This document shows, piece by piece, positions 1 to 64,000 of a stretch of 64,000 nucleotides of DNA. The notes under the pieces are model-generated. The model was not told where the DNA came from. It made no database searches and saw only the letters and a list, made by a program, of their open reading frames with translations. How positions within the stretch are numbered: position 1 is the first letter of the stretch; each line of letters starts with the position of its first letter. The position numbers and the translations under genes were made by a program. The DNA is from Burkholderiales bacterium. Lineage in GTDB: Bacteria; Pseudomonadota; Gammaproteobacteria; Burkholderiales; SG8-39. The DNA is taken from assembly GCA_050248795.1 (NCBI GenBank), contig JBFWRS010000003.1, positions 6,500 to 70,499 of the forward strand, in the 5' to 3' direction.

Positions 1-1122
1 GATCCCCGTGCGGCGGTGATCGTCTGCCTCGATTTCGACGATCCGGCCTACGAGGACGGCGTGGAAGAAGTCGTGCGCCTGGTGCAGAGCGCTGGCGTGA
101 CCCGTCACCAGGTCATCGCCGGAAGCCGCAAGCGTCCGGATGCCGCGCTCTTCGCCGGCAGCGGCAAGGTGGAGGAGATCGATGCCGCGGCGCGCGCGCT
201 GAACGCCGAGTACGTGGTGTTCAACCACGCGCTGTCGCCGGCGCAGCAGCGCAACCTGGAGAAGCGGCTCGAATGCCGCGTGATGGACCGCGCCGAACTG
301 ATCCTGGAAATATTCGCCGATCGCGCGCAGACCAGCGAGGGCAAGCTGCAGGTCGAGCTCGCGCGGCTGGAGCACCTGTCCACCCGTCTGGTGCGCGGCT
401 GGAGCCACCTGGAGCGCCAGCGCGGCGGGCTCGGCAAGACCGGCGGTCCCGGCGAGAAGCAGATCGAACTCGACCGCCGCATGATCGGCGAGCGCGTGCG
501 CATGCTGAAGGCGAAGCTGAAGCAGCTGCGCGACAGGCGCGGCATCCAGCGCCGCGCGAGGGTGCGCCGCGACGTGCTCTCGGTTTCGCTGGTCGGCTAT
601 ACCAACGCCGGAAAATCGACACTCTTCAATGCGCTTGCGCACGCCACGGGCTATGCCGCGGACAGGCTCTTCGCCACGCTGGATACGACCACGCGGCGAG
701 TCTGGCTGCCGGATGCGGGCAACCTGACGCTGTCGGACACGGTCGGGTTCATACGCGACCTGCCGCACGGGCTGGTCGCGGCGTTCCGCGCCACGCTCGA
801 GGAAACCGTGCACGCCGACCTGTTGCTGCACGTCGTGGACGCGGCCTCGCCGGTGCGCGACGAGCAGGCGCACGAGGTGGACAAGGTGCTGGCGGAGATC
901 GGCGCGGACCGCATTCCGCAACTCGTGGTCTGGAACAAGATCGATCTCGTCGATGGCCTCGAGCCGGGGGTAGAGCGCGACCAGTATGGTAGGATTTGGC
1001 GTGTTCGCGTGAGCGCGCGCACGGGTGCGGGCCTTGCAGGATTGCGCGGCGCGATCGCCGAATTCGCGGTGGCGCGTAAGGCCGCGAGATCGCCCGCCGT
1101 TTCGGAACCAATCTCACATTAA
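1..1122 (+). CDS. hflX: GTPase HflX (5' end cut by window edge)
   Basis: Frame is open from base 1. G-motifs GYTNAGKST, DTVGF and NKID are present. hflK-hflC follow. Confidence 0.9.
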   Translation, partial: DPRAAVIVCLDFDDPAYEDGVEEVVRLVQSAGVTRHQVIAGSRKRPDAALFAGSGKVEEIDAAARALNAEYVVFNHALSPAQQRNLEKRLECRVMDRAELILEIFADRAQTSEGKLQVELARLEHLSTRLVRGWSHLERQRGGLGKTGGPGEKQIELDRRMIGERVRMLKAKLKQLRDRRGIQRRARVRRDVLSVSLVGYTNAGKSTLFNALAHATGYAADRLFATLDTTTRRVWLPDAGNLTLSDTVGFIRDLPHGLVAAFRATLEETVHADLLLHVVDAASPVRDEQAHEVDKVLAEIGADRIPQLVVWNKIDLVDGLEPGVERDQYGRIWRVRVSARTGAGLAGLRGAIAEFAVARKAARSPAVSEPISH

Positions 1123-1131
1123 GACCAGACA

Positions 1132-2337
1132 ATGTCGCTGAATGACCCGAACTGGGGGCGTCAGGGTGGAAATCGCGGTTCCGGTGGAAACCAGGGCCCG
1201 CCGGACCTTGACGAACTCTGGCGCAACTTCAACCGCAAGCTGACCGACCTGTTCGGCAGGCGAGGAGGCGGGAGCGATGGCGGTCGTCCGCCAGAGCCGC
1301 CGTCGGCCAGGGCGCTGGGCGGCGGCGCCGGCGTCATCGTTGCGCTGCTTGTGGCGCTGTGGCTCGCCAGCGGCTTCTACATCGTCGTCGAGGGCCAGCG
1401 CGGCGTCGTGCTGACCTTCGGCAAGTTCTCCGAGGAAACCGGCCCCGGCCTGCGCTGGCGCATGCCCTGGCCGATCCAGTCGAACGAGGCGGTGAACCTG
1501 TCGCAGGTGCGCACCTTCGAGATCGGCTACCGCAACAACGTCAGGACCAAGGTCCTCAAGGAATCGCTGATGCTTACCGACGACGAGAACATCGTCGACC
1601 TGCAGTTCGCGGTGCAGTTCACCGTGCGCAATGCGCAGGAGTACCTGTTCAACAACAAGGCTCCCGACGATACCGCCCAGCACGCCGCGGAAACCGCGAT
1701 GCGACAGGTCATCGGGCGCAGCAAGATGGACGAGATCCTGTACGAGTCGCGCGAGGCGATCCAGATCCGCGTGCAGCAGCTGATGCAGGAGATCCTCGAT
1801 CGCTACCAGACCGGCATCGAGGTGAGCCGCGTGACCATCCAGAGCGCGCAGCCGCCCGAGCAGGTGCAGGCTGCGTTCGACGACGCGGTCAAGGCGGGGC
1901 AGGACCGCGAGCGGCAGAAGAACGAGGGCCAAGCCTACGCAAATGATGTCATCCCCAAGGCGCGAGGCACGGCGTCCCGCCTGATGGAAGAAGCCGAAGG
2001 CTATCGGCAGCGGGTGATCGCTGCCGCCGAGGGCGATGCCGCGCGCTTCAACCAAGTGCTGACCGAGTACGCGAAGGCGCCTGGCGTGACGCGCGAGCGC
2101 CTGTACATCGAGACCATGCAGCAGGTGCTGTCCTCCACGTCCAAGGTGATGCTGGACTACAAGGGCGGCGGGAACCTGCTCTACCTGCCGCTGGACAAGC
2201 TGATGCAGGCGGCCGGGGCGGTTCCGGCGCAGGACCCGGGGCTTGCGGGGCGTCCCGCGCCGGCGGATCCGGTGACGGATCCCGGTCCGCGCTCGCGCGA
2301 AACGCTGCGCGGGCGTGAACGAGGGGAGCGGCCATGA
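1132..2337 (+). CDS. hflK: FtsH protease modulator HflK (SPFH/band-7)
   Basis: Gly-rich N-terminus, one TM segment and an SPFH domain. Stop overlaps the hflC start. Canonical hflXKC order. Confidence 0.9.
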   Translation: MSLNDPNWGRQGGNRGSGGNQGPPDLDELWRNFNRKLTDLFGRRGGGSDGGRPPEPPSARALGGGAGVIVALLVALWLASGFYIVVEGQRGVVLTFGKFSEETGPGLRWRMPWPIQSNEAVNLSQVRTFEIGYRNNVRTKVLKESLMLTDDENIVDLQFAVQFTVRNAQEYLFNNKAPDDTAQHAAETAMRQVIGRSKMDEILYESREAIQIRVQQLMQEILDRYQTGIEVSRVTIQSAQPPEQVQAAFDDAVKAGQDRERQKNEGQAYANDVIPKARGTASRLMEEAEGYRQRVIAAAEGDAARFNQVLTEYAKAPGVTRERLYIETMQQVLSSTSKVMLDYKGGGNLLYLPLDKLMQAAGAVPAQDPGLAGRPAPADPVTDPGPRSRETLRGRERGERP

Positions 2338-3221
2338 ACAAGGTCCTCGGGCCGGTAATCGCGGCATTCGTCGCGCTCGCGTTCGTTGCCAGCAGTGCGC
2401 TCTTCACGGTGGACGAGCGCCAGAACGCGATCGTGTTCCAGCTCGGCGAGGTCAAGGAGGTCGTCACCAAGCCCGGGCTGCACTTCAAGTGGCCGATGAT
2501 CCAGAACGTGCGCCACTTCGACATGCGGATCCTCACCTACGACGATGCCGAACCCCTGCGCTTCATTACTGCGGAAAAGAAGCCGGTGCTGGTCGATTCG
2601 TTCGTCAAGTGGCGCGTGTTCGACGTCAGGCAGTACTACGTATCGGTACAGGGCGACGAGCGGCTGTCGACCACGCGCCTGCGGCAGACCATCTCGGGCG
2701 GCCTGCAGGCGGAATTCGGCTCGCGCACGGTGCACGACGTCGTCTCCGGTGAACGCGACAAGATCATGGATAGCGTGCGCGAGAAGGCCGACCAGGACCT
2801 GCGCCGCATCGGCGTGGAGATCGTCGACGTGCGCCTGAAGCGCGTCGACCTGCCGCAGGAAGTGAGCGAATCGGTCTACCGGCGCATGGAGGCCGAGAGG
2901 AAGCGCGTCGCCAACGAGTTGCGATCCACGGGTTCTGCCGAAGCCGAGCGCATCCGCGCGGATGCCGACCGCCAGCGCGAGGTGATCCTCGCCGAGGCCT
3001 ACCGCGACGCGCAGCGCGTGCGAGGCGAAGGTGACGCCAAGGCCGCGAATACCTACGCCGCGGCGTTCTCCCGGGATGCCGAGTTCTACTCGTTCTACCG
3101 CTCGATGGAGGCGTACCGCGCGTCCTTCCGCAGCCGCAACGACGTACTGCTGCTCGAGCCGAGCTCGGAATTCTTCCGCTTCCTCAAGGACGCATCGGGC
3201 AGGGCGGGCGCGAAGAAATGA
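2334..3221 (+). CDS. hflC: FtsH protease modulator HflC
   Basis: N-terminal TM plus SPFH domain. ATGA overlap with hflK. Confidence 0.9.
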   Translation: MNKVLGPVIAAFVALAFVASSALFTVDERQNAIVFQLGEVKEVVTKPGLHFKWPMIQNVRHFDMRILTYDDAEPLRFITAEKKPVLVDSFVKWRVFDVRQYYVSVQGDERLSTTRLRQTISGGLQAEFGSRTVHDVVSGERDKIMDSVREKADQDLRRIGVEIVDVRLKRVDLPQEVSESVYRRMEAERKRVANELRSTGSAEAERIRADADRQREVILAEAYRDAQRVRGEGDAKAANTYAAAFSRDAEFYSFYRSMEAYRASFRSRNDVLLLEPSSEFFRFLKDASGRAGAKK

Positions 3222-3227
3222 TGCCGC

Positions 3228-3421
3228 ATGGGCACCACGTTCCTACTCGCGTTCGCCCTCATGCTGATCATCGAGGGGCTGTTTCCCTTCCTCGCGCCGG
3301 GATCGTGGCGGGAAACCTTCCGCCGCATCACGCAGTTCTCTGACGGCCAGATCCGCTTCTTCGGCCTGACTTCCATGATCGTCGGTCTGCTGCTGCTCGC
3401 CGCGGTGCGGGCGTTTGCCTG

Positions 3422-3422
<1 letters not shown>
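3228..3422 (+). CDS. DUF2065/YjeT-family small membrane protein
   Basis: 64 aa with two TM segments and an [12 protein letters not shown] motif like E. coli YjeT. Same position downstream of hflC. Confidence 0.7.
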
Positions 3423-6138
<2,716 letters not shown>

Positions 6139-6139
<1 letters not shown>

Positions 6140-6642
6140 CAGACTGCCTGGTACTTCAGGCGCTTGATGCGATCCATGTTCGTGCCCTCGATGCGGATCA
6201 GGCGCGTGGCGCCCTTGCGCGTCGGGGCGTGCAACTCGCCCTCGTTGTACAGGTGCGCCTGGCCGGGCGTGATGCTGTAGCTGCGCGTAGGCCGCGCCTT
6301 GCCCGGCGTGGCTTCGGTCGCCGCCTCGACCAGTTCGAAGTCGGTCATCATGGTTTCGCCGCGCGCCTGGCCGTAAATGGCCCAGGACGGGCCATGGTCG
6401 TGCGGCGGCACGTTCTGCTTCTCGCCCTCGTAGCGGTGCGCGAGGATGCAGAAGCCGAGCTGCGGATCCTCGTAAACGACCTGCCGTTCCGGGGTCGCGT
6501 CGGTGATCGTGCTGGCGACAAACTGCTCGTCCTGCAGCGCGCCCTCGAGCAGGGCGCACACTTTCCGGCGGCCTTCCGGACCTGGGTCAGCCCGCAGTAT
6601 CGAGCTGCAGCTTGCGGCGAATTTCTCCAGTGTCTGTGTCAT
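6139..6642 (-). CDS. cupin-domain protein
   Basis: 167 aa. Cupin metal motif PPHDHGPSWAIYGQ...GE and a second-motif region. Confidence 0.55.
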
Positions 6643-6679
6643 GGCCGTTTACAATCGCATCTTGCGCAACCGGTGTTGC

Positions 6680-6767
<88 letters not shown>

Positions 6768-6799
6768 GGGGAGGCGAATTCTAGTGTCCGGGGCATCCA

Positions 6800-8899
6800 G
6801 TGTCAAAAAAGAAACGCGAAACGCTCGAAGAACGCCATTTGTGGCGGGGTGACATCGTCGAGGCGCTGACCCGCGAAGGGGCGCCGCTGGACGCGGACGA
6901 GCTGGCCTCGCGCATGCAGCTGGACCGCCAGGACCGGCGTGCCTACGCCGCCGCGCTGGCGGAACTGGTGCGCTCGGGCGAGGTGGTGCGCAACCGGGCC
7001 GGAGCGCTGCTGGTGGCGAAGAAGATCGCCCTGATCGCGGGGAAGATCGAAGGCCACCCCGACGGCTTCGGTTTCCTCGAGCCCGACGATGGCGGCCCGG
7101 ACATCTACCTGCCTTTCGTCGAGATGCGCAAGGCCATGCATGGCGACCGCGCAACGGTGCGCGTCACCGGGCAGGACGCCCGTGGCAGGCCGCGCGGCGA
7201 GATCGTCGAGGTGATCGCGGGGGCGAACCGCCGCATTGTCGGCCGGGTGCACGCAAAGCATGGCGTGATGTTTCTCATTCCGGAGGACAAGCGCATCGCG
7301 CAGGAGATCCTGCTGCCGCCGGCCGAGTCCGGGCGGGCAAAGTCCGGCCAGGTGGTGTCGGTGGAACTGGTGGCGCAGCCCTCGCCGCACGCGCAGCCGG
7401 TCGGCCGCGTCGTCGAAGTGCTCGGCAACCATGACGATGCGGGTATCGAGATCGAGATCGCGCTGCGCAAATTCGACCTCCCGTACGAGTTCAGCCGACA
7501 GTCGCTGGCGATGGCGAAGGCGCTGCCCGACACCGTGCGCGCGGAGGACCTGAAGGGCCGCCGCGACCTGCGCGATCTGCCGTTCGTCACCATCGACGGC
7601 GAGACGGCGAAGGACTTCGACGATGCGGTGCACGCGGTGCGCGAAGGCCGCGGCTGGCGCCTGTGGGTGGCGATCGCCGACGTGAGCCACTATGTGCGGC
7701 ACGGCGACGCGCTCGATACCGCCGCACGCGAGCGCGGCACTTCGGTGTACTTCCCCCGGCGCGTGATCCCGATGCTGCCGGAGAAGATCTCCAATGGCCT
7801 TTGTTCGCTGAATCCGCAGGTGGACCGGCTGGCGATGGTGTGCGAGATGTCGATCGGGCCCAGGGGGCAGCTCGCACGCTACGAGTTCTACCCCGCGGCG
7901 ATACGCTCCAGCGCGCGGCTGACCTACACGCAGGTGTGGGCGCAGCTGGAAACGGGCAGGCCTCCCGCGCACCTGGGCGTGCTGCACGAGGTGTTCAAGG
8001 CGCTGTATGCGGCGCGCCAGCAGCGCGGCGCGATCGACTTCGAATCGACCGAGACGCAGATCCATTTCGACGCCCGCGGGCGCATCGAGAAGATCGAGGC
8101 CACGGTGCGCAACGACGCCCACAGGCTGATCGAGGAATGCATGCTGGCGGCGAACGTCTGCGCCGGCAACTTCCTGTCCGAGCGCGCACACCCGGTGCTG
8201 TACCGCGTGCACGACGTGCCGGCCGAGGAGAAGGTCACGCTGCTGCGCGAGTTCCTCGCCGAACTCGGCCTGCAGCTTCCCGGCGGCAAGATCCCGAAGC
8301 CGGGCGACTATGCGCGGCTGATGTCGCAGATCCAGGCGCGGCCCGATGCACCGCTGCTGCAGACGGTGATGCTGCGCTCGATGAAGCAGGCGGTCTACAG
8401 CCCGGACAATGCCGGGCACTTCGGCCTCGCGTTCGACGCCTATGTGCACTTCACCTCACCGATCCGGCGCTACCCGGACCTGCTGGTGCACCGCGCGATC
8501 CGGGCCGCGCTCGTCGGCAGGCAGTACGAGGGCATCGACTGGGACGACATGGGACGGCACTGCTCGGAGACCGAGCGCCGCGCCGACGAGGCCAGCCGTG
8601 ACGTCGAAAACTGGCTGAAGTGCGACTACATGCGCGACCAGGTGGGTGGCACCTTCTCCGGGCGCATCACCGGCGTCGCGCCGTTCGGCGTCTTCGTCAC
8701 GCTGGACGATTTCTTCGTCGACGGCCTGGTGCACATCTCGGCGCTCGGCCGCGACTATTTCCGCTACGAGGCCGCGCGCCACGCGCTGCTGGGCGAGCGC
8801 ACCGGCAAGCAGTACCGGCTCGCCGACCGGCTGCGCGTGAAGCTGGTGCGCGTGGATATGGAATCGCGCAAGATCGACCTCGTGCCCGCGGATGAGTGA
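6800..8899 (+). CDS. rnr: ribonuclease R
   Basis: N-terminal HTH/cold-shock region (HPDGFGFL), RNB catalytic domain (DFDDAV...) and C-terminal S1 domain. GTG start is approximate. Confidence 0.9.
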   Translation: MSKKKRETLEERHLWRGDIVEALTREGAPLDADELASRMQLDRQDRRAYAAALAELVRSGEVVRNRAGALLVAKKIALIAGKIEGHPDGFGFLEPDDGGPDIYLPFVEMRKAMHGDRATVRVTGQDARGRPRGEIVEVIAGANRRIVGRVHAKHGVMFLIPEDKRIAQEILLPPAESGRAKSGQVVSVELVAQPSPHAQPVGRVVEVLGNHDDAGIEIEIALRKFDLPYEFSRQSLAMAKALPDTVRAEDLKGRRDLRDLPFVTIDGETAKDFDDAVHAVREGRGWRLWVAIADVSHYVRHGDALDTAARERGTSVYFPRRVIPMLPEKISNGLCSLNPQVDRLAMVCEMSIGPRGQLARYEFYPAAIRSSARLTYTQVWAQLETGRPPAHLGVLHEVFKALYAARQQRGAIDFESTETQIHFDARGRIEKIEATVRNDAHRLIEECMLAANVCAGNFLSERAHPVLYRVHDVPAEEKVTLLREFLAELGLQLPGGKIPKPGDYARLMSQIQARPDAPLLQTVMLRSMKQAVYSPDNAGHFGLAFDAYVHFTSPIRRYPDLLVHRAIRAALVGRQYEGIDWDDMGRHCSETERRADEASRDVENWLKCDYMRDQVGGTFSGRITGVAPFGVFVTLDDFFVDGLVHISALGRDYFRYEAARHALLGERTGKQYRLADRLRVKLVRVDMESRKIDLVPADE

Positions 8900-9644
8900 A
8901 CCGCGCGTCGTCGTCGGCTTTCACGCCGTGCTCGCCTGCCTGCGCAGCGATCCTTCGCTGGTGCTCGAGGTATTCGTCGACGAAGCGCGCAAGGACGGCC
9001 GCGCGAAGGACCTCGTCGCCGCGGCAGAGGGCGCGAAGGTGCGCGTGCTCAGGGTGCCGGCAAGCCGCCTGGACGGCTTCGCGCGGGGCGGCCGCCACCA
9101 AGGGGTGCTCGCGCGCGTAATGCCTTCGCGCGGCGCGCAGGTGCACAGCCTGGACGACCTGCTCGATTCGATCAAGGAGCCGCCGCTGCTGCTGGTGCTG
9201 GACGGCGTCACCGACCCGCACAACCTGGGCGCCTGCCTGCGCGTGGCCAATGCCGCCGGCGTGCATGCGGTGGTGGCGCCGAAGGACCATGCGGCGGGCA
9301 TCAGCGCGGTGGTGTCCAAGGTGGCCAGCGGGGCCGCGGAATTGACCCCGTACATCATGGTGACCAACCTCGCGCGTACCCTGACCGAGCTGAAGGAACG
9401 CGATATCTGGGTGGTCGGCGCGGACGAGCGCGGCGAGACCGATCTCTACTCGGCGAAGCTCAGCGGCGCGCTCGCCTGGGTGCTGGGCGCCGAAGGCGAG
9501 GGCATGCGCCGGCTGACGCGCGAGCGCTGCGACCAGCTGGTGCGCATCCCGATGCGCGGAGAGGTACAGAGCCTGAACGTCTCGGTTGCCGCCGGCGTGG
9601 CGCTGTACGAATCCGCGCGTCGGAGGCTTGCGGCAAGTCGCTGA
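8892..9644 (+). CDS. rlmB: 23S rRNA (guanosine-2'-O)-methyltransferase RlmB (SpoU/TrmH)
   Basis: SpoU motifs LDGVTDPHNLGACLR, VLGAEGEGMR and SLNVSVAAG. Conserved rnr-rlmB pairing. Confidence 0.85.
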   Translation: MSEPRVVVGFHAVLACLRSDPSLVLEVFVDEARKDGRAKDLVAAAEGAKVRVLRVPASRLDGFARGGRHQGVLARVMPSRGAQVHSLDDLLDSIKEPPLLLVLDGVTDPHNLGACLRVANAAGVHAVVAPKDHAAGISAVVSKVASGAAELTPYIMVTNLARTLTELKERDIWVVGADERGETDLYSAKLSGALAWVLGAEGEGMRRLTRERCDQLVRIPMRGEVQSLNVSVAAGVALYESARRRLAASR

Positions 9645-9657
9645 TTATCGGTATAAT
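9628..9657 (+). promoter_or_regulatory. sigma70-type promoter for the rpsF operon
   Basis: TTGCGG (9628-9633), 18-bp spacer, perfect TATAAT (9652-9657), about 66 bp upstream of the rpsF ATG. Confidence 0.45.
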
Positions 9658-9723
9658 TCACGGCTTTCCTTGCCACACCTCCTTACGCATGGCGGGTGGC
9701 TTCAACCATAAGGGGCTTCACTG

Positions 9724-10131
9724 ATGCGTCATTACGAGATCGTTTTCATCGTCCATCCAGACCAGAGCGAGCAGGTGCCCGCGATGGTCGAGCGCTACAA
9801 GGGCGTCATCGGCGCCCGCAACGGCACCGTCCATCGTCTCGAGGACTGGGGCCGCCGGCAACTCACCTACCCGCTGCAGAAGGTGCACAAGGCGCACTAC
9901 GTGCTCATGAACATCGAGTGCGACCAGGAAACGCTGAACGAGCTGGATCATTCGTTCCGCTTCAACGACGCCGTGCTGCGCCACCTGATCGTGAAGATGA
10001 CCAAGGCCGTGACCGAGCCCTCGCCGATGATGAAGGAGGAGAAGTCGCGGTCGCTGATGGAGCGCGGGTCGGAAAGCCGTCCGGCGGAAGCGGCGCCGGA
10101 AGCTGCGCCGGCCGCGGCGCCGGCCGCCTGA
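9724..10131 (+). CDS. rpsF: 30S ribosomal protein S6
   Basis: [19 protein letters not shown]-terminus with an acidic/Ala-Pro tail. Confidence 0.95.
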
Positions 10132-10433
10132 GCGGCAACCGGGTAGAACTCTCGGGGTCGCTCGCCCGCATCGAGGCGCTGCGGCACACCCCGGCGGGCG
10201 TCACGGTACTCGAGTTCGGCTTGAAGCACGCGTCCGAAAGGATCGAAGCCGGCAAACCGAGGACCGTGGAACTGGAAGTCGACGCGATCGCCTTCGAGAG
10301 TGATGCCCGCGTGGTGGCCGGTGCGGCGCTGGGCACGGGGCTGAAGGTGGAAGGATTTCTGGCGGCAAAGAGCAGGCGCTCGAGAAAGATCGTCCTGCAC
10401 GTGACGCGAATCGAATTCGTTGAAGGGGTCTGA
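10128..10433 (+). CDS. priB: primosomal replication protein N (PriB); start uncertain
   Basis: Conserved [19 protein letters not shown]-fold N-terminus, located between rpsF and rpsR. No ATG/GTG/TTG near the conserved N-terminus. The only nearby candidate is CTG at 10128, overlapping the rpsF stop. Confidence 0.7.
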
Positions 10434-10434
10434 C

Positions 10435-10722
10435 ATGGCATTCGGAAAGAGCAAGTTCAAGGGCAAGGGCAAAGGCAAGGACAAGAAGGACCGGGGGCAG
10501 CGATCGCTGTTCCGGCGCCGCAAGTTCTGCCGCTTCACGGCCGAGAAGATCGAGTGGATCGACTACAAGGCGGTGGACCTGCTGAAGGATTTCATCAATG
10601 AGAACGGCAAGGTCATCCCGGCGCGCATCACCGGCACATCGGCCGGGTACCAGCGGCAGCTGACCACCGCGATCAAGCGCGCGCGCTTCCTCGCGCTGCT
10701 GCCCTACACCGACCTGCACTGA
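10435..10722 (+). CDS. rpsR: 30S ribosomal protein S18
   Basis: ATG at 10435. [13 protein letters not shown] and ITGT motifs. Confidence 0.95.
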
Positions 10723-10732
10723 GGGGACAGCG

Positions 10733-11182
10733 ATGCAAGTCATATTGATGGAAAAGGTGGCGAACCTCGGCAATCTCGGCGAGGTCGTCAAGGTGAAGGA
10801 TGGTTTTGCGCGCAACTTCCTGATTCCGAAGGGGAAGGCGAAGCGCGCCACGGAATCCAACCTGAAGGAGTTCGAAGCCCGGCGCGCCGAACTGGAAAAG
10901 GCGCAGGCCGAGCAGCTGACACAGGCGCAGGAGCATGCGGCCAGGCTGGATGGCCTGATGCTGCAGATCACGCAGAAGGCCGGCGTAGACGGGCGCCTGT
11001 TCGGGTCGGTGACGAACTACGACATCGTCGACGCGCTGAAGCTGCAGGGGCACGAAGTCGATCGTTCGCAGGTGCGCATGCCGGCCGGCCCGCTGAAGCA
11101 GGTGGGCGACTATCCGATCCAGATTGCGCTGCACACGGACGTCGCGGTTACCGTCACCGTTTCTGTGCTCGGCGAAAGCTGA
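10733..11182 (+). CDS. rplI: 50S ribosomal protein L9
   Basis: [33 protein letters not shown]-terminus. Confidence 0.95.
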
Positions 11183-11210
11183 TTTGCAGGCACGCCTGCC
11201 GCAGTTGAAG

Positions 11211-11240
11211 AAGGCGCTGGCGACAGCGCCTTTTTGTTTG
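11211..11240 (+). terminator. rho-independent terminator after rplI
   Basis: AAGGCGCTG-GCGA-CAGCGCCTT stem-loop followed by TTTTTGTTTG. Confidence 0.65.
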
Positions 11241-11256
11241 TAGCATCGCGGAACCC

Positions 11257-12669
11257 ATGGCACGTTCCCAGCAGGCGACCCCCGCCGCGCCTTTCCCCGC
11301 CGACCCCCAGGTGCTTGCGCTGCGGGTGCCGCCGCACTCGGTGGAGGCAGAGCAGTCGCTGATCGGCGGCCTGCTGCTGGACAACCAGGCGTTCGACAAG
11401 GTCGCCGACCTCGTCACCGCGGACGACTTCTATCGCGACGACCACCGCCGCATCTTCCGCCACGTCGCGCGGCTGATCGAGGCGGGCAAGCCGGCCGACG
11501 TCGTCACGGTGTCCGAATCGATCGACGCAAGCGAGGACAAGGACAGGACAGGCGGCGGCGTGTATCTCGCATCGCTCGCGCAAAACACGCCCAGCGCGGT
11601 GAACATCCGTCGCTATGCGGAGCTGGTGCGCGAGCGCTCGGTGCAGCGCCGGCTCGCGCAGGTCGCCACCGAGATCGCGGACGGCGCGCTGAACCCGGGT
11701 GGCCGCGAGGTGACGCAGTTGCTCGAGCAGGCCGAGATCAGCATCCTGGAAGTCGGCGAGACCGGCGGGCGGATCAGCCGCGGTTTCCAGGAAATCAGCC
11801 CGGTGCTCGCGCGCGTGCTCGAGCGCATCGACTACCTGTATCACCGCGACAATGCCTCGGACATCACCGGCGTGCCCACCGGCTTCCAGGACCTCGACCG
11901 CATGACCGCGGGACTGCAGCCGCAGGACCTCATCATCGTCGCCGGCAGGCCATCGATGGGCAAGACCGCGTTCGCGCTGAACATTGCCGAGCACGTCGCG
12001 GTCGACAACGGCCTGCCGGTCGCGGTATTCAGCATGGAGATGAGCGGCTCGCAGCTCGCGTCGCGGATCCTCGGTTCGATCGCGCGCGTGGACCAGCACA
12101 AGATGCGTACCGGGCGCCTGAACGACGAGGAGTGGAGCCGGCTCACGGCCGCGATCGGCAAGCTGAACGACGCGCCGGTGCACATCGATGAAACCGCAGC
12201 GCTTACCCCCGGTGAGGTGCGCTCGCGCGCGCGGCGGCTGCGCCGCCAGTGCGGCAAGCTCGGGCTGATCGTGGTCGATTACCTGCAGCTGATGAGCGCG
12301 GGCAACCCGAAGGCCAACGAGAACCGCGCCACCGAGATCTCCGAGATCTCGCGCTCGCTGAAGGCGATGGCGAAGGAGCTGGACGTGCCGGTGGTCGCGC
12401 TGTCGCAGCTGTCGCGCGCGGTCGAGTCGCGCCAGGACCGGCGCCCGATGATGTCCGACCTGCGCGAGTCAGGCGCGATCGAGCAGGACGCCGACGTGAT
12501 CCTCTTCATCTACCGCGACGAGGTCTACCATCCCGAGAAGCTGGAAGCCAAGGGCCGCGCCGAGGTGATCATCGGCAAGCAGAGGAACGGCCCCATCGGC
12601 AAGGTCGACCTGACCTTCATCGGCCAGCACACGCGCTTCGAGAACTTCGCCGCGCCCGGGAACTACTGA
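11257..12669 (+). CDS. dnaB: replicative DNA helicase DnaB
   Basis: PPHSVEAEQSLIGGLL N-terminus, Walker A GRPSMGKT and RecA-like C-terminal domain. Confidence 0.95.
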   Translation: MARSQQATPAAPFPADPQVLALRVPPHSVEAEQSLIGGLLLDNQAFDKVADLVTADDFYRDDHRRIFRHVARLIEAGKPADVVTVSESIDASEDKDRTGGGVYLASLAQNTPSAVNIRRYAELVRERSVQRRLAQVATEIADGALNPGGREVTQLLEQAEISILEVGETGGRISRGFQEISPVLARVLERIDYLYHRDNASDITGVPTGFQDLDRMTAGLQPQDLIIVAGRPSMGKTAFALNIAEHVAVDNGLPVAVFSMEMSGSQLASRILGSIARVDQHKMRTGRLNDEEWSRLTAAIGKLNDAPVHIDETAALTPGEVRSRARRLRRQCGKLGLIVVDYLQLMSAGNPKANENRATEISEISRSLKAMAKELDVPVVALSQLSRAVESRQDRRPMMSDLRESGAIEQDADVILFIYRDEVYHPEKLEAKGRAEVIIGKQRNGPIGKVDLTFIGQHTRFENFAAPGNY

Positions 12670-12687
12670 CCGGGCGGCGGGCCGCCC

Positions 12688-13524
12688 CTACTTCTTCACT
12701 GCGATCCAGCGGCCCTCGGTGCCGTTGTCGGCGCGGAACGAGCCTTCCATGCGGTTGCCGGTCACGGTGCCGGTGAAGTCGCGGCGCACGCTGGCGTTGT
12801 CGACGTAGGCGAAGCCGATGCGAAAGCCCGACAGGCGCGCGTCGCGCAGTCCCGCCTGCACCGCACCCGGAAGGTCGACGAAGCCTTCGATCTTCTGGAA
12901 CTTCTGCTCGATCGACATGGCAGTCTTGACGCCGGTGCCTTCGAGCGACCAGCCGCCCATCACGTTCGCGGGCACTACCCAGAAGTAGGCGCGCCTGCCG
13001 TCGTAGCTGGAGATCTCGTCCGCTTCCCAGTCGTCCATCGTGAACGAATGCGACACCACGCGCGTGCCGGGCTTCATGCTGAGCAGTTGCGGCCGCAGCT
13101 TCAGGTTCAGCCCCGGCAGCAGGTACATCGTGACCACCGTCGCCGAGCTGAAGTCGGACTGGAAGATGTCTCCCTGCACCACCTTCGCGCGTGCGGCGAC
13201 GCCCGCCTTGACGACGTTCTCCTGCGCATGCTTCGCCATGTCGGGGTTGTATTCGATCCCGCGCGACCTGGCGCCGAAGTTCTTCGCCGCGGCGATCGCG
13301 ATCTTGCCGTTGCCGGCGCCAAGGTCGACGACATAGTCCTGCGGCGTGACCTGCGCCATGCGCAGCATGCGGTCGACCACCTCGTCCGGCGTCGGCACCC
13401 AGATGACGTCCTTGCCGGCCTGGCCGACCTGGGGCTGGTAGCCCTTCTTGCCATCCTGTGCGTGCGGGCTGCCCGCGAGCAGCAGCGATGCGGCAAGCGC
13501 CGCGGAGAAGCGGAGTAGCGACAT
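12688..13524 (-). CDS. secreted class I SAM-dependent methyltransferase
   Basis: Signal peptide MSLLRFSAALAASLLLAGSPHAQ. SAM motif I VVDLGAGNGKI. Confidence 0.7.
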   Translation of the reverse strand: MSLLRFSAALAASLLLAGSPHAQDGKKGYQPQVGQAGKDVIWVPTPDEVVDRMLRMAQVTPQDYVVDLGAGNGKIAIAAAKNFGARSRGIEYNPDMAKHAQENVVKAGVAARAKVVQGDIFQSDFSSATVVTMYLLPGLNLKLRPQLLSMKPGTRVVSHSFTMDDWEADEISSYDGRRAYFWVVPANVMGGWSLEGTGVKTAMSIEQKFQKIEGFVDLPGAVQAGLRDARLSGFRIGFAYVDNASVRRDFTGTVTGNRMEGSFRADNGTEGRWIAVKK

Positions 13525-13569
13525 TCTAGGGGTCCTTGGTCTGGGCGAAGGCGCGAAGCGTAGCAGAGT

Positions 13570-15075
13570 TCAAAGTACCTCCGCCGCGTGGTCCGCGAGC
13601 CGCGAGCGCTCCCCGCGCGCAAGCGTGATGTGGCCGGAATGCGACCAGTCCTTGAAGCGATCCACCACGTAGGTCAGGCCGGAACTGCCTTCGGTGAGGT
13701 AGGGCGTGTCGATCTGCGCGATGTTGCCCAGGCACACCACCTTGGTGCCGGGGCCGGCGCGCGTCACCAGCGTTTTCATCTGCTTGGGTGTGAGGTTCTG
13801 CGCCTCGTCGATGATCAGCCACTTGTTGAGGAACGTGCGGCCGCGCATGAAGTTCAGCGACTTGATCTTGATGCGCGAGCGCACGAGGTCCCGCGTCGCC
13901 GCGCGGCCCCATTCGCCCCCCGATTCGTCGGACGCGTTCAGCACGTCGAGGTTGTCCTCGAGCGCGCCCATCCAGGGCTGCATCTTTTCCTCCTCGGTGC
14001 CGGGGAGGAAGCCGATGTCCTCGCCGATCGGCACCGTGACGCGCGTCATGATGATCTCGTTGTATCGCTTCAGGTCCAGCACCTGCGTGAGTCCCGACGC
14101 GAGCGCGAGCAGCGTCTTGCCGGTACCCGCCTGTCCCAGCAGCGTGACGAAGTCGACCGCCGGGTTCATCAGCAGATTGAGGGCGAAGTTCTGCTCGCGG
14201 TTGCGCGCGGTGACGCCCCAGACGGCGTTGCGCGCATGGGTGAAATCGCGCACCGTCTCGAGTACGGCGACGCGGCCGTTGCGTTCCTTCACCACCGCCA
14301 GCAGCGGCCGCTCGCCCGACTCCTCGTAGACGAACTCGTTCAGGTGCAGCTTCGGCACCAGCGGCCCGCGCACCCGGTAGTAGGTGCTGCCGTCCTTCTT
14401 CCACGATTCGACGTCGCGGCCGTGCGCGTCCCAGAAGTCCGCACCCAGCCTGCGCACGCCCGAGTACAGCAGGTCCGTGTCCTCGAGCACCTTGTCGTTG
14501 AAGTAGTCCTCCGCGGCGAGGCCGAGCGCGCGGGCCTTGATCCGCATGTTGATGTCCTTCGACACCAGGATCACCTCGCGCTCCGGCTTCACGCGCTGCA
14601 GGTGCAGATGGCGCACCACGGCGAGGATCTGGTTGTCGGTCTTGCCCGCGGCGAGCGTGGCCGGCAGTTCGCCGTTGATCGCCTCGGTCTGCAGGTACAG
14701 GCGGCCCAGCCGGCCGGTGCCGGCGGTCTTCGACACGATGGGCAGCCCGGACTTGATGTCGGCAACCGGATTGGACACGATCTCGTCCAGGAAGCGGCTT
14801 GCCTGGCGCGCGTTTCGCGCCACATCCGACAGCCCCTTCTTGTGGTTGTCGAGTTCCTCCAGCGTCCCGATCGGCAGGTAGATGTCGTGCTCCTCGAAGC
14901 GGAACAGGCTCGTCGGATCGTGCATCAGCACGTTGGTGTCGAGCACGAACAGCTTGGCGGTGCGCTTCCTGTGCTGCGATCGGGATTTCTTCGCCATGGC
15001 GGCGGGAGGGAGGGTGTCTTCGATGAGGTCTGCTGCGGGCTGGCTGTCTGCCGGTGAATCAGAGGGTCTTAACAA
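13570..15075 (-). CDS. PIN-domain/PhoH-like ATPase (PhoH2/YlaK family)
   Basis: N-terminal PIN (FVLDTNVLMHDP) and C-terminal PhoH with Walker A GQAGTGKT. TTG start at 15075 lies 9 nt after AGGAGG. An alternative ATG is at 14997. Confidence 0.8.
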   Translation of the reverse strand: MLRPSDSPADSQPAADLIEDTLPPAAMAKKSRSQHRKRTAKLFVLDTNVLMHDPTSLFRFEEHDIYLPIGTLEELDNHKKGLSDVARNARQASRFLDEIVSNPVADIKSGLPIVSKTAGTGRLGRLYLQTEAINGELPATLAAGKTDNQILAVVRHLHLQRVKPEREVILVSKDINMRIKARALGLAAEDYFNDKVLEDTDLLYSGVRRLGADFWDAHGRDVESWKKDGSTYYRVRGPLVPKLHLNEFVYEESGERPLLAVVKERNGRVAVLETVRDFTHARNAVWGVTARNREQNFALNLLMNPAVDFVTLLGQAGTGKTLLALASGLTQVLDLKRYNEIIMTRVTVPIGEDIGFLPGTEEEKMQPWMGALEDNLDVLNASDESGGEWGRAATRDLVRSRIKIKSLNFMRGRTFLNKWLIIDEAQNLTPKQMKTLVTRAGPGTKVVCLGNIAQIDTPYLTEGSSGLTYVVDRFKDWSHSGHITLARGERSRLADHAAEVL

Positions 15076-15514
15076 AGTCGAGTACCTCCTGTGCGTGACC
15101 GGGAACCTTCACTGCGCGCCATTCGCGCGCAATCCTGCCGTTCGCATCGATCACGAATGTGCTGCGCTCGATGCCGCGGACCTTCTTGCCATACATGTTC
15201 TTCAGTTTCATGACATCGTAGAAGCTGCAGGCCGTTTCGTCGGCGTCCGACAGCAGGTCGAAGGCGAGCCCGTGCTTCGCCTTGAAGTTCTCGTGGGACC
15301 GGATCGAATCGCGCGAGATGCCGAACACCTCGCAGCCCGCCTTCGCGAACGCTTTCGACAGCGCGTTGAACTGCAGGCTCTCGTCGGTGCAGCCCGGCGT
15401 GTTGTCCTTCGGGTAGAAGTAGAGGACCAGTTTGCTGCCGCGGGCAGCCGAGAGCGTGAAGGTCCTGTTCCCGGTGGCCGGGAGGGTGAAATCCGGAGCT
15501 GCTTTACCGGGCAT
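15059..15514 (-). CDS. bcp: peroxiredoxin Bcp
   Basis: APDFTL...LYFYPKDNTPGCT peroxidatic-Cys motif. 151 aa. Confidence 0.9.
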   Translation of the reverse strand: MPGKAAPDFTLPATGNRTFTLSAARGSKLVLYFYPKDNTPGCTDESLQFNALSKAFAKAGCEVFGISRDSIRSHENFKAKHGLAFDLLSDADETACSFYDVMKLKNMYGKKVRGIERSTFVIDANGRIAREWRAVKVPGHAQEVLDFVKTL

Positions 15515-15650
15515 GCCAGGGTTTTTTTAAAAACCTTCTCAGCAATGCAACGCAAGTACTTCATTGAACATGTTTTCCACCGTATCTGCAAGTCCGGTGC
15601 AGGCGCCTGATCCGTAAGCCATTTTCAGCTCGTCGCCGGCCGCGGCACTG

Positions 15651-16019
15651 CTATGTGAACAACAGCGCGGCCGCCACTTTGCGGTGCTCGGCGACCAGCA
15701 CGTTGTAGGTGCGGCACGCGGCCTTCAGGTCCATGACTTCCACGCCGATGCGCGCTTCGGTGAGCAGGCGCGTGATGCGCGGATGTGGAAAGCGCAGTCG
15801 GTGCCCGGTGCCGAGCAGCACGATCTCCAGGTCCATGCGCGCAAGCGCGGCGAAGTCCTCCGCCGCCAGCGCGTCGAACGAGCGCGCATCCCACGCGAGC
15901 ACATGCTCCGGCAGCACCAGCAGGTTGGACGCATGCCGCTCGCCGTTCACCGCGACGTAGTCGTCGCCATACGCGGTGAAGGTGTTCAGGGAGCCGGCGC
16001 TGGAGGCGTGGAGTTTCAC
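15651..16019 (-). CDS. Mth938/DUF498-domain protein
   Basis: 122 aa with the typical pattern ...IVLLGTG....P......L...GIGVEVMD...ACRTYN.L..E.R. Confidence 0.6.
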   Translation of the reverse strand: MKLHASSAGSLNTFTAYGDDYVAVNGERHASNLLVLPEHVLAWDARSFDALAAEDFAALARMDLEIVLLGTGHRLRFPHPRITRLLTEARIGVEVMDLKAACRTYNVLVAEHRKVAAALLFT

Positions 16020-16034
16020 TGATAAAATGGAATT

Positions 16035-17231
16035 ATGCGTGAATTTTCAAGGATCAAGCGACTTCCTCCGTATGTTTTCAACATCACCGCGGAGCTCAAG
16101 ATGGCGGCGCGGCGGCGCGGCGAGGACATCATCGACCTGTCGATGGGGAACCCCGACGGGCCGACGCCGAAGCACATCGTAGACAAACTGGTCGAGGCCG
16201 CGGAGCGCGGCGACACGCACGGCTACTCGGTGTCCAAGGGCATTCCGCGGCTGCGCCGCGCGATCTGCGACTGGTACCGGCGCCGCTACGCGGTCGAGTT
16301 CGATCCCGACAGCGAGGCCATCGTCACCATCGGCTCGAAGGAGGGGCTGGCGCACCTGATGCTCGCGACGCTCGAGCGCGGCGACACGGTGCTGGTGCCG
16401 AACCCGTCCTATCCGATCCACATCTACGGCGCCATCATCGCCGGCGCCGACATCCGCTCGGTGCGCATGACGCCGGGCGTGGACTTCTTCGCCGAGCTCG
16501 AACGCGCGATCGGCGAGCTGATCCCGAAGCCGAAGATGCTGATCCTCGGCTTCCCGTCGAACCCGACGGCGCAATGCGTGGAGCTCGAATTCTTCGAGCG
16601 CGTGATCGCGATCGCGAAGCAGCACGACATCCTGGTCGTGCACGACCTTGCCTACGCCGACATCACCTTCGACGGCTGGAAGGCGCCTTCGATCATGCAG
16701 GTGCCGGGAGCGCGCGATGTCGCGGTGGAATTCTTCACCATGTCCAAGAGCTACAACATGGCCGGCTGGCGCGTCGGCTTCATGGTCGGCAACAAGGACC
16801 TGGTGCACGCGCTCGCGCGCATCAAGAGCTACCACGACTACGGCACCTTCGCGCCGATCCAGGTTGCGTCCATCATCGCGCTCGACGGCCCGCAGGACTG
16901 CGTGGAGGAGATCCGCCAGACCTACCAGCGCCGGCGCGACGTCATGGTGCGCGGCCTGCACGAATGCGGCTGGATGGTCGAGAATCCCAGGGCCTCGATG
17001 TACATCTGGGCGAAGATCCCCGAGGCGTATTCGGCGATGAAGTCGCTCGAATTCGCCAAGAAGCTGCTCGCGGACGCGAAGATCGCGGTCTCGCCGGGAA
17101 TCGGCTTCGGCGACTACGGCGACGACTACGTGCGCATCGCGCTGATCGAGAACGAGCACCGGCTGCGGCAGGCGCTGCGCGGCATCCGCGACATGCTGCG
17201 CAAGGACGGCCTGCTGAAAGGCGCGGCATGA
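16035..17231 (+). CDS. alaC: PLP-dependent alanine/glutamate-pyruvate aminotransferase AlaC
   Basis: Near-colinear resemblance to E. coli AlaC/YfdZ as recalled: [54 protein letters not shown]. Confidence 0.85.
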
Positions 17232-17259
17232 TGCGCGGCTCCATGGAGGGCGCGCCGCG

Positions 17260-18570
17260 ATGAAACCGATCAACGTCGGCCTGCTCGGCATCGGCACCGT
17301 CGGCGGCGGTACCTGGGACGTGCTAAAGCGCAACGCCGGCGAGATCGAGCGGCGCGCCGGGCGCGCGATCCGCATCACGATGGTCGCCGACAAGCGCACC
17401 GGCTACGCCAGGGGCGTCGTCAAGGGCCGCGCCGTGGTTACCGACGACGCGCGCGAGGTCACGCGCGCGAAGGACATCGACATCGTCATCGAGCTGATCG
17501 GCGGCTACACGCTCGCCCGCGAGCTGGTGCTGGACGCGATCGCCCACGGCAAGCACGTCGTCACCGCCAACAAGGCGCTGCTCGCCACGCACGGCAACGA
17601 GATCTTCGCCGCCGCGCAGAAAGAGGGCGTCATGGTGGCGTTCGAGGCCGCGGTCGCGGGCGGCATACCGATCATCAAGGCGCTGCGCGAAGGACTCGCG
17701 GCCAACCGCATCGAATGGATCGCCGGCATCATCAACGGCACATCCAACTTCATCCTGTCCGAGATGCGCGACAAGGGCCTCGCCTTCGCCGACGTGCTGC
17801 AGGATGCGCAGGCCAAGGGCTACGCCGAGGCCGACCCGACCTTCGACATCGAGGGCATCGACGCCGCGCACAAGCTGACGATCCTGTCGGCGCTCGCGTT
17901 CGGCATCCCGATGCAGTTCGGCAAGGCGTACACCGAGGGCGTGGCAAAGCTCACGCGGGAGGACATCACCTACGCCGAGCAGCTCGGCTACCGCATCAAG
18001 CTGCTGGGAATCACGCGCCGCGCGGCGAAGGGCATCGAGCTGCGGGTGCACCCGACACTGGTGCCGGCGCGCCGCCTGATCGCGAACGTCGAAGGCGTCA
18101 TGAATGCGGTGCTGATCAAGGGCGATGCGGTGGGGCCGACCATGTACTACGGCGCGGGCGCCGGCAGCCTGCCCACCGCGAGCGCGGTGGTGGCCGATCT
18201 CGTCGACGTCACGCGGCTCATCACCGCCGACCCCGAGCACCGCGTGCCGCACCTCGCCTTCCAGCCCGACCGGCTTTCCAGCGAGCGCATCCTGCCGATG
18301 GGCGAGGTGGAGACCTCGTACTACCTGCGCATGCGCGTGGTGGACAAGCCGGGCGTGCTCGCCGACATCACGCGCATCCTGGCGGACTCGCGCATCTCCA
18401 TCGGCGCGATGGTGCAGAAGGAACCCGGCGAAGGCGAGAAGCGCGTCGATATCGTGCTGCTGACGCATCGCGCAGTCGAAAAGGACGTGAACAGCGCGCT
18501 GAAGCGCATCGAGCGGCTGGCAAGTGTCGTCGGCAAGGTCACGCGCATCCGGCTCGAAGAACTGCTTTGA
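17260..18570 (+). CDS. hom: homoserine dehydrogenase
   Basis: NAD-binding GLLGIGTVGGG, catalytic domain and C-terminal ACT domain. alaC-hom-thrC order. Confidence 0.9.
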   Translation: MKPINVGLLGIGTVGGGTWDVLKRNAGEIERRAGRAIRITMVADKRTGYARGVVKGRAVVTDDAREVTRAKDIDIVIELIGGYTLARELVLDAIAHGKHVVTANKALLATHGNEIFAAAQKEGVMVAFEAAVAGGIPIIKALREGLAANRIEWIAGIINGTSNFILSEMRDKGLAFADVLQDAQAKGYAEADPTFDIEGIDAAHKLTILSALAFGIPMQFGKAYTEGVAKLTREDITYAEQLGYRIKLLGITRRAAKGIELRVHPTLVPARRLIANVEGVMNAVLIKGDAVGPTMYYGAGAGSLPTASAVVADLVDVTRLITADPEHRVPHLAFQPDRLSSERILPMGEVETSYYLRMRVVDKPGVLADITRILADSRISIGAMVQKEPGEGEKRVDIVLLTHRAVEKDVNSALKRIERLASVVGKVTRIRLEELL

Positions 18571-19943
18571 TGCGCTACGTATCCACGCGCGGCGGCGGAA
18601 CCCCGCAGCGCTTCTGCGACATCCTGCTCGAAGGCCTCGCCGCCGACGGCGGGCTGTACGTTCCCGAGGCCTACCCGCGCGCCGACCTCGCTGCGTGGCG
18701 CGGACTCGGCTACCCGGATCTCGCCTTCGAGGTGCTGCGCCTCTTCGCGGACGATGTTCCCGCGGCGGACCTGCGCCGGCTGGTGCACGCCGCGTACACC
18801 CGGGAGGCGTTCGGCAGCGCGGACATCGCGCCGCTGAAGACGCTGGAGCCCGGCCTGCACCTGCTCGGCCTGTCCAACGGGCCGACGCTTGCCTTCAAGG
18901 ACATGGCGATGCAGCTCCTCGGGCGGCTGTTCGAGTACGAGCTCGAACGGCGCGGCGAGACGCTGAACATCGTCGGTGCCACTTCGGGCGACACCGGCTC
19001 GGCCGCCGAGCACGCGATGCGCGGCAGGAAGGGCATCAATGTGTTCATGCTGTCGCCGCACGGCCGCATGAGCGCGTTCCAGCGCGCGCAGATGTACTCG
19101 CTGCAGGACGCCAACATCCACAACCTCGCGGTGAAGGGAAACTTCGACGACTGCCAGGACGTGGTGAAGGCGGTGAACGCCGATGCCGCGTTCAAGGCGC
19201 GCCACCGCATCGGCGCGGTGAACTCGATCAACTGGGCGCGCATCGCAGCGCAGGTGGTGTACTACTTCTGGGGCTACTTCCGCGCCACGCAATCGGATGC
19301 CGAGGAGGTCTTGTTCTGCGTGCCCTCGGGGAACTTCGGCAACATCCACGCGGGGCACGTCGCGCGCGCGATGGGGCTGCCGGTGCGGCGGCTGATCCTC
19401 GCCACCAACGAGAATGACGTGCTGGACGAGTTCTTCCGCACCGGCACCTACCGCGTGCGCGGCAAGGTGCATGCGACTTCCAGCCCGTCGATGGACATCT
19501 CCAAGGCATCGAACTTCGAGCGCTACGTGTTCGATCGCGTCGGCCGCGACGGCGCTCGCGTCAAGGCGCTGTGGCAGCGGCTCGCCGCCGAGGGCGAGTT
19601 CGAACTGCCGCCCACTGCATCCGGCTTCGCGTCAGGCTCGAGCAGCCACGCCGATCGCATCGCCACCATCCGTGACGTGCATGCGCGCTACGGCGTCACC
19701 ATCGATCCGCACACCGCGGATGGCGTCAAGGTCGGGCTCGCGCACCGCGAAGCGGACGTGCCGCTGGTGTGCCTGGAGACCGCGCTGCCGGTGAAGTTCG
19801 CCGACACCATACGCGAGGCGCTCGGCAGCGAGCCCGATCGCCCCGCGAGCTGCAGGGGAATCGAAGAGCTGCCACAGCGGGTCACGGTGATCGAACCGGA
19901 CTCAGAAGAGGTAAAGCGTTACATTGCCGCGCACGCGGTGTGA
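18570..19943 (+). CDS. thrC: threonine synthase
   Basis: MRYVSTRGG start with a 1-nt overlap with the hom stop. PLP lysine motif PTLAFKD. Confidence 0.9.
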   Translation: MRYVSTRGGGTPQRFCDILLEGLAADGGLYVPEAYPRADLAAWRGLGYPDLAFEVLRLFADDVPAADLRRLVHAAYTREAFGSADIAPLKTLEPGLHLLGLSNGPTLAFKDMAMQLLGRLFEYELERRGETLNIVGATSGDTGSAAEHAMRGRKGINVFMLSPHGRMSAFQRAQMYSLQDANIHNLAVKGNFDDCQDVVKAVNADAAFKARHRIGAVNSINWARIAAQVVYYFWGYFRATQSDAEEVLFCVPSGNFGNIHAGHVARAMGLPVRRLILATNENDVLDEFFRTGTYRVRGKVHATSSPSMDISKASNFERYVFDRVGRDGARVKALWQRLAAEGEFELPPTASGFASGSSSHADRIATIRDVHARYGVTIDPHTADGVKVGLAHREADVPLVCLETALPVKFADTIREALGSEPDRPASCRGIEELPQRVTVIEPDSEEVKRYIAAHAV

Positions 19944-19947
19944 TACG

Positions 19948-21807
19948 TCACGCGCGCCGCGCGCCCTCGCCGTCCATCTGCCTGGTGTAAAACTCGAAGC
20001 CGTTCTTGCCATGCTCCTTGGCGTGGAACATCGCGCTGTCGGCGTGCATCACCAGCGTGTCCACGTCGTTGCCGTCTGCCGGATGAATGGCGATGCCGAC
20101 GCTGGCGGTGACATGCACGACGTGATCGTCCAGCGTGAAGGGCTTTTCCAGCTCCCTGACCACCTTTTCCGCGACCAGCCCGCAGGGGCCGGCGTCCGCC
20201 AGTCCTGACAGGATCACCGCGAACTCGTCGCCGCCGATGCGCCCGACGGTGTCGCCTGCACGCATGCACGACTGCAGGCGCGCGGACACCTCCTTCAACA
20301 GCCTGTCGCCGTACGCGTGGCCGAGCGTGTCGTTGACGTGCTTGAAGCGATCCAGGTCGACGAACAGCACGCCGACCTTCCATCCGCCCCGCGGCGCCTG
20401 CGCCAGTGCCTGCTTCAGGCGGTCGTACAGCAGCGCGCGGTTCGGCAACTGCGTCAGGTCGTCGTAATGCGCCATGCGGCTGATGCGGTCCTGCAGCAGT
20501 TTCCGCTCGGTGATGTCCTGCACCACGCTGGAAAAGTAAAGCGGCGTCCCCGCGGCATCGCGTACCGGGCTGATCGACACCAGGACCCAGATGGTCTTGC
20601 CATCCTTGCGCATGTAGCGGCATTCCACGCCAGGTTGTTGCTGATGCCCTGGTTCGGATGCCAGCCGGTCGCTTCGGTCCTCGCGCCAGCGATGCAGGTC
20701 CTCGGGATGGACGATGTCGGCCTCCTGGCACGACAGCAGTTCCTGCTCGCTGTAGCCGAGCATGCGGCACAGCGTGTCGTTCGCCTGCAGGTAGCGGCCA
20801 TCCAGCCCGTTACGCGAGATGCCGATGGTGGCCTGATCGAAGGTGGCGCGAAAGCGCGCCTCGCTGTCGGCAAGCGCGTCAACCGCCTTGCGCTGGCGCG
20901 ACAGGCCCGCCAACAGCACCGCCGCGAACGCGAGTATGAACACGCTCGCCAGCGCGGCGGCGGCAAGATATGCGCGCTCGCGCTGGCGGAACGGGGCCAG
21001 CGCCTCGGATTCCGCCGTGCCGACGGTGGCGATCAGCGCATAGTCTGGGAGCGTCCGGTAGCTGAAGATGCGCGTCACGCCGTCTAGCCCGCCGGGGCCC
21101 ACGTAGCTGCCCGACGGCCGCTTCTTCTGCTCCTGCATCAGCATCGTGTGCCGGATGTCCTCGCCGAAGCTGCCTTTCGGGCCGACGCGGCGTGCGCGCG
21201 TGATGCCGTCGGTGCCCACCAGCGAGAAGATCGACAGCGGTCCGAGCTCGGCCTTGCGGTAGAACTCGGTAAAGTGGTTCGGGTCGATGGACAGCGTCAC
21301 CGTGCCGCCGAAGCTGCCGTCGGCCTTCGCGATGCGGCGCGTCATCGGGATCTGCCACGTGCCGGACACGCGGCCCAGCACCGGCACGCTCACGTACAGC
21401 GTGTCCCTGTCGGTGAGCTTGTGGTGCCTGAAGTGTTCGCGATCGGCATAGTTCACCGCGCCGATGTTCCTGCTGCTGAGGACGATGTCGCCGCGCTCAT
21501 CGACGATGCTGAGGATGCGGATGATGCCTGTGTCCACCTGCAGGTCGGTGATCAGGCGCGCGAGGTCGAGTTCCCTGCCACGCACTGCCCAGGCGCGCCG
21601 CACGATGAGCGCGATCTGGTCGACGCCCTTAAGCGTCCTCACGGTCTGTTCCTCGAAGGCGAGCGCGAGGTTGGAGTTCTGCCGCATGGTGCTGGCGATC
21701 GCGTTCTCGCGGTCGATGCGGACCTGCCGGATCGTCATTCCCCATGTGCCTGCGACGAGCAGGATGCAAAACAGCACGATCGTGTAGTTCAGCAGCGGGA
21801 ACTGCAT
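19948..21807 (-). CDS. sensor diguanylate cyclase (TM-Cache-like-TM, PAS, GGDEF)
   Basis: GGDEF motif RIGGDEF with an RAGD I-site 5 aa upstream. PAS region and two TM segments flanking a periplasmic domain. ATG at 21807 preferred over the track start at 21843. Confidence 0.85.
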   Translation of the reverse strand: MQFPLLNYTIVLFCILLVAGTWGMTIRQVRIDRENAIASTMRQNSNLALAFEEQTVRTLKGVDQIALIVRRAWAVRGRELDLARLITDLQVDTGIIRILSIVDERGDIVLSSRNIGAVNYADREHFRHHKLTDRDTLYVSVPVLGRVSGTWQIPMTRRIAKADGSFGGTVTLSIDPNHFTEFYRKAELGPLSIFSLVGTDGITRARRVGPKGSFGEDIRHTMLMQEQKKRPSGSYVGPGGLDGVTRIFSYRTLPDYALIATVGTAESEALAPFRQRERAYLAAAALASVFILAFAAVLLAGLSRQRKAVDALADSEARFRATFDQATIGISRNGLDGRYLQANDTLCRMLGYSEQELLSCQEADIVHPEDLHRWREDRSDRLASEPGHQQQPGVECRYMRKDGKTIWVLVSISPVRDAAGTPLYFSSVVQDITERKLLQDRISRMAHYDDLTQLPNRALLYDRLKQALAQAPRGGWKVGVLFVDLDRFKHVNDTLGHAYGDRLLKEVSARLQSCMRAGDTVGRIGGDEFAVILSGLADAGPCGLVAEKVVRELEKPFTLDDHVVHVTASVGIAIHPADGNDVDTLVMHADSAMFHAKEHGKNGFEFYTRQMDGEGARRA

Positions 21808-21914
21808 GCCCCGCGCGGGCGGTGGTGTTGGGGGTGGGCGCATGGCGACCCCGGGCCGGGATCGGGGCGACGTGGAAAAATCCAGTTTATCCCTGATTCC
21901 GGCGCAGGCATGCC

Positions 21915-22763
21915 TCAGTCGAACCAGAAGCTGCCGTCCAGCAGCGTACCGCGAACCCAGCCCAGTTGCGGCGAGCCGGGGACCTCGATGCGGCGCAATC
22001 CGGGCAGCGGTTCGTCCTGCCGCCGGAAGTGGGTGTCGCCGTGCACCAGTACCAGTGGCTTCCCGAGTCCCGCGAGCCTGGCCCGCAGCGCGGCGTAACC
22101 GTCTGCGACGCCTGCCCGGCGCCGTGTCTCGCGCTCGAAATCCGGGTTTGCCTGCATCAGGACGACGAGCCCCTGGCGGGCCCGCGCCGCGCTGTCATCC
22201 AGCCAGGCGAACACCGCGCGCATGCGCGCCGCGTGCTCGGCGTCCATCTGCGGCGTGCGGCCGAGGTTGTTGTTGCTGCCCGGCACATTGAGCGCGACGA
22301 ACATCACGCCATCTACCTCCCAGCGCGCATGCTCGCAGTAGTCGCCCCCCTGGCGTTCGACAGCGAGGCCGACCGGGTCGACGCAAAAGAGTCTGCGCCA
22401 TCGCTCCAGCCGCTCCAGCGGTTCGAAGCCACTGCGGTGGCAGTCGGTCCAGTCGTTGTCTCCCGGCAAGAGCAGCCACGGCGCGCGCCACCTGGAGAAC
22501 TGCGCCTTCCTCGCCTCGAACCACGCGTCGCTGCACGGACCTCGGCCCGAGGTAATGTCGCCGACGTGGACGATGAACGCGAGCGGCGCAGCGTTCATCT
22601 CGTCGATGACGCCATCGAGGTGGAACGCCTCCGTTTCCCCGTAGGGCGTGTCGCCGATCAGGCCGAACTGCAGGCCGCCAGGCGGTGGTGCGCCGGCACA
22701 GGCGGTCAGGAGCAGCGCCGCAAGCGCACAGGCAAGGCCGTGCACGCGGGCGCGGGCCGTCAC
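21915..22763 (-). CDS. calcineurin-like metallophosphoesterase lipoprotein
   Basis: Lipobox LLLTAC. GDTPY, HVGD, GDND and VHGDTH metal motifs. GTGA overlap with the upstream gene. Confidence 0.7.
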   Translation of the reverse strand: MTARARVHGLACALAALLLTACAGAPPPGGLQFGLIGDTPYGETEAFHLDGVIDEMNAAPLAFIVHVGDITSGRGPCSDAWFEARKAQFSRWRAPWLLLPGDNDWTDCHRSGFEPLERLERWRRLFCVDPVGLAVERQGGDYCEHARWEVDGVMFVALNVPGSNNNLGRTPQMDAEHAARMRAVFAWLDDSAARARQGLVVLMQANPDFERETRRRAGVADGYAALRARLAGLGKPLVLVHGDTHFRRQDEPLPGLRRIEVPGSPQLGWVRGTLLDGSFWFD

Positions 22764-23467
22764 GCGTGCGCCACGTAGATCGTGTTGCTGTCCTCCCTGT
22801 CCTCGATCGGATGCCGGAACCCGACCACGTGCGCTGCGGCGCGTGCAAACACCGCGTTGAGCAGTGCAGTGAACTCGTCGTCCGGCGGGTCATTCGACCA
22901 CAGCGCGAACACGCCACCCGGCGCGAGGTGGGTGCGCAGCCGGCCGAGGCCCGCGTCGGTGTAGAAGGCGTCGTGGCGCGCATGCAGCACGAAGCGCGGC
23001 GAATGGTCTATGTCGACCAGGATCGCGTCGAAGCGCCTGCCTGGCGCGCGCGGGTCGATCGCGGCGGACCCGGCAAGCGCGAAAAAGTCGCCGTGCAGGA
23101 GCTCGCAGCGCGGATCGTCTGTGAGCGCACGCCCCAGCGGCACCAGCCCGCGGCGATGCCATTCGATGACCTCGGGCAGTGCCTCCACCACCAGCAGCGA
23201 GCGCACCGATGCATGCTCCAGCACCGCGCGCGCGGTGTAGCCCAGCCCCAGGCCGCCGACCAGCACGTCCAGCGGCCCCGCGAGCCCGTCCAGCCCCAGC
23301 CTGGCAAGCGCGACCTCGCCCTCGGTGAAGAGGCTGGACATCAGGTATTCCTCGCCCAGCTTCACTTCGAATACGTCGACGCCCAGCGCTGGGTCGCGCC
23401 GGCGGCGCAGGCTGAGCGCGCCGAGCGGTGTGTCGCGGTAATCGAGTTCTTCGAAGTCGAGGGCCAT
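22760..23467 (-). CDS. spermidine synthase-like SAM methyltransferase-fold protein
   Basis: VLVGGLGLGYTA motif I and a DAILVDIDHSP acidic loop. SpeE-like layout. Confidence 0.6.
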   Translation of the reverse strand: MALDFEELDYRDTPLGALSLRRRRDPALGVDVFEVKLGEEYLMSSLFTEGEVALARLGLDGLAGPLDVLVGGLGLGYTARAVLEHASVRSLLVVEALPEVIEWHRRGLVPLGRALTDDPRCELLHGDFFALAGSAAIDPRAPGRRFDAILVDIDHSPRFVLHARHDAFYTDAGLGRLRTHLAPGGVFALWSNDPPDDEFTALLNAVFARAAAHVVGFRHPIEDREDSNTIYVAHA

Positions 23468-23497
23468 CAGATGCCGGGCCTCACGGCACAGCCGAGG

Positions 23498-24841
23498 CTA
23501 GATGCCGTAGGCCTTGCGCACCAGCTCTATCGGGTGGTGCTTCTTCGCCGCAGGGCTTTCATCGCCCATGCCCTGGCGGATGTGGCGCCCGGCGATCGGG
23601 CAATCGGAACTAATGTAGTCCGGCGGGTCGTTCTGCGCGCCGGCCATCGCCTTGAACACCGGGCGGCCGATCTTCATCGAGTTGTCGAAGTACTCGGCCT
23701 TCACGCCCCAGGTGCCGTCATGCCCGGCGCAGCGCTCCACGGTGTTCACCTTGGTGCCGGGGATGAGCTGCAGCATCTCGCGCGTCTTCTGGCCGACGTT
23801 CTGCACGCGCGAATGGCAGGGGATATGGTACGAAACCTTGCCGAGGGTTGACCGGAAATCGGTTTTCAGCAGGCCGTCGCGGTTCCTGAGGACCAGGTAC
23901 TCGAAGGGGTCGAACATCGCCTCCTTGACCGCCTGCACGTCGGGCTCGTCCGGGAACATCAGCGGCAGTTCCTGCTTGAACATCAGCGTGCACGACGGGA
24001 TCGGCGTCAGGATCGCGTAACCGTCCTTCGCCAGCTTTGCCAGTGGCGGGATGTTCACGTCCTTCAGCTTCACCACCGTGTCGAGGTCGCCGAGCTCCAG
24101 CTTCGGCATGCCGCAGCAGGCTTCCTTCTCGACCAGCACGTAGGGGATCTCGTTGTGCTCCAGGATCGCCAGCAGGTCGTGGCCGATGCCGGGCTCGTTG
24201 TAGTTCACGTAGCAGGTGGAGAAGATCGCCACCTTGCCCGGGGTGTTCTTGCCGTCCTTCACCGCAGATGCCTTCGCGGTGGCCGCATTCGGGCGGAACC
24301 TGCTGGACGCGTAGTCGGGAAGCTGTCTGTCCTTGTGCACGCCGAGCACGCCCTGCATCAGCGCGCGCGCGGGGCCGATCTTGTTCACCGCGTTCACCGT
24401 CTGCGCGACCACCGGAATCGCGGCGAGCTTGCCCATCGCATCGGTCGAGGACAGCAGCTTGTCGCGGAAAGGCGCGCCCTGCTTGCGGAACTTGACCGCC
24501 TTGGCGCGCAGCATCAGGTGCGGGAAATCCACGTTCCACTGGTGCGGCGGCACGTAGGGGCACTTGGTCATGTAGCACATGTCGCAGAGATAACACTGGT
24601 CGACCACCTTCCAGTAGTCGGCCTTGGCGACGCCGTCGACTTCCAGCGTGCTCGAGTTGTCCACCAGGTCGAACAGCGTCGGGAACGAGGTGCACAGGTT
24701 CACGCAGCGCCGGCAGCCGTGGCAGATGTCGAAGACGCGCTCGAGTTCCTTGTCGAGCTTGTCCTGGTCGAAGAACTCGGGATTCTTCCAGTCCAGCGGG
24801 TGGCGGGTGGGGGCTTCGAGACTGCCTTCGCGCGTGCTCAT
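23498..24841 (-). CDS. (Fe-S)-binding oxidoreductase, GlpC/HdrD-like with CCG domains
   Basis: Two ferredoxin-type motifs (CHGCRRCVNLC, CYLCDMCYMTKCP) and C-terminal Cys-rich CCG-type repeats (CCGMP, CAGHDG). Confidence 0.75.
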   Translation of the reverse strand: MSTREGSLEAPTRHPLDWKNPEFFDQDKLDKELERVFDICHGCRRCVNLCTSFPTLFDLVDNSSTLEVDGVAKADYWKVVDQCYLCDMCYMTKCPYVPPHQWNVDFPHLMLRAKAVKFRKQGAPFRDKLLSSTDAMGKLAAIPVVAQTVNAVNKIGPARALMQGVLGVHKDRQLPDYASSRFRPNAATAKASAVKDGKNTPGKVAIFSTCYVNYNEPGIGHDLLAILEHNEIPYVLVEKEACCGMPKLELGDLDTVVKLKDVNIPPLAKLAKDGYAILTPIPSCTLMFKQELPLMFPDEPDVQAVKEAMFDPFEYLVLRNRDGLLKTDFRSTLGKVSYHIPCHSRVQNVGQKTREMLQLIPGTKVNTVERCAGHDGTWGVKAEYFDNSMKIGRPVFKAMAGAQNDPPDYISSDCPIAGRHIRQGMGDESPAAKKHHPIELVRKAYGI

Positions 24842-24908
24842 GCTGAAAGCCTATGGCTGCGCGCCCGATAGCGCAAATGGAAAATCGCAATTCCGGCGAT
24901 TGCCGCGA

Positions 24909-27593
24909 TCAATTGAGCTGGCGCACCACCACCGCAGCGTCGCCGTCGTGGCCCTGCGCAACGAAGCCCAGGTGCGCAGCCAGGTCGAGCATGCCGCGGT
25001 TCTCCGCCAGCACGTAGCCGGTCAGCGAGCGGTAGCCCGCGTCGCGGGCACTGGTGCAAAGGCGCGAGAGCAGCGCGCCGCCGATCCCCTTCGCCTGCCA
25101 GTCGTCGGCGACCGCGAGGGCGAACTCCGCCGTCGCGCCGTCCGCGTTCGGCGCGTAGCGGCCGACGCCGAGGAATTCCCCGCTCGCCGGGTGCACCGCC
25201 ACCAGCGCGAGCTCGCGGTCGTAGTCCAGTTGCGTGAAGCGTTCCAGCATCGCCGGGGAAAGCCGAGGCAGGTAATGCAGGAAGCGCAGGTAGCGCGAGC
25301 GCTCCGACAGCCCGGCGACGAAGCGCTGCTCGCGCGCGGCGTCCTCGGGACGCATCGGGCGCAGCTGCACCTGCATGCCGTCGCGCAGTGCGATCGTTTC
25401 CTCCAGCTCGGCAGGGTAGGGATGGATCGCCATGTGCGCGTAACGCGCCACGCGCTCGGGTCCGGCGAGGTCTATCGTCGCGCGCGCATCCGCTGCGATC
25501 ACGCCCTGAGGGTGCGCGAGCACCGGGTTCAGGTCCATCTCGCGCAGCCAGGGCAGCGCGCAGACCATGCGCGACACCGCGACCAGCAGCCCGGCCAGCG
25601 CGGCTAGGTCGGCCGCGGGCACGTCGCGGTAGCCGCGCAGCAGGCGGTGCACCCGCGTGCGCTGCATCAGTTCGTTCGCCAGCATCGCGTTCAGCGGCGG
25701 CAGCGCCACCGCGGTGTCGCGCACCGCCTCGACCGACACGCCGCCGGCGCCGAACGAGATCACCGGGCCGAACACCGGATCGGTGGTGACGCCCACCAGC
25801 ACCTCGCGCGCGTGCGCGTAGCGCAGCATCGGCTGGATCACCACGCCGTCGATCTTCGCCTGCGGCCGCAGCGCGCGCGTGTGCGCGAGCATGTCGTCGA
25901 AGGCGCTGGCGACCATCTGCGCGTTCTGCAGGTTGAGGCGCACCCCGCCCACGTCCGACTTGTGGCTGATGTCCGGCGAGCGGATCTTCATCGCCACCGG
26001 GAATCCGGTGCGCTCCGCCGCCTGCACCGCGGCGTCGCGCGTGGCGGCGAGGAGCGAGCCCGGCACCGCAACGCCGAACGCGGCGAGCAGCGCCTTGGTT
26101 TCGTCTTCGGCAAGTTGCGTGCGGCCTTCGGCCTGCGCGCGGCGCCGTATCGCCAGCGCCGCGGCCATGTCCGGCGGCGCCGGCGCAGCGCCGTCGACGG
26201 CGAGCGCGGGCGGCACTTCCAGCAGTTGCGCCTGGTTGCGCCGGTGCGCCGCGATGAAGGACAGCGCCTCTACCGCGTTCTCCGGCGTGTAAAAATCCGC
26301 CACCTGCGCGGCTTCGAGGATGTCGCGGCTGTCGTTCGCGCGCAGGTCCCCCAGCCACGCGGCGAGCACCGGCTTTTCCTGCGCGCGAGCGACATCGGCG
26401 ACCGCCTGGGCCGCGGATTCGGGCGCGGTCACCGCCACCGGGCAGTACATCACCAGCGCGGTGTCGACGCCGGGATCCTTCAGCACCAGCGCGAGCGCCT
26501 CGGCGTAGCGCGCCGCGGGTGCGTCGCCGAGGATGTCCACCGGGTTCGCGCGCGACCACTGCGCGGGCAGCACGCGGTCGAGCTGCGCGATCGTCTCTGC
26601 GGACAGTTCCGCCAGCGGCACGCTGTTCTGCGCCGCGCTGTCCGCCGCCATCACCCCCGGGCCGCCGCCGTTGGTCAGGATCGCCAGCCGGTCGCCGCGC
26701 GAGCGACGTGGCGCCGCCAGTACGCGCGCCGCGGCGAACAGCTGCGTGTAGGTCTTCACGCGCACCGCGCCGCCGCGCACGAAAGCCGCGTCGAACACCT
26801 CGTCGTTGCCGACCAGCGCCGCGGTGTGGCTGGACACCGCGCGCGTGCCGGCGGCGTAGCGGCCCACCTTCAGCACGATCAGCGGCTTGGTGCGCGCCGC
26901 GGCGCGCAGTGCCGACATGAAGCGGCGCGCATCGCGTATGCCTTCAATGTACATCAGCACCGCGTCGGTTTCGGCGTCGGCGGCGAGGAAGTCCAGCAGT
27001 TCGCCGAAGTCCACGTCGGCGGCGGCACCCAGCGAGACGATGCTGCTGAAGCCCAGGCCCGCGCCCTTCGCCCAGTCGATGATGGCGGTGCAGATCGCGC
27101 CCGACTGCGACACCAGCGCGAGGCGGCCGGCGCGCGCCGGCGAGCGCGCGAAGGTGGCGTTCAGCCCGATCGAGGGACGCATCAGGCCGAGGCAGTTCGG
27201 TCCCAGCAGCCGCAGGCCGTGCTTCTTCGCCTGCGCGAGCGTGTCGGCCAGCAGCGCCCTGCCGGTTTCTCCGGCTTCGCCGAAGCCGCTGGTCAGCACC
27301 ACCGCGGCGCGCGTGCCGGCGGCGCCCGCCTGCGCGATGATGCGCGGCACGGTGGCGGCGGGCGTCACCACCACCACCAGCTCCGGCACTTCCGGCAGCC
27401 GCGCGATGCCCGCATGGCACTTCTCGCCGAGTACCTTGGCGTGCTTCGGGTTTACCGCATACACCTTGCCCTGCAAGCCGCCCTGCAGCAGGTTCTCGAA
27501 CACAATGCGCCCGAGCGAACCCGGACGCTCGGATGCGCCGATGAGCGCAACGCTGCGCGGGGCGAGGAGCGGACTCAGGTAATGGGCCGGCAT
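24909..27593 (-). CDS. Pat-type protein acetyltransferase (ADP-forming acyl-CoA synthetase-like domains fused to C-terminal GNAT)
   Basis: N-terminal CoA-binding SVALIGASERPGSLG, succinyl-CoA-ligase/ATP-grasp-like middle and C-terminal GNAT (RYLRF...DDWQAKGIGGAL). Start ambiguous: 27593, 27602, 27614 or 27632. Confidence 0.8.
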   Translation of the reverse strand: MPAHYLSPLLAPRSVALIGASERPGSLGRIVFENLLQGGLQGKVYAVNPKHAKVLGEKCHAGIARLPEVPELVVVVTPAATVPRIIAQAGAAGTRAAVVLTSGFGEAGETGRALLADTLAQAKKHGLRLLGPNCLGLMRPSIGLNATFARSPARAGRLALVSQSGAICTAIIDWAKGAGLGFSSIVSLGAAADVDFGELLDFLAADAETDAVLMYIEGIRDARRFMSALRAAARTKPLIVLKVGRYAAGTRAVSSHTAALVGNDEVFDAAFVRGGAVRVKTYTQLFAAARVLAAPRRSRGDRLAILTNGGGPGVMAADSAAQNSVPLAELSAETIAQLDRVLPAQWSRANPVDILGDAPAARYAEALALVLKDPGVDTALVMYCPVAVTAPESAAQAVADVARAQEKPVLAAWLGDLRANDSRDILEAAQVADFYTPENAVEALSFIAAHRRNQAQLLEVPPALAVDGAAPAPPDMAAALAIRRRAQAEGRTQLAEDETKALLAAFGVAVPGSLLAATRDAAVQAAERTGFPVAMKIRSPDISHKSDVGGVRLNLQNAQMVASAFDDMLAHTRALRPQAKIDGVVIQPMLRYAHAREVLVGVTTDPVFGPVISFGAGGVSVEAVRDTAVALPPLNAMLANELMQRTRVHRLLRGYRDVPAADLAALAGLLVAVSRMVCALPWLREMDLNPVLAHPQGVIAADARATIDLAGPERVARYAHMAIHPYPAELEETIALRDGMQVQLRPMRPEDAAREQRFVAGLSERSRYLRFLHYLPRLSPAMLERFTQLDYDRELALVAVHPASGEFLGVGRYAPNADGATAEFALAVADDWQAKGIGGALLSRLCTSARDAGYRSLTGYVLAENRGMLDLAAHLGFVAQGHDGDAAVVVRQLN

Positions 27594-27705
27594 CGGAAGC
27601 ATTCTGTAACACATTCGCGCTGAACTTCGCACCCCCGCCGAGAACTAATGTCTGGAATACAAGCAAACAACATCCAGTCCACATTCAATCATCGAGGAGT
27701 TACAC

Positions 27706-28083
27706 ATGAAAGTCATTCGCACCGCTGCAGTCGCGCTGTTCGCCGGTTCGGCACTGGTCCTGGGCGGCGTCGCCGTCGCCAAGGGTTCGAAAGGCGAAGG
27801 CTGCGTTGAGCGCCAGTCGTCGATGCAGGGCGAGGGCCATGGCCGTCACGCGCAAGGCGAGAAGCACGAGCACGGCCGCCACGCCGAAGGCGAGCGGCAC
27901 CAGCACGGCAGCCACGCACAAGGCGAAGCGGGCCGGGGTCATGGCCACGGCAATCACGAGCGCATGGGCCGCATGGGCGGCAACCACCAGCACATGGCGG
28001 CGATGCACGCGCGCATGGCGGCCATGCACGCCGCCCCGGCTGCCGAAGAAGCGCCGGCCGCCGCCGAGCCGCAGAAGCAGTAG
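27706..28083 (+). CDS. secreted His/Met-rich repeat protein (putative periplasmic metal binder)
   Basis: Signal peptide MKVIRTAAVALFAGSALVLGGVAVA. Mature part is dominated by H, G, E, M and A (HGRHAQGEKHEHGRHAEGERHQHGSHAQGE...HQHMAAMHARMAAMHA). AGGAG 7 nt before the ATG and its own terminator. Confidence 0.7.
   Translation: MKVIRTAAVALFAGSALVLGGVAVAKGSKGEGCVERQSSMQGEGHGRHAQGEKHEHGRHAEGERHQHGSHAQGEAGRGHGHGNHERMGRMGGNHQHMAAMHARMAAMHAAPAAEEAPAAAEPQKQ
27838..27936 (+). repeat. three imperfect 33-bp tandem repeats inside the His-rich gene
   Basis: catggccgtcacgcgcaaggcgagaagcacgag / cacggccgccacgccgaaggcgagcggcaccag / cacggcagccacgcacaaggcgaagcgggccgg, encoding 11-aa H-G-x-H-A-x-G-E units. Confidence 0.75.
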
Positions 28084-28101
28084 TACCGATCCACGCCGGA
28101 C

Positions 28102-28125
28102 CCGGGCCGCGACGCGGCCCGGTTT
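28102..28125 (+). terminator. stem-loop terminator after the His-rich gene
   Basis: CCGGGCCGC-GAC-GCGGCCCGG perfect 9-bp stem followed by TTT. The short T tract merges into the FNR box. Confidence 0.5.
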
Positions 28126-28137
28126 GATCCCGGTCAA
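28124..28137. promoter_or_regulatory. FNR/Anr box (ccoI promoter)
   Basis: TTGATcccgGTCAA, 33 bp from the ccoI ATG. TAGCAT hexamer begins 21 bp after the box. Confidence 0.7.
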
Positions 28138-28170
28138 GCCTGCATCGGCGAATGCGGCTAGCATCCGCCG

Positions 28171-30657
28171 ATGAATCCCGTCTCCCGGCCCGCCTGTTTT
28201 CACTGCGGGCTGCCCGTATTGCCGCCCTCGGCCGAGCGCGCCGTGGTGCTGGGCGCGGCGCGCGAATTCTGCTGCAGCGGCTGCGCCGCGGTGGCGCAGG
28301 CGATCGTCGCCGGCGGTTTCGAGCGCTATTACGAAACGCGCGAGTTGCCGCAGCCGGGCGCAGAGCCCGGCCCGCTTCCCGCCGGCCTGCCGCCTGCCTC
28401 CACCTACGATGACCCGGCCGCGCAACGCCAGTTCGTGCTGCCGCGTGGCGAGCACGAGCGCGAAGCCACGCTGATCCTTGACCGGCTGCACTGCACCGCC
28501 TGCGTGTGGCTGACCGAATCCTGGCTGCGCCGGCAGCCGGGCATCCTGCGCGCGGACGTAAACGCCGGCACGCGCCGCGCGGTGGTGGCCTGGGATGCAC
28601 GAGAAACCCGTCTGGGCGCGATCATCGAGGCGATCCGCGCCATCGGCTACGAAGCCTGGCCCTGGGATCCGGCACGCCAGGACGCGGTCGAGCGCGGCGA
28701 ACGCAGGCGCGCGTTGTGGCGCCTGTTCGTCGCCGGGTTCGGCGCCATGCAGGTGATGATGTACGCGTTTCCCGCATACATCGACGGCGGCGAGACCATG
28801 TCCGCCGACGCAGAAAGCCTGATGCGCTGGGCGAGCCTGATCCTGACGCTGCCGGTGCTGCTGATCTCCTGCCAGCCGTTCTTCGCATCCGCTTGGCGCG
28901 AGCTGCGCCTTCGCCGCGTCGGCCTGGACACGCCGATTTCGCTCGGCATCGTCGGCGGCTTCGCCGCCAGTGCCTGGGCGACCGTCAGCGGCGCGGGCGA
29001 GGTGTACTTCGATTCGATCGCCATGCTGGTGTTCCTGCTGCTCGCCGCGCGCTGGGCCGAGCTTGCCGCGCGCGGCCGCGCCGGGCGCGAGCTCGATCGC
29101 GTGCTGCGCTGGATGCCCGAGGTGGCGCTGCGCCTGCGCGACCCGGCGGATGCGGCAAGCGTCGAGCGCGTTGGCGCGCACGAACTCGCCGCCGGCGAGC
29201 ACGTGCTGGTGCCCGCGGGCGAGCGCGTGCCTGCCGACGGCGTGGTGGTGCACGGCGCATCGGGCGTCGACGAGTCGCTGCTCACCGGTGAAGCACGCGC
29301 GGTGGCCAAGTCCGCGGGCTCGGCGCTGGCCGCAGGCGCGGTGAACCTGGAGCAGCCGCTGGTGATGCGCGTCACGCACGCCGGCGCCGACACCGGCGCC
29401 GCCGCCATCGGCCGCCTGGTCGAACGCGCCGCGGCTACGCGCCCGCAACTGGTTTCCGCTGCCGACCGCATCGCCGGCACCCTGACCGCGGTGGTGCTGG
29501 GCGCCGCCGCGCTTGCGTTCATAGTCTGGCTGCAACTGGAACCCGGGCGCGCGGCATGGATCGCGGTCGCGGTGCTGGTGGCGACCTGTCCGTGCGCGCT
29601 GGCGCTGGCGGCACCGATCGCGCTGACCGCGGCAAGCTCGCGGCTGCTGGCGCGCGGCATCGTGCAGACCCGCGGCCGCGCCATCGAGGCGCTGGCGCGC
29701 GCGACCGACGTGGTCTTCGACAAGACCGGCACGCTCACGCAAGGCCAGCTCTCGCTCGCCGCGACCACCACGCACGCGCAGCGCAGCGTAGCCGAGTGCC
29801 TTGCCATCGCGCAGGCGCTGGAAGCGGGCAGCCGCCACCCGGCGGCGCGCGCGTTCCTGCAGGCGCCGGCGCAGCCGCTGCCCGCGGTATCGGACCTGTT
29901 GCAGGTGCCCGGCCGTGGTGTCGAGGCGCGCGTCGCGGGCGAGCGCATGCGCATCGGCAGCGCTTCGTTCTGCGCCGAACTCGCAGGCAGCGCCGTGCCG
30001 CCGACCGACGCTTCGGTGCACCTGGCGGGCGAGCCCGGCTGGCTCGCCTCGTTCAGGCTGGAAGACGCGACGCGTACCGAGGCGCAGTCGCTGCTCGCCA
30101 CGCTACGCGGCGCGGGGCTGCGCATCCATCTCGCCAGCGGCGACCGCACGCAAGCGGTGCGCGCGCTTGCCGCGGAACTGGGCATCGAAGACTGGCGCGC
30201 CGAATGCACGCCGGCAGACAAGCTCGCGCTGGTGGCGGCGCTGCAGCGCGAGGGCCGTACCGTGGTGATGGTGGGCGACGGCCTGAACGACGCGCCGGTG
30301 CTGGCTGGTGCCGATGCGTCGGTCGCGGTGGCGGGCGGCTCGGACGTGGCGCAGTTGACCGCGGATCTCGTGCTGCTCGGCGCGCGCGTCGGCGAACTCG
30401 CCGCCGCGCTTGCCATCGCGCGTCGCACCATGGCGATCATCCGGCAGAACTTCCTCTGGGCGCTGGGCTACAACCTCGTCGTGCTGCCGCTGGCGATGTG
30501 GGGCATCATCGGGCCCTGGGAGGCCGCCATCGGCATGGCGGCCAGTTCGGTCATCGTCGTCGTCAATGCGCTGCGGGTGTTCGAGCGCACGACATCCGGA
30601 AGCACATGGAAAGCCTCGCCATCCTCGTTCCCCTCTCCGTCGCGCTCGTATTCCTGA
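28171..30657 (+). CDS. ccoI: copper-translocating P1B-type ATPase CcoI/FixI
   Basis: N-terminal CFHCGLP, CPC in the TM helix (VATCPCALA), DKTGTLT and GDGLNDAP. Followed by ccoS. Confidence 0.9.
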   Translation: MNPVSRPACFHCGLPVLPPSAERAVVLGAAREFCCSGCAAVAQAIVAGGFERYYETRELPQPGAEPGPLPAGLPPASTYDDPAAQRQFVLPRGEHEREATLILDRLHCTACVWLTESWLRRQPGILRADVNAGTRRAVVAWDARETRLGAIIEAIRAIGYEAWPWDPARQDAVERGERRRALWRLFVAGFGAMQVMMYAFPAYIDGGETMSADAESLMRWASLILTLPVLLISCQPFFASAWRELRLRRVGLDTPISLGIVGGFAASAWATVSGAGEVYFDSIAMLVFLLLAARWAELAARGRAGRELDRVLRWMPEVALRLRDPADAASVERVGAHELAAGEHVLVPAGERVPADGVVVHGASGVDESLLTGEARAVAKSAGSALAAGAVNLEQPLVMRVTHAGADTGAAAIGRLVERAAATRPQLVSAADRIAGTLTAVVLGAAALAFIVWLQLEPGRAAWIAVAVLVATCPCALALAAPIALTAASSRLLARGIVQTRGRAIEALARATDVVFDKTGTLTQGQLSLAATTTHAQRSVAECLAIAQALEAGSRHPAARAFLQAPAQPLPAVSDLLQVPGRGVEARVAGERMRIGSASFCAELAGSAVPPTDASVHLAGEPGWLASFRLEDATRTEAQSLLATLRGAGLRIHLASGDRTQAVRALAAELGIEDWRAECTPADKLALVAALQREGRTVVMVGDGLNDAPVLAGADASVAVAGGSDVAQLTADLVLLGARVGELAAALAIARRTMAIIRQNFLWALGYNLVVLPLAMWGIIGPWEAAIGMAASSVIVVVNALRVFERTTSGSTWKASPSSFPSPSRSYS

Positions 30658-30794
30658 TCGGCGTGCTGTTCTGGCGCGCGCTGCACGGCGGCCAATTCGA
30701 GGACCTGGACAAGCCCGGCGTCGACGTGCTGATGGACGATGACACGCCGCCCAGGTCGAAGAGGCAGGGGCAGGGCCCCGAGCCGCGTAGCTAG
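30606..30794 (+). CDS. ccoS: cbb3 oxidase maturation protein CcoS/FixS
   Basis: 62 aa. MESLAILVPLSVALVFLIGVLFWRALHGGQFEDLD is typical of CcoS. Start lies 52 nt inside the ccoI 3' end in another frame. Confidence 0.8.
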   Translation: MESLAILVPLSVALVFLIGVLFWRALHGGQFEDLDKPGVDVLMDDDTPPRSKRQGQGPEPRS

Positions 30795-31189
30795 CCCATC
30801 GTCAGGGCTTTTTCGATCGCGATCTTGTACAGCACGCGCTGCTCGGTCGCGCTGCGGTTCGGGTATTTGTCCTGGCCGAGGTATTTCTTCGCCATCGCGT
30901 CGATGTGCGCGTCGGCGCCTTCCTGCGTGATCTCCCGCACGCGCCCGCGCACCTCGACGTAGCGGTAGGGATTGTCCGGGTCGATGACGGTGACTGCGAC
31001 GCGCGGGTCGCGCCGCACGTTCTTGTCCTTGCGGCGTCCCACCGCCGAATTCACCCAGAGCTCGCCGTCGTGGTAGTCGACCCACACCGGCGTGGTCTGC
31101 GGACTGCCGTCTGGCATCAGCGTGGTGAAGGCGCAGAAGGCCTTCTTCTGGAACAGGTCGAGGTACTTCTCCGGGAATGCAGCGGCCAT
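30791..31189 (-). CDS. pyridoxamine 5'-phosphate oxidase (PPOX)-family flavoprotein
   Basis: TTLMPDGSPQTTPVWVDY..LWVNSAVGRRKDKNVRRDPRVAVTVID...YVEVRG split-barrel pattern. Confidence 0.75.
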   Translation of the reverse strand: MAAAFPEKYLDLFQKKAFCAFTTLMPDGSPQTTPVWVDYHDGELWVNSAVGRRKDKNVRRDPRVAVTVIDPDNPYRYVEVRGRVREITQEGADAHIDAMAKKYLGQDKYPNRSATEQRVLYKIAIEKALTMG

Positions 31190-31278
31190 GTCGGTTTCCT
31201 TGAGTTTGAGGTTCGCATTCTACGTTGGGCGGGCATGCCGAGCGCGTTGCGAACCGGGATCAGGCCTTTGTTCCGGAT

Positions 31279-31292
31279 TTGATGCAGGTCAA
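31279..31292. promoter_or_regulatory. FNR/Anr box (ccoN promoter)
   Basis: TTGATgcagGTCAA inside the 22-bp palindrome GGATTTGA-TGCAGG-TCAAATCC. TAGCAT hexamer 21 bp downstream. 62 bp from the ccoN ATG. Confidence 0.8.
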
Positions 31293-31354
31293 ATCCGCCG
31301 CCCGGCGCTTGCCTAGCATTGCGGTGCGGCACGTACCGCGCACGGGGAAGGCAT

Positions 31355-32782
31355 ATGGCTGCCGAAACGGCATACAACTACAAGGTGGTCCGCCAGTTTG
31401 CGGTGATGACCGTAATCTGGGGCGTCGTCGGCATGCTGGTCGGCGTCATCATCGCGGCGCAACTGATCTGGCCGGACCTCAACTTCGGCCAGTCGTGGCT
31501 GTCGTACGGCAGGCTGCGGCCGCTGCACACCAATGCGGTGATCTTCGCCTTCGGCGGCTGCGCGCTGTTCGCCACCTCGTACTACGTCGTGCAGCGCACC
31601 GCGCATGCGCGGCTGTTCTCGGACGGGCTGGCCGCGTTCACGTTCTGGGGCTGGCAGGCGGTGATCGTGCTCGCCGCGATCACGCTGCCGCTGGGGATCA
31701 CCAGTTCGAAGGAATACGCCGAGCTCGAGTGGCCGATCGACATCCTGATCGCGCTGGTGTGGGTGTCCTACGCCATCGTGTTCTTCGGCACGCTGGCGAA
31801 GCGCAAGGTCGAGCACATCTACGTCGCCAACTGGTTCTTCGGCGCCTTCATCATCACGGTGGCGATCCTGCACATCGTCAACAGCGCGGCGATGCCGGTG
31901 ACCTTCTGGAAGTCCTACTCGGCCTACGCCGGCGCGCAGGACGCCATGGTGCAGTGGTGGTACGGGCACAACGCGGTGGGCTTCTTCCTCACCGCCGGGT
32001 TCCTCGGCATGATGTACTACTTCATCCCGAAGCAGGCCGGGCGGCCGGTATACTCGTACCGCCTGTCGGTGGTGCACTTCTGGGCGCTGATCTTCACCTA
32101 CATGTGGGCGGGGCCGCACCACCTGCACTACACCGCGCTGCCCGACTGGACGCAGTCGCTCGGCATGGTGTTCTCGCTGATCCTGCTCGCGCCCTCGTGG
32201 GGCGGCATGATCAACGGCATCATGACGCTGTCGGGGGCGTGGCACAAGCTGCGCACCGACCCGATCCTCAAGTTCCTCATCGTCTCGCTGTCGTTCTACG
32301 GCATGTCGACCTTCGAGGGGCCGATGATGTCGATCAAGACGGTGAACGCGCTGTCGCACTACACCGACTGGACCGTGGGCCACGTGCACAGCGGGGCGCT
32401 CGGCTGGGTCGGCCTGGTGTCGATGGGCTCGATCTACTACCTGCTGCCGCGGCTCTATGGCCGCAGCGAGATGTTCAGCGTGCCCGCGATCAACCTGCAC
32501 TTCTGGATCTCCACCATCGGCATCGTGCTGTACATCGCCGCGATGTGGATCGCCGGCGTCATGCAGGGGCTGATGTGGCGCGCGGTGGGCGAGGACGGCA
32601 CGCTCACCTACACCTTCGTCGAGAGCGTCAAGGCAACGTACCCGTTCTATGTCATCCGCCTGCTGGGCGGGCTCTTGTACCTGTCGGGCATGCTGCTGAT
32701 GACCTGGAACATGGTGAAGACCATCAACGCCGGCCGTGCCGCGGAGGCGCCGATCCCGGCACCCGTGGCCGCGCACGCCTGA
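31355..32782 (+). CDS. ccoN: cytochrome cbb3 oxidase subunit I
   Basis: [15 protein letters not shown] start after GGGGAAGG. 12-TM heme-copper oxidase sequence with HNAVGFF and WAGPHHL motifs. Confidence 0.95.
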
Positions 32783-32821
32783 GATCGCGCGCGTGCGATC
32801 GAAAACAGACGGAGAAAAATA

Positions 32822-33430
32822 ATGCTCAGCCATGACATGATCGAGCGCAACCAGGCGCTGATGATCGTCCTCGTGATCCTGGTGGTGGCGGTCGGCGGCC
32901 TGGTCGAGATCGTGCCGCTGTATTTCCAGAAGACCGTCACCGAACCGGTGGCGGGCCTGAAGCCCTACACCGCGCTGCAGCTTACCGGCCGCGACGTGTA
33001 CGTGCGCGAAGGCTGCTACAACTGCCACTCGCAGATGGTGCGGCCGTTCCGCGCCGAGGTGGAGCGTTACGGCCACTACTCGGTGGCGGGGGAGTTCGTC
33101 TACGACCGCCCGTTCCAGTGGGGCTCGAAGCGCACCGGCCCGGACCTGCACCGCGTCGGCGGGCGCTATTCGGACGAATGGCATCGACTGCACCTGATGG
33201 ACCCGCGCTCGCTGGTGCCGGAGTCGAACATGCCGGCCTACCCGTGGCTGGCGCGCGACCAGGCGAATGCGCGCGACATCCAGGCCAAGATGCGCGTGCT
33301 GCGCACGCTCGGCGCGCCGTACACCGACGCCGAAATCGCGGCGGCGCCCGGGGAACTCAAGGGCAAGACCGAGATGGACGCGGTGATCGCGTACCTGCAG
33401 GTGCTCGGCACCGCGCTGAAGGCGAAATAG
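32822..33430 (+). CDS. ccoO: cytochrome cbb3 oxidase subunit II (monoheme)
   Basis: N-terminal TM and CYNCHSQ heme motif. Confidence 0.95.
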
Positions 33431-33438
33431 GGGAAGCC

Positions 33439-33585
33439 ATGGACATCAACCTGTTGCGGGTCATCGTCACCGTGGCCGCCTTCACGGCGTTCCTCGGCAT
33501 CGTGTTCTGGGCCTACGGGCCTTCGCGCAAGGCGCGCTTCGAGCGCGACGCCATGCTGCCCTTCGAGGACGGAGAACCGGAATGA
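33439..33585 (+). CDS. ccoQ: cbb3 oxidase subunit CcoQ
   Basis: 48-aa single-TM peptide between ccoO and ccoP. ATGA overlap with ccoP. GGGGAAG RBS. Confidence 0.75.
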   Translation: MDINLLRVIVTVAAFTAFLGIVFWAYGPSRKARFERDAMLPFEDGEPE

Positions 33586-34499
33586 GCATTTTCACGAGCG
33601 GTTTCTGGGACTGGTACATCGGCGTCGCGACCATCGCGTCCATCATCGGCTGCGCCATATTCCTGAAGATGCAGAGCGTCAAACGGGTCGCGGCCGAGCA
33701 TGCGGGCGGGACCACCGAGACCACCGGGCACGTCTGGGACGAGGACCTCGGCGAATACAACAACCCGCTGCCGCGCTGGTGGGCATGGCTCTTTTACCTC
33801 ACCATCGTGTTCGCGATCGGCTACGTGGTGCTGTATCCGGGCCTCGGCAGCTGGCGCGGCACGCTGGGTTGGACCCAACTCGGACAGCTCGACGACGAGA
33901 ACAAGCGTGCCGACGCGCTGTACGGGCCGCTGTTCGAGCGCTTCGCGGCGCAGGACGTGAAGAAGCTCGCCGCCGACCCGCAGGCGCTGGCGGTGGGCCA
34001 GCGCCTGTTCCTGAATCACTGCGCGCAATGCCATGCGTCCGACGGCGGCGGCTCGCGCGGCTTTCCCAGCCTCGCCGACAGCGACTGGCTGTGGGGCGGC
34101 ACGCCGGAAGCCATCAAGGCCACGATCGAGAACGGGCGCAACGGCATCATGCCGCCGTTCGGTCCGGCGCTGGGCGAACAGGGGGCGAAGGACACCGCGC
34201 ACTACGTCATGTCGCTGTCGGGCCTGGCGCACGACTCGATCCGCGCCGCGCGCGGCAAGGCGAGCTTCGCCACCAACTGCGTCGCCTGCCACGGCGCCGA
34301 GGGCAAGGGCAACCCGGCGCTGGGTGCGCCGAACCTCACCGACAAGGTCTGGCTGTACGGCGCCGGGGAGCCGACGATCATCGAAACCATCACCAGGGGC
34401 CGCAACAACCAGATGCCGGCGCACAAGGACATCCTGACGCCGGCCAAGATCCACCTGCTCACGGCTTACGTGATGTCGCTGTCCGGCCCGTCAAGGTGA
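33582..34499 (+). CDS. ccoP: cytochrome cbb3 oxidase subunit III (diheme)
   Basis: TM anchor plus two heme c motifs, CAQCH and CVACH. Confidence 0.9.
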   Translation: MSIFTSGFWDWYIGVATIASIIGCAIFLKMQSVKRVAAEHAGGTTETTGHVWDEDLGEYNNPLPRWWAWLFYLTIVFAIGYVVLYPGLGSWRGTLGWTQLGQLDDENKRADALYGPLFERFAAQDVKKLAADPQALAVGQRLFLNHCAQCHASDGGGSRGFPSLADSDWLWGGTPEAIKATIENGRNGIMPPFGPALGEQGAKDTAHYVMSLSGLAHDSIRAARGKASFATNCVACHGAEGKGNPALGAPNLTDKVWLYGAGEPTIIETITRGRNNQMPAHKDILTPAKIHLLTAYVMSLSGPSR

Positions 34500-35893
34500 A
34501 CACGACAGAGCAGCCACCGAAGGTCATCGAGCAGGTCCTCTACGCCAGCGACGCGCGCATATACCCGCGCGCGGTGCATGGTTGGTTCGCCGCCTGGCGC
34601 TGGCTGCTGGTATGGGGGACGCAGCTCGTCTTCTACGGCACGGCGTGGCTGGAATGGAACGGCAGGCAGGCGGTGCTGTTCGACATCGCGCACCGCAAGT
34701 TCTACATCTTCGGCCTGGTGTTCTGGCCGCAGGACATCATCTACCTCACCGCGCTGCTGGTGATCTCGGCGCTGTCGCTGTTCCTCTTTACCGCGGTGGC
34801 CGGGCGGCTGTGGTGCGGCTATGCCTGCCCGCAGACCGTCTATACCGAGATCTTCCTGTGGGTGGAACGCAAGATCGAGGGCGACCGCACGAAGCGCATG
34901 AAGCTCGACGCCGCGCCGATGAGCGCGCGCAAGTTCGCGCTGAAGGCGGCGAAGCACGGTATCTGGGCGGCGATCGGGCTGTGGACCGGCTTCACCTTCG
35001 TCGGCTACTTCACGCCGATCCGGGAACTGGGCGCCAGCGTGCTGTCGCTATCCCTGGGGCCCTGGGAGACCTTCTGGCTGCTGTTCTACGGCTTCGCCAC
35101 CTACGGCAACGCCGGCTGGATGCGCGAGCAGGTGTGCAAGTACATGTGCCCGTATGCGCGCTTCCAGAGCGCGATGTTCGACAAGGACACGCTGATCATC
35201 ACATATGACAAGGGCAGAGGCGAGCCGCGCGGCGGCCGCTCGCGCTCGGCGTCGCGCGAGGGCCTGGGCGACTGCGTGGACTGCGGCATCTGCGTGCAGG
35301 TGTGTCCCACCGGCATCGACATCCGGAAGGGCCTGCAGTACGAATGCATCGGCTGCGCCGCGTGCATCGACGGCTGCAACCAGGTGATGGACAGGATGGG
35401 CTATCCGCAGGGGCTGATCCGCTACTCGACCACGCACGCGGTGGAGCAGAAGCTGACCCGGCGGCAGATGTTTGCGCGCGCGTTCCGCCCGCGCGTGCTC
35501 GTCTACAGCGCGATCCTCGGCGGCATCATCATCGCCGCGGCGGCCAGCATCTGGCTGCGCGTGCCGCTGAAGGTCGACGTGATCCGCGACCGCGCGGCGA
35601 TCGCGCGCGAAGTGGAAGGACGCTGGGTGGAGAACGTCTACCGGCTGCAGGTGATGAACACGCAGGAGGGCGCGCGGCGCTTCCAGATCCGCGCCGAAGG
35701 CCTGCCGTCGCTGCACGTCGCCGGCGCCGCCGAGGTGGAACTGGCGGGCGCCGCTTCGCGCATGGTACCGGTGCGGCTGCGCATCGACATGGGCGCTGTG
35801 CCCGCGGGCACGCATGCGGTGGAATTCGTGGTCAGCTCGCCCGGCGAGGACCCCCTCAGCGTGCGCGAGAAGACCGTCTTCGTCGTGAGGTGA
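34496..35893 (+). CDS. ccoG: cbb3 assembly ferredoxin/cupric reductase CcoG (FixG)
   Basis: GTG at 34496 in a GTGA overlap with the ccoP stop. TM segments and Cys clusters CPYARFQ, CVDCGICVQVCP and CIGCAACIDGC. Confidence 0.9.
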   Translation: MNTTEQPPKVIEQVLYASDARIYPRAVHGWFAAWRWLLVWGTQLVFYGTAWLEWNGRQAVLFDIAHRKFYIFGLVFWPQDIIYLTALLVISALSLFLFTAVAGRLWCGYACPQTVYTEIFLWVERKIEGDRTKRMKLDAAPMSARKFALKAAKHGIWAAIGLWTGFTFVGYFTPIRELGASVLSLSLGPWETFWLLFYGFATYGNAGWMREQVCKYMCPYARFQSAMFDKDTLIITYDKGRGEPRGGRSRSASREGLGDCVDCGICVQVCPTGIDIRKGLQYECIGCAACIDGCNQVMDRMGYPQGLIRYSTTHAVEQKLTRRQMFARAFRPRVLVYSAILGGIIIAAAASIWLRVPLKVDVIRDRAAIAREVEGRWVENVYRLQVMNTQEGARRFQIRAEGLPSLHVAGAAEVELAGAASRMVPVRLRIDMGAVPAGTHAVEFVVSSPGEDPLSVREKTVFVVR

Positions 35894-35897
35894 TGAC

Positions 35898-36347
35898 ATG
35901 GAAACGCAGAACTCGCAGCCGTGGTACCGGGAGCCGTGGCCGTGGATCCTGATGTCGGGTCCCGCGGCGGTGGTGGTCGCGGGCATCGTCACCACGTGGA
36001 TCGCGTTCGCCTCGGCAGACGGCCTGGTGGCCGATGACTATTACCGCCAGGGGCTGGCGATCAACCAGGAACTGAGCCGCGGCCAGCGCGCGCTGGACCT
36101 CGGCATCTCTGCGCGCATCGACTTGTCCGCCGGCCGGCTGCGCGTCACGCTCGCGGGCGCGGCGCCCGAGGCGCTGGTCGCGCACCTCGCGCACGGCACC
36201 CGCGCCGGCCACGACATGCGCCTGCGGCTCGCCCCGGTGGGCGGCGGCGCCTACGAGGCCGCGGTGCCGGCGTTGCCGCCCGGGCGGTGGAAAGCGGTCA
36301 TCGAGGACCCGCGGCGAGAGTGGCGCATCGCGAGGGATGTGCCATGA
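35898..36347 (+). CDS. ccoH: FixH/CcoH-family cbb3 assembly protein
   Basis: PWYREPWPWILMSGPAAVV...DDYYRQG signature. Confidence 0.8.
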   Translation: METQNSQPWYREPWPWILMSGPAAVVVAGIVTTWIAFASADGLVADDYYRQGLAINQELSRGQRALDLGISARIDLSAGRLRVTLAGAAPEALVAHLAHGTRAGHDMRLRLAPVGGGAYEAAVPALPPGRWKAVIEDPRREWRIARDVP

Positions 36348-36574
36348 AGCGCCTGATCTGGATCCTGTGGCCTTCGTTCATCGTCGGCGGCATCGGCGAG
36401 GTGATCTTCTTCACGCTGTTCGACCCGCAGGAGCTGTACATCTTCGGCGAGCCGACCACGCTGAGCCGCACCGCGGTGTATTCGATCGGCTTCTTCCTCT
36501 GCTGGGCGTTCGCCGCATCCTCCAGCGCGCTTACCTGCTTCCTGCAGCGCGGCGCGGACGAGATAAACCGCTGA
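36344..36574 (+). CDS. small two-TM membrane protein, translationally coupled to ccoH
   Basis: 76 aa. ATGA overlap with the ccoH stop. Two hydrophobic helices. No recognisable family. Confidence 0.5.
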   Translation: MKRLIWILWPSFIVGGIGEVIFFTLFDPQELYIFGEPTTLSRTAVYSIGFFLCWAFAASSSALTCFLQRGADEINR

Positions 36575-36581
36575 AAAACGG

Positions 36582-37721
36582 CTACAGCGCTTGCGCCGCC
36601 GCCAGCGGCGCCACGTGCTCGTGCAGGAACCAGCGCCGCGTCACCACTTCGCGGGTGAACCAGCGCGTGCGCAGCAGCAGCGCCGCGGCAGCTTGCTTCA
36701 GCGCGCCGGGTGCGTCCGCGTCCGCAGCGAAAGCCGCGCGGCGCGCGCCGTAGCGCGCCTCGACCGCACGTGCGTACGGCGCGAGGGCCTCGCCCGCATA
36801 GTTGCCCGCGCATGACGTGATCGTCCTTGCGGCGAGCAGCGCGGATTCGATTGCCGGGCGGATGCCTTCGCCGCTCTCCGGGTAGGCAAGTCCCGCTGCG
36901 TCGCCCACCAGCAGCGCGCCAGCGGCGGCGAGCGGCCGGGACGCGCGCGGGTACAGCAGGTAGGCGTGGCCGCGCGGGCGTGCGCGCGCGACGTCTGCCT
37001 CCAGCACCCCTTCGCGCACCAGCATGGCGCAGAAGTCCGCGGCGTGCTCGGCCAGCCGCTGCGGGTTCTCGCGGCCGATGCCGACGTTCAGCCAGTCGCC
37101 CTTGCGGAACACCCAGGCGTAGCCGGTGAGGTCGGCGCAGAAGTAGAGCTGCGGCGTGTCGCCTCGCACCGTGCAGCGCGCCGCCTGCGCGGCGTCGAGC
37201 TGCACCTCGAACTCCTGCGCGCCGACCACGCGCTCGGCGCGCCCCAGGTCCGCGCCCAGCGCGCGCGCCACCGGGCAGAAATGCCCGCCCGCGCCGATGA
37301 GCAGGGGCGTGCGCGTGTCCTCGTTCACGATCCAGTCGTCGCCGTCGCGGCGCAGGCTCGCCACCGCGCTGCCGGTGCGCAGCTCGGCGCCGCTGCGCTC
37401 GAGCAGGTAGTGGTCGAACTCGCAGCGCCGGATGCCGTAGCTGACCGGCTGCGCGCCGTGGTCGTTCTCCACCGGCGCCGCGCCCAGCCGCGCGATGCGG
37501 AAGCGGTGGATCGGCTGCAGCACGCGCGAGGCGCGATAGTCCTCCACGTCCAGCGCCAGCGATTCGATCACCGCGGGCGTGATCCAGCCGGCGCAGATCT
37601 TGTCGCGCGGGAAGCGGCGCTTGTCGTACACCGCGACCGACAGCCCCGCGCGCACCAGTTCGCGCGCCAGCGTCGAGCCTGCCGGCCCGCCGCCCACGAT
37701 CACCGCGTCGCGGCTCTGCAT
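36582..37721 (-). CDS. FAD-dependent oxidoreductase, geranylgeranyl-reductase-like
   Basis: VIVGGGPAGSTLA dinucleotide-binding motif, RFPRDKICAGW and C-terminal GDAAG motif. Confidence 0.8.
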   Translation of the reverse strand: MQSRDAVIVGGGPAGSTLARELVRAGLSVAVYDKRRFPRDKICAGWITPAVIESLALDVEDYRASRVLQPIHRFRIARLGAAPVENDHGAQPVSYGIRRCEFDHYLLERSGAELRTGSAVASLRRDGDDWIVNEDTRTPLLIGAGGHFCPVARALGADLGRAERVVGAQEFEVQLDAAQAARCTVRGDTPQLYFCADLTGYAWVFRKGDWLNVGIGRENPQRLAEHAADFCAMLVREGVLEADVARARPRGHAYLLYPRASRPLAAAGALLVGDAAGLAYPESGEGIRPAIESALLAARTITSCAGNYAGEALAPYARAVEARYGARRAAFAADADAPGALKQAAAALLLRTRWFTREVVTRRWFLHEHVAPLAAAQAL

Positions 37722-37731
37722 CCTGCGCGGC

Positions 37732-38970
37732 TCAGTCGTACAGGTGCCTGCGCGTCGGCGGCAGCGCGTTGTTGCGCGCGCGGGCGAACGTGACCTGGAA
37801 CAGCTGCATCATGCCGGTGGTGAAGGCCGCGATCGAGCCCGCGAGGTACAGGTGCCAGATGCGCGCGAACTCGTCGCCGCGCGAGGTGCGAATGGAATCG
37901 AGCGCGGCGAGGTAGCGCGCCAGCCAGTGCCCGAGCGTCTGCGCATAGTGCAGGCGCAGGTTCTCGACGTCGAGCACGCTGAAGTCGAACGGCTCGAAGA
38001 TCGCCATCATCTCCGACAGCGCCGGCGGGTGTGCGCCGGGGAAGATGCGCCGCTCGATCCAGCCGATCATCGGCATCGGCCGGTTGCGCCCGATGGTGTG
38101 GATCAGGCCGATGCCCTCGGGCGCGAGGCAGCGCTCGATGGTGGCGCCGAGCGCGCGGTAGTTCTCCGGGCCGACGTGCTCGAGCATGCCCACCGACACG
38201 AAGGCGTCGCACTCGCCCTGGATGTTGCGGTAGTCGTCCTCGATGAAGCTGACGCGGTCGCCCAGTCCCGAGGCGCGGGCGCGTTCGCTGGCGTAGGCGA
38301 TCTGCTCGCGCGAGATGTTCCAGGCGCGCACGCTGACGCCGTACTCGCGCGCCATGTGCAGCGCGAAGCCGCCCCAGCCGCAGCCGGCCTCGATGACGCG
38401 CTGCCCGGGCTTCAACTGCAGCTTGCGGCAGACGTGGTCCATTTTCGCGCGCTGTGCCGCTTCCAGCGTCATGCCGGGTTCGGGGAAGTAGGCGCAGGTG
38501 TACTGCATCGCGTCGCGGTCCAGCCACAACTCGTAGAAGTCGTTGCCGAGGTCGTAGTGGTGCTGGATGTTGTCGCGCGCATCGGTGAGCGAGCGCCCGC
38601 GCGGCGCCGGCGGCCGCCACAGTTGCCACCACGGCGAGGACTGCGCGCGGCGTCCCGCTTCGAGTGCGGCATAGGTGCGCTCGAGGAACGACACCAGGTT
38701 GCCCTCGACTTCGATGCGGCCCTGGCCGTAGAGGTCGCCGAAGTGCAGTTCCGGATTGCGCACCAGCTGGCGCAGCGCGGAGCGGTCGGCGATGTGCACG
38801 CGCATGTCCGAGCCGCTCGCGCCGGCCGACGAGCCGTCCCACAGCACGGTTTCGTAGCCGGCGCGCGGCAGCGCAGCCATCATCGTGCGCAGCAGCCAGC
38901 GGTCGAATGCGCTGGCGCGTTCCGCCTGCGGCTTGGGTGACGGGAGCGACCGTTGAGACGTGAACGTCAT
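37732..38970 (-). CDS. cfa: cyclopropane-fatty-acyl-phospholipid synthase family methyltransferase
   Basis: HYDLGNDFYELWLD, SAM motif VIEAGCGWGG and MLEHVG. 10 bp upstream of the FAD oxidoreductase gene. Confidence 0.85.
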   Translation of the reverse strand: MTFTSQRSLPSPKPQAERASAFDRWLLRTMMAALPRAGYETVLWDGSSAGASGSDMRVHIADRSALRQLVRNPELHFGDLYGQGRIEVEGNLVSFLERTYAALEAGRRAQSSPWWQLWRPPAPRGRSLTDARDNIQHHYDLGNDFYELWLDRDAMQYTCAYFPEPGMTLEAAQRAKMDHVCRKLQLKPGQRVIEAGCGWGGFALHMAREYGVSVRAWNISREQIAYASERARASGLGDRVSFIEDDYRNIQGECDAFVSVGMLEHVGPENYRALGATIERCLAPEGIGLIHTIGRNRPMPMIGWIERRIFPGAHPPALSEMMAIFEPFDFSVLDVENLRLHYAQTLGHWLARYLAALDSIRTSRGDEFARIWHLYLAGSIAAFTTGMMQLFQVTFARARNNALPPTRRHLYD

Positions 38971-39054
38971 CAGCTGCCTCCTGTACTCTGGCCCGGTAGT
39001 ATAAAAACGCCGTGCCCGGATTTGTCCACCATGGCACCGGGTTCGCCGGCGCGC

Positions 39055-39068
39055 TTGACATGGATCAA
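39055..39068. promoter_or_regulatory. FNR/Anr box between divergent cfa and cytochrome c operons
   Basis: TTGACatggATCAA. nAnnAT hexamers sit 21 bp away on both sides: TAGGCT on plus, CATGGT on minus. Confidence 0.7.
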
Positions 39069-39095
39069 TCCGCGCGGGAGTGTGTACCCTAGGCT

Positions 39096-39440
39096 ATGCA
39101 GGCGCAAGCGCTCAACCCCACAGGAGATGCGGTGCCGGTTTTCCCGATTGTCCGCAGCATCGCCGCAATGATGGCCGCGGCGGCTTGCCTGGCGTGGCTC
39201 CCTGGCGCTGCAGCGCAGGACGCCGAGCGCGGCAGGAAGCTCTACGAGAACCACTGCCTCGAGTGCCATTACGAGCGCATTCACAAGCGCGACCCGTCGC
39301 GCTCGCTTATTCGCAGCTACGCGGGGCTTCAGGCCGAGGTCGCGCGCCGGGGCGCACTCACCAGCCAGCGCTTCGCGATCGACGACCTGAACGACATCGC
39401 CGAGTACCTCAACCGCACGCACTACCGGCTGGCGAAATAG
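39096..39440 (+). CDS. monoheme c-type cytochrome (maximal ORF; probable start 39168)
   Basis: CLECH heme motif. Signal-like MMAAAACLAWLPGAAAQD begins at 39168. The ATG at 39096 lies only 27 bp from the FNR box, upstream of the predicted TSS near 39102. Confidence 0.7.
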   Translation: MQAQALNPTGDAVPVFPIVRSIAAMMAAAACLAWLPGAAAQDAERGRKLYENHCLECHYERIHKRDPSRSLIRSYAGLQAEVARRGALTSQRFAIDDLNDIAEYLNRTHYRLAK

Positions 39441-39448
39441 CATTCCGC

Positions 39449-40753
39449 ATGCGGCTGACTTTCCTGGGCGCGGCGGGAGAGGTTACGGGGTCCTGCTACC
39501 TGGTCGACACAGGGGAGGTGAAGTTCCTCATCGAATGCGGGATGTTCCAGGGCGGTGCCGGCGCCGAGCGCAAGAATCACAAGTTCCGCTTCGACCCGCG
39601 CGACATCGCCTTCGTGCTGCTGTCGCATGCGCACATCGACCACTCGGGCCTGCTGCCGCGACTGGCCGCGCAGGGCTTTCGCGGCCCGATCTATACCACG
39701 CCGGCAAGTGCGGAGCTGCTGGCGGTGATGCTGCCGGACAGCGCGCACCTGCAGGAGCGCGACGCCGAGCGCGAGCGCGGGGTGCCGCTGTACACCGTAG
39801 CGCAGGCGCAGGCCAGCCTGAAGCTGGTGCGCAAGGTCGAGTACGGCGCGGAGCTGCATCCGCATGCCGCGGTGCGCTGCACCTACCGCGATGCCGGCCA
39901 CATCCTCGGCTCGGCGATCGTCGAGATCCACGCGGGCGGGCGAAAGCTGGTGTTTTCCGGCGACCTCGGCCAGCCAGGGCGGCCGATCGTCGACGATCCT
40001 GCGCGCATCGCCGATGCGGATGCGCTGCTGGTCGAATCCACCTACGGCGACCGGCTGCACAAGAACCTGGCGCAGACGGTGGACGAATTCGCGTTCGCAC
40101 TGACGGATGCGCTGCGCAGCCGCAAGGGCAACGTCGTCATCCCCTCGTTCGCGGTCGGCCGCACGCAGGAGATCCTGTGGCTGATCGCCGAACTGCGGCG
40201 CGCCGGCCGGCTGCCCGAGATGCGCGTGTACCTCGATTCGCCGATGGCGGTGGCCGCGACGCGCATCACGACCCGGTACGCGCGCCTGCCGGGACTGGAG
40301 CGGGTGCGATTCACCGAACGGCTCGAGGACTCGATGCGCATCAACGCGGTGCGCTCGGGCGCGGTGATCATCTCGGCCAGCGGCATGTGCGAGGGCGGAC
40401 GGGTCAGGCACCACCTGCGCTACAACATCTCGCGTCCGGAGTGTGCGATCGTTTTCGTCGGCTTCCAGGCCGCCGGCACGCTGGGCCGGCGCATCGTCGA
40501 TGGCGCGAAGACGGTGCGGCTGTTCGGCCAGCAGTACCCGGTGCGCGCGAAGGTGTTTACCATCGGCGGCCTGTCCGCGCACGCCGACCAGGCGGCGCTG
40601 ATGGGCTGGATGTCTGCGTTCAGGCGCGCGCCGAAGCAGACCTGGGTGGTGCATGGCGAGCCGCATTCGGCGCATGCGCTGCGCGACGAGATCCGGCGCC
40701 GGCTGCGCTGGCAGGCAAGCGTTCCTTCTTTTGGCGAAACCGTGGAGATCTAG
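39449..40753 (+). CDS. MBL-fold beta-CASP hydrolase (RNA-metabolising, RNase J/CPSF-like)
   Basis: HAHIDHSG, DAGHILGSA, ESTYG and C-terminal SAHADQ motifs of the beta-CASP family. Confidence 0.8.
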   Translation: MRLTFLGAAGEVTGSCYLVDTGEVKFLIECGMFQGGAGAERKNHKFRFDPRDIAFVLLSHAHIDHSGLLPRLAAQGFRGPIYTTPASAELLAVMLPDSAHLQERDAERERGVPLYTVAQAQASLKLVRKVEYGAELHPHAAVRCTYRDAGHILGSAIVEIHAGGRKLVFSGDLGQPGRPIVDDPARIADADALLVESTYGDRLHKNLAQTVDEFAFALTDALRSRKGNVVIPSFAVGRTQEILWLIAELRRAGRLPEMRVYLDSPMAVAATRITTRYARLPGLERVRFTERLEDSMRINAVRSGAVIISASGMCEGGRVRHHLRYNISRPECAIVFVGFQAAGTLGRRIVDGAKTVRLFGQQYPVRAKVFTIGGLSAHADQAALMGWMSAFRRAPKQTWVVHGEPHSAHALRDEIRRRLRWQASVPSFGETVEI

Positions 40754-40756
40754 ACG

Positions 40757-41593
40757 ATGGCTGAACTGTACGGGTCGGATGCGTTCGCGCCTGCCGAGAT
40801 TGCGCGGCGGGTGGAGGCGGTGGGCGTGGCGAAGGCGCGGCTGCCGTTCCTGCAGACCGCGATGCTGGGCGTGCTGGCCGGGGCCTTCATTGGCCTGGGG
40901 GCGCTGTACTTCACGCTTGTGGCGAGCGATGCGTCGCTCGGTTTCGCCGCCAAGCGCGTGCTTGGCGGCGTGTGTTTTTCGATCGGCCTGCTGCTGGTGG
41001 TGGTCGCGGGCGCGGAACTCTTCACCGGCAACAACCTGCTCGCCATGGCCTGGGCCGAGGGCCGCATCAGCTTCGGCGAGGTGCTGCGCAACTGGGTGAT
41101 CGTCTGCGTGGCGAACTTCGTCGGTGCCGCCGGCCTCGCCGCGCTGGTGTACCTGTCCGGGCACTGGCAGATGAACGGCGGCGGCGTCGGCACCACCTAC
41201 CTGGAGATCGCGGCGGCGAAAGCCGCGCTGCCCGCCTGGCGCGCGTTCTTCCTCGGCGTGCTGTGCAACATTCTCGTCTGCATGGCGGTGTGGATGGCGC
41301 TCGCCGGACGCAGCGTGATGGACAAGTTCATCGCCATCGTGTTCCCGATCTCTGCATTCGTCGCCGCCGGCTTCGAGCACTCGATCGCCAACATGTACTT
41401 CTTCCCGTTGGCGATGATGCTGAAGGCGGGCGGCGCCGCGCTGCCGGCAGGGGCGGACGCGGTGACCACCGGCGCGATGTTCGCCAACCTCGCACCGGTG
41501 ATCGCCGGAAACATCATCGGCGGCAGCGTGCTGGTCGCGCTGGTGTACTGGGTGATCTACCTGCGCGGGCGCGCAGCGCCGGGCGGCGGCTGA
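40757..41593 (+). CDS. formate/nitrite transporter family channel
   Basis: 6-TM FNT pattern with FTGNNL and GFEHSIANM motifs. Confidence 0.9.
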   Translation: MAELYGSDAFAPAEIARRVEAVGVAKARLPFLQTAMLGVLAGAFIGLGALYFTLVASDASLGFAAKRVLGGVCFSIGLLLVVVAGAELFTGNNLLAMAWAEGRISFGEVLRNWVIVCVANFVGAAGLAALVYLSGHWQMNGGGVGTTYLEIAAAKAALPAWRAFFLGVLCNILVCMAVWMALAGRSVMDKFIAIVFPISAFVAAGFEHSIANMYFFPLAMMLKAGGAALPAGADAVTTGAMFANLAPVIAGNIIGGSVLVALVYWVIYLRGRAAPGGG

Positions 41594-41620
41594 CACCGCG
41601 CACCGGGCCGGGCAGCGCAG

Positions 41621-42574
41621 ATGCGCCGCTACGACGTCTTCAACGGCGACGCCGACGGCATCTGTGCGCTGCACCAGCTGCGGCTCGCCGAGCCTGCCGA
41701 TGCGGCGCTCGTCACCGGCGTGAAGCGCGACATCGCGCTGCTTGGCCGCGTGCCGGCCGCGGCGGGCGACCTGGTGACCGTGCTCGACGTGTCGCTTGAC
41801 CGCAACCGCGCGGCGCTGCTCGGGCTGCTCGAGCGCGGCGTGAAGGTGCGCTGGTTCGACCACCATTACGCGGGCGAGGTGCCAGCGCACCCCGGGCTGC
41901 AGGCGGACATAGACACCGCGCGCGGTGTCTGCACCAGCATGCTGGTCGACCGGTACCTGGGCGGGCCCTTCCGCGCCTGGGCCGTGGTCGCTGCCTTCGG
42001 CGACGGCCTCGAGCACGCGGCACGTGCGCTCGCCGCCACGCTCGCGCTGAACGAGCAGAGCGTCGAGCGGCTCGCGGAACTGGGGCGCAGCATCAACTAC
42101 AACGCCTATGGCGAGAGCGTCGCCGACCTGGTGATGCCGCCGGAGGCGCTGTACCGCAGCCTCGCACCGCACGTCGATCCGCTCGAATTCATCGATGCCG
42201 AACCCGCCTGTGCGCGGCTGGAGGCGGCACGCAGGGCGGACCTCGCGCTGGCCGCATCGGTGCCGCCGCGCTGGACCAGGGGTGCCGCCGCGTTGTACCT
42301 GCTGCCTGATGCGGCATGGGCGCGACGCGTGGGCGGCACTTACGCAAACCAGCTTGCGCAAGCGGAGCCGGCGCGCTGGATCGCGTTGCTGGTACCGCGC
42401 AGCGCCGGCGGCTATCTGGTCAGCGTGCGCGCCGCCGCGGGCGCTGCGCGGGGCGCCGACGAGCTGTGCCGGCAGTTCGGCGGCGGCGGGCGCGGCGATG
42501 CGGCCGGCATCGATCATCTGCCCGAGTCCGCACTGCAGGCGTTCGAGCGCAGCTACGCCGATGCCTGCGCCTGA
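41621..42574 (+). CDS. DHH/DHHA1-family phosphoesterase-like protein
   Basis: NGDADGICA (DxD motif), WFDHH (DHH motif) and C-terminal [10 protein letters not shown] (DHHA1-like GGGH). Confidence 0.6.
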
Positions 42575-42582
42575 CGCCGGGT

Positions 42583-42596
42583 TTGAGCCAGATCAA
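42583..42596. promoter_or_regulatory. FNR/Anr box (acyl-CoA ligase operon promoter)
   Basis: TTGAGccagATCAA. CAGCAT hexamer 22 bp downstream. 64 bp from the ATG at 42661. Confidence 0.65.
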
Positions 42597-42660
42597 GCCG
42601 CGTTATTTCCTTCCGCGCCAGCATGCGCTCAGGTACAGCCAACATCAGGGAGTGCGTTGC

Positions 42661-44372
<1,712 letters not shown>

Positions 44373-44376
<4 letters not shown>

Positions 44377-45380
44377 GCGCAGCGCCGCCGCCTGAGGCCG
44401 CAGGCCCGGTGCCCTGGCCGCGCGAGTTCGCGCTGCAGATCGTCGCCGACATGGTGCGCATCCGGCGCATGGAGGAAACCTGCGCCGAGCGCTATGGCGC
44501 CGGCCGCATCCGCGGCTTCCTGCACCTGTACGTGGGCGAGGAAGCGGTGGCCACCGGCGCGATGCGCGCGCTCGACGCCGCGGACAACGTCGTCGCCACC
44601 TACCGCGAGCACGGCCACGCACTGCTGCGCGGCACCAGCATGCGCTCGATCATGGCCGAGATGTACGGCAAGCAGGAAGGCTGCTCGCGCGGCCGCGGCG
44701 GCTCGATGCACCTGTTCGATGCCAGCGTGCGCTTCTTCGGCGGCAACGCCATCGTCGGCGGCGGGCTGCCGGTGGCGACCGGCCTTGCGCTGGCGGCGAA
44801 GATGCGCGGCGAACCGCGGGTCACCGCCTGCTTCTTTGGCGAGGGTGCAGTCGCCGAGGGCGCGTTCCACGAGGCGCTGAACCTCGCCGCATTGTGGGAA
44901 TTGCCGGTGCTGTTTTGCTGCGAGAACAACCTCTACGCGATGGGTACCGCGCTGTCGCGCTCGCAGCCGCAGACCGACCTGTGCCGCAAGGCCGAGGCCT
45001 GCGGCGTGCACGCCTTCGCCGCCGACGGCATGGACGTGGTCGCCACGCACGAGGCGGCGCAGCGCGGGCGCGCACACTGCGCGGCGGGCAAGGGGCCGTG
45101 CTTCATCGAGTTCCGCACCTACCGCTTCCGCGCGCATTCGATGTTCGACCCCGAGTTGTACCGCGACAAGGCCGAGGTAGAGCGCTGGAAGGAGCGCGGG
45201 CCGATACACAACTACACGGCACGGCTGAAGGCGCAGGGCATGCTCACAGAGGAACAGTTCCTCGAGCTCGAGCGCGCCGCCGACCAGGAAGTCGCTGATG
45301 CGGTCGCCTACGCCGAGGCGGGCACCTGGGAACCGGTCGCGGACCTCGCCCGCGACCTCTACACCCCGGCCGTGACATGA
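44373..45380 (+). CDS. 2-oxoacid (pyruvate/acetoin-type) dehydrogenase E1 alpha subunit
   Basis: ThDP motif [35 protein letters not shown] overlap with the ligase stop. Confidence 0.85.
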
Positions 45381-46348
45381 GCCGGATGAACTACCGTGAG
45401 GCGCTGCGCGCGGGATTGCGCGAGGCGCTGGTGCGCGAGCCGCGCGCATTCCTGATGGGCGAGGACGTCGGCCGCTACGGCGGCACCTACGCGGTGAGCA
45501 AGGGCATGCTGGACGAGTTCGGTCCCGAGCGCGTGCGCGACACGCCGCTGTCCGAACTCGGCTTCACCGGCGCCGGCATAGGCGCGGCGCTGGGCGGGCA
45601 ACTGCCCATCGTCGAGATCATGACGGTGAATTTCAGCCTGCTGGCGCTGGACCAGATCGTCAACACCGCGGCGCTGTACCGCCACATGTCGGGCGGGCAG
45701 TTCTCGGTGCCGCTGGTGATCCGCACCTCCAGCGGCGCAGGCCGCCAGCTCGCGGCGCAGCACTCGCACAGCTTCGAGGCCTGGTACGCGCACATACCGG
45801 GGATACGCGTGGTAGCTGCCGCGACGGTGGAGGATGCGCGCGGCATGCTGTGGCAGGCGCTCGCCGATCCGGACCCGGTGGTGGTGTTCGAGTACCCGGC
45901 GCTGTTCGCGATCGAGGACGAGTGCCCCGACAAGGTGGATGTCGATATCCGCAGCGCGAAGGTGCGCCGTGCCGGCACGCAGGTGAGCCTCATCACCTAC
46001 GGCGCCTGCCTGCCCAAGGTGCTCGAGGCGGCGCAGGCGCTGGCCGCCGAGGGCATCGACGCCGAAGTGCTGGACCTGCGCGTGCTGCGTCCGCTGGACG
46101 ATGCGACGCTGCTTGCGTCGGTGCGCAAGACGCGGCGCGCGGTGGTCATCGACGAATGCTGGCACACCGGCAGCCTGGCTGCGGAAGTGATGGCGCGCAT
46201 CATGGAAGGCGCCTTCTACGACCTCGACGCGCCGGTGGCGCGCGTGTGCAGCGTGGAAGTGCCGATACCCTACGCAAAGCACCTGGAGGAGGCAGCGTTG
46301 CCGCAGGTGCCGCGCATCGTCGAGGCTGCGCGGGGGCTGTTCAAATGA
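45377..46348 (+). CDS. 2-oxoacid dehydrogenase E1 beta subunit
   Basis: Transketolase-like pyrimidine-binding and C-terminal domains ([16 protein letters not shown]). ATGA overlap. Confidence 0.85.
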
Positions 46349-47544
46349 TCGAGTTCCACCTGCCTTCGCTCGGCGCCGACATGGAGGAGGGCAAGCTCCT
46401 GGAATGGAAGGTCGCGCCGGGGCAGAGCGTGAAGCGCGGCGACGTGGTCGCGGTCATCGATACCTCCAAGGCGGCGGTCGAAGTCGAGATCTGGGAGTCG
46501 GGCACGGTGCATGAACTCCTTGCGCAGCCGGGCGAGACCTACCCGGTGGGCGCGGTGCTGGCGCGCCTGCTTGCGCCGGGCGAGCAGCCCGGTGCCGCAC
46601 CGCCAGCCGCGGTAGCCGCCGCCACTCCCGCGGTGCCGACCGGCGCGCCCGCGCCGACCGCGGCGCCTGCCACGGCAGCGGCGCCGGGCGCTGCGCCCAC
46701 ATTGCGCCCGCGCGCGTCGCCCTCGGCGCGCAAGCGCGCGGCCGAATTGGATGTCGCGCTGGAAGGCGTAACCGGTACCGGGCCGGGAGGGGCGATCACG
46801 CTGCAGGACATCGAGAACGCCGCCGCGCGCGCGGCAGCGAAACCTGCCGCCCCGGCGAAGAGCGCTGCGCTGCAGGACCGGCAGGCGGAGATGCAGCGCA
46901 CCATCGCCGCGGCGATGAGCCGCTCCAAGCGCGAGATCCCGCATTACTACCTGAGCGACACGGTGCCGCTGGGCGTGGCAGCGGACTGGCTGGCGCGCGA
47001 GAACGCCGCGCGTCCGGTCACCGAGCGCGTGCTGATGGCTGCGCTGTACCTGAAGGCGGTGGCGAGCGCCTGCGTGCGCCACCCGGACATGAACGGCTAC
47101 TACGTCGACGGGCGTTTCCAGCCTGGCGCGGCGGTTCACCTCGGCGTGGCGATTTCGCTGCGCAGCGGCGGGCTGGTCGCGCCGGCGCTGCTCGATGCGC
47201 AGGCGAAGAGCGTGACCGAGCTGATGCGCGAGCTCGCCGACCTGGTGAAGCGCACGCGCACCGGGAGCCTGCGAGCAAGCGAGCTGTCCAGCGCCACCAT
47301 CACGGTGACGAACCTGGGCGACGAGGGCGTGGAGGCGGTGTTCGGCGTGATCCATCCGCCGCAGGTAGCGCTGGTCGGCTTCGGCAGGGCGGCCGAGCGC
47401 GCGTGGGGCGAGGACGGCAAGCTGAGCGTGATGCGCACGGTGACCGCGACGCTCGCCGCCGACCACCGCGTCAGCAACGGCATGCGCGGCGCGCAGTTCC
47501 TCGCCGAGGTGAAGCGCCTGCTGCAATCGCCCGAGACACTATGA
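46345..47544 (+). CDS. dihydrolipoamide acyltransferase E2 (lipoyl, E3-binding and catalytic domains)
   Basis: Lipoyl motif [10 protein letters not shown], Ala/Pro linker, PSBD ([13 protein letters not shown]...GTGPGGAIT) and catalytic DHRVSNG. Confidence 0.85.
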
Positions 47545-47557
47545 CGAGAGGAATGCG

Positions 47558-47818
47558 ATGAACGAAGCGGAAGTGCGGGCAGGGGTGATCGCGGTGATCA
47601 GGTCGATCGCGCCCGAGGTCGAGGAGGGCGAGATCGACCCGGCGCGTTTGCTGCGCGACCAGATCGACCTCGACTCGATGGACTGGCTGAACGTGATCGT
47701 CGCATTCCACGAGCGCTTCGGCATCGACATCCCCGAGGCCGACTACGCCAGGCTGACCACGCTGGATGCGGTGGTCGGCTACATCGCCGCGAAGAAAGCG
47801 GGAAAGCCCGCCGGCTAG
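47558..47818 (+). CDS. acyl carrier protein / phosphopantetheine-binding protein
   Basis: 86 aa four-helix pattern with DQIDLDSMDWLNV (DS attachment motif). GAGAGGAA RBS. Confidence 0.7.
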   Translation: MNEAEVRAGVIAVIRSIAPEVEEGEIDPARLLRDQIDLDSMDWLNVIVAFHERFGIDIPEADYARLTTLDAVVGYIAAKKAGKPAG

Positions 47819-48342
47819 AGTTCTTTCACGATCCGCACCAGCGTGCGGTCTTCAGGCACCGGCTCGACGCGAAATCCGAGTGCTCGCACGAAGCGCAGCA
47901 TCGGCCGGTTGGTGGCGAGCACCAGGCCTTCCATGCGCCGCAGGCCGCGCGCGCGCGCCGCCTGCATCAGCGCGTCCATCAGCACACCCGCCAGCCCGGA
48001 CTTCTGCCAGGCGTCCGCGATGACGATGCCGAGCTCGCAACTGCGCCCGTCCGGCGCGGCGACGTAGCGCGCCTCGCCGACCACTTCCTCGCCGCCGTCG
48101 CGCGCGTGCGTGCCGAGCAGCGCCAGGTGCTTGTCATGGTCGACGTCGGTGAGGAAATGGATCAGCCGGTCCGAGGGCGCATGCACCCACTTCTGGAACC
48201 GCAGGTAGCGCGTCTCGCCCGACAGGTGCTGGATGAAGTCCCGCTCGGCGAGGTCGTCGTCGCGGCGCACCGGGCGGATGTGCACCATGCGGCCGTCGCG
48301 CAGCCGCAGCCGCTTTTCGAGTTCCGCGGGGTACGCGGCCAT
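47815..48342 (-). CDS. stand-alone Pat-type GNAT acetyltransferase
   Basis: 175 aa, colinear with the C-terminal GNAT of the 24909-27593 protein: YPAELE, LRDG, IRPVRRDD, RYLRF, DAWQKSGLAG. The long track ORF to 48951 is an upstream extension in the same frame. Confidence 0.75.
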   Translation of the reverse strand: MAAYPAELEKRLRLRDGRMVHIRPVRRDDDLAERDFIQHLSGETRYLRFQKWVHAPSDRLIHFLTDVDHDKHLALLGTHARDGGEEVVGEARYVAAPDGRSCELGIVIADAWQKSGLAGVLMDALMQAARARGLRRMEGLVLATNRPMLRFVRALGFRVEPVPEDRTLVRIVKEL

Positions 48343-48427
48343 CAGCGCTGTACCGATCGGGCCGGGCGGGCGTTGGCATCCATGGCGTAGGGTATGCTGG
48401 ATCGGCACGGCGCGAGAAGGCGCGGGT

Positions 48428-48441
48428 TTGACCGGCGTCAA
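48428..48441. promoter_or_regulatory. FNR/Anr box (small ORF / Lon-like operon promoter)
   Basis: TTGACcggcGTCAA inside the palindrome GCGGGTTTGAC-CGGC-GTCAAACGCGC. CAGGAT hexamer 21 bp downstream. 33 bp from the ATG at 48475. Confidence 0.65.
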
Positions 48442-48474
48442 ACGCGCGTGCCGCAGCGGAGGCAGGATCATGCC

Positions 48475-48792
48475 ATGCTGACATTCGAGGACTGCATCGC
48501 CCTGTGCGGCCTGAGCGAGGACGAGGTGCGCGCGATTGCCGAGCACGAGCACATACCGGAGCTCGCCGCCGCCGAGTACGGCAATTACCTCGCCAGCACG
48601 CCCGAGGGCGAACAATGCATCCGCGCGATGATCCGCGACGACATCGCGAACGCCGCGGCATCCGGCAACCTCGAGCGGCAGCTCGCGCTGAAGCTGGTGC
48701 TGCGCAATTTCATCCTGCAGCACCCGCGCTGCGAACAGCGCCACCGCGACGAGCTTCACCTGCCTGAGCGCCGCCTGGCGGGCAGGAGCTGA
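48475..48792 (+). CDS. hypothetical helical protein (105 aa) preceding the Lon-like protease
   Basis: ATG at 48475. Its stop lies 1 nt before the Lon-like ATG. No recognisable family. Four Cys. Confidence 0.5.
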   Translation: MLTFEDCIALCGLSEDEVRAIAEHEHIPELAAAEYGNYLASTPEGEQCIRAMIRDDIANAAASGNLERQLALKLVLRNFILQHPRCEQRHRDELHLPERRLAGRS

Positions 48793-48793
48793 C

Positions 48794-51247
48794 ATGCAGG
48801 CCGCCTCGCCCGCGCCGCTCGCGGCGGCGCAGCTGTGCCGCCGCTGCGACCCCGAGCGGCTGGGATTCGGCACCACCGACGAGCTCACCGACCTCGCCGA
48901 CCCGCCGGGCCAGGCGCGCGCCGAGGGCGCGATCCGCTTTGCGGTGGACATGGTGCACGAGGGCTACAACCTGTTCGTCATGGGGCCGGAGGGCTTCGGC
49001 CGCCGCAGCATGATCCGCCGCATCCTCGAGCGCCGCGAGCCGCCGCGCGCGGATGCGCTGTCCGACTGGTGCTACGTGTTCAATTTCGCGCAGCCGCACC
49101 AGCCGCGCGCGCTGCGGCTTCCCGCCGGCCGCGCGGCGAAGCTGCGCGACGGCATGGCGCGACTGGTCGAGGACCTGGGCGCGGCGATTCCGTCGGCGTT
49201 CGAGACCGACGAGTACCGCACGCGCCAGAAGGAAATCGAGCGCGTGTTCGAGCAGCGCCAGGAAGAAGCGCTCGGCGCGGTGGGCGATCATGCGCGCAAG
49301 GACGGCATCGCGCTCTTGCGCACGCCTTCCGGCTTCGGCTTTGCGCCGCTGCACGAAGACGCCGTGATGGAGCCGGATGCGTTCCGCAAGCTGCCGCAGG
49401 CCGAGCAGGAACGCCTGCAGCATCGCATCGCCGAGCTGCAGGAGGAGCTCGAGGCGGTTATCCACGAGATGCCGAAGTGGCGCCGCGAGGCGCAGCGCCA
49501 GTTGCGCGAGCTGAACCGCCAGGTCGCCAGCGCGGCGGTGAACGGCCTGATCGAGGAGCTCGAGTCCGCTTGGCGCGACCTGCCGGCGGTGAGCGCGTAC
49601 CTGGGCGAGGTGCGCGAGGACGTGCTCGAACACGCGGAATACTTCCGCCAGTCGAAGGACGGCGAGCGCCCGACGCTGTTTGGCATGCCGTTGCCGATGC
49701 CCGAGGGCGGCGATGCGCCGCTGCGCCGCTATGTCGTCAACGTGCTGGTGGAGAACGCCGACGCGCAGGCCGTGCCCATCGTCACCGAGGAAAACCCCAC
49801 GCACGACAACCTGCTCGGGCGCATCGAGCACATCGCGCAGATGGGCACGCTGGTAACGGACTTTTCGCTCATCAAGGCGGGCGCGCTGCATCGCGCCAAC
49901 GGCGGCTACCTGGTGCTGGACGCGGTGAAGGTGCTGTCGCAGCCCTTCGCCTGGGAGGCGCTCAAGCGCGCGCTGCGCTCGCGCGAGATCCGCACCGAGT
50001 CGCTGGGGCGCGCGCTCAGCCTGGTGAGTACCGTGTCGCTGCTGCCCGAGCCGATCCCGCTCGCGCTCAAGGTGGTGCTGGTGGGGCCGCGCATGATCTA
50101 TTACCTGCTGCACGCCTACGACCCGGAGTTCGCGGAACTGTTCAAGGTGGCGGCCGACTTCGAGGATGACTTCGAGCGCAGCGTCGAGGCCGACCGGCTC
50201 TACGCGCGCCTGGTGGCGACGATCGCGCGGCGCGAGAAGCTGCGCGCGCTCGATGCCGGCGCGGTGGCGCGCGTGATCGAGCACGCGGCGCGCACCGCCG
50301 GTGCGGCGGAAAAGCTGTCGGCGAACCTGGCGCGGCTTGCCGACCTGCTGCGCGAATCGGACCACTGGGCCGCCGCCGGCGGCAGGACGGTCACCGGCGC
50401 CGCGGACGTGCAGCGCGCCATCGACGCGCAGGACGAGCGCGCCGGTCGCGTGCGCGACCGCATGCACGAGGCGATCTTCAAGGGCACGCTGCTGATCGAC
50501 ACGCGCGGCGAGCGCGTCGGGCAGGTGAACGGCCTCGCCGTCACCGAGCTCGGCGGCCGCGCCTTCGGCATCCCGCACCGCATCACGGCGCGCGTGCGCC
50601 TGGGCAGCGGCAGGGTGATGGACATCGAGCGCGAAGCCGAGCTCGGCGGGCCGATCCATTCCAAGGGCGTGCTGATCCTCTCAGGCTTCCTCGCCTCCCG
50701 CTACGCGGCGAAGCTGCCGCTCGCGCTGTCGGCCAGCCTGGTATTCGAGCAGAGCTACGGCGGCGTCGAGGGAGACAGCGCGTCCTCGGCGGAACTGTGC
50801 GCGCTGCTATCGGCGCTCGCCGAGGCACCGCTGCGCCAGTCGCTCGCCATCACCGGCTCGGTGAACCAGCATGGCGACGTGCAGGCGATCGGCGGCGTCA
50901 ACGAGAAGATCGAGGGCTTCTTCGATGTCTGCCGCGCGCGCGGGCTGGCGGCGGGGCAGGGCGTGATCATCCCGGCCGCCAACGTGCAGCACCTGATGCT
51001 GCGCGCGGACGTGGTGCAGGCGGTGGCGGAAGGCCGCTTCGCGATCTATCCGGTCGGCTCGATCGACGAAGCTGCGGCGCTGCTGAGCGGCATGCCCGCG
51101 GGCGAGCGCGATGCGCTGGGCGCATTCCCGCCCGGATCGCTGAACGGCCGGGTCGAACAGCGCCTCACCGATTTCGCGGCACAGGCGCGCGGCGCCGCGC
51201 CAGGACGCGAGCGCAGGCGCGATGCGCGCACGGGGCGGCGGCGATGA
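48794..51247 (+). CDS. Lon-like protease with degenerate AAA module (LonC/COG1067-like)
   Basis: C-terminal Lon S16 domain with GDSASSAE (Ser) and GGVNEKIEG (Lys). N-terminal P-loop-like VMGPEGFGRRS with Arg where the Walker A Lys is expected. Long helical insertion. Confidence 0.85.
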   Translation: MQAASPAPLAAAQLCRRCDPERLGFGTTDELTDLADPPGQARAEGAIRFAVDMVHEGYNLFVMGPEGFGRRSMIRRILERREPPRADALSDWCYVFNFAQPHQPRALRLPAGRAAKLRDGMARLVEDLGAAIPSAFETDEYRTRQKEIERVFEQRQEEALGAVGDHARKDGIALLRTPSGFGFAPLHEDAVMEPDAFRKLPQAEQERLQHRIAELQEELEAVIHEMPKWRREAQRQLRELNRQVASAAVNGLIEELESAWRDLPAVSAYLGEVREDVLEHAEYFRQSKDGERPTLFGMPLPMPEGGDAPLRRYVVNVLVENADAQAVPIVTEENPTHDNLLGRIEHIAQMGTLVTDFSLIKAGALHRANGGYLVLDAVKVLSQPFAWEALKRALRSREIRTESLGRALSLVSTVSLLPEPIPLALKVVLVGPRMIYYLLHAYDPEFAELFKVAADFEDDFERSVEADRLYARLVATIARREKLRALDAGAVARVIEHAARTAGAAEKLSANLARLADLLRESDHWAAAGGRTVTGAADVQRAIDAQDERAGRVRDRMHEAIFKGTLLIDTRGERVGQVNGLAVTELGGRAFGIPHRITARVRLGSGRVMDIEREAELGGPIHSKGVLILSGFLASRYAAKLPLALSASLVFEQSYGGVEGDSASSAELCALLSALAEAPLRQSLAITGSVNQHGDVQAIGGVNEKIEGFFDVCRARGLAAGQGVIIPAANVQHLMLRADVVQAVAEGRFAIYPVGSIDEAAALLSGMPAGERDALGAFPPGSLNGRVEQRLTDFAAQARGAAPGRERRRDARTGRRR

Positions 51248-51906
51248 ACGCGCGGCGCATCGTGCTCGGGCTCGAGGCCGGCATGTCGGCACGCGAACTC
51301 GAGGCAACCGCACAACTGGCGCAGCGCGTCGATGCCGAGCTGCTCGGCCTGTTCGTCGAGGATGCGGACCTGCTGCGCTTCGCCGAATTGCCTTTCGCGC
51401 TGGAGATCGGGCACGCGTCCGCGCAGCGGCGCAGGCCCGATGCGGCCGCGCTGCAGCGCGAGATGCGCGCGCTGGCGGCCGAGGCCGAGCGCGCGCTCGC
51501 CGGCATCGCCGCGCGCGTGCCGGTGCGCTGGTCGTTTCGCGTCACGCGTGGCTACGCCGCCACGGAGCTGCTCGCCGCGGCCGCCGAGGCGGTGGGCGCG
51601 GATCTGCGCCTGCTGCTGCTGGGCGACGGCGATTCGCCGGTGACGCGATGGGCGGAGGCAGCCTGCGCGCGGCTCGCCGGCACCAGCGCGGCACCCAGGC
51701 TGGAACTGGTGCGCGCGGCGGACGTCGATGAACTGGCCGCCGCGCTGCAGGCGGCTGCGCCGGGCGTCGTCGTGCTGCGCGCCGAAGCGTCGTTGCTGTC
51801 GCAGCGCGGCTTGCCGGACCTGCTGCAACGCAGTGCCGCGTCGGTTCTGGTGCTGCCGACGCGCCCTGCAGTGCCGCGGCCGCGCGCGGCGTCAGCGCGC
51901 CACTAG
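51244..51906 (+). CDS. hypothetical protein (220 aa), translationally coupled to the Lon-like gene
   Basis: ATGA overlap with the Lon-like stop. Ala/Leu/Arg-rich with alternating strand/helix pattern. No motif recognised. Confidence 0.45.
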
Positions 51907-53519
51907 TACGGCGATTCCGGCGGCTGCGCTGCGGCGCGCTCCGGCAGGCGCGCAATCATGACGTCTGTGGTGAGCGCAAGGCCGGCGATCGACGCGGCGT
52001 TCTGCAGGCCGGCGCGCGTCACCTTGCACGGGTCAAGGACCCCCATCTCCACCAGGTCGCCGTACTCGCCGGTGGCGGCGTTGTAGCCGAAGTCTCCCTT
52101 TGCCTCGACCACGCGATTGACGACCACCGAGGGTTCGTCGCCAGCGTTGCGCGCGAGCTGGCGCAGCGGGTCCTCGAGCGCGCGCAGCACGATGCGGATG
52201 CCGGCATCCTGGTCGGCGTTGCCGCCGTGCAGGCCCTTCTGCAGGCGCGCGCGGGCGCGCAGCAGCCCGAGGCCGCCGCCCGGCAGCACGCCTTCCTCGA
52301 CCGCGGCGCGCGTCGCGTGCAGCGCGTCCTCGGTGCGCGCCTTGCGCTCCTTCATCTCGGTTTCGGTCGCGGCGCCGACCTTGATCAACGCCACCCCGCC
52401 TGCGAGCTTGGCGGCGCGTTCCTGCAGTTTCTCGCGGTCGTAGTCGCTGCCGGCGTCGTCGATCTGCCGCCGGATCGCGGCGACGCGCGCGTCGATGGCC
52501 GCGGGATCGCCGCCGCCGCCGATCAGCGTGGTGTCGTCCTTGTCGATCTCGACGCGCCTGGCGCGCCCGAGGTCCTCGAGCGACGCCTTCTCCAGCGACC
52601 TGCCTGCTTCCACCGAGATCACCCTGGCGCCGGTGAGCACCGCGAGGTCCTCCAGCATCGCCTTCCTGCGGTCGCCGAACCCGGGCGCCTTGACGGCGCA
52701 GGCCCTGATCACGCTGCGCAGCGAGTTGACCACCAGCGTGGCGAGCGCCTCGCCCTCGACCTCCTCGGCGATGACCAGCAGCGGCTTGCCGAGCTTGGCG
52801 ATGCCCTCCAGCAGCGGCAGCATGTCGCGGATCGCCGATATCTTGCTGTCGCACAGCAGCACCTGCACGTCCTCGAGCACCACGCGCTGCTTTTCCGCGT
52901 CGTTGATGAAGTACGGCGAAAGGTAGCCGCGGTCGAACTGCGTGCCCTCGACGACTTCGAGCTCGCTCTTCAGTCCCTTGCCGTCCTCGACGGTGATGAC
53001 GCCTTCCTTGCCCACGCGTTGCATTGCCTCGGCGACCATGTCGCCGATCGCGGCGTCGTTGTTGGCCGAGATCGTCGCCACCTGGGCGATCTCGGTGCGC
53101 GTCGAGCAGGGCCGCGCGGTGCGCTTCAACTCCTCGACGATCGCGGCGACAGCGAGGTCGATGCCGCGCTTCAGGTCCATCGGGTTCATGCCGGCGGCGA
53201 CGTACTTCATGCCCTCGGCGACGATGCCGGCGGCGAGCAGCGTCGCCGTGGTGGTGCCGTCGCCGGCGATTTCGGAGGTCTTCGAGGCCACCTCGCGCGC
53301 CATCTGCGCGCCCATGTTCTCGAACGGATCCTCGAGCTCGACTTCCTTCGCCACGACGACGCCGGAATTGATGATCTGCGGCGCACCGAAGCTGCGCTCC
53401 AGCACCACGGTGCGCGCCTTCGGTCCCAGCGTCACGCGCACTGCATCCGCCAGGATGCCGATGCCGCGCAGGATCTTCGCGCGGACCTGGTCGCCGAACA
53501 GGATACGCTTTGCACTCAT
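51903..53519 (-). CDS. groEL: orphan GroEL/Cpn60 paralogue (no groES, no GGM tail)
   Basis: [20 protein letters not shown]..., [15 protein letters not shown] motif. 538 aa ending ...AAQPPESPY. Confidence 0.9.
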
Positions 53520-53552
53520 GCCGTCATTTTTTCCCAATGCAGCCGTGGCCCT

Positions 53553-53566
53553 TTGACGCAGATCAA
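53553..53566. promoter_or_regulatory. FNR/Anr box centred between divergent groEL paralogue and kinase-like gene
   Basis: TTGACgcagATCAA, exactly 33 bp from each start codon (53519 and 53600). AAAAAT (minus) and GAGCAT (plus) hexamers lie 21 bp from the box. Confidence 0.7.
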
Positions 53567-53599
53567 GCCGGCAGCCGGCTCGCCGCGGAGCATCGTGCC

Positions 53600-55141
53600 G
53601 TGGAACCGCTCGTTGCCGCATTGCAGGACCCGGCCTGCTACCCCCATCCGGTCGCCGGCGTGCAGCTCATCGAGACGCACATCTCCTGGGTGCTGCTGGC
53701 GGGCGACTACGCCTACAAGATCAAGAAGCCGGTGCGATTCGCCTTCCTCGATTTCTCGACGCTCGAGGCGCGCAGGCGCTACTGCGAGGAGGAACTGCGC
53801 CTGAACCGCCGCACCGCAGCCAGCTACTACCTCGACGTGGTGGGCATCACGCAGGGTGACGCCGGCGTTCGGATTGCTGCCGCGGGCCAGCCGGTGGAGT
53901 ACGCGGTACGCATGCGCAGGTTCCCGCCAGGCGCGCTGGCCGAGGACGCGGCCAGGCGCGGTGCGCTAGACGCCGCCGGCATCGACGCGATCGCGGCGGC
54001 GGTGGCGGCGTTCCATGCCGAGACGCCGCGCGCCGGGTCGGGCGATGCCTGGGGCGAGCCGCGGGACATCGCCGCGCAGGCGCTCGCCAACTTCGACGAC
54101 ATCGCCGCGCTCGCGCCGTCGCCGGGCGGCGCAGATGCCGCGCGGCTGGCGTTCCTGCGCGACTGGACGCGGCGCGCGTGCGCCGAGCTGGCGCCAGCGT
54201 TCGATGCGCGGCGCGCCGGCGGCTTCGTGCGCGAATGCCACGGCGACCTGCACCTTGGCAACATCGCCTTCGTCGACGGCGGCGCGATGCCCTTCGACTG
54301 CATCGAGTTCGACCCGGGCTTGCGCTGGATCGACGTCGTCAGCGAGATCGCGTTCCTCTTCATGGACCTGCTCGCGCACCGGCTGCACGCGCTGGCATGG
54401 CGCCTGCTGAACGCCTGGCTGCAGGAAAGCGGCGACTACGCGGGCGTCCGGCTGCTGCGCTTTTACGCCGTGTACCGCGCCATGGTGCGCGCCAAGGTGG
54501 CGCGGCTGTCGGGCGCGCTCGACGCGGCCTCCGGCTATATCGCGCTGGCCGACGCGCTCGCCCGCGTCGAGCCGCACGGCCTGGTGCTGATGCATGGCGT
54601 GTCGGGCGCTGGCAAGACGGTGGCGTCGCAGGCGCTGCTCGAGCACCTGGGTGCGGTGCGCCTGCGTTCGGACGTCGAGCGCAAACGCCTCGCGGGCCTG
54701 GCGGCGCAGGCGCGCGCGGCCGCGCCGCCGGGCGCGGGCATCTACGATGACCGTTCGACCGAGCGCACCTACGAGCGGCTGGCGGTGCTTGCCGCCGGGA
54801 TCCTCGAATCAGGCTGGCCGGCAGTGGTGGACGCGGCGTTCCTTCAGCGCGCGCAGCGAGACGCGCTGCGGGGCGTGGCGCAGCGGCTGCGCCTGCCCTG
54901 CGCGATCGCCGCGTGCGAGGCGCCGGAAGCGGATCTGCGCCGCCGCATCGCGGCGCGCGAAGCCGCGGCGCAGGATGCATCCGACGCCGGCATCGCGGTG
55001 CTGGAGCGCCAGCTCGCGGACCGCGAGCCGCTGGGGGAAGACGAGCAGCGCATGGCGGTGCGCATCGACACGCAGGACGGGAATGCGTTGCGCCAGGGCC
55101 TGGAAGAGATCGCGCTGCGGCTGGCGCAGCCGGGCGGCTGA
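53600..55141 (+). CDS. bifunctional aminoglycoside-phosphotransferase-like kinase / P-loop ATP-binding protein (Rv2004c-like)
   Basis: APH/kinase motifs [11 protein letters not shown] and CIEFD. C-terminal Walker [12 protein letters not shown] at 53600 preferred; the track start at 53510 would span the FNR box and overlap groEL. Confidence 0.75.
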
Positions 55142-55157
55142 CGCGGGCGCGCCGGGC

Positions 55158-56135
55158 CTATCGATGCGCCATCACGCGCGCGATCATTTCGTCGAGGTCG
55201 GCGTGGTGGTTCAGCACCTGGTCTACCGCCTGCGAGATCGGCATGTCGACGCCGAGCTTGCGCGCGAGCGCGACGATGCCTTCGGCCGAGGCCGCGCCCT
55301 CGGTGACCACGGTGCGGCCGGCCAGTACCTCGGCGGCGGATTTACCCTCGCCGAGGGCGACCCCGAACGAGGTGTTGCGCGAATGCAGGCTGTTGGCGGT
55401 CAGCATCATGTCGCCGATGCCGGCGAGGCCGTCGAAAGTCTCGCGGCTCGCGCCTTTCGCCAGGCCGAGGCGCACCGCCTCGGTCAGTCCGAGCGTGATG
55501 ACGGTGGCACGCGCGTTCTCGCCCAGCTTCCTGCCGGCGGCGACGCCGCTGGCGATGGCGATGACGTTCTTCATCACGCCGCCGATCGCGGCGCCGATCA
55601 GGTCGTCGATCGGGTGCACGCAGAAATGCGGGTTGGCGATGGTGGTGGCGAGTGCCCGCGCCAGCGACAGGTCGGCCGCGGCCAGCGCGACACCGCAGGG
55701 CAGGTCCTCGGCCAGTTCGCGCGCGAAGGATGGCCCGGAGAGGATCGCGATGCGCGCCTGTGGCAGTGTTTCGGCCAGAACCTCGGGCATCAGCGCCAGC
55801 GTGCCGCGCTCGATGCCCTTGGAGCAGCTCACCACCGGCAAGCCGGGTTTCAGGTGCGGCCGCAGCGCGGTGGTGACCTCGCGCATGCGCTGTGCCGGCG
55901 GCGCGAGCACCAGCACTTCGGCGTGCGCGGTTGCCGCGGCGAGGTCGCCGGTGGCGACGATGCCTGGAACGAGCTGCGCGCCGGCGAGGAACTGCCTGTT
56001 AACCCCCGCGCTGTTGATAGAGTCGACCACTTCCGGCTCGCGCGCCCACAGGAGGACGTCGTGTCCGGACCTGCGCACGACGCATGCCATGGCGGTGCCG
56101 AACGCGCCACCGCCGATGATGCCGATGTTTGCCAT
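55158..56135 (-). CDS. gpsA: NAD(P)H-dependent glycerol-3-phosphate dehydrogenase
   Basis: MANIGIIGGGAFGTA Rossmann motif, GPSFA and GVMKNVIAIA motifs. The track ORF to 56438 is an upstream extension in the same frame. Confidence 0.85.
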   Translation of the reverse strand: MANIGIIGGGAFGTAMACVVRRSGHDVLLWAREPEVVDSINSAGVNRQFLAGAQLVPGIVATGDLAAATAHAEVLVLAPPAQRMREVTTALRPHLKPGLPVVSCSKGIERGTLALMPEVLAETLPQARIAILSGPSFARELAEDLPCGVALAAADLSLARALATTIANPHFCVHPIDDLIGAAIGGVMKNVIAIASGVAAGRKLGENARATVITLGLTEAVRLGLAKGASRETFDGLAGIGDMMLTANSLHSRNTSFGVALGEGKSAAEVLAGRTVVTEGAASAEGIVALARKLGVDMPISQAVDQVLNHHADLDEMIARVMAHR

Positions 56136-56168
56136 GGTCAAATCATGCCTTGGAAGCCCGGCCTGCGC

Positions 56169-56182
56169 TTGACCGGGATCAA
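56169..56182. promoter_or_regulatory. FNR/Anr box between divergent gpsA and FGGY kinase
   Basis: TTGACcgggATCAA, 33 bp from the gpsA ATG (56135) and 30 bp from the FGGY ATG (56213). CATGAT hexamer 21 bp away on the gpsA side. Confidence 0.7.
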
Positions 56183-56212
56183 ACCGGGCGGGTCGATGCG
56201 CGTGGGGACGAA

Positions 56213-57676
56213 ATGACGACGATGGCGGCGGATTCCGGGCGCCTGGTGCTGGCGATAGACCAGGGCACGCACGCGAGCAGGGCGCTGGTGCTGGATGCGC
56301 GCGGGCAGATCCTCGCCTCGGCGGAGCAGGGCATCGGCCTCGCCCGCCCCCAGGCCGACTGGGCGGAGCAGGATGCGGACGAGGTCGTCGCCTCGGTGTT
56401 CGCGGCGGTGGACGCGGCGACGCGCGCGCTCGGTGCACGCCGCGCGGACCTCGCCGCCGCCGGCCTGGCGTGCCAGCGCGCCAGCGCGGTGTGCTGGAAC
56501 CGGCGCGACGGCACGCCGCTGTCGCCTATCTTCAGCTGGCAGGACCGTCGCGCGCACGCGTGGATAGACCAGCTCGCGCCGCATGGCGAGGACGTGCACC
56601 GGCGCACCGGCCTGTTCCTGTCGCCGCACTATGGCGCGTCGAAGCTGCGCTGGGCGCTGGACCACCTGCCCGCGGTGCGCGCGGCGCGGGACGCGGGGAC
56701 GCTGGCGTGGGGGCCGATGGCGAGCTTCGTCGCCTTCCGCCTGCTGAAGGAGCGGCCGCTGTACGCGGATCCGCAGTGTGCGGCGCGCACGCAACTGTGG
56801 AACGTGCACACGCGGGACTGGGATCCGGAGCTGCTGGCGCTGTTCGGCCTGCCGGGCGGATTCCTGCCGGCGAGCTTTCCCACCTGCGGCGCCTGGGGCA
56901 CGCTGCAGGCCGGCGGCGCGAGCGTGCCGCTGACCGCGGTGAACGGCGACCAGTCCGCGGCGATGTTCGCCTTCGGCTGGCCGGAAGGCGATTCGGCGTA
57001 CATCAACATCGGCACCAGCGCGTTCGTGCAGCGCGCGCTGGAACGCTATCCGCAAGGCGTGACGCGCCAGCTCACCGGCATCATCCTGCAAGACGGCGAC
57101 ACCATGCTGTACATGGTGGAGGGCAACGTCAACGGCGCCGGCACCGCACTGGAGTGGTTCGCCAACCAGTTCCCGGTCGAAGGCGACCTGGTGGCGCAAC
57201 TGTCGCATTGGCTCGAGCGTCCGGCCGCTGGGGTGCCGCTGTTCCTGAACGGCATCGCCGGCCTCGGCGGTCCGTTCTGGCAGGCGGAGTTCGCCTCGCG
57301 CTTCGTCGATGATGGGGGCGAGAGTGAAACCTGGCAGAAGGCGGTGGCGCTGGTGGAGAGCATGGCGTTCCTGCTGCAGGCGAACATCGACTACATGGCC
57401 GGCCATGTGCCGGCGCCGCGGCGGATCCGCGTCAGCGGCGGACTGTCGCGCTTCGATGGACTGTGCGCGCGGCTCGCTTCCCTGAGCGGCCTGCCGGCGC
57501 ACCGGCGCGACGACCCCGAGGCGAGCGCGCGCGGCATCGCCTACCTCGCCGCAGGACGGCCCGCGGGCTGGAACTCCGGTGCGCGCGAGGAAATCTTCCC
57601 GCCGCGGCCGGATGCGGGCCTGCGCCAGCGCTACCGGCGCTGGCGCGCGCTGATGGCCGAGGCCACCGGGATCTGA
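56213..57676 (+). CDS. FGGY-family carbohydrate (glycerol-like) kinase
   Basis: LAIDQGTHASRALV N-terminal ATPase motif and FGGY N- and C-terminal domains. Alternative ATG at 56222. Confidence 0.8.
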   Translation: MTTMAADSGRLVLAIDQGTHASRALVLDARGQILASAEQGIGLARPQADWAEQDADEVVASVFAAVDAATRALGARRADLAAAGLACQRASAVCWNRRDGTPLSPIFSWQDRRAHAWIDQLAPHGEDVHRRTGLFLSPHYGASKLRWALDHLPAVRAARDAGTLAWGPMASFVAFRLLKERPLYADPQCAARTQLWNVHTRDWDPELLALFGLPGGFLPASFPTCGAWGTLQAGGASVPLTAVNGDQSAAMFAFGWPEGDSAYINIGTSAFVQRALERYPQGVTRQLTGIILQDGDTMLYMVEGNVNGAGTALEWFANQFPVEGDLVAQLSHWLERPAAGVPLFLNGIAGLGGPFWQAEFASRFVDDGGESETWQKAVALVESMAFLLQANIDYMAGHVPAPRRIRVSGGLSRFDGLCARLASLSGLPAHRRDDPEASARGIAYLAAGRPAGWNSGAREEIFPPRPDAGLRQRYRRWRALMAEATGI

Positions 57677-57688
57677 TCGACCGCCTGC

Positions 57689-57702
57689 TTGACGCAGATC
57701 AA
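57689..57702. promoter_or_regulatory. FNR/Anr box (hsp20-usp-usp operon promoter)
   Basis: TTGACgcagATCAA, identical to the 53553 site. AACAAT hexamer 21 bp downstream. 63 bp from the hsp20 ATG. Confidence 0.75.
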
Positions 57703-57765
57703 CCGCCTGCGGCGGGCGTGCGCAACAATTCACTCGTCATAACCACGGATCCGCAAGGAGGCGAT

Positions 57766-58188
57766 ATGGCGAACATCGTGCGTTCCGGGTCGGTCGAGGA
57801 CATATTCGGCGACCTGATGAAGGGCTTCTGGGTGAAGCCGCTGTCCATGCCCGAGGCGCAGGACATGAAGATAAAGGTAGACGTGACCGAGGGCGACAAG
57901 GCCTACACGGTGCACGCGGAGATCCCCGGCGTGAAGAAGGAAGACATCCAGGTCGAGGTCGACGGCAACGTGGTGTCGATCCGCGCCGAGGTCAAGCGCG
58001 AGTCCGAGGAGAAGAAGGGCGAGAAGGTGCTGCGCAGCGAGCGCTACTACGGCCGCGTCGAGCGCAGCTTCAGCCTGCCGGTCGATATCGACGACAAGGC
58101 GACCGTGGCGAAGTACAAGGACGGCGTGCTGGACCTGACGCTGCCGAAGAAGGCCGCCGCGAGCACGCGGCGCATCGCGGTAGAGTAA
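57766..58188 (+). CDS. Hsp20/alpha-crystallin small heat-shock protein
   Basis: AAGGAGG RBS. Alpha-crystallin domain (...YTVHAEIPGVKKEDIQVEVDGNVVSIRAE...GVLDLTLPK). Confidence 0.9.
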   Translation: MANIVRSGSVEDIFGDLMKGFWVKPLSMPEAQDMKIKVDVTEGDKAYTVHAEIPGVKKEDIQVEVDGNVVSIRAEVKRESEEKKGEKVLRSERYYGRVERSFSLPVDIDDKATVAKYKDGVLDLTLPKKAAASTRRIAVE

Positions 58189-58229
58189 TCAGCCAATCTG
58201 ACAGCGGCCGCGGCCGGGAGGGGACTTCG

Positions 58230-58676
58230 ATGTACAAACGCATACTTGTTCCGGTCGACGGCAGCGCCAGCGCGAACCGCGGCCTGCAGGAGGCGCTGCG
58301 CCTGGCGAGGAACCAGAAGGCGCGCCTGGTCCTGCTGCACGTGGTCGAGGAGCAGTTCGTCACCCAGGCGGCGGAGGCGATGGTGTTCTCGGAGAAGCTG
58401 TTCGAGGCCATGCGCGCAAGCGGTCGCAAGGTGCTGGCGCGTGCCGAGGCGCTCGCGCGCAAGGGCGGCGTCAAGGCGCTGGCGGTGCTGCGCGAATCGG
58501 TTACCGTGCCGGTCGCCGACATGGTGGTGCGCGAGGCGCGCAGGCAGCGCGCCGACCTGATCGTCATCGGGACGCATGGCCGGCGCGGGCTCACGCGCGC
58601 GGTGATGGGCAGCGATGCCGAGGATGTCGTGCGCTCGTCCCCGGTACCGGTATTGCTCGTGCGCGCCAGGCGCTGA
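58230..58676 (+). CDS. universal stress protein (single domain)
   Basis: ILVPVDGS... and ATP motif GTHGRRGLTRAVMGS (G-x2-G-x9-GS). Confidence 0.85.
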   Translation: MYKRILVPVDGSASANRGLQEALRLARNQKARLVLLHVVEEQFVTQAAEAMVFSEKLFEAMRASGRKVLARAEALARKGGVKALAVLRESVTVPVADMVVREARRQRADLIVIGTHGRRGLTRAVMGSDAEDVVRSSPVPVLLVRARR

Positions 58677-58692
58677 ACAGGGAGAAAGCCGC

Positions 58693-59532
58693 ATGAACTA
58701 CAAGACCATCGTCGTACACATGGACCGCAGCGCGCGCCGTGCGCAACGCCTGGACATCGCGCTCGACATGGCGCGGACGCACGACGCGCACCTGGTGGGC
58801 CTGTTCGCGCTCAGCACGCCGCGGATCCCGTCCTACGCGCTCGCCGAGGCCGGCAGTACGGTGCTCGAGCAACTGCGGCTGCGGCAGGCCGAGCAGGCCG
58901 CGGAGGCGGAAGCCGAATTCCGCAAGGCGGCGGCGCGGCACGGCGTCAGCACCGTCGAGTGGCGCGTGTCGCGCCAGGACGCGGTGGGCGCGGCGTGCCT
59001 CAGCGCACGCTACGCGGACCTGCTGATCGCCGGGCAACCGGAGCCGGCGGATGCGATGCCGGCGGGCATTGCGGCGGGTTTTCACGAAGAACTCCTGCTG
59101 TCCACCGGCGGGCCGGTGCTGTTCGTGCCCTATGCCGGGCGCTTCGAGCGTGTCGGCCAGCGCGTGCTGGTCGCCTGGGACGCGGGCCGCGAAGCGGCGC
59201 GCGCGGTGTCGGACGCGCTGCCGCTGCTGGCGCGCGCGGCACATGTGGAGGTCGTGGTGTTCGATCCGGAGAAAAGCCTCGCGCACGGCGACGTGCCGGG
59301 CGCGGACATTTCGCTTTACCTGGCCCGCCACGGCGTCAAGGCCTCTGCGGCGCAGCTCTCCGGCGCCGGCATGGATGTGGGCAACCAGATCCTGTCGCGC
59401 GCAGCCGACCTGGGATCGGACCTGATCGTCATGGGCGGTTACGGCCATTCGCGCATGCGCGAGCTGATGCTCGGTGGGGCGACGCGCACGGTGCTGGAGA
59501 CGATGACCGTCCCGGTGCTGATGTCTCACTGA
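58693..59532 (+). CDS. tandem-domain universal stress protein
   Basis: Two USP halves (IVVHMDRS..., VLVAWDAG...) and C-terminal MGGYGHSRMRELMLGGAT. GGAGAAAG RBS. Confidence 0.85.
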   Translation: MNYKTIVVHMDRSARRAQRLDIALDMARTHDAHLVGLFALSTPRIPSYALAEAGSTVLEQLRLRQAEQAAEAEAEFRKAAARHGVSTVEWRVSRQDAVGAACLSARYADLLIAGQPEPADAMPAGIAAGFHEELLLSTGGPVLFVPYAGRFERVGQRVLVAWDAGREAARAVSDALPLLARAAHVEVVVFDPEKSLAHGDVPGADISLYLARHGVKASAAQLSGAGMDVGNQILSRAADLGSDLIVMGGYGHSRMRELMLGGATRTVLETMTVPVLMSH

Positions 59533-60770
59533 AGCAGCAGTTCCACCGCCCACGCGGCGGCGATGCCGGCGGCCAGGCCGACCGCGACCCGCCAGCCAAA
59601 GCGCACGCCGCCGGTGGCGAATGCGCCGACCGTCTTGCTCACGGCATTGGTGGAGATCGCCAGCAGGCAGGAGAATGCCAGCACATCCGCCGGGAGCCGG
59701 CCGTCGGCGGCAAGCGCGAGCAGCGAAGCGCCGGCGGAATGCGCATCGAGTATTCCGGCCACCGCGGCGCCCACCTGCGCCGCCGCATTGCCGGCAAACT
59801 GGTTCGCCAGACCCACCGCGGTGCTCAGCGCCGCCACGCCCACCGCGAATCCGCTGGCGTGCCAGAGGTTGAAGGCGCGGCCCGGGCGATTCTCCGGCGG
59901 CTTCGCGCCGGCGCTGCTGCGGTAGAACCAGGCGGCGCACAAGACGGTGGCGACGAGGCCGGCGGCGAGCGGCGCCGCAAGCACCGCGAGCGCGGGCGCA
60001 TGGATGCTCGCGGTGATCACCGCGAACAGGATGAAGGTCGCCATGGTGGCGAACAACGAGCCGGCGACGCTCGCCTCCAGCAGCGCAGGTTCCTTGCGCA
60101 CGCGCGCGCCGAGCGCAATGATGGTCGCGGTGCTGGAGACGAAGCCCGACGCCAGGCCCGACAGCGCCATGCCGCGCTGGGTGCCCAGCCAGCGCTGCGC
60201 GATGTAGCCGGCACCCTGCATCGCCATGATGACCACCGCGTAGGTCCACACCACGTGCGGGTTGGTGCCGCCCAGCCAGGCGATCGCTTCGTCGGGCGTC
60301 AGCGGCAGCATGATCAGCACCGCGCCCGCGAACAGCAGCGCGTCGCGCATCTCCCGCTCGGTCAGCACCTGCGTGGAAAAACGGTGCAGCCGGCTGCGCG
60401 CGGCGAGCAGACCGGCAACCACCACCGCGCCGGCGGCGGCGACACCGGGCTGCGGGATGGCGACGACGCCGAGCAGGTAGGTGACGAAGAAGGCGAGCTC
60501 GGTGGTGACCCCGGGGTCGCTCTCACGGCTGCGCAGGTAGGCGATGGCGCTCAACGCAAGGATCATCACCGCGCCCGCGGCGACCAGCAGCGGTTGCTCC
60601 AGTGCCTGCGCGATCGCGCCCGCCAGCGCGGCAAGCGTGAAAGTGCGCACGCCGGCGAGCGCGCGATCGGGGCCGGCGCCCTTGCGCCGTTCCCGCTCGA
60701 CGCCGATCAGCAGCCCGCTGCCCAGGGCGACGAGGAACCCGAGCAGCAGGTTCTCAGGGAGCGCAAGCAT
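59526..60770 (-). CDS. MgtC/SapB-family membrane protein with DUF4010-like C-terminal extension
   Basis: N-terminal LLIGVERERRKG MgtC motif. About 12 hydrophobic segments. Confidence 0.7.
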   Translation of the reverse strand: MLALPENLLLGFLVALGSGLLIGVERERRKGAGPDRALAGVRTFTLAALAGAIAQALEQPLLVAAGAVMILALSAIAYLRSRESDPGVTTELAFFVTYLLGVVAIPQPGVAAAGAVVVAGLLAARSRLHRFSTQVLTEREMRDALLFAGAVLIMLPLTPDEAIAWLGGTNPHVVWTYAVVIMAMQGAGYIAQRWLGTQRGMALSGLASGFVSSTATIIALGARVRKEPALLEASVAGSLFATMATFILFAVITASIHAPALAVLAAPLAAGLVATVLCAAWFYRSSAGAKPPENRPGRAFNLWHASGFAVGVAALSTAVGLANQFAGNAAAQVGAAVAGILDAHSAGASLLALAADGRLPADVLAFSCLLAISTNAVSKTVGAFATGGVRFGWRVAVGLAAGIAAAWAVELLLQ

Positions 60771-60809
60771 GCAGGATCTTACCCGCAGCTTGCGCGCGGG
60801 CGGGGAGCG

Positions 60810-61553
60810 CTAGTGGCTCAGTTCCAGCACGCGCTCGAGCCGGGAGATGTCGGCGATGCGCACGTGCTTCTGCTGCACTTCGATCAGGCCGTCCTTCTGG
60901 AACGCCGAGAACAGCCGGCTCACCGTCTCCAGCTTCAGCCCCAGGTAGCTGCCGATTTCCTCGCGCGTCATGCGCAGGTGGAAGTCGGACTGCGAATAGC
61001 CGCGGCGCACGAAGCGCTTCGAGAGGTTGATGAGGAAGGTGGCCAGGCGCTGCTCGGCCCGCATCGACCCCAGCAGCATCATCACGCCGTGGTCGCGCAC
61101 GATCTCGCGCGCCAGCACTGCGTGCAGGTTGCGCTGCAGCGCGGGTATCTCGCGCGCCATCTGCTCGATCAGCGCATAGGGCAGCACGCAGACTTCGCTG
61201 TCCTCCAGCGCGATCGCCGTGCCGTTGTAGGTCCCGGTGCCGATGCCGTCCATGCCGAGCAGCTCGCCGCCCATGAAGAAGCCGGTGACCTGCTCGCGCC
61301 CTTCGCCGTCGATGAGGATGGTCTTGAAGAAGCCGCTGCGGATCGAGTACACGGCGTTGAACGCCGCGCCGGCATTGAACAGCACGTCGCCGCGCTTCAT
61401 GCGGCGGCGCGCGTAGACCACGTTTTCCATTCGCGCCATGTCCTCGGCGCCCATCGACGCCGGCAGGCACAGTTCGCGCAGGTTGCAGCTGGAGCAGGTA
61501 ACCTCGAACTTCCTCGGGGCGGCTTCCTGCCTGATCGCGGTAACGGCGTACAT
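60810..61553 (-). CDS. fnr: FNR/Anr-family oxygen-sensing transcription regulator
   Basis: N-terminal CSSCNLRELC (C-x2-C-x5-C) plus central Cys (EVCVLPY), cNMP-like barrel and HTH with the ETVSR recognition motif. AAGGAG RBS before the ATG at 61553. Confidence 0.9.
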   Translation of the reverse strand: MYAVTAIRQEAAPRKFEVTCSSCNLRELCLPASMGAEDMARMENVVYARRRMKRGDVLFNAGAAFNAVYSIRSGFFKTILIDGEGREQVTGFFMGGELLGMDGIGTGTYNGTAIALEDSEVCVLPYALIEQMAREIPALQRNLHAVLAREIVRDHGVMMLLGSMRAEQRLATFLINLSKRFVRRGYSQSDFHLRMTREEIGSYLGLKLETVSRLFSAFQKDGLIEVQQKHVRIADISRLERVLELSH

Positions 61554-61564
61554 GACGTACTCCT

Positions 61565-61969
61565 TCAGTGTCTGGCTGCGGCGCGCGCGGCGATCACTTC
61601 GCCGATGCGCTCGAACTCGGTGCTCTTGTCGAAGAAACTGCCTGCGCCCAGCCGCCGCGCGATGCGCCGGTAAGGCTCGGACGAGGAGTTGGAGAGCATG
61701 CACAGCTCGATGTCGGGTGCGGCGTCGTGTATCGCCTGCAGCACCTCGAAACCGCTGCCCTCGTCGAGCATGAAATCGACGATGACCAGGTCGGGGTGCG
61801 CGGCGAGGATGGCGCGGATCGCCTGCTGCGCGCCGCTGGCGTGTCCCACGGCGCGCGCGCCGGCGAGCGTCACCAGGCCTTCCAGGCGCTCGCGCACCAG
61901 AGGAGAATCCTCGACGAAGAAAACGCGTACCGGGGCTGCGACGGGCGGGGTGGCGGTGGCGCACTGCAT
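61565..61969 (-). CDS. single-domain (receiver-only) response regulator
   Basis: VFFVEDS, phospho-acceptor-like IVDFML and conserved FDKS Lys. No output domain. Its stop lies 11 bp upstream of the fnr start codon. Confidence 0.8.
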   Translation of the reverse strand: MQCATATPPVAAPVRVFFVEDSPLVRERLEGLVTLAGARAVGHASGAQQAIRAILAAHPDLVIVDFMLDEGSGFEVLQAIHDAAPDIELCMLSNSSSEPYRRIARRLGAGSFFDKSTEFERIGEVIAARAAARH

Positions 61970-62027
61970 GGACGCAGTGTGGCGCCGCCGGCCGCCGCGG
62001 CCTATCGGCGGATGCCGATTCCGCGCC

Positions 62028-62041
62028 TCGGAATATTCCGA
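62028..62041. repeat. perfect 14-bp palindrome TCGGAATATTCCGA at the GC-content break
   Basis: Read directly. An extra ATTCCG half-site lies 10 bp to the left. About 60-70 bp upstream of the response-regulator start. Confidence 0.4.
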
Positions 62042-62107
62042 AAGTATGTAGTTAGCGAAAGGCGCTACTAAGTGCCCTCGCTAAGACGGGGCTTCCCCAT
62101 CCTGCTG

Positions 62108-63031
62108 CTAGCTGGCCTCGTTGCCTTCTTCGGTGGCTTGCAGTGCCCAGCCTGTCCGAACGATGGCAAATCTCCCTTCCTCATTCTTGACTACCTCAGT
62201 GGTCGTTTCTCTAGTAACGAAGCGGAAGCTAAGGTGCTGCGGCGTGTCATAAATATCCTCGTATTCGATACGGCCCCACACGAAAATATCTCCGGTTGGT
62301 GGGGTATTTCCCGCCATGTCCGCTTGCGCTTCCGTGAAGTTGCGCATAACACGTCGCAACGGACGCTCCATTCCTGGCCCGAGGGGGTAGCTTCCGTGGA
62401 GTGCGGGAGCGGGGAATCCCTCGGGCGGGCCATCGCTGCCGCCGATGCTCCAATCGAAACCCGCTCTAACCTTTCGCGCTGGGGTGTGCCCTGTATTTCT
62501 CAGGTGAAGTTGGATCTGGTAGCTGTTGGTGTTCAGTTTTTGAATCACATGCTCCCGAAGACCCAAGTAAGCGCGCAGTTCCAAAGCGGAAGTACCCTCA
62601 ATGGCCCGAACGCTAGACATGGTGCCTTCCGCGCTTTCTTTGGCGGCATCGGCACTTCTAGAGGCAGCCCTAGCGGCCCAACCCGTAAAGAGAACCGCAA
62701 TGGCGCTAGCCAATGCGGCGATCCAAGTAGCCCAGAGTTGATAGTCGGCAAGCGCGACTTGTTCTCTCGCGGCTGCGGCTTGTTCCTCGAACGCTTTGAG
62801 CGCCCTTCTGTCATGGTCCGCCTTCTGATTTGCCTCGGACTGTTCGTGGGCGGCCTCGTCTCTGCTTTTTACGGTGGGGTTTATTGTGACGAAAAGCGGT
62901 TCGGACTTGCTGCCGCGCTCCTTTTGATGGGGCTTTGCTTGGTCTCCCTCTCGCTGATGCTGAACCTTCTCCCCTTGTGCCGAAGCCATTGACGCATTGC
63001 ACAATAACAACACAACTATGAGCAGTCGCAT
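62108..63031 (-). CDS. hypothetical secreted/membrane protein in low-GC segment
   Basis: GGAGGAGG RBS before the ATG at 63031. Signal peptide MRLLIVVLLLCNASMASA, charged Gln/Glu/Lys-rich region, one TM (LWATWIAALASAIAVLFTGWAA) and a C-terminal domain of about 170 aa. No family recognised. Confidence 0.55.
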   Translation of the reverse strand: MRLLIVVLLLCNASMASAQGEKVQHQREGDQAKPHQKERGSKSEPLFVTINPTVKSRDEAAHEQSEANQKADHDRRALKAFEEQAAAAREQVALADYQLWATWIAALASAIAVLFTGWAARAASRSADAAKESAEGTMSSVRAIEGTSALELRAYLGLREHVIQKLNTNSYQIQLHLRNTGHTPARKVRAGFDWSIGGSDGPPEGFPAPALHGSYPLGPGMERPLRRVMRNFTEAQADMAGNTPPTGDIFVWGRIEYEDIYDTPQHLSFRFVTRETTTEVVKNEEGRFAIVRTGWALQATEEGNEAS

Positions 63032-63066
63032 GGCCTCCTCCTTTAGCAGGAAGCTTAACATTTTCC

Positions 63067-63094
63067 TTGACGAAAGCATTTACTCAAGTAAAAT
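63067..63094 (+). promoter_or_regulatory. sigma70-like promoter for the transposase
   Basis: TTGACG (63067-63072), 16-bp spacer, TAAAAT (63089-63094), 8 bp before the transposase ATG. Confidence 0.35.
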
Positions 63095-63102
63095 ATTGCC
63101 CC

Positions 63103-64000
63103 ATGAACACGGCCAAACGCAAAGTGCAGAACGAGTCCACCAAGGGCGATCCGGTCATTACCGAATTGCCAGCCGCCTGCGCGAACGAGCGGCTTGCGGT
63201 GGAGTTCATGGAAAAGCAGCGTTGGGGCGACAAGCCCTACTGCCCACGCTGCGGGGATCACGCTGTCTATCAGATGAAGGACAGCAAGACTGGCGAGCGT
63301 CAGGCCAATTTCCGCTGGCGCTGCCAAGGCTGCAAAGAGCAGTTCACCGTCAGGATCGGCACGGTGTTCGAGGACAGCCGCGCACCGCTGCGTCACTGGT
63401 GCTTCGTGTTCTGGCGTGCAGCTACGTCAAAGAAAGGGGTCAGCGCCTTGGAAATCCATAGGCAAACCGGCCTCTCCTACAAGACTTGTCTTTTCATGCT
63501 TCACCGCGTTCGCCATGCGATGGATGAAACGGACATTGAACCACTTAACGGAATCGTGGAAGTGGACGAGGCTTTCATCGGCGGCAAGCCGCGCCGGTTT
63601 CACGGCAGCCGCCTCACCAACAAGGCAACCAAACAGCCCAAGACCCCGATTGTCGGAATGCTTGAGCGTGGCGGCAGGATTCGCCCAAAGGTGATTACGG
63701 ACGTAACCGGCAACACTCTTAAGTCAGTGATAGCCGAAAACGTGGACAAGTCAGCCAGGATCATGACCGACGAGTGGGCCGGGTATCGCGGGCTTCGCAA
63801 TGCGGGCTGGAAGCACGAGACGGTTAACCACGGCCTCTATGAGTACGTTCGCGGGGATGTGACCACAAACGGCATTGAAGGCTTCTTTGGGATCCTCAAG
63901 CGCGGCCTCAACGGGATTTACCACTCCGTCAGCCGCAAGCATCTTCACCGCTACCTTTCGGAGTTCCAGTACCGCTACAACAACAAGGAACTTACGGACG
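63103..64000 (+). CDS. IS1595-family transposase (3' end beyond window)
   Basis: Own translation of an uninterrupted frame from the ATG at 63103 to the window end; it is absent from the ORF track. N-terminal zinc ribbon CPRCG...CQGC, then VDEAFIGG, TDEWAGY, HETVNH, TNGIEGFFGILKRG..G.YH.VS.KHL.RYL.EF.YRYN. Confidence 0.85.
   Translation, partial: MNTAKRKVQNESTKGDPVITELPAACANERLAVEFMEKQRWGDKPYCPRCGDHAVYQMKDSKTGERQANFRWRCQGCKEQFTVRIGTVFEDSRAPLRHWCFVFWRAATSKKGVSALEIHRQTGLSYKTCLFMLHRVRHAMDETDIEPLNGIVEVDEAFIGGKPRRFHGSRLTNKATKQPKTPIVGMLERGGRIRPKVITDVTGNTLKSVIAENVDKSARIMTDEWAGYRGLRNAGWKHETVNHGLYEYVRGDVTTNGIEGFFGILKRGLNGIYHSVSRKHLHRYLSEFQYRYNNKELTD

Follow-up and report, generated by a model that had tools for sequence, protein, structure and literature searches.

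The question raised by this locus is whether a run of about 35 adjoining genes for respiration and survival at very low oxygen, found in the metagenome-assembled genome (MAG) of an uncultured soil or water bacterium of the Burkholderiales, is governed by a regulator encoded within the run itself. In the window, i.e., the 64-kb stretch of DNA that was analyzed, the cluster begins at about 24.9–28 kb and it continues to about 4.7 kb past the right end, for a length of about 40–44 kb. Judging from its sequence, it is probably a chromosomal low-oxygen regulon cluster of the FNR/Anr type. Its true extent is larger than the 27706–61969 given in an earlier note: a ninth box and hemN lie past the right end, and a gene for a Pat-like protein acetyltransferase (24909–27632, minus strand; Pfam) lies on the left. 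The latter and a gene for a secreted His/Met-rich protein (27706–28083, plus strand; read from the sequence), both without a box, form the probable left end (24909–28083). Pat-like genes also adjoin the kinase described below in loci L019 and L051. On the other side, a 2.6-kb low-GC (~57%) insertion (62050–64000 within the window) lies directly upstream of the fnr operon and sets the regulator genes apart from the hemN-bearing part of the cluster. It carries a gene for a 307-aa protein of no assigned function (62108–63031, minus strand) and an IS1595-family transposase gene (63103 to past the window end, plus strand), and is absent from a different, related MAG (L002) that keeps the boxes and ten of the cluster's genes, at 63–80% protein identity. 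The term 'island' in the earlier note is not supported in the sense of a mobile element: no integrase and no tRNA border were found at the cluster, only a rise in GC and the internal IS insertion.

An exact search for TTGANNNNNNTCAA returned eight TTGA-N6-TCAA sites in the window, starting at 28124, 31279, 39055, 42583, 48428, 53553, 56169 and 57689. These are precisely the eight boxes of the earlier note, and its further description proved accurate as well: all eight are intergenic, nine of the ten specified positions of TTGAT-N4-ATCAA match at every site except 48428 (8/10), three boxes contain GCAG, and those at 53553 and 57689 are identical 14-mers. A ninth box precedes hemN a short way outside the window. 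All nine fall within a 43.8-kb span, confined to its ~1.8 kb of intergenic DNA. Enrichment was assessed against the 28-kb left flank, shuffled sequences and unrelated loci. Shuffling predicts 0.19 boxes, and none of 100 shuffles gave eight. The earlier note had proposed box density elsewhere as a check; exact boxes number zero in the left flank and in the ~42 kb of cluster coding DNA. Sites with one mismatch (n = 10) are evenly scattered, several of them inside genes, as expected of background.

The candidate reader of these boxes is a 247-aa regulator of the [4Fe-4S] FNR/Anr type, encoded by fnr (60810–61553, minus strand; Pfam cNMP_binding and HTH_Crp_2). The Cys cluster and the ETVSR recognition helix reported in the earlier note are present, with all four ligands: Cys20, Cys23 and Cys29 form a C-X2-C-X5-C motif, Cys122 aligns with its counterpart in solved FNR, and the helix reads LETVSR. 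The match to solved FNR (5cvr; E = 4e-51) aligns the Cys positions, and L002, L075, L043 and B. stagnalis have regulators with the same ligands. By its ligands, its helix and this match, the protein is a bona fide Fe-S FNR. The NCBIfam Fnr score is 224.1 bits, under the cutoff of 228. The gene for a receiver-only response regulator (61565–61969, minus strand; Pfam Response_reg) immediately precedes fnr and is read in the same direction, and an MgtC/DUF4010 membrane protein gene (59526–60770, minus strand) lies downstream. No box precedes the fnr operon.

Burkholderiales often have several FNR paralogs, so the encoded FNR need not be the sole or main protein that binds the boxes. FixK, Dnr and FNR all recognize TTGA-N6-TCAA, and the boxes might be read mainly by another Crp/Fnr paralog of the FixK or Dnr kind as the last step of a two-component cascade. 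A PAS-HisKA_3 kinase and a GerE-type (NarL/FixJ-type) response regulator, which adjoin hemN just beyond the window, would then sense oxygen in a FixL/FixJ-like manner and turn on the regulator gene, leaving the Fe-S FNR as one layer or a mere fine-tuner. In L002 this pair sits right before fnr and shares its orientation, and the receiver-only regulator precedes fnr here; moreover, a 2025 review proposes a FixLJ–FixK–lxa cascade for the B. cepacia complex (PMC12071387). Nonetheless, we consider this explanation unlikely: the protein encoded by fnr has every Cys ligand expected of a direct oxygen sensor, no second Crp/Fnr gene was found in the 71.5 kb examined, and a cascade can coexist with direct sensing.

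Taken in order, the boxes of the window precede the following genes. Box 1 (TTGATCCCGGTCAA, 28124–28137) forms the predicted promoter of ccoI(S): a 21-nt spacer leads to TAGCAT (28159–28164) and, 6 nt further, to the ATG at 28171 of the Cu P-type ATPase gene ccoI (28171–30657, plus strand; Pfam E1-E2_ATPase, ATPase-cat_bd and HMA; TIGR01525), followed by ccoS/fixS (30606–30794, plus strand), recognized from its peptide. Box 2 (TTGATGCAGGTCAA, 31279–31292) precedes ccoN, ccoO, ccoQ, ccoP, ccoG and fixH (31355–36347, plus strand), the cbb3 oxidase and its assembly genes (Pfam COX1, FixO, FixP_N/Cytochrome_CBB3, Fer4_18/FixG_C and FixH; ccoQ, 33439–33585, plus strand, was read as a peptide); TAGCAT follows after 21 nt (31314–31319), and GGGGAAGG lies in the leader ahead of the ATG at 31355. 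This box might possibly also serve the divergent gene for a PNPOx-family flavoprotein (30791–31189, minus strand; Pfam PNPOx_N). Box 3 (TTGACATGGATCAA, 39055–39068) would drive divergent promoters. On the plus strand, TAGGCT at 21 nt faces genes for a cytochrome c, a beta-CASP ribonuclease, an FNT channel and a DHH phosphoesterase (39132–42574). The last of these (41621–42574) is a divergent DHH/DHHA1 protein with weak co-linear Pfam matches that retains the invariant DxD, DHH and GGG motifs and has a profile match to RecJ. On the minus strand, CATGGT at 21 nt faces CFA synthase (37732–38970; Pfam CMAS, NCBIfam) and a geranylgeranyl-reductase-family flavoprotein (36582–37721; Pfam FAD_binding_3, NCBIfam), a pair that is kept in L002. 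An AGGAG(G) Shine–Dalgarno sequence stands ahead of the first gene on both sides. Box 4 (TTGAGCCAGATCAA, 42583–42596), with CAGCAT at 22 nt, precedes an operon for acetate–CoA ligase (AcsA), pyruvate dehydrogenase (PDH) E1 alpha and E1 beta, an E2-like acetyltransferase and an ACP (42661–47818, plus strand; Pfam), in which AcsA and both E1 subunits score above their NCBIfam cutoffs and no E3 is encoded.

Box 5 (TTGACCGGCGTCAA, 48428–48441) is followed by a 21-nt spacer, CAGGAT, 6 nt and the ATG at 48475 of the operon hyp114–lonC–hyp220 (48475–51906, plus strand), a layout identical in L002, where all three genes are kept. The LonC-like protease (48794–51247; Pfam LonC_helical, AAA_32 and Lon_C) precedes hyp220 (51244–51906); whether the GNAT acetyltransferase gene on the other side (47815–48342, minus strand; Pfam; start codon corrected here) is tied to this box is uncertain. 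Box 6 (TTGACGCAGATCAA, 53553–53566) lies between groEL without groES (51903–53519, minus strand; NCBIfam GroEL, 816 bits), with AAAAAT and 6 nt before the ATG at 53519, and the gene for a bifunctional APH-like/P-loop (AAA_33) kinase (53600–55141, plus strand; Pfam), with GAGCAT and 6 nt before the GTG at 53600. The L002 counterpart of the kinase promoter reads GAGCAT, 6 nt, ATG. Homologs of this kinase, annotated as 'aminoglycoside phosphotransferase family enzyme/predicted kinase', also belong to lxa loci and to a DosRS-type cluster of Rhodococcus. Box 7 (TTGACCGGGATCAA, 56169–56182) sits within a divergent glycerol module (55158–57676), as the promoter of a gpsA-like glycerol-3-phosphate (G3P) dehydrogenase gene (55158–56135, minus strand; identity corrected here; CATGAT, 6 nt, ATG 56135), and it probably serves the FGGY/glycerol-kinase-like kinase gene (56222–57676, plus strand) as well. 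Finally, box 8 (again TTGACGCAGATCAA, 57689–57702) precedes hsp20 (57766–58188), a universal stress protein (USP) gene (58230–58676) and a tandem-domain usp gene (58693–59532; all plus strand, Pfam), with a 21-nt spacer, AACAAT, and AAGGAGG in the leader ahead of the ATG at 57766. The gene content described in the earlier note was confirmed, as ccoNOQP, ccoGH, ccoI(S), CFA synthase, acyl-CoA ligase with E1/E2, LonC-like protease, GroEL without GroES, Hsp20, and three USP domains in two genes.

This gene content also bears on another reading, in which a regulator of the Dnr/NnrR type would let the boxes respond to nitric oxide or nitrite instead of oxygen, making the cluster an accessory regulon for nitrosative stress or denitrification. 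Dnr/NnrR sites share the FNR-box core, an FNT-family formate/nitrite channel lies inside the cluster, and a related Leisingera plasmid has NnrS. Yet genes of the nir, nor, nos and nar types are absent from the 71.5 kb examined, the protein encoded by fnr carries the Cys cluster of FNR that Dnr/NnrR lack, and the best-understood targets, the cbb3 oxidase and hemN, are oxygen-limitation genes, and we regard such a response as very improbable.

The promoter geometry supports control by FNR. Each box is followed after 21–22 nt by a -10-like hexamer, nAnnnT, which occurs at exactly 21 nt in 10 of the 18 box orientations and at 22 nt in one more, against a background of 2.3% (P = 1.7e-12) and a frequency near zero at other spacings. 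Across 80 related, independent loci the 21–22 nt peak comprises 83 of 194 orientations, compared to about 8 at any other spacing. Such spacing puts the box at about -41, where class II FNR promoters have theirs. Four orientations, facing the PNPOx (box 2, minus), GNAT (box 5), FGGY kinase (box 7, plus) and PAS kinase genes, have no convincing -10 hexamer at 21–22 nt. L002 keeps boxes and hexamers ahead of the kinase, hemN, hyp114 and CFA synthase genes while the spacers have diverged. The fixed spacing and the conservation in the related MAG and in lxa-type loci support the boxes as real promoter elements. Short palindromes are common in intergenic DNA and two sites are identical, but chance matches or a REP-like dispersed repeat without a role in transcription are effectively refuted by the shuffles, the differing flanks of the identical sites, the spacing statistics (P about 2e-12), the conserved promoters of L002, and the same geometry in lxa-type loci, whose B. 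cenocepacia counterpart was experimentally induced at low oxygen (PMC3721108). In about half of the promoters the start codon lies 6–9 nt past the hexamer, i.e., at the predicted transcription start site, which suggests leaderless mRNAs.

Among the closest known designs is the lxa locus, for which we compared B. cenocepacia J2315 (PMC3721108) and the lxa-type loci of Burkholderia sp. FXe9 and B. stagnalis. Like the cluster, lxa spans tens of kb of co-located genes with TGA-N6-TCA/TTGA-N6-TCAA motifs at numerous positions between genes (17 in lxa, 13 in L082, 7 in L086). Lxa-type loci also share the 21-nt spacing and encode their own Anr/FNR regulator with Fe-S cysteines (49% identity) beside a response regulator, as lxa itself does (PMC3721108). 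Seven gene families are common to both, including USPs, Hsp20, cytochrome c, the beta-CASP 'metal-dependent RNase', P-type ATPase and the APH/P-loop kinase. In contrast, six USPs, PHA synthesis, acetate kinase/Pta, alcohol dehydrogenases, class II ribonucleotide reductase, nitroreductases, BON proteins and SulP occur only in lxa, while the cbb3 oxidase with ccoGHIS, hemN, LonC, GroEL, AcsA–PDH(E1/E2)–ACP, CFA synthase, the glycerol module, MgtC, PNPOx and the many leaderless-looking promoters distinguish the cluster; Burkholderia lack cbb3 (PMC9104464). The likeness to lxa seen in the earlier note extends to box, spacing, regulator and shared families (FXe9, B. stagnalis) and stops short of orthology, because there is no synteny, most genes differ and identities are only 31–49%.

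Established FNR/Anr/FixK targets, and classic ones in Anr and FNR regulons, are cbb3 oxidase genes, hemN and USPs, as found here; USPs and cbb3 are under Anr control (PMC3721108, PMC9104464). Pseudomonas aeruginosa Anr and E. coli class II FNR likewise share a [4Fe-4S] FNR with an E--SR helix, the TTGAT-N4-ATCAA box and an activating position of about -41.5. Their regulons, however, are scattered over the chromosome with the regulator gene apart from its targets, whereas the present cluster brings its regulator gene, nine boxes and at least 11 promoters together in ~40 kb. The rhizobial FixLJ–FixK2 system has fixNOQP (= ccoNOQP), fixGHIS (= ccoGHIS), hemN, the same box, and a PAS kinase and FixJ/NarL-type regulator nearby. 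FixK2, unlike the cluster regulator with its full FNR ligand set, lacks an Fe-S cluster and requires FixLJ to be expressed; the cluster regulator matches it (4i2o) at E = 2e-16, versus 4e-51 for FNR. With the M. tuberculosis DosR (DevR) regulon, the cluster has in common alpha-crystallin/Hsp20, multiple USPs, P-type ATPases, PNPOx-family proteins and the APH/P-loop kinase. DosR is a NarL-type protein unrelated in regulator and binding site, and GGGAC-N4-GTCCC was not found in the cluster. This agrees with the resemblance being convergent, as previously suggested, for the regulators, but not for every component, since some are homologous: in Rhodococcus, DosS/DosR-type regulators are also accompanied by the kinase, USPs and P-type ATPases, and there a plasmid-borne kinase homolog (31% identity, E = 8e-40) lies near a GAF kinase with response regulator, USPs and ATPases. 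The repABC plasmids (60–72 kb; e.g., NZ_CP081077.1) of Leisingera (Roseobacteraceae) likewise carry much of this gene set, with LonC-like protease (50% identity), AcsA–E1–E2–ACP operon (39–68%), kinase (38%), beta-CASP MBL protein (41%), five USPs, Hsp20, cytochrome c, P-type ATPase and a Crp/Fnr regulator. These loci differ in being plasmid-borne and alphaproteobacterial, in a regulator without Fe-S cysteines and ETVSR, in having only five perfect boxes in 69.6 kb and in additional genes for oxygen-independent ubiquinone synthesis (UbiD/X, U32, SCP2). We know of no study of this plasmid cluster.

The whole cluster appears to be under one oxygen-sensing regulator encoded within it. As oxygen falls, this FNR would keep its [4Fe-4S] cluster, dimerize and bind the nine boxes, each about 40.5–41.5 bp upstream of a predicted transcription start, where FNR at the class II position would contact RNA polymerase and activate transcription. 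Three, possibly four, boxes would drive two divergent promoters each, giving at least 11 transcription units, about half of whose promoters would make leaderless mRNAs. Their products would serve four functions: high-affinity respiration and its maturation (ccoNOQP, ccoGH, ccoIS, hemN); membrane remodelling (CFA synthase and the geranylgeranyl-reductase-family enzyme); carbon and acetyl metabolism (AcsA–PDH(E1/E2)–ACP, G3P dehydrogenase with FGGY kinase, FNT channel); and persistence (LonC-like protease, GroEL, Hsp20, USPs, APH/P-loop kinase, beta-CASP RNase, DHH phosphoesterase). Rather than a new principle, the cluster would represent a well-organized case of a control scheme for which Burkholderia and Pseudomonas already provide precedents.

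An exact search for TTGA-N6-TCAA in the 64-kb window returns precisely the eight sites proposed in the earlier note, starting at 28124, 31279, 39055, 42583, 48428, 53553, 56169 and 57689, against a mean of 0.19 sites and a maximum of one in dinucleotide-preserving shuffles. The details described for these sites hold as well: each agrees with TTGAT-N4-ATCAA at nine out of ten positions, except for the site at 48428 (eight out of ten), GCAG is present in three of them, and 53553 and 57689 have one and the same 14-mer. A ninth perfect site, TTGATTTGGGTCAA, is present directly 5' of hemN in the 7.5 kb that were read beyond the right end of the window (L001, the extended source locus). HemN, the oxygen-independent coproporphyrinogen oxidase, is a classic FNR/Anr target. 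Genes were called from third-position GC, Pfam, NCBIfam and the gene annotation deposited for the source contig, JBFWYE010000001.1 of the Burkholderiales MAG GCA_050186705.1, and by these calls all eight window sites are located outside genes. The nine boxes are confined to approximately 1.8 kb of intergenic DNA inside a span of 43.8 kb. No perfect box occurs in the approximately 42 kb of coding DNA of this span, nor in the first 28 kb of the window, a left flank of ordinary core chromosome (HflKC, HisZ, RNase R, RlmB, DnaB, PhoH, homoserine dehydrogenase). Ten sites with one mismatch in the core are distributed evenly along the sequence, several of them within genes and none in the intergenic gaps without a box, and weaker FNR boxes were hence rejected as additional promoters. 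Base usage next to the nine perfect boxes is biased: position +1 (after TCAA) is A or G in 16 of the 18 orientations, and position +2 is C in 14. Such a bias would fit a longer, GC-rich consensus, g-Y-TTGA-N6-TCAA-R-c, in contrast to E. coli FNR sites, which have A/T-rich flanks.

The boxes lie at a fixed distance from -10-like hexamers. Exactly 21 nt past the box, an nAnnnT hexamer is found in 10 of the 18 orientations (TAGCAT twice, TAGGCT, CAGGAT, GAGCAT, AACAAT, CATAGT, AAAAAT, CATGAT and CATGGT), and one more orientation carries such a hexamer (CAGCAT) at 22 nt. Given a background A-N3-T frequency of 2.3%, the binomial probability of this spacing is 1.7e-12; the remaining spacings between 15 and 29 nt show no or a single hexamer each, save for 24 nt with three. 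If transcription starts approximately 7 nt past the hexamer, as we infer, the box is centered at -40.5 to -41.5. FNR and CRP activate class II promoters from around -41.5. With a site near this position and a matching -10 hexamer, these would be class II FNR promoters. All 11 orientations that obey the spacing rule point toward a gene. Seven orientations break it. Three of these have no gene start ahead of them, and the other four are directed at the PNPOx, GNAT, FGGY and PAS kinase genes and lack a convincing -10 hexamer. The boxes at 39055, 53553 and 56169 would each serve a divergent gene pair, as may, possibly, the box at 31279. The predicted transcription units are ccoI-ccoS, ccoNOQP-ccoG-fixH, cytochrome c/beta-CASP RNase/FNT channel/DHH-like protein, CFA synthase/GG-reductase-family flavoprotein, acsA-pdhA-pdhB-E2-ACP, hyp114-lonC-hyp220, groEL, the APH-like/P-loop kinase, a gpsA-like G3P dehydrogenase, hsp20-usp-usp, hemN-dsbD2 and, probably, the FGGY kinase. 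Two small genes, ccoS (30606-30794) and ccoQ (33439-33585), make the cbb3 set complete. An Rfam scan for RNA elements gave a single match, a tRNA-Leu distant from the cluster.

The kinase gene at 53600-55141, which combines an APH-like and an AAA_33 domain, was taken as a cluster-specific marker. Its nearest relative among 5.8 billion proteins shares only 65% identity. A profile of 19 kinase homologs led to 80 loci in species-representative genomes. When these are pooled, the nAnnnT hexamer occurs at 21-22 nt in 83 of 194 box orientations, versus approximately eight at any other spacing. The closest relative, the metagenome-assembled genome Betaproteobacteria bacterium RBG_16_66_20 (L002), has eight boxes in 21.5 kb and homologs of ten cluster proteins with 48-80% identity (GG-reductase, CFA synthase, hyp114, LonC, hyp220, GroEL, DHH-like protein, USP, FNR with 70% and HemN with 71%). 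Between the window and L002, the kinase, hemN and hyp114 promoters have preserved the cores of their boxes and the -10 hexamer, while the spacers have diverged; the hexamers GAGCAT (kinase) and CATAGT (hemN) are even identical. Boxes also accompany the kinase in further uncultured betaproteobacterial loci (eight in L007, seven in L010, six in L075, and five in 7.9 kb in L029). Kinase-bearing Pseudomonas loci contain none or one.

As the earlier note had recognized, an FNR-type regulator with a cysteine cluster and an ETVSR helix is encoded inside the cluster, at 60810-61553 on the minus strand. This 247-residue Crp/Fnr protein matches the Pfam profiles cNMP_binding (2e-15), HTH_Crp_2 (2.8e-19) and Crp (4.4e-13), and scores 224.1 bits against a cutoff of 228 with the NCBIfam Fnr model (PRK11161), covering the full model length. 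In an alignment with solved FNR (E = 4e-51; 5cvr and related entries), its ligands Cys20, Cys23 and Cys29 (C-X2-C-X5-C) and the sensor-domain Cys122 fall in the same columns as the FNR ligands. All four are kept in four related regulators. The recognition helix reads LETVSR (residues 208-213), and an E--SR helix recognizes TTGA. From its cysteines, recognition helix and alignment with solved FNR, the encoded protein is predicted to be a direct Fe-S oxygen sensor. The gene is part of a minus-strand unit that runs from a receiver-only response regulator over fnr to an MgtC/DUF4010 gene. Directly 5' of this unit lies a low-GC insertion of 2.6 kb (48-58% versus approximately 70% GC; window 62050-64000 and on to approximately 64620; L001 6930-9500) with an IS1595-family transposase and two proteins of 307 and 111 amino acids of no known function. 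No inverted repeats of at least 14 nt flank it. L002 does not have the insertion, and there the sensor kinase, a regulator and fnr run consecutively. The insertion may have separated fnr from the genes that ancestrally lay upstream of it.

On the far side of the insertion come genes for a GerE-type response regulator and a PAS-HisKA_3 sensor kinase, followed by hemN. The main rival explanation has the same boxes read by a second Crp/Fnr paralog, or by way of a FixLJ-type cascade with several layers. The encoded protein itself compares far better with solved FNR than with FixK2 (best E = 2e-16) or CRP (approximately 1e-10). We consider it quite probable that the Fe-S FNR would activate the cluster promoters from class II sites. 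Autoregulation of fnr was considered and rejected, as no box is present 5' of the response regulator-fnr-mgtC unit and the hemN box, read in minus orientation, lacks a -10 hexamer at 21-22 nt both here and in L002. A genomic island of the mobile type was likewise rejected: there is no integrase and no tRNA border, and the left flank is of housekeeping nature. DosR-type control was rejected as well, since GGGAC-N4-GTCCC, the DosR palindrome, is not found in 71.5 kb with up to one mismatch allowed. The observation of the earlier note, a box-dense low-oxygen stretch with its own fnr, is confirmed, and its interpretation is supported.

The lxa (low-oxygen-activated) locus of B. cenocepacia offers a close published comparison, for which the earlier note had claimed a resemblance. 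It comprises 50 genes whose expression rises 2- to 240-fold at 6% oxygen, and it is required for anoxic survival. Its TGA-N6-TCA motif occurs at 17 intergenic points, and an Anr-like regulator (BCAM0287) is encoded inside it along with a response regulator and a kinase (PMC3721108). The cluster described here agrees with lxa in three traits: its genes are co-located, the motif recurs at numerous positions between genes, and the gene for an Anr-like regulator lies within. In a plasmid collection, homologs of the marker kinase were found on secondary replicons of two Burkholderia strains. The annotation of one lxa-type stretch, in Burkholderia sp. FXe9 (L086), follows the published lxa order (USP, Hsp20, nitroreductase, BON, SulP, TIGR00730, cytochrome c, ADH, fnr, response regulator, USPs, acetate kinase), with the kinase homolog at its edge; the lxa half has seven boxes, the neighboring 21 kb has none. 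The B. stagnalis locus (L082) counts 13 boxes in 41 kb, of which 12 have a -10 hexamer at 21-22 nt, and its regulator has the same cysteines and 49% identity to the cluster FNR. Regulator type, box, promoter geometry and seven gene families are therefore common to the lxa-type loci and the cluster. These families (kinase, USPs, Hsp20, cytochrome c, beta-CASP RNase, P-type ATPase, and FNR with the adjacent response regulator) share 31-49% identity in a tblastn search against L082, with cytochrome c annotated in L086. The resemblance does not extend to gene order, as synteny or orthology with BCAM0275a-BCAM0323 was not found and the lxa-type order of L086 is absent from the window. Nor does it extend to most of the cargo. 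Most lxa functions are missing from the cluster, including PHA synthesis, ackA/pta, alcohol dehydrogenases, class II ribonucleotide reductase, nitroreductases, BON proteins and SulP. Conversely, most cluster genes are missing from lxa: the cbb3 oxidase with its maturation genes, hemN, LonC, GroEL, AcsA-PDH(E1/E2)-ACP, CFA synthase and a glycerol module. Burkholderia has been reported to be without any cbb3 oxidases (PMC9104464). Because gene order differs, identities amount to 31-49% and most cargo is different, we regard the cluster as the same kind of system as lxa, not as an lxa ortholog.

A peculiarity of the cluster promoters is the short distance to the start codon: in 6 of the 11 promoters, no more than 6-9 nt separate it from the -10 hexamer. 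This is the case for ccoI (TAGCAT, 6 nt, ATG; window 28159-28173), hyp114 (CAGGAT, 6 nt, ATG; 48463-48477), groEL (AAAAAT, 6 nt, ATG; 53517-53531), the kinase (GAGCAT, 6 nt, GTG; 53588-53602), gpsA (CATGAT, 6 nt, ATG; 56133-56147) and hemN (CATAGT, 9 nt, ATG; L001 4965-4982). Artefactual extension of the reading frames was rejected as an explanation: the metal-binding domain of CcoI begins at residue 8, the match to the G3P dehydrogenase model starts at residue 1, and the N-termini of HemN and the kinase agree with those of their homologs. No Shine-Dalgarno sequence precedes the ccoI, groEL, gpsA and hemN genes, while leadered cluster genes have one. L002 retains the layout for the kinase (with ATG there), hemN, hyp114 and hyp220, with the short hexamer-to-start arrangement at 2175-2189, 9989-10003 and 19237-19252 in its coordinates. 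Among 108 promoters from all loci that obey the spacing rule, the ATGs of long reading frames peak sharply at an offset of 6 nt. A total of 17 fall at 5-9 nt (12 of them outside the window) and zero at 10-16 nt, followed by a broad leadered spread from 17 nt onwards. The short spacing, combined with the lack of a Shine-Dalgarno sequence in four genes, implies that ccoI, hyp114, groEL, the kinase, gpsA and hemN would be transcribed as leaderless mRNAs. Such a density would be unusual, because B. cenocepacia has only around 90 non-tRNA leaderless transcripts genome-wide, enriched for transcriptional regulators (PMC4603805).

Several members of the cluster are poorly characterized. The unannotated 317-residue protein hyp317 (41621-42574) is a recurrent neighbor of the kinase in at least nine loci, including L002 (11532-12473). 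It matches DHHA1 (E = 0.0078) and DHH (E = 0.069) weakly in Pfam, in the correct order. Across ten homologs, D10, D12 and D80-H81-H82 are invariant and a G288-G290 motif nearly so. A profile search of the PDB yielded weak matches to RecJ exonucleases only, at the DHH motif (E = 0.05), and a single-sequence PDB search gave only spurious ones. The protein is probably a divergent DHH/DHHA1-family phosphoesterase, and its place in one operon with the beta-CASP RNase suggests a role in RNA or nucleotide turnover. On either side of LonC, hyp114 and hyp220 have no detectable family, and both are conserved in L002. No similarity of hyp220 to the gene that follows LonC on a Leisingera plasmid was detected (E = 0.11), only the position being conserved there. 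Directly 5' of the cbb3 copper ATPase gene ccoI, a secreted protein of 125 amino acids is encoded (27706-28083) with a signal peptide, a His/Met-rich repeat region (HGRHAQGEKHEHGRHAEGERHQHGSHAQGE...MAAMHARMAAMH) and no Pfam match; it could be a periplasmic copper binder. The AcsA-PDH-ACP operon (42661-47818) comprises an acetate-CoA ligase, E1 alpha, E1 beta, an E2-like acetyltransferase and an ACP, and no E3. The genes for E1 beta, E2 and ACP adjoin GroEL and the kinase in three other loci (L017, L024 and L047). This composition hints at an uncharacterized acetyl-transfer route with the ACP as a possible acceptor. At the left edge of the cluster, the gene at 24909-27632 encodes a protein acetyltransferase of the Pat type, in which NDP-forming acyl-CoA synthetase domains are combined with GNAT; the gene for an AMP-forming acetate-CoA ligase, the usual Pat substrate, is located inside the cluster at 42661-44376. 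Pat-like genes adjoin the kinase also in L019 and L051. A dCache-PAS-GGDEF diguanylate cyclase gene without an FNR box (19948-21843) lies between the housekeeping flank and the cluster.

Convergence with the mycobacterial DosR dormancy regulon, also put forward in the earlier note, holds only in part. Since no DosR-type palindrome is present, regulation of the cluster is unrelated to DosR, and the likeness is one of gene content, not of control. This content, on the other hand, is not purely convergent. On a Rhodococcus qingshengii plasmid (NZ_CP077418.1, 228843-254018; L085), a kinase homolog with 31% identity over 405 residues (E = 8e-40) and preserved HGDL and P-loop motifs is found near a GAF sensor kinase and a response regulator of the DosS/DosR type, four USPs, two P-type ATPases and flavodoxins. 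No FNR boxes are present at this locus. The same gene family therefore occurs under a different hypoxia regulator. The earlier note had likened the kinase to M. tuberculosis Rv2004c, and the presence of an actinobacterial homolog in a DosS/DosR-type cluster lends this putative relation indirect support. In searches of plasmids, the LonC-like protease and the kinase gave 11 Leisingera records each. Among these is the 69.6-kb repABC plasmid NZ_CP081077.1 of Leisingera caerulea (L083 and L084), which was analyzed in full. It carries an AcsA-E1-E2-ACP operon (L083 20810-25890) with 39-68% identity to that of the cluster, and nearly all its genes relate to low oxygen or stress: the LonC-like protease, the kinase, a beta-CASP MBL protein, five USPs, Hsp20, a cytochrome c, a P-type ATPase and NnrS. 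Genes for oxygen-independent ubiquinone synthesis (UbiD/UbiX, U32 peptidases with SCP2) and a Crp/Fnr regulator without Fe-S cysteines are also present. A 2025 review asked whether the Anr, Lxa and DosR regulons are alike by convergence or by shared genes (PMC12071387). The Leisingera and Rhodococcus loci suggest a gene pool that is mobile and in part held in common.

A broader reading, which we put forward tentatively and consider rather doubtful, is that the cluster represents one sample of a widely exchanged, cross-phylum 'hypoxic persistence' gene pool that is placed under the host's own oxygen regulator, with FNR promoters that are here additionally leaderless for translation in energy-starved cells. 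Candidate modules of such a pool may be the kinase with the DHH phosphoesterase, the LonC-like protease, the E3-less AcsA-PDH(E1/E2)-ACP, USPs, Hsp20, P-type ATPases and the beta-CASP RNase. The regulator may differ between hosts, so that Burkholderiales would use an Fe-S FNR, Roseobacter plasmids another Crp/Fnr type and Actinobacteria DosS/DosR, and the key proteins made from leaderless mRNAs may include the cbb3 copper ATPase, HemN, GroEL, G3P dehydrogenase and the kinase. If this reading is true, the likeness between lxa and DosR would in part reflect common descent or horizontal transfer instead of convergence, and several uncharacterized modules would gain a defined physiological context.

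The principle, a regulon cluster of the lxa/Anr type, is already established. What appears to be new, judged from comparison of sequences, is its recurrence across lineages with other cargo, the combination of cbb3/hemN with persistence genes, the predicted leaderless promoters, and the link to plasmid-borne and DosR-type clusters. The cbb3 oxidase, its copper and haem maturation genes and hemN are textbook genes of micro-oxic respiration, and the cluster unites these with a persistence toolkit. A low-oxygen context is thereby gained by the kinase, its DHH-type neighbor, the LonC-like protease with its two small partners, and the E3-less PDH-ACP operon. The occurrences in Rhodococcus and on Roseobacter plasmids bear on the question of convergence versus shared genes for Anr, Lxa and DosR (PMC12071387). 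The leaderless design in half of the promoters, if true, would be unusual for a betaproteobacterium. The lxa/Anr design, in which a whole low-oxygen regulon and its sensor gene occupy one stretch, is not peculiar to the Burkholderia cepacia complex and recurs, with other cargo, in uncultured environmental Burkholderiales.

Follow-up and report, generated by a model that had tools for sequence, protein, structure and literature searches.

In Escherichia coli, the FNR site of most FNR-activated promoters is centred at −40.5 to −42.5 (PMC3688515). The same positions have been described for the alphaproteobacterium Sphingopyxis granuli TFA, in which the Fnr boxes ahead of ccoN, uspA, hemN and other genes have their centres at −40.5 to −42.5 and were classed as class II, and one Fnr box lies between the divergent ccoN and ompW; the transcription start sites (TSSs) of that organism were mapped experimentally, whereas those given below are predicted (PMC7713065). 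The word "leaderless" is absent from that paper (PMC7713065). Furthermore, the lxa locus of Burkholderia cenocepacia J2315 is a betaproteobacterial island with 17 TGA-N6-TCA motifs in 50 genes, and it is believed to be under the control of Anr/FNR-like CRP-family proteins; in the available part of the report, neither box-to-−10 spacing nor leaderless transcripts are described for lxa (PMC3721108). In addition, dRNA-seq of B. cenocepacia revealed only 72 genes whose primary TSS coincided exactly with the start codon (PMC4603805).

The window, the whole stretch of 64,000 nucleotides analysed here, which is from an uncultured bacterium of the order Burkholderiales, contained eight exact TTGA-N6-TCAA boxes against 0.19 expected, and none of the shuffled control sequences reached eight. 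Seven of them were within one mismatch of TTGAT-N4-ATCAA. The eight boxes fell within 29.6 kb, with the fnr gene adjoining, and a renewed search of the window returned every one of them where the initial annotation had placed it (Table 1). Genome-wide, 51 boxes were found, compared with about 7 expected. In being dense in boxes the region resembles the lxa locus, a low-oxygen-activated genomic island. The two have alpha-crystallin/hsp20, a cation-transporting ATPase, a metal-dependent RNase, a protease and other stress genes in common, and the island studied here differs in that it also has cbb3 oxidase genes, to judge from the available part of the lxa report (PMC3721108). The promoters in the window are very probably ordinary sigma-70 promoters of class II, in which the activator overlaps the −35 region, dependent on an FNR-type oxygen sensor. 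The layout of box, 21 bp and hexamer is a textbook design for FNR-activated promoters and is of an already known kind.

Table 1. Boxes, candidate −10 hexamers, predicted start sites and associated genes in the window (+1, predicted transcription start).
Feature	Coordinates	Strand	Remarks
FNR box TTGATCCCGGTCAA	28124–28137		ccoI promoter; exact TTGA-N6-TCAA; hexamer on + arm only
ccoI hexamer TAGCAT	28159–28164	+	21 bp from box; +1 28171 = A of ATG
PPOX gene	30794–31189	−	Arm without hexamer at 21–22 bp
FNR box TTGATGCAGGTCAA	31279–31292		ccoN promoter; PPOX gene on opposite arm
ccoN hexamer TAGCAT	31314–31319	+	21 bp from box; +1 31326 (G); 29-nt leader with GGGGAAGG ahead of ATG at 31355; COX1 domain found in product
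cfa hexamer CATGGT (weak candidate)	39028–39033	−	21 bp from box; +1 39021 (A); 51-nt leader to ATG at 38970; CMAS domain found in product
FNR box TTGACATGGATCAA	39055–39068		Apparently common to divergent cfa and cytochrome c promoters
Cytochrome c hexamer TAGGCT	39090–39095	+	21 bp from box; +1 39102 (G); 30-nt leader, CAGGAGA ahead of GTG at 39132
FNR box TTGAGCCAGATCAA	42583–42596		AMP-ligase operon promoter
AMP-ligase operon hexamer CAGCAT	42619–42624	+	22 bp from box; +1 42631 (A); 30-nt leader, CAGGGAG ahead of ATG at 42661
GNAT gene	47818–48342	−	Arm without hexamer at 21–22 bp
FNR box TTGACCGGCGTCAA	48428–48441		Promoter of operon of small ORF and LonC-like protease; GNAT gene on opposite arm
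Small-ORF hexamer CAGGAT	48463–48468	+	21 bp from box; +1 48475 = A of ATG, 105-aa ORF
groEL-paralogue hexamer AAAAAT	53526–53531	−	21 bp from box; +1 53519 = A of ATG
FNR box TTGACGCAGATCAA	53553–53566		Apparently common to divergent groEL-paralogue and kinase promoters; 33 bp to each start codon
Kinase hexamer GAGCAT	53588–53593	+	21 bp from box; +1 53600 = G of GTG
gpsA hexamer CATGAT	56142–56147	−	21 bp from box; +1 56135 = A of ATG
FNR box TTGACCGGGATCAA	56169–56182		gpsA promoter; FGGY kinase ATG at 56213, 30 bp from opposite edge
FGGY kinase gene	56213–57673	+	Arm without hexamer at 21–22 bp
FNR box TTGACGCAGATCAA	57689–57702		hsp20 promoter
hsp20 hexamer AACAAT	57724–57729	+	21 bp from box; +1 57736 (G); 30-nt leader, AAGGAGG ahead of ATG at 57766
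fnr gene	60813–61553	−	Likely cognate regulator, within the window

Both arms of each box were read. The ten hexamers of the initial annotation were all recovered at their coordinates, nine of them 21 bp from the box and that of the ligase operon 22 bp from it, and the ten TSS coordinates predicted from them, each being the 7th base after the hexamer, were arithmetically correct. The arms facing the PPOX, GNAT and FGGY genes had been described as lacking such a hexamer, and none was found there at 21–22 bp; the remaining three hexamer-less arms point to gene ends. The proposed consensus nAnnAT held in part: all ten hexamers had A as the second base and T as the sixth, and the full nAnnAT was present in eight, CATGGT and TAGGCT being the exceptions. 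The predicted +1 bases, read directly from the window arms, were purines in all ten cases (six A and four G). No −35 hexamer was present at these promoters when the window arms were read at the hexamer–box spacing; the −35 position would read AAnnnn, consisting of the last two box bases and four spacer bases.

The spacing was far from random. The word nAnnnT occurred exactly 21 bp from the box edge in 9 of the 16 window arms (P(≥9 of 16) = 2.3 × 10−11) and in 24 of 100 arms genome-wide (P(≥24 of 100) = 1.4 × 10−17), with the background frequency of 0.024 taken from the other offsets in the box arms. In the box arms of the genome, hexamers were found at 21 bp (24), 22 bp (15), 23 bp (7) and 24 bp (6), compared with about 2 at other offsets, and about 50 arms had a hexamer at 20–24 bp, of which about 12 were expected by chance. 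The layout had been called rigid. The fixed architecture of box and hexamer is real, but its rigidity was overstated, the genome-wide spacing being 21–22 bp; the 9:1 split of the window looks more rigid than the rule because the spacing in the genome spreads over 21–24 bp.

The same geometry was observed in relatives. In seven other genomes of the order, the offset of TAnnnT peaked at 21 bp (36) and 22 bp (30), with every other gap at 9 or fewer, and the pattern box-21/22-nAnnnT-6/7-ATG gave about 120 matches in 81 genomes of the order, compared with 1 for the reversed control. Orthologues of the groEL paralogue kept the box, the 21 bp and the hexamer, and their leaders were either 0 nt or some tens of nt long. 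The small-ORF orthologous promoters kept the box and the 21 bp followed by CAGGAT, GATCAT or GACGAT. At kinase homologue loci with a box within 250 bp upstream, TAnnnT lay exactly 21 bp after the box in 11 of 16. The box–hexamer spacing was kept in orthologous promoters while the leader length varied, and for the groEL paralogue and the small ORF the leader was either 0–2 nt or longer with a Shine–Dalgarno sequence. In E. coli K-12, the box edge and the weak −10 were 21 bp apart at nirB, and 22 bp apart at narG, dmsA and fnrS. Like the E. coli class II FNR promoters (nirB, narG, dmsA, fnrS, yfiD and others), the window promoters have a TTGAT-N4-ATCAA box overlapping the −35 region and a weak −10 at 21–22 bp from the box edge; unlike them, they lie in a high-GC context, with −10 hexamers such as TAGCAT and TAGGCT.

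Several of the hexamers, such as CATGGT, CAGGAT and GAGCAT, are far from TATAAT and might be taken for chance A/T-containing words or for the binding site of a second factor. Such a reading is extremely improbable, considering the P values (rounded, 2 × 10−11 in the window and 1 × 10−17 in the genome), the identical offset elsewhere (other genomes, E. coli), the purine that all ten arms have as the 7th base downstream and the start codons in register with the hexamers. Moreover, the invariant part is confined to positions 2 and 6, which are the two most important positions of a −10 element.

The start codon fell exactly on the predicted +1 in five of the ten window promoters, those of ccoI, the 105-aa ORF, the groEL paralogue, the kinase and gpsA, and it began at the 6th to 8th nucleotide after the hexamer in about 16 promoters genome-wide. 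From these positions we infer that the five window promoters, and about one third of such box–hexamer promoters in the genome, would give leaderless mRNAs. That about one third of these promoters have the start codon right on the first base of the predicted mRNA is the one less ordinary feature of the system. When the hexamers were ignored, the ATGs that open long ORFs were most frequent at distances of 33 bp (9) and 34 bp (5) to the box edge, no other distance having more than 3. Furthermore, the spacing TAnnnT-6 nt-ATG formed a genome-wide peak (135 versus about 27), and a hexamer-to-+1 distance of 7 nt is therefore the general geometry of the organism.

The N-termini of the five proteins were in agreement with their families. 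Position 1 of the Pfam ATPase-cat_bd profile fell at residue 8 of the CcoI protein starting at 28171, residues 1–534 of the GroEL paralogue aligned to positions 1–533 of the GroEL profile, the NAD_Gly3P_dh_N profile matched GpsA from position 2 at residue 4, and the kinase homologues aligned from query residues 1–4. The start of the small ORF is fixed at 48475 because its 767 homologues are mostly 102–107 aa long, with 95–100% query coverage. No Shine–Dalgarno sequence was found ahead of these five start codons, the 12 nt upstream being the hexamer and 6 nt, whereas the other five promoters had leaders of 29–51 nt, all with a Shine–Dalgarno sequence. The kinase is the one leaderless candidate with a GTG start, and GTG initiates translation of leaderless mRNAs poorly in E. 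coli.

The match between start codons and predicted +1 might also be a coincidence of compact intergenic regions, with other promoters giving the real transcripts a more upstream start, or with the true start codons lying downstream, so that the mRNAs would not be leaderless. High-GC ORFs do run upstream of several of these ATGs, and one candidate start is a GTG. However, compactness alone would not predict the spike of 14 ATGs at exactly 33–34 bp, nor would coincidence account well for the agreement of the N-termini with family profiles and homologue lengths, the presence of Shine–Dalgarno sequences in the leadered genes only, the TAnnnT-6 nt-ATG peak across the genome, or orthologues of the same promoter having either a 0–2-nt leader or a longer one with a Shine–Dalgarno sequence. 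The coincidence is accordingly considered unlikely, and leaderless translation the better reading. For an activator at about −42 driving a leaderless mRNA there is a precedent in promoter PRM of phage lambda, at which cI bound at about −42 contacts sigma region 4 and drives a naturally leaderless mRNA; it differs in that the activator, lambda repressor, is of another family, and in being a single promoter, not a regulon-wide feature. Leaderless mRNAs from about one third of the promoters, as they appear here, are also a difference from E. coli, and the 72 start-codon TSSs of B. cenocepacia are far fewer than is implied for this organism (PMC4603805). The source organism is known from metagenomes only, as an uncultured MAG. 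The RNA runs found contained only conserved coding pieces of other organisms, with no coverage of the promoters or 5′ regions.

The protein encoded by the fnr gene of the window has an N-terminal CSSCNLRELC cluster, a fourth Cys in SEVCVLPY and an ETVSR recognition helix, and thus shares the C-X2-C-X5-C...C cluster and the E--SR helix of E. coli FNR. It scored 224 bits against the NCBIfam Fnr model NF008365, just below the cut-off of 228, with 12–242 of 250 positions aligned. No other CRP-family protein of the genome combined the Cys cluster with E--SR. The Pfam cut-off was passed by at least seven members of this family in the genome, and one of them, on contig C58, has an EIVSR recognition helix without a Cys cluster and might share the boxes. 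TTGA-N6-TCAA cores are common to the FNR, Anr, Dnr and FixK regulons. Some or all of the boxes might therefore be used, with the same architecture, by another activator of the CRP/FNR family (Dnr-, NnrR- or FixK-like), in which case the signal would be NO or a relay and not direct sensing of O2. This is rather improbable, since the box-dense island itself encodes the one protein that carries the complete FNR signature and no denitrification genes were noted adjoining the boxes of the window. In addition, the gene content (ccoNOQP, ccoI, hsp20 and other stress genes) matches that of FNR/Anr and lxa-type regulons, the latter as given in the available part of the report (PMC3721108). The Cys-cluster FNR is thus the preferred regulator.

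At low oxygen, the [4Fe-4S] FNR dimer would bind the TTGAY-N4-RTCAA box at about −47 to −34, the place where the −35 hexamer would otherwise be. The box-bound FNR would then recruit RNA polymerase to a deliberately weak −10 located 21–22 bp past the box edge, and transcription would begin at a purine 7, sometimes 8, nt past the hexamer. The fixed spacing would be a geometric requirement of the contacts between FNR and RNA polymerase and not a special local feature, and in the leaderless cases the start codon would be the first triplet of the predicted transcript. The −10 offset of 21–22 bp and the start codons at 33–34 bp from the box edge both imply a box centre at −40.5/−41.5; there is no meaningful difference between the two values, the positions being predicted. 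The earlier proposal, in which the hexamers act as −10 elements in class II FNR promoters and the box centre is near −40.5, is supported indirectly by the 21/22-bp peak in the genome, the relatives, the orthologous promoters and E. coli, by the FNR gene in the window, by the five predicted +1s on homology-supported start codons and by the ATG pile-up at 33–34 bp.

The boxes at 39055 and 53553 each seem to be used by two divergent promoters, one on either arm, as far as can be read from the sequence, which is another difference from E. coli; a box between divergent genes is a likeness to S. granuli TFA. The recurrence of AGCAT, regarded as notable in the initial annotation, did not stand out as a special element, since it looks like one base off the general −10 consensus of the genome, TAGAAT. 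On the cfa arm, a better alternative −10, TATACT, was found at 39003–38998, 30 bp beyond CATGGT; with TATACT as the −10, FNR would be at about −70.5.

The window (G+C about 68–70%) contained eight exact TTGA-N6-TCAA boxes, the predicted FNR sites, between 28124 and 57702, compared with 0.19 expected from shuffles, and seven of the eight were recovered by searching for TTGAT-N4-ATCAA with at most one mismatch. Both arms (flanks) of every box were then read. All ten nAnnnT hexamers claimed in the initial annotation were found in place, in the arms of ccoI, ccoN, cfa, the cytochrome c gene, the AMP-ligase operon, a 105-aa ORF, the groEL paralogue, a kinase gene, gpsA and hsp20. The hexamer started 21 bp from the box edge in nine arms and 22 bp in the ligase arm. 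A at position 2 and T at position 6 were present in 10/10 hexamers and A at position 5 in 8/10, and the predicted +1, which is the seventh base after the hexamer, was a purine in all ten arms (6 A and 4 G). With the nAnnnT frequency at other offsets in the box arms (0.024) as background, the P value for nAnnnT at one offset in 9/16 arms was 2.3 × 10−11. In addition, an identical 14-mer, TTGACGCAGATCAA, formed the box at three promoters in the genome (53553–53566, 57689–57702 and C87:1908, on another contig).

The spacing was further examined in the whole assembly (3.79 Mb, 114 contigs, 68% G+C), which contained 51 boxes where its composition would predict about 7. In 100 arms, nAnnnT occurred 24 times at 21 bp, 15 times at 22 bp, 7 times at 23 bp and 6 times at 24 bp, and about 2 times at any other offset in the range of 5 to 44. 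Outside the window, the two spacings were almost equally common (21 bp in 15 arms, 22 bp in 14); the spacing rule is therefore "21–22 bp", and the 9:1 ratio of the window overstates the rigidity. Thus, of the "rigid" 21-bp architecture proposed earlier, the fixed layout was real and highly non-random, but strict rigidity did not hold. Among the matches listed for seven other genomes of the order, the gap from box to TAnnnT was 21 bp in 36 and 22 bp in 30, with other gaps at 9 or fewer. The protein relatives of the window were Burkholderiales/Betaproteobacteria MAGs, and the metagenomes with the organism were DNA runs only, from landfill, sludge and compost. The outcome is a statistically well-supported model of promoters in an uncultured bacterium: box, 21–22 bp, nAnnnT, 6–7 nt, purine +1. 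With it, about 40 promoters and their transcription starts become predictable, and several gene starts (groEL paralogue, kinase and small 105-aa ORF) are corrected that automatic gene calling would place too far upstream.

The layout was compared with known class II FNR promoters, in which the site lies over the −35 region. At nirB of E. coli K-12, TAAGGT lies 21 bp from the edge of the FNR box, and at narG, dmsA and fnrS the distance to TACCTT, AATACT and CAATAT, respectively, is 22 bp. Myers et al. placed the site at −41.5 ± 4 in 19 of 23 FNR-activated promoters with known TSS, with five sites at −40.5 and nine at −41.5 (PMC3688515). Furthermore, the Fnr boxes of Sphingopyxis granuli with mapped TSSs have centres from −40.5 to −42.5 (PMC7713065). 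Given this geometry, the architecture is canonical class II, and −40.5 versus −41.5 is normal variation. A real departure from −41.5 was rejected, because E. coli uses both positions and its box-to-hexamer distance is also 21–22 bp. The −35 position in the window arms consisted of the last two box bases and four spacer bases (AAnnnn), leaving no −35 hexamer, which is typical of class II FNR promoters. Reading the hexamers as the −10 elements of class II FNR promoters therefore appears right, since it matches the textbook geometry. The mechanism is not new; it is a textbook class II FNR promoter, and its novelty is low.

Base composition was counted for the 39 arms in which the hexamer began 21 or 22 bp from the box. 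Position 1 was T in 14, C in 12, G in 10 and A in 3; position 3 was G in 19; position 4 was C in 16, G in 15, A in 8 and T in none; and position 5 was A in 18 and C in 16. From these counts, the best FNR hexamer word was TAGCAT. The general leaderless −10 consensus of the genome was TAGAAT/TACAAT, in which position 4 was A in 57% of cases, whereas only 1 of the 14 T-initial FNR hexamers had A there; C or G at position 4 was the main difference. The recurrence of AGCAT, regarded as notable in the initial annotation, was thus genuine (TAGCAT was seen 5 times), but AGCAT as a separate motif was rejected; most simply, it is a −10 one base off consensus. Such an off-consensus hexamer would fit the weak core promoter expected of an activator-dependent gene.

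The arms facing PPOX, GNAT and FGGY kinase genes lacked a hexamer, as had been proposed, and no class II promoter was found on any of them (Table); the remaining three hexamer-free arms were directed at gene ends. On the PPOX arm, the "empty" arm of the ccoN box, a consensus TAGAAT (31222–31217, minus strand) lay upstream of the ATG at 31189. A class II promoter was rejected here because TAGAAT would set the box at about −75.5, and at this distance the TAGAAT promoter is probably FNR-independent. On the GNAT arm it was rejected with CAGCAT at offset 28. The FGGY ATG was merely 30 bp from the gpsA box (56169–56213), and a class II promoter was rejected on this arm also. With so little room, an FGGY promoter of any kind has to overlap either the box or gpsA coding sequence, and it could be repressed when FNR is bound at the gpsA box. 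Among the ten hexamers, CATGGT of cfa was a poor −10. A much better, near-consensus TATACT was found 51 bp from the box (39003–38998, minus strand). This element would leave a 21-nt leader and have the box at about −70.5, a distance resembling that of class I promoters. The CATGGT promoter, the TATACT promoter or both may be in use.

Table. Positions of genes facing hexamer-free arms, candidate leaderless start codons and predicted leaders of uniform length
Feature	Position	Strand	Remark
PPOX	30794–31189	−	gene-facing arm without hexamer
GNAT	47818–48342	−	gene-facing arm without hexamer
FGGY	56213–57673	+	gene-facing arm without hexamer
ccoI ATG	28171	+	start support: domain begins at residue 8
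105-aa ORF ATG	48475	+	start support: 767 homologues, mostly 102–107 aa
groEL paralogue ATG	53519	−	start support: residues 1–534 align with GroEL profile 1–533
Kinase GTG	53600	+	start support: homologues align from residues 1–4
gpsA ATG	56135	−	start support: domain begins at residue 4
Uniform-length predicted leaders	31326–31355, 39102–39132, 42631–42661, 57736–57766		predicted +1 to start codon

In five of the ten window arms, the start codon fell exactly at the predicted +1, and upstream of these five candidate leaderless starts no Shine–Dalgarno sequence (SD) was present. The start codons at +1 independently support the predicted TSSs. The other five genes had predicted leaders of 29–51 nt with clear SDs. 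In four of these, each with an SD, the predicted 5′ UTR was 29–30 nt, a strikingly uniform length. Genome-wide, 16 box arms had, at the 6th to 8th nucleotide after the hexamer, a start codon opening an ORF of 100 aa or more. When the hexamer was ignored, such ATGs were concentrated at two distances from the box edge, 33 bp (9 ATGs) and 34 bp (5 ATGs), and nowhere else between 0 and 119 did their number exceed 3. Moreover, for all ATGs opening GC3-rich ORFs, TAnnnT followed after 6 nt by ATG occurred 135 times against a background of about 27, with 69 at 7 nt. From this peak, "hexamer, 6 nt, +1" is the general geometry of the organism and roughly 4–8% of its genes would be leaderless, which implies a high share for a proteobacterium.

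The combination box-21/22-nAnnnT-6/7-ATG was matched 11 times in this genome and 9–11 times in two members of the family; across 81 genomes of the order there were about 120 matches, compared with 1 for the reversed control. Because the coincidence of +1 and start codon recurs across the order, the low-oxygen regulons of some Betaproteobacteria are suggested to use leaderless expression regularly, which is unusual for Proteobacteria. Few Proteobacteria were graded rich in leaderless genes by GeneMarkS-2 (PMC6028130), and in dRNA-seq of Burkholderia cenocepacia the primary TSS was exactly at the start codon in only 72 genes (PMC4603805). The predicted leaderless share in the family's FNR regulon would be about one third of promoters, against the genome-wide estimate for genes, and this high share is of specialist interest. 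A full-text literature search found no papers linking "leaderless" with FNR, Anr or FixK box terms. It is a speculative and rather unlikely possibility that the FNR low-oxygen regulon of this Burkholderiales family was selectively built from leaderless mRNAs, for hypoxic, SD-independent 70S translation of a survival set. If so, energy-starved hypoxic cells would translate CcoI, GpsA, the GroEL paralogue, the Rv2004c-like kinase and the LonC-associated protein SD-independently on 70S ribosomes, and a compact, sometimes bidirectional 47-bp module would link the control of transcription with that of translation. The RNA runs shared at most 0.17 of sampled words with the organism's sequence. On the ccoN region, four metatranscriptomes matched only in short pieces that came from other organisms and shared about 90–95% identity with conserved ccoN coding sequence; their depth over 31150–31352 was zero.

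The layout was also found in orthologous promoters. The groEL at 51906–53519 (minus strand), with the FNR box, is a second copy; family members had an orthologue of it (74–79% identity) and a housekeeping groEL (about 68–70%). The box was kept in five of the six genomes with the orthologue, and in the sixth no box was found near the gene within the locus. In the five same-family genomes, the box was followed after exactly 21 bp by TAGCCT, TAGGCT, TAGCAT, TATCCT or CAAGAT. One of these promoters had a leader of 0 nt (box-21-TATCCT-6-ATG); the others had an SD in a leader some tens of nucleotides long. For the kinase, 16 homologue loci had a box at most 250 bp upstream, and in 11 of them TAnnnT came exactly 21 bp after a box. 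Homologues of the 105-aa ORF showed box-21-CAGGAT-7-ATG, box-21-GATCAT-8-ATG and box-21-GACGAT-21(SD)-ATG. Since the 21-bp layout was kept while the downstream part drifted, box and hexamer form a conserved unit; such drift would be as expected for a promoter. The 105-aa candidate leaderless ORF (48475–51244 region) belongs to a large family of at least 767 homologues, nearly all 102–107 aa, with no Pfam or NCBIfam match. Its immediate downstream neighbour is a LonC-like protease, both in this window and on at least one further metagenomic contig.

The boxes were clustered, with 8 in 29.6 kb of the window and 10 in 44 kb of contig C3 (34623–78245), whereas the genome as a whole has one per 74 kb on average, and the fnr gene (60813–61553, minus strand) was inside the cluster. 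Its product, the best CRP-family match of the genome, possessed CSSCNLRELC, a fourth Cys and an ETVSR recognition helix. No other CRP-family protein of the assembly combined the Cys cluster with the recognition helix. Against the NCBIfam Fnr profile it scored 224 bits (cut-off 228), aligned over positions 12–242 of 250. The cluster with fnr looks like a low-oxygen island of the lxa type. In Burkholderia cenocepacia, the lxa locus, with 17 TGA-N6-TCA motifs across 50 genes, is presumed to be controlled in an Anr-like manner; the window resembles it in box density and in gene content, as both include hsp20, a protease, a cation ATPase and further stress proteins (PMC3721108). A second CRP-family protein, on contig C58, had an EIVSR helix without the Cys cluster and could use the same boxes.

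Follow-up and report, generated by a model that had tools for sequence, protein, structure and literature searches.

The three genes at positions 48475–51906 of the window, by which we mean the whole 64,000-nucleotide stretch of DNA from a Burkholderiales bacterium analysed here, probably constitute a low-oxygen operon whose core is a two-gene module with a wide distribution among bacteria; taken as a whole, this is the best explanation that we can offer. Judging from motifs, profiles and a predicted fold, the module would consist of a LonC-type Lon-like protease with degenerate ATPase motifs and p220, apparently a tandem universal stress protein (USP) of reduced length that belongs to a LonC-dedicated subfamily. 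The small protein encoded upstream of the protease, p105, appears to have entered the operon recently and in a narrow lineage only.

The p105 (48475–48792, 105 aa), LonC (48794–51247, 817 aa) and p220 (51244–51906, 220 aa) ORFs all lie on the forward strand. The TGA of p105 is followed by a single C at 48793 and then by the LonC ATG at 48794, with a GGAG 8 nt upstream of this ATG, and LonC ends and p220 begins in the shared ATGA at 51244–51247. An earlier note on this DNA had described the three ORFs as tightly coupled, the first two separated by 1 nt and the last two overlapping in ATGA, and all of its stated features were borne out in the sequence. Neither terminators nor sigma-70 promoters were found inside the operon. 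The three ORFs are real genes and not chance ORFs of high-GC DNA, because over 760 homologues of 70–93% identity exist for p105 and 297 homologues for p220, and because the pN/pS values against the orthologous contig L001 were 0.29 for p105, 0.40 for LonC and 0.65 for p220. The sequencing runs containing the stretch were of metagenomic DNA only; from one run labelled as RNA, a single contig of 167 nt was obtained, which fell within the LonC gene and had 3 mismatches.

An FNR/Anr-type box, TTGACCGGCGTCAA (48428..48441), is located 33 bp before the p105 ATG, within the 132-bp divergent region common to the p105 operon and a GNAT gene, and in L001, L089 and L090, which are orthologous loci, the box is likewise 33–35 bp from p105. 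Seven perfect TTGAY-N4-RTCAA boxes were detected in the window against 0.06 expected, and FNR boxes were strongly enriched both in the window and in the surrounding island. The island also contains, on the reverse strand (60810..61553), a gene for an FNR/Anr-type regulator with C20-x2-C23-x5-C29 and a fourth Cys, which is the genome's best match to HTH_Crp_2. By the predicted box and the regulator in the island, the operon is a putative member of the FNR/Anr regulon. The low-oxygen setting that had been proposed for it was thus supported by the box before p105, the seven boxes in the window and the regulator gene. A GroEL paralogue (51903..53519, reverse strand) is convergent with the operon: the TAG of p220 (51904–51906) and the GroEL stop (51903–51905) fall in the palindrome CTAG, which confirmed the reported overlap of the two ORFs by 4 bp. 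A second groEL is present on contig C18. The same convergent arrangement was observed in L001 and L180, the window's two nearest relatives among metagenome contigs, and GroEL occurred within 6 kb at 6 of 80 LonC loci. The GroEL link is particular to the window's lineage. The suggestion that operon and GroEL form a dedicated low-oxygen proteostasis unit was supported with regard to the regulon setting; with regard to GroEL it was not supported in the form proposed.

The domains detected in the protease with Pfam were LonC_helical (PF20437, 7e-16), AAA_32 (3.5e-55), LonB_AAA-LID (4e-19) and Lon_C, and MtaLonC (4fwd) matched it at E = 1.8e-85, in agreement with its previous description as LonC-like. 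A helical hairpin of the LonC type is inserted into its AAA-like module and divides it, residues 200–270 gave weak coiled-coil-type Pfam matches only, and the protein lacks both a LonA N-domain and a membrane anchor. The Ser–Lys dyad (50777..50908, forward strand) was located as expected from the note, with Ser662 (codon 50777–50779) in GDSASSAE, residues 660–667, and Lys705 (codon 50906–50908) in NEKIEGF, residues 703–709. The wider contexts are EGDSAS, with Asp and not Pro before the Ser, and GGVNEKI. Both residues align with the MtaLonC dyad, and their spacing of 43 residues equals that obtained for MtaLonC by subtracting the position of its catalytic Ser, which we take to be S582, from K625. 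The latter has been described as the catalytic Lys of MtaLonC (PMC3391209). The Walker A-like loop, GPEGFGRRS (residues 64–72, 48983..49009, forward strand), has Arg70 where Lys is expected, and the Walker B-like sequence, GGYLVLDA (residues 370–377, 49901..49924, forward strand), has Ala in place of the catalytic Glu. The replacement of the Walker A Lys by Arg, to which the note had drawn attention, is thus present, but it is a subclade trait: GPEGxGR[RH] was restricted to the window's subclade and most of the long clade has GxxGxGK[HRQ], while the defect common to the whole family is the absence of Glu from Walker B, which was found throughout the long clade. From these motifs only, the Lon-like protease is probably ATP-independent. 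A midpoint-rooted tree placed the MtaLonC-type sequences apart from the long clade holding the window's LonC, a large clade of proteins of about 800 aa that is sister to the studied Thermus/Meiothermus enzymes and has the Pfam architecture of these. This long clade is mesophilic, spans many phyla and was found in about one quarter of the genomes sampled from Burkholderiales. The genome also has a canonical Lon-like gene, on contig C11.

The p220-type partner was found directly 3' of LonC in 44 of 80 loci with tblastn; 24 of these 44 pairs had an exact 4-bp overlap, and in none did the partner frame run on from LonC without a stop. A profile search detected the partner at 67 of 107 LonC loci from many phyla, and the layout of LonC and partner was repeated in three further homologue contigs. 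Among 301 genomes of Burkholderiales, 36 of the 38 partner matches were directly 3' of LonC, as anticipated for a downstream protein conserved with the protease. In Deinococcota the partner was present at all six long-clade LonC loci versus none of 24 MtaLonC-type loci, and the LonC matches of 33–41% identity in the Burkholderiales genomes (about 33 places, hand tally) in no case adjoined a partner. One genome (G020) contains a LonC pseudogene remnant that still has the partner beside it. For about half of the long-clade LonC genes, no partner is encoded in the genome at all. These distributions point to the p220-type USP subfamily as an old, LonC-dedicated partner, encoded almost only directly 3' of the long clade. 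When the ORFs upstream of LonC were clustered for about 110 loci, no conserved family was found in more than 6 loci.

The p220 sequence alone gave no match against Pfam and NCBIfam, remaining below the Pfam reporting score. The note had recognised no family in it, a view at variance with the family profile, the predicted fold and the full-length relatives, all of which indicate a deleted tandem USP. Structure prediction, which had been suggested as a check, resulted in an AlphaFold2 model (pLDDT 88) with the USP alpha/beta fold, and the top Foldseek matches of this model were the tandem USPs TTHA0350 and Rv2623 (probability 1.0). The USP matches had probabilities of 0.96–1.0, yet their TM-scores were low, 0.3–0.39. 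The profile of the p220 family matched USP 4wny at 1.8e-6, and the full-length LonC partners scored 35–66 bits against the Pfam Usp cut-off of 24. Compared with the full-length partner of about 282 aa, p220 appears to be without profile positions 125–191 (about 67 residues), and the ATP-binding loop G-x2-G-x9-G-(S/T), which falls inside these positions, is absent from it. The deletion was called from a profile alignment that is collinear over 90 residues (E = 6.5e-13). An alternative BLAST alignment (GDGD...AACA), in which p220 residues 118–156 would represent strand 4 to strand 5 of USP domain 1, was rejected because the profile alignment favours the 125–191 deletion; the ATP motif is missing in that alignment too. 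With its pN/pS of 0.65, p220 is a fast-evolving protein.

The only region retained by every shortened partner, those of L009, L021 and L011 among them, is the conserved N-terminal core, residues 1–116 (51244..51591, forward strand), with the signature FVEDxxLLRxAxLPFAxE and WxFRVxRG. It is also the most conserved partner region (column identity 0.70 versus 0.58). Residues 51–60 of p220 were modelled by AlphaFold2 at a pLDDT of 57. Several partners have an intact GxxGx9GST loop and most full partners are without a strict ATP loop; the short partners occurred only in the GPEGxGR subclade. We considered whether the Walker A Lys/Arg difference is tied to the ATP loop of the partner and rejected it, since the presence of short partners in one subclade reflects shared ancestry; Arg-type LonCs outside the GPEGxGR subclade have full partners. 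The role of the partner may differ between lineages, as roughly half of the clade's LonC genes are partnerless and the ATP loop is intact in some partners only.

In the model that we favour, a drop in oxygen would lead the FNR/Anr-type regulator of the island to activate one operon transcript. The LonC ring would then degrade or hold unfolded proteins without ATP hydrolysis, as MtaLonC does, which would suit energy-starved cells. The USP-derived p220, produced in a fixed ratio with LonC, would bind it via the conserved 116-residue N-terminal module with its FVEDxxLLRxAxLPFAxE insert and act as an accessory regulator or adaptor; its role would be accessory and not obligatory, since so many LonC genes of the clade have no partner. 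In this lineage, control would probably be exerted by expression and not by nucleotide, because p220 appears to have lost the nucleotide loop and LonC the Walker A Lys. p105 would be a separate protein of the FNR regulon that may contain a thiol or metal site and joined the operon by deletion. A bolder reading, which we consider less likely than not, is that the long clade works as a two-part energy-independent protease with a dedicated USP as accessory subunit; the truncated partners would then represent a minimal docking module, residues 1–116 with the FVEDxxLLRxAxLPFAxE insert, and in this genome p105, a small Cys/His protein, would add a redox- or metal-dependent input. The same pairing could instead mean that the USP-derived protein is the dedicated substrate or inhibitor of LonC, a plug or decoy that silences the protease until it is displaced or degraded. 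An ATP-independent chamber protease requires some gating; conservation in the partner peaks in the loop-like LPFAxE insert (pLDDT 57), which could enter a peptide-binding groove; and tight translational coupling would suit inhibitor–enzyme pairs as well. We nevertheless consider this explanation unlikely, since half of the LonC genes in the clade are partnerless, so that an unguarded protease would have to be tolerated, and the data contained no sign of partner instability or cleavage.

The p105 protein was predicted to be all-helical, with six helices (AlphaFold2 pLDDT 86). Searches of Pfam, NCBIfam and PDB sequences with the single protein and with a profile gave no match, and neither did a Foldseek comparison of the model with PDB folds (best E = 1.3); here the earlier statement that no family can be recognised stood. 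The p105 family is widespread, with 967 clusters at 50% identity, and in a Pfam scan of ten distant members, one had a DUF6455 domain fused at its C-terminus and there were no other matches. Residues D6, C7, E17, H24 and E25 are conserved across the broad family, and the close subfamily adds C11, C48, H83 and C86. A four-cysteine metal site was considered and rejected, as the four Cys are kept in the close subfamily only.

At LonC loci of other species p105 was not detected (0 of 80). It is carried by 30 Burkholderiales genomes and adjoins LonC in three of these, all from one family; most p105 genes sit elsewhere, beside unrelated genes. The proposal that the two flanking proteins act as a pair was consequently not upheld, p220 being the old LonC-dedicated protein of the two, and of the triad the LonC–p220 part proved widespread but p105 was beside LonC in three genomes only. 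The whole triad recurs in L001, and p105 and LonC are neighbours in genomes G166 and G072. In G166 each of them has its own FNR box and a phosphoribosyltransferase remnant lies between them, which suggests that the p105–LonC junction in the window arose by a recent deletion. In L180, p105 and LonC are separated by 2 kb that contains other genes, with p105 on the upstream side. Genomes with p105 contained a long-clade LonC above chance (19 of 30 versus 51 of 271 genomes, p = 7e-7); this co-occurrence could result from shared ancestry and a shared regulon, and a functional link may lie behind it. A single dedicated machine made up of all three proteins, with p105 as a second cofactor such as a redox or metal sensor on LonC, would be consistent with this co-occurrence, with the conserved Cys and His residues of p105, with the 1-nt gap and the GGAG before the LonC start, and with the gene arrangements of L001, G166 and G072. 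It is, however, quite improbable given the absence of p105 from all 80 LonC loci of other species, the location of most p105 genes elsewhere and the separate FNR boxes and intervening remnant in G166.

LonC and the USP-like protein could also be merely co-regulated stress genes with no interplay, as USPs are common in hypoxia islands; many USP genes occur in low-oxygen loci, for example Burkholderia lxa (PMC3721108), and other USP genes were found near p105 in related contigs. We regard this as very unlikely, because the subfamily is directly 3' of LonC in 36 of 38 cases among the 301 genomes, the pairing spans phyla with different regulators and has an overlap of typically 4 bp, and the pseudogene remnant of LonC in G020 retains its adjacent partner. 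An ordinary ATP-dependent Lon can be dismissed as highly improbable, since the AAA-like fold and a glycine-rich loop are kept but the Walker A Lys is Arg, the Walker B has Ala instead of the catalytic Glu, the LonA N-terminal domain is missing, a canonical Lon-like gene is present on contig C11, and MtaLonC, with an equal Walker B defect (GYLILDA, without Glu; PMC3391209), has no ATPase activity (PMC3391209; PMC13069640).

The literature searched contained no paper on LonC–USP pairing. USPs are among the commonest stress proteins and few of them have a defined molecular function, so that a dedicated USP–protease pair would provide a testable handle on both families. In MEROPS, LonC is a small group from thermophiles with eight members (PMC9569914), and a 2026 preprint places it in 'certain thermophilic bacteria'; the long clade would represent a much larger, mesophilic LonC group with a translationally coupled USP partner. 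The window offers what appears to be a natural minimal partner, from which the nucleotide loop is missing together with half of each USP domain, next to a LonC that has correspondingly lost the Walker A lysine, and it links the pair to predicted FNR-type low-oxygen control. If the two-part protease is true, it would be the first defined biochemical role for a whole USP subfamily, and a USP accessory subunit would explain the gating of an ATPase-dead Lon.

Among known systems, the lxa locus of Burkholderia cenocepacia is similar in being a co-regulated island behind TGA-N6-TCA boxes, with USPs, stress proteins and Anr-like regulators (PMC3721108). Unlike the window, the lxa table contains no LonC–USP pair and no p105-like gene, and it lists the ATP-dependent Zn protease BCAM0309 (PMC3721108); we therefore rejected lxa as the known equivalent, the island being analogous but its protease a Zn protease and not LonC. 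The tandem USPs TTHA0350 (PDB 3ab8) and Rv2623 (PDB 3cis), of PF00582, are the best fold matches of p220. In contrast to them, p220 appears to lack some 67 profile positions, among them those of the GxxGx9G(S/T) ATP loop, and has the subfamily insert FVEDxxLLRxAxLPFAxE, and the TM-score was 0.34. Rv2623 belongs to the DosR hypoxia regulon. The closest comparison for the protease is with MtaLonC/TTC1975, of the LonC subfamily (MEROPS S16.007; PDB 4fwd, 4fw9, 7euy and 8k8v). Like MtaLonC, the window's LonC is without the LonA N-domain and has the helical insertion in the AAA-like module, a Walker A-like loop, the LDA Walker B without Glu and the GDS...K dyad, and its C-terminal 455 residues align with MtaLonC at E of about 1e-85. 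Unlike MtaLonC, it is about 90 residues longer, is about 33% identical overall with the N-terminal 310 residues barely aligning, has Arg for the Walker A Lys and falls into a separate deep clade, which is mesophilic and from many phyla and not from thermophiles only. Whereas none of the 24 MtaLonC-type loci has a partner, the window's LonC is accompanied by what appears to be a dedicated USP partner.

The three genes of the module lie on the plus strand of a stretch with a G+C content of ~70%, part of contig C3 of a metagenome-assembled genome (3.79 Mb), and both their positions and their coupling were as the earlier note had described them. The p105 gene (48475-48792, 105 aa) ends one base before the ATG of a LonC-type protease gene (48794-51247, 817 aa), which has GGAG upstream of that ATG and which overlaps the p220 gene (51244-51906, 220 aa) in an ATGA. 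The p220 stop codon lies in a palindrome, CTAG, together with the stop codon of a GroEL paralogue on the minus strand. Neither terminator-like nor sigma-70-like sites were found within the three-gene unit. Judged by conservation, all three are real genes: homologues number in the hundreds for p105 (at 70-93% identity) and 297 for p220, and the pN/pS values against the orthologous metagenome contig L001 were 0.29 for p105, 0.40 for LonC and 0.65 for p220. DNA near-identical to positions 48400-51950 was present in landfill, activated-sludge, sludge and compost metagenomes, and the organism therefore recurs in waste-treatment habitats.

The 817-aa protein matched LonC_helical, AAA_32, LonB_AAA-LID and Lon_C in Pfam. 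Its closest solved relative was MtaLonC (TTC1975), with E = 1.8e-85 over residues 313-767 and a weak alignment in the N-terminal third. Motif reading gave a catalytic dyad of Ser662 (in EGDSAS) and Lys705 (in GGVNEKI), together with broken ATPase motifs, namely a Walker A-like loop GPEGFGRRS and a Walker B-like stretch GGYLVLDA in which Ala takes the place of the catalytic Glu. MtaLonC, an ATP-independent protease and chaperone (PMC13069640), has the motifs GPPSLGKHE and GYLILDA and is without ATPase activity (PMC3391209). The Arg in place of the Walker A Lys, which the earlier note had likened to LonC-type proteases, is present but is not a LonC-wide trait: in a comparison of ~140 LonC-like genes it was seen only in the window's own subclade (GPEGxGR[RH]), most of the ~810-aa clade that holds the window protein (the long clade) retaining GxxGxGK followed by H, R or Q, and it was the Walker B defect that was general. 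A tree split the long clade from MtaLonC-type proteins (~720 aa, in Thermus-like genomes), and both types coexist in some genomes. By our own tally the long clade occurs in ~70 of the 301 sampled genomes of the window's order, Burkholderiales; it was also found in Chloroflexota, Acidobacteriota, Chlorobiota, Planctomycetota, Deinococcota and others, a spread far wider than the 'thermophile' picture of LonC in papers. Another ~33 places in the order sample (own tally of match rows) matched at 33-41% identity only. These proteins of ~815 aa (e.g. G019:C1:97406-99781, G125:C25 and G018:C8) share several genomes with the long clade and, going by identity, look like a third LonC-like group.

The 220-aa protein, which the earlier note could place in no family, had by itself no match in Pfam or NCBIfam, but its homologues, family profile and model all pointed to universal stress proteins (USPs). 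The homologues grade into tandem USPs of ~282 aa with PF00582, and full-length relatives from LonC loci exceed the Pfam Usp threshold. The family profile matched a solved Burkholderia USP (1.8e-6), and the AlphaFold2 model (pLDDT 88) had the tandem USPs TTHA0350 and Rv2623 as its top structural matches, with a probability of 1.0 and a TM of only ~0.34. On the profile of the full-length partner, the USP-subfamily protein encoded 3' of LonC, p220 covered positions 9-124 and 192-281; the deletion (125-191) takes out the last part of USP domain 1, including its GxxGx9G(S/T) loop, and the first part of domain 2. An alternative BLAST alignment read the gap region otherwise, and the ATP motif was absent there too. 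Other short partners of the same subclade are cut differently, with matches that end at profile position 145 (L009) or reach only up to 134 (L021) and 161 (L011). Constant in the short partners are the N-terminal ~116 residues, with the invariant signature FVEDxxLLRxAxLPFAxE and WxFRVxRG. Part of the FVEDxxLLRxAxLPFAxE insert was modelled with low AlphaFold2 confidence; low confidence is common in segments that become ordered only upon binding.

The pairing of LonC with a USP gene proved to be near-exclusive, widespread and translationally coupled; no description of it was found in the literature searched. Among 80 LonC loci, each fetched from a different species, tblastn placed a homologue of p220 immediately 3' of LonC, in the same orientation, in 44, and 24 of these 44 had the exact 4-bp overlap with LonC. 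When further loci were added and the partner profile was used, the partner was present in 67 of 107 evaluable loci, and three more homologue contigs, picked solely for length, had the same layout. The reverse test was sharper than these counts: at a cut-off of E below 1e-8 the partner profile matched 38 places in the 301 genomes of the order, and 36 of them lay directly 3' of LonC, one adjoining a LonC pseudogene remnant in G020. This second LonC copy of G020 (C2:328208-329413) is fragmentary and interrupted by two in-frame TAG codons, and the USP-partner gene follows directly downstream. The link is specific to the long clade, the partner being found in Deinococcota at 6/6 long-clade loci and 0/24 MtaLonC-type loci, and at none of the 33-41% identity places of the order sample (own tally). 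About half of the long-clade LonC genes lack a partner altogether, whether beside LonC or at another place in the genome. Because these genes are scattered among paired ones on the tree, we read the pairing as ancestral and repeatedly lost, and the partner as accessory rather than an obligatory subunit. In L118 (contig C7 of genome G166; positions 1184-1495 and 3940-4818), LonC and the p220-like gene are separated by an inserted alpha/beta-hydrolase gene, and p105 and LonC by a gene remnant. Upstream of LonC, no gene proved to be conserved across the LonC loci.

As a matter of gene pairing, the proposal that both flanking proteins belong with the protease is supported for the p220-type partner and not for p105, which was found at 0/80 LonC loci of other species. 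Pfam, NCBIfam and PDB sequences gave no match to the p105 protein, and its AlphaFold2 model (pLDDT 86, six helices) resembled no solved fold (best E-value 1.3). Its family comprises 967 clusters at 50% identity, nearly all of stand-alone proteins of 85-140 aa; P0348, a distant member of 215 aa with a C-terminal DUF6455, was the sole domain fusion among the members scanned. The close subfamily conserves four Cys and two His; family-wide, invariance is limited to H24, E25 and G45, with D6, C7 and E17 near-invariant. The protein may have a small thiol or metal site. In the order sample p105 was present in 30/301 genomes and adjoined LonC only in G000, G166 and G072 (two genera of one family). Elsewhere it adjoins unrelated genes (CreD, DsrE, a CBS protein, a methyltransferase) and in several cases has a Cpn60 paralogue beside it or close by; there are hints that p105 is linked to GroEL rather than to LonC. 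In L178 (5001-6942) a p105 homologue lies 14 bp from a Cpn60/GroEL paralogue on the same strand, and those in L094, L109 and L177 lie directly beside one or within 3 kb. In G166 (L118) a separate FNR-type box precedes each of p105 and LonC, in both cases 34 bp from the ATG, and a phosphoribosyltransferase remnant lies between the genes; L180 has p105 2 kb ahead of LonC, separated from it by genes for a nitroreductase and a hibernation factor. In the window, the 1-nt junction therefore appears to stem from a recent deletion, one that would have merged two neighbouring FNR-controlled units. The p105 gene is a recent arrival in the operon and only weakly linked to LonC; the above-chance co-occurrence of p105 and the LonC clade in the order sample (p = 7e-7) could be due to common ancestry and to membership of the same regulon.

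The p105 start is preceded, at a distance of 33 bp, by an FNR-type box, TTGACCGGCGTCAA (48428-48441). Seven perfect TTGAY-N4-RTCAA boxes, spread over positions 28124-57702, were observed in the window against 0.06 expected, and 9 of the 37 boxes of the genome fall in a 44-kb part of contig C3 (34.6-78.2 kb), the genome's densest FNR-type island. Inside this island the minus strand encodes, at 60810-61553, a Crp/Fnr-family regulator of 247 aa, the best HTH_Crp_2 match in the genome, with an E. coli-FNR-like C20-x2-C23-x5-C29 arrangement and a fourth Cys. FNR-type boxes also precede p105 in 9/33 loci from other genomes and LonC in 13/113 loci, mostly from proteobacterial relatives. The 132-bp region holding the box is shared with a divergent gene for a stand-alone GNAT acetyltransferase (47815-48342, minus strand, 175 aa); in L001 the same GNAT gene follows pyruvate-dehydrogenase/ACP genes ~5.7 kb upstream of the operon. 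The convergent GroEL, which the earlier note had tentatively linked to the operon, is a paralogue, a second groEL being located on contig C18. The same layout, with LonC and its partner facing Cpn60, is also seen in L001 and L180, but the link to GroEL is specific to this lineage: GroEL was found within 6 kb of LonC in only 6/80 other loci.

We propose that low oxygen would induce one transcript for the three-gene unit and that LonC would act on unfolded proteins without ATP hydrolysis. The USP-derived partner could be a dedicated inhibitor or substrate of LonC; we favour an accessory regulator or adaptor, which would bind LonC through its N-terminal module. Nucleotide input would have been lost on both sides, LonC and partner, in the window's lineage, and p105 would work independently inside the same regulon. 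The window contributes a minimal partner, a Walker A Arg specific to its subclade, the connection to FNR and an upstream gene that is clearly a local addition. Among known systems, the lxa locus of Burkholderia forms an analogous island, but one without LonC. Compared with the characterised LonC enzymes, the window protease agrees in all sequence-level LonC criteria except clade identity and is, as read from its sequence, a known type of enzyme, a LonC of their sister clade.

Follow-up and report, generated by a model that had tools for sequence, protein, structure and literature searches.

A single FNR-type box midway between an orphan groEL paralogue and a divergent kinase-like gene: a candidate minimal bidirectional low-oxygen promoter in an uncultured Burkholderiales family

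We find that an 80-bp spacer between two divergent genes, encoding an orphan GroEL paralogue and a kinase-like protein, holds one single box of the FNR/Anr type (Table 1; positions are those of the window, by which we mean the whole stretch of 64,000 nt that was analysed). The box matches the FNR consensus TTGAT-N4-ATCAA at 9 of 10 positions, with both half-sites (TTGA and TCAA) exact. On direct reading of the sequence it leaves 33 nt on each side, its centre at 53559.5 being 40.5 nt from the first base of either start codon, and the one box is placed correctly for either direction. Each arm carries a -10-like hexamer of the form nAnnAT, of which that in the kinase arm is the weaker. An earlier note on this DNA had placed the box, the ATG, the GTG and the two 33-bp gaps, and had described correctly spaced hexamers in both directions; its coordinates are correct to the base, and both hexamers are present at the same offsets. 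No Shine-Dalgarno sequence is found within 20 nt 5' of the ATG in the GroEL arm, and the GGAG in the kinase arm could be used as one only if transcription started further upstream. A search of 53300-53800 revealed no sigma-70 -35/-10 pair, hence the spacer is without an independent sigma-70 promoter.

Table 1. Features of the groEL paralogue-kinase spacer, its flanking genes, the fnr gene and the sister boxes.
Feature	Position	Strand	Remarks
Orphan GroEL paralogue	51903-53519	minus	538 aa; no GroES gene, no GGM tail
ATG of GroEL paralogue	53519-53517	minus	A is the predicted +1
Left spacer	53520-53552		33 nt
GroEL-arm -10-like hexamer	53526-53531	minus	AAAAAT; offsets 21-26 from box; final T 7 nt 5' of the A of the ATG
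FNR/Anr-type box	53553-53566	none	TTGAC-GCAG-ATCAA (TTGACGCAGATCAA); sole box in the 80-bp spacer
Right spacer	53567-53599		33 nt
GGAG	53587-53590	plus	9 nt 5' of GTG, at -13 to -10; overlaps the kinase-arm hexamer
Kinase-arm -10-like hexamer	53588-53593	plus	GAGCAT; offsets 21-26 from box
GTG of kinase-like gene	53600-53602	plus	G is the predicted +1
Kinase-like / P-loop (AAA_33) protein	53600-55141	plus	513 aa
fnr	60810-61553	minus	247 aa; N-terminal C-x2-C-x5-C (CSSCNLRELC), central Cys, E--SR recognition helix ETVSR
Sister box	56169-56182	none	gpsA ATG 33 nt away (minus), hexamer CATGAT; FGGY kinase ATG 30 or 39 nt away, no clear hexamer
Sister box	48428-48441		plus-strand ATG 33 nt away, 105-aa ORF heading Lon-like operon; hexamer CAGGAT
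Sister box	28124-28137		plus-strand ATG 33 nt away, 828-aa ORF; hexamer TAGCAT

Both start codons are correct. In an alignment to an NCBIfam GroEL profile, residue 1 of the GroEL paralogue falls on model position 1, and the same 538-aa and 513-aa products are called in a second public assembly; the housekeeping groES-groEL pair is located elsewhere in the same genome. The N-terminus of the kinase-like protein aligns at most one codon from the starts in other genera, the GTG being kept as GTG-GAA-CC in the relative G013 and replaced by an ATG one codon earlier in the relative G017. As the changes at codons 5-7 in strain variants are synonymous third-position changes, the kinase frame is translated from this start. 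Two other kinase starts were rejected. At TTG 53621, G013 and G017 both have CTG in the alignment, and codons 5-7 change only synonymously in the strains; the in-frame ATG 53537 is upstream of the box and is neither shared by G013 nor used as the start in the second assembly. In 80 loci of more distant homologues the position of the N-terminus is typical, and an orthologue of the GroEL paralogue is found upstream on the same strand in four of them, but with an identity of at most 56% these loci are unsuited to a comparison of promoters.

The box is one of eight TTGA-N6-TCAA sequences in the window, where 0.19 would be expected. Genome-wide, 10 coding-like starts lie at a gap of 33 nt from such a box, where the background is 1.53 per position (P = 5e-6), and gaps 33 and 34 together form a sharp peak of 15 starts, 14 of which are ATG (P about 1e-6). 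The hexamers follow the same register, as 14 of the 102 box arms have nAnnAT at offset 21 while the other offsets average 1.1, an enrichment of about 12-fold. About 18 of the 102 arms have a start at a gap of 32-35, and a Shine-Dalgarno-like motif is present in 3 of these 18 and absent from 15. By contrast, the window's box genes with leaders, namely those for HSP20, the 475-aa ORF at 31354 and the 571-aa ORF at 42661, do carry such a motif. A palindrome that by chance fell midway between two start codons and has no regulatory role would have to be reconciled with the number of boxes, the gap-33 peak and the hexamer register, as well as with the strain conservation and recurrence across genera described below, and we regard it as very improbable.

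The fnr gene is located 7 kb from the box within the same island, and its product is the likely reader of the box. (An ORF at 60754-61470, considered as fnr, is in the wrong frame.) The genome encodes six members of the CRP/FNR family. Another of them, at C7:48861-49418, adjoins two boxes and shares the E--SR type of recognition helix, and in Dinoroseobacter shibae Dnr and Fnr use common sites. It could thus be that another paralogue, such as a nitric-oxide sensor of the Dnr/NnrR type, reads the box instead of, or besides, FNR, with the architecture otherwise as described. On the other hand, the FNR Cys cluster is found only in the island's own protein, which is encoded in the island with the eight boxes, and the content of the island resembles that of the oxygen-controlled lxa locus of Burkholderia cenocepacia. 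We therefore consider a different reader rather unlikely. The island contains HSP20, the orphan GroEL and a Lon-like protease.

The closest known system is this lxa (low-oxygen-activated) locus (Sass 2013, PMC3721108; Sass 2015, PMC4603805), which shares with the present locus the TTGA-N6-TCAA box type, the hexamer offsets, the box-to-start geometry and an island of the same kind, with HSP20, stress proteins and a protease. In the differential RNA-seq data of B. cenocepacia J2315 (PMC4603805, Table S4) the distance from box to transcription start site (TSS) is 33 nt for BCAM0290 and 32 nt for BCAM0292, and divergent TSSs of BCAM0294 and BCAM0295 lie at 33 and 34 nt from one common box; the hexamers of the lxa promoters are at offsets 21-26 (PMC4603805). 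These measured starts at 32-34 nt put the centre of the box at -39.5 to -41.5. The gene pair differs, being an orphan GroEL and a kinase-like protein here and involving a universal stress protein there, and leaders of 21-114 nt are present on the lxa genes that share this promoter geometry, whereas the start codons here fall on the predicted +1, by which the intergenic region shrinks to 80 bp. One site serving two directions is also known from D. shibae, where a single palindromic Fnr/Dnr site lies 39.5/41.5 nt from the divergent TSSs of nirS-nosR2 and hemA3-dnrE and reporter fusions are active both ways (Ebert 2017, PMC5398030). That organism is, however, an alphaproteobacterium and the genes are denitrification genes, and leaderless transcripts are not mentioned (PMC5398030). 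As in the class II FNR- and CRP-dependent promoters of E. coli, the activator site would overlap the -35 region near -41.5 with no -35 hexamer; unlike in those promoters, the box is centred at -40.5 when counted from the start codons, a single base less than the canonical 41.5, and the transcripts are predicted to be leaderless. Synthetic divergent CRP promoters were reportedly built by El-Robh and Busby in 2002 (as cited in PMC3105977), but the promoters described here are natural, not engineered.

We suggest that the spacer is best explained as a minimal bidirectional low-oxygen promoter, in which two class II promoters lie back to back, share one FNR dimer and give rise to mRNAs with little or no leader, and we consider this reading probable, if with clear reservations. 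When oxygen becomes limiting, the island's FNR, as a [4Fe-4S] dimer, would bind the single box. Each of the two class II promoters would have one of the subunits on its proximal side, in place of a -35 element, and RNA polymerase would use the -10-like hexamer at 21-26 nt and start 33 nt from the box. As the box is exactly midway in the 80-bp gap, the geometry predicts that transcription begins on both start codons, at the A of the groEL-paralogue ATG and, on the opposite strand, at the G of the kinase GTG; with the predicted transcript starts on the start codons, both mRNAs would be leaderless, or have a leader of at most 1-2 nt, and would be translated without a Shine-Dalgarno sequence. From this anatomy we infer that FNR binds the box and that the site is oxygen-dependent, as well as the precise transcript starts and, most tentatively for a 5' GUG, translation without a leader. 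The dimer serving two promoters had been proposed in the earlier note, and it is supported by the good FNR/Anr site, the FNR gene in the island and the lack of a sigma-70 promoter, and also by the match to the lxa geometry, the recurrence of the two-sided layout in related genera and the conservation among strains. A caveat of the same note on the kinase arm is fair, since GTG is the start in only two of the 18 arms mentioned above, the kinase arm being one, and this arm also has its GGAG. The note had further drawn attention to the exact symmetry. The 33/33 arrangement is real, but it arises because both arms, independently, obey the same 33-nt distance rule; it is not a separately selected feature and implies no extra constraint.

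In two diverged metagenomic strains 20 of the 80 spacer positions are changed, but none of the changes falls in the half-sites or the key positions of the hexamers (P = 0.012, two strain variants). Both start codons and both 33-nt distances are kept and there is no net indel, variant B having a compensating -1/+1 pair; in variant A the third position of the GroEL-arm hexamer is changed to give AAGAAT, which retains nAnnAT. Among 31 genomes of the family, the arrangement box-N33-34-ATG occurs 171 times, as compared to 52 times with N29-30 and 75 times with N37-38. Two-sided cases with long coding-like ORFs are found twice in the relative G009, at 33/34 nt. Symmetric candidates in G010, in G004 and on one side of G006 were not counted, as there are no long ORFs at the ATG at 33/34 nt. 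In G013 the same kinase gene is found beside a different divergent partner whose ATG lies at 33 nt from the box, and in G017 the GroEL-box-kinase order is the same with gaps of 61 nt, including a Shine-Dalgarno-like run, and 43 nt. The leaderlessness of the GroEL-kinase pair is therefore not conserved in G017.

The GroEL arm is clean, and the kinase arm is weaker because of its GTG start and the overlapping GGAG. In E. coli, GTG works poorly as the start of a leaderless mRNA. It could therefore be argued that FNR drives a leaderless class II promoter in the GroEL arm alone, that the kinase gene is transcribed from an upstream start with a leader that includes the GGAG, or is weakly expressed, and that its 33 nt are incidental. 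The weaker hexamer and the 43 nt between box and kinase start in G017 would fit such a reading. Two-sidedness itself is not enriched either, since chance pairing of independent arms (about 18 of 102) would already give about 1.6 two-sided boxes per genome. However, there is no alternative promoter in the spacer, and an upstream start would fall inside the box or the groEL coding sequence. Furthermore, GAGCAT and the 33-nt gap are constant in the two strains despite changes at 10 distinct other positions of the kinase arm, G013 retains a distance of 36 nt from box to GTG next to its different neighbour, and five others of 14 informative family relatives have a box upstream of the kinase gene. 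Thus we find it unlikely that the kinase arm is without a promoter of this kind, and favor that the box serves both genes.

We also searched public RNA runs for the locus and aligned four metatranscriptomes to it. Neither contained RNA of this organism, but only conserved groEL fragments from others, none of which covered the spacer; for G006, a near-complete relative, the search likewise gave no usable RNA.

Leaderless mRNAs are known from lambda cI and are widespread in Actinobacteria and Deinococcus. The present locus has in common with them a -10 element directly upstream of the start codon and, in the GroEL arm, the absence of a Shine-Dalgarno sequence, the kinase arm having its GGAG. What sets it apart is that the predicted leaderlessness is tied to the regulon of one activator, with about 18 of the 102 box arms of the genome. 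In B. cenocepacia, the only relative in culture whose TSSs have been mapped, few mRNAs are leaderless (114 transcripts including 24 tRNAs), and 72 TSSs are at start codons (PMC4603805). Among the papers listed by full-text literature searches that combined 'leaderless' with FNR-family terms, we found none linking leaderless genes to FNR-type activation. Each ingredient of the arrangement is already known, and the bidirectional unit of 80 bp, with its predicted leaderless transcripts, would be a new variant.

If transcripts do start on the start codons, the spacer would be near the smallest piece of DNA that can hold the complete expression signals of two regulated genes, these signals being one activator site and two -10 elements without leaders or ribosome-binding sites, and a global oxygen regulon would be linked to leaderless translation in a proteobacterium. 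The spacer is also a compact candidate for a bidirectional hypoxia-inducible promoter part. The predicted co-regulation, together with the kinase-like gene staying near GroEL in distant lineages, hints that the orphan GroEL and the kinase-like protein share a role in low-oxygen survival. We regard it as possible, although somewhat short of probable, that in this uncultured Burkholderiales family a large part of the low-oxygen regulon of FNR has been converted to leaderless expression. In the present genome such a conversion would concern about one box arm in six. In that case one-box units of 80-82 bp would be the smallest possible two-gene regulatory module, oxygen limitation would switch on promoters whose mRNAs bypass Shine-Dalgarno-dependent initiation, and translation of stress and dormancy proteins might be favoured when normal initiation is limited.

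The earlier note had described a single FNR box lying exactly 33 bp from each of two divergent start codons, with correctly spaced nAnnAT hexamers in both directions. Direct reading of the sequence bears this out to the base: the box, the spacing and the start codons are all exact, and the hexamers AAAAAT and GAGCAT both occupy offsets 21–26 from the box, with the final T 7 nt ahead of the first base of the start codon. A sigma-70 −35/−10 pair was not found in the spacer, as is expected for activator-dependent promoters. According to the best-supported reading, a single FNR dimer on this box would serve two back-to-back class II promoters, and transcription from each would begin on the start codon or within 1–2 nt of it.

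Features of the divergent spacer and of the nearby regulator gene (window positions)
Feature	Position	Strand	Remark
Box TTGACGCAGATCAA	53553–53566		direct sequence reading
Left spacer	53520–53552		33 nt
Right spacer	53567–53599		33 nt
GroEL-paralogue ATG	53519 (first base)	minus	
Kinase-like gene GTG	from 53600	plus	
Hexamer AAAAAT, GroEL arm	53531–53526	minus	
Hexamer GAGCAT, kinase arm	53588–53593	plus	
fnr	60810–61553	minus	CRP/FNR-family protein, 247 aa; 7 kb from the study site, same island

The site is one case of a general module consisting of a box, 21 nt, a −10 hexamer, 6–7 nt and a start codon. The window holds eight copies of the motif TTGA-N6-TCAA where shuffled sequence would give 0.19, and the 3.79-Mb genome as a whole holds 51. 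From every box, distances were tabulated in both directions to all start codons opening coding-like ORFs (at least 60 aa with high third-position GC). They peak sharply: ten starts fall at a gap of 33 nt (P = 5e-6) and five at 34 nt (P = 9e-7 for the two gaps combined), where the background is 1.53 starts at each position, and 14 of these 15 starts are ATG. Of 102 arms, 14 have nAnnAT at offset 21, whereas the remaining offsets average 1.1. A start at gap 32–35 is present in 18 arms, and in 15 of these the 20 nt upstream are free of GGAG, GAGG and AGGA. Box genes of the window that start at 62–64 nt, among them the HSP20 gene (aaggaggcgatATG) and two ORFs (31354 and 42661), do carry Shine-Dalgarno-like motifs. 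Within the window, a start codon lies at exactly 33 nt in five arms: one arm each of boxes 28124, 48428 and 56169 (in the last, the gpsA arm) and both arms of box 53553. As about 18 of 102 arms are of the module type, some 1.6 two-sided boxes per genome would be expected if arms were independent, so the exact symmetry needs nothing beyond two rule-following arms.

At a second shared box (56169–56182), the minus-strand gpsA-like gene (325 aa) has its ATG at exactly 33 nt, preceded by the hexamer CATGAT; the divergent gene, for an FGGY sugar kinase, offers ATGs at 30 and 39 nt but lacks a clear hexamer, and a second public assembly starts its product (484 aa) at the 39-nt ATG. Directly downstream of the GroEL paralogue, and convergent with it, lies a box-led operon (48475–51906) encoding a LonC/LonB-like protease (817 aa) together with a 105-aa and a 220-aa ORF that have no family match.

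The minus-strand gene (51903–53519) encodes a full-length chaperonin of 538 aa (Pfam Cpn60_TCP1). Position 1 of the NCBIfam GroEL profile aligns with residue 1 of this product, so that the ATG at 53519 is the true start; a longer 572-aa version is an artefact of the open frame. The gene is an orphan paralogue that lacks a groES gene, and its product ends in ...AAQPPESPY with no GGM repeats. Another contig (C18, 36049–37629) carries the housekeeping pair of groES and groEL; the GroEL encoded there has the usual GGM tail and is 69% identical to the paralogue. The GroEL arm, which combines an ATG with an AT-rich hexamer and has no Shine-Dalgarno sequence, is clean as a predicted leaderless promoter.

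As a leaderless promoter the kinase arm is less certain. The caveat that the earlier note attached to it is fair: GTG is the start in only two of the 18 arms, and a GGAG at 53587–53590, 9 nt 5′ of the GTG, overlaps the hexamer. In E. coli GUG serves poorly as a leaderless start, but in mycobacteria it is functional. The GGAG could instead serve as Shine-Dalgarno sequence of a transcript begun further upstream, but the spacer offers no promoter for such a transcript, the sigma-70 pair being absent. The further suggestion that the kinase start codon may lie elsewhere is not upheld, since both the N-termini of relatives and changes between strains speak for GTG 53600. Family relatives have the kinase N-terminus at the same position: one (G013) likewise starts GTG-GAA-CC, two (G040 and G030) have ATG at the same codon, and two (G017 and G016) have ATG one codon earlier. 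Just past 53600, two diverged strains show L4V and three synonymous third-position changes in codons 5–7, indicating that these codons are translated, which also argues against the TTG at 53621 as the start. In the 513-aa product of this plus-strand gene only a C-terminal AAA_33 P-loop domain is recognised; at the thresholds applied, neither Pfam nor NCBIfam matched the N-terminal ~320 residues (53600–54580). The second public assembly of a near-identical genome has the same 538-aa and 513-aa calls and the same 80-bp spacer.

Metagenome contigs provide two variants of the spacer. Variant A, from landfill runs X1 and X2, differs by 16 substitutions over the 80 bp and by no indels; variant B, from compost runs X10 and X11, differs by nine substitutions and by a 1-nt deletion at 53521 that is offset by a 1-nt insertion after 53524. 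Both retain the two start codons and the two 33-nt distances. None of the 20 distinct changed positions falls in TTGA/TCAA or in hexamer positions 2, 5 and 6 (P = 0.012), and only one, against five expected, lies within the 20 box-plus-hexamer nucleotides (P = 0.013). This single hexamer change, AAAAAT to AAGAAT, preserves nAnnAT.

Even in a same-genus genome the kinase homologue is merely 54% identical, so that fine promoter alignment across genera is impossible, while architecture can still be compared. G017 keeps the divergent order of GroEL paralogue, one box and kinase at gaps of 61 and 43 nt, and a G-rich Shine-Dalgarno-like run precedes its GroEL ATG (the 61-nt side). In G013 (locus L082, 1415–1503) a gap of 36 nt separates the box from the kinase GTG, and a phosphoribosyltransferase-like ATG lies at exactly 33 nt on the opposite side; in three more genera a box is 68–128 nt 5′ of the kinase. 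The kinase gene is thus widely a member of the box regulon, but its leaderlessness is variable. In four distant MAGs labelled Burkholderiales or Gammaproteobacteria (L002, L003, L014 and L021), orthologues of the orphan GroEL, 73–75% identical and nearer to it than the housekeeping copy, lie 0.4–1.9 kb upstream of a kinase-like gene on the same strand, which suggests a functional link of both proteins.

A search of 31 family genomes for TTGAY-N4-RTCAA followed by a fixed spacing and ATG gave 171 matches at N33–34, against 52 and 75 at the comparison spacings N29–30 and N37–38. The excess is strongest in G009 (20 vs 0 and 4) and G003 (14 vs 1 and 7), followed by G013 (13 vs 1 and 3) and G000 (13 vs 3 and 0). 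In G009, two boxes are flanked on both sides by long coding-like ORFs whose starts lie 33 and 34 nt from the box; one of these boxes lies between enoyl-CoA-hydratase-like and hemerythrin-like genes and the other between a TctB-like and a universal stress protein gene. In G003, 11 of 61 matches form another peak of box-to-ATG distances, at gap 25, where the ATG is not a start codon: a hexamer ending in AT at offsets 25–26 is followed by G (e.g. TAGCATG), so that the peak is an independent mark of the hexamer register.

The product of the island fnr has the N-terminal C-x2-C-x5-C signature of FNR, a central Cys and an ETVSR recognition helix, all known as FNR residues from E. coli. The genome has five further genes for CRP/FNR-family proteins; none of these exceeds 25% identity to the island FNR, and the Cys cluster is absent from all five. 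One of them (C7:48861-49418), possibly Dnr/NnrR-like, has the E--SR helix and could share box sites with the island FNR. It adjoins two boxes (C7:44935 and C7:45710), each with an ATG 33–34 nt away. On the same strand as fnr (59526–62080), a receiver-only response regulator (Pfam Response_reg) precedes it and an MgtC/DUF4010 membrane protein gene follows.

The source organism is uncultured. It was found in DNA runs of landfill, sludge and compost metagenomes; matches in public RNA runs were conserved groEL fragments of other organisms only, with nothing over the spacer. Among systems with mapped transcript starts, the closest is the lxa locus of Burkholderia cenocepacia, which is activated at low oxygen and has the same 4-6-4 inverted repeat (PMC3721108). 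Counted on promoter sequences ending at +1 (dRNA-seq Table S4, PMC4603805), the TSS lies 33 nt from the box for BCAM0290, with hexamer CAGACT at offsets 21–26, and 32 nt for BCAM0292; BCAM0294 (minus), a universal stress protein gene with 167-fold low-oxygen induction, and BCAM0295 (plus) lie on either side of one shared box, TTGACTCAGATCAA, from which their TSSs are 33 and 34 nt distant, respectively. The predicted +1, 33 nt on each side, thus agrees with the TSS positions measured in a cultured member of the same order. Two divergent starts from one box are directly observed in lxa and predicted in the window; the lxa genes have leaders of 21–114 nt, whereas the window genes have start codons on the predicted +1. 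A bidirectional Fnr/Dnr site at 39.5/41.5 has been reporter-tested in Dinoroseobacter shibae (PMC5398030), and divergent activation from a single target is the subject of a systematic CRP model study cited in PMC3105977.

Bidirectional single-site FNR/CRP promoters, the 33-nt box-to-TSS geometry, lxa-type hypoxia islands and leaderless mRNAs are all already known. Among the papers listed by full-text searches that combined leaderlessness with FNR-family terms, none links leaderless genes with FNR-family activation, and we could not find described the combination proposed here, in which FNR class II promoters would, regulon-wide, have the start codon at +1, giving two-gene units of 80–82 bp. 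The phenomenon, as predicted, stretches known rules and breaks none.
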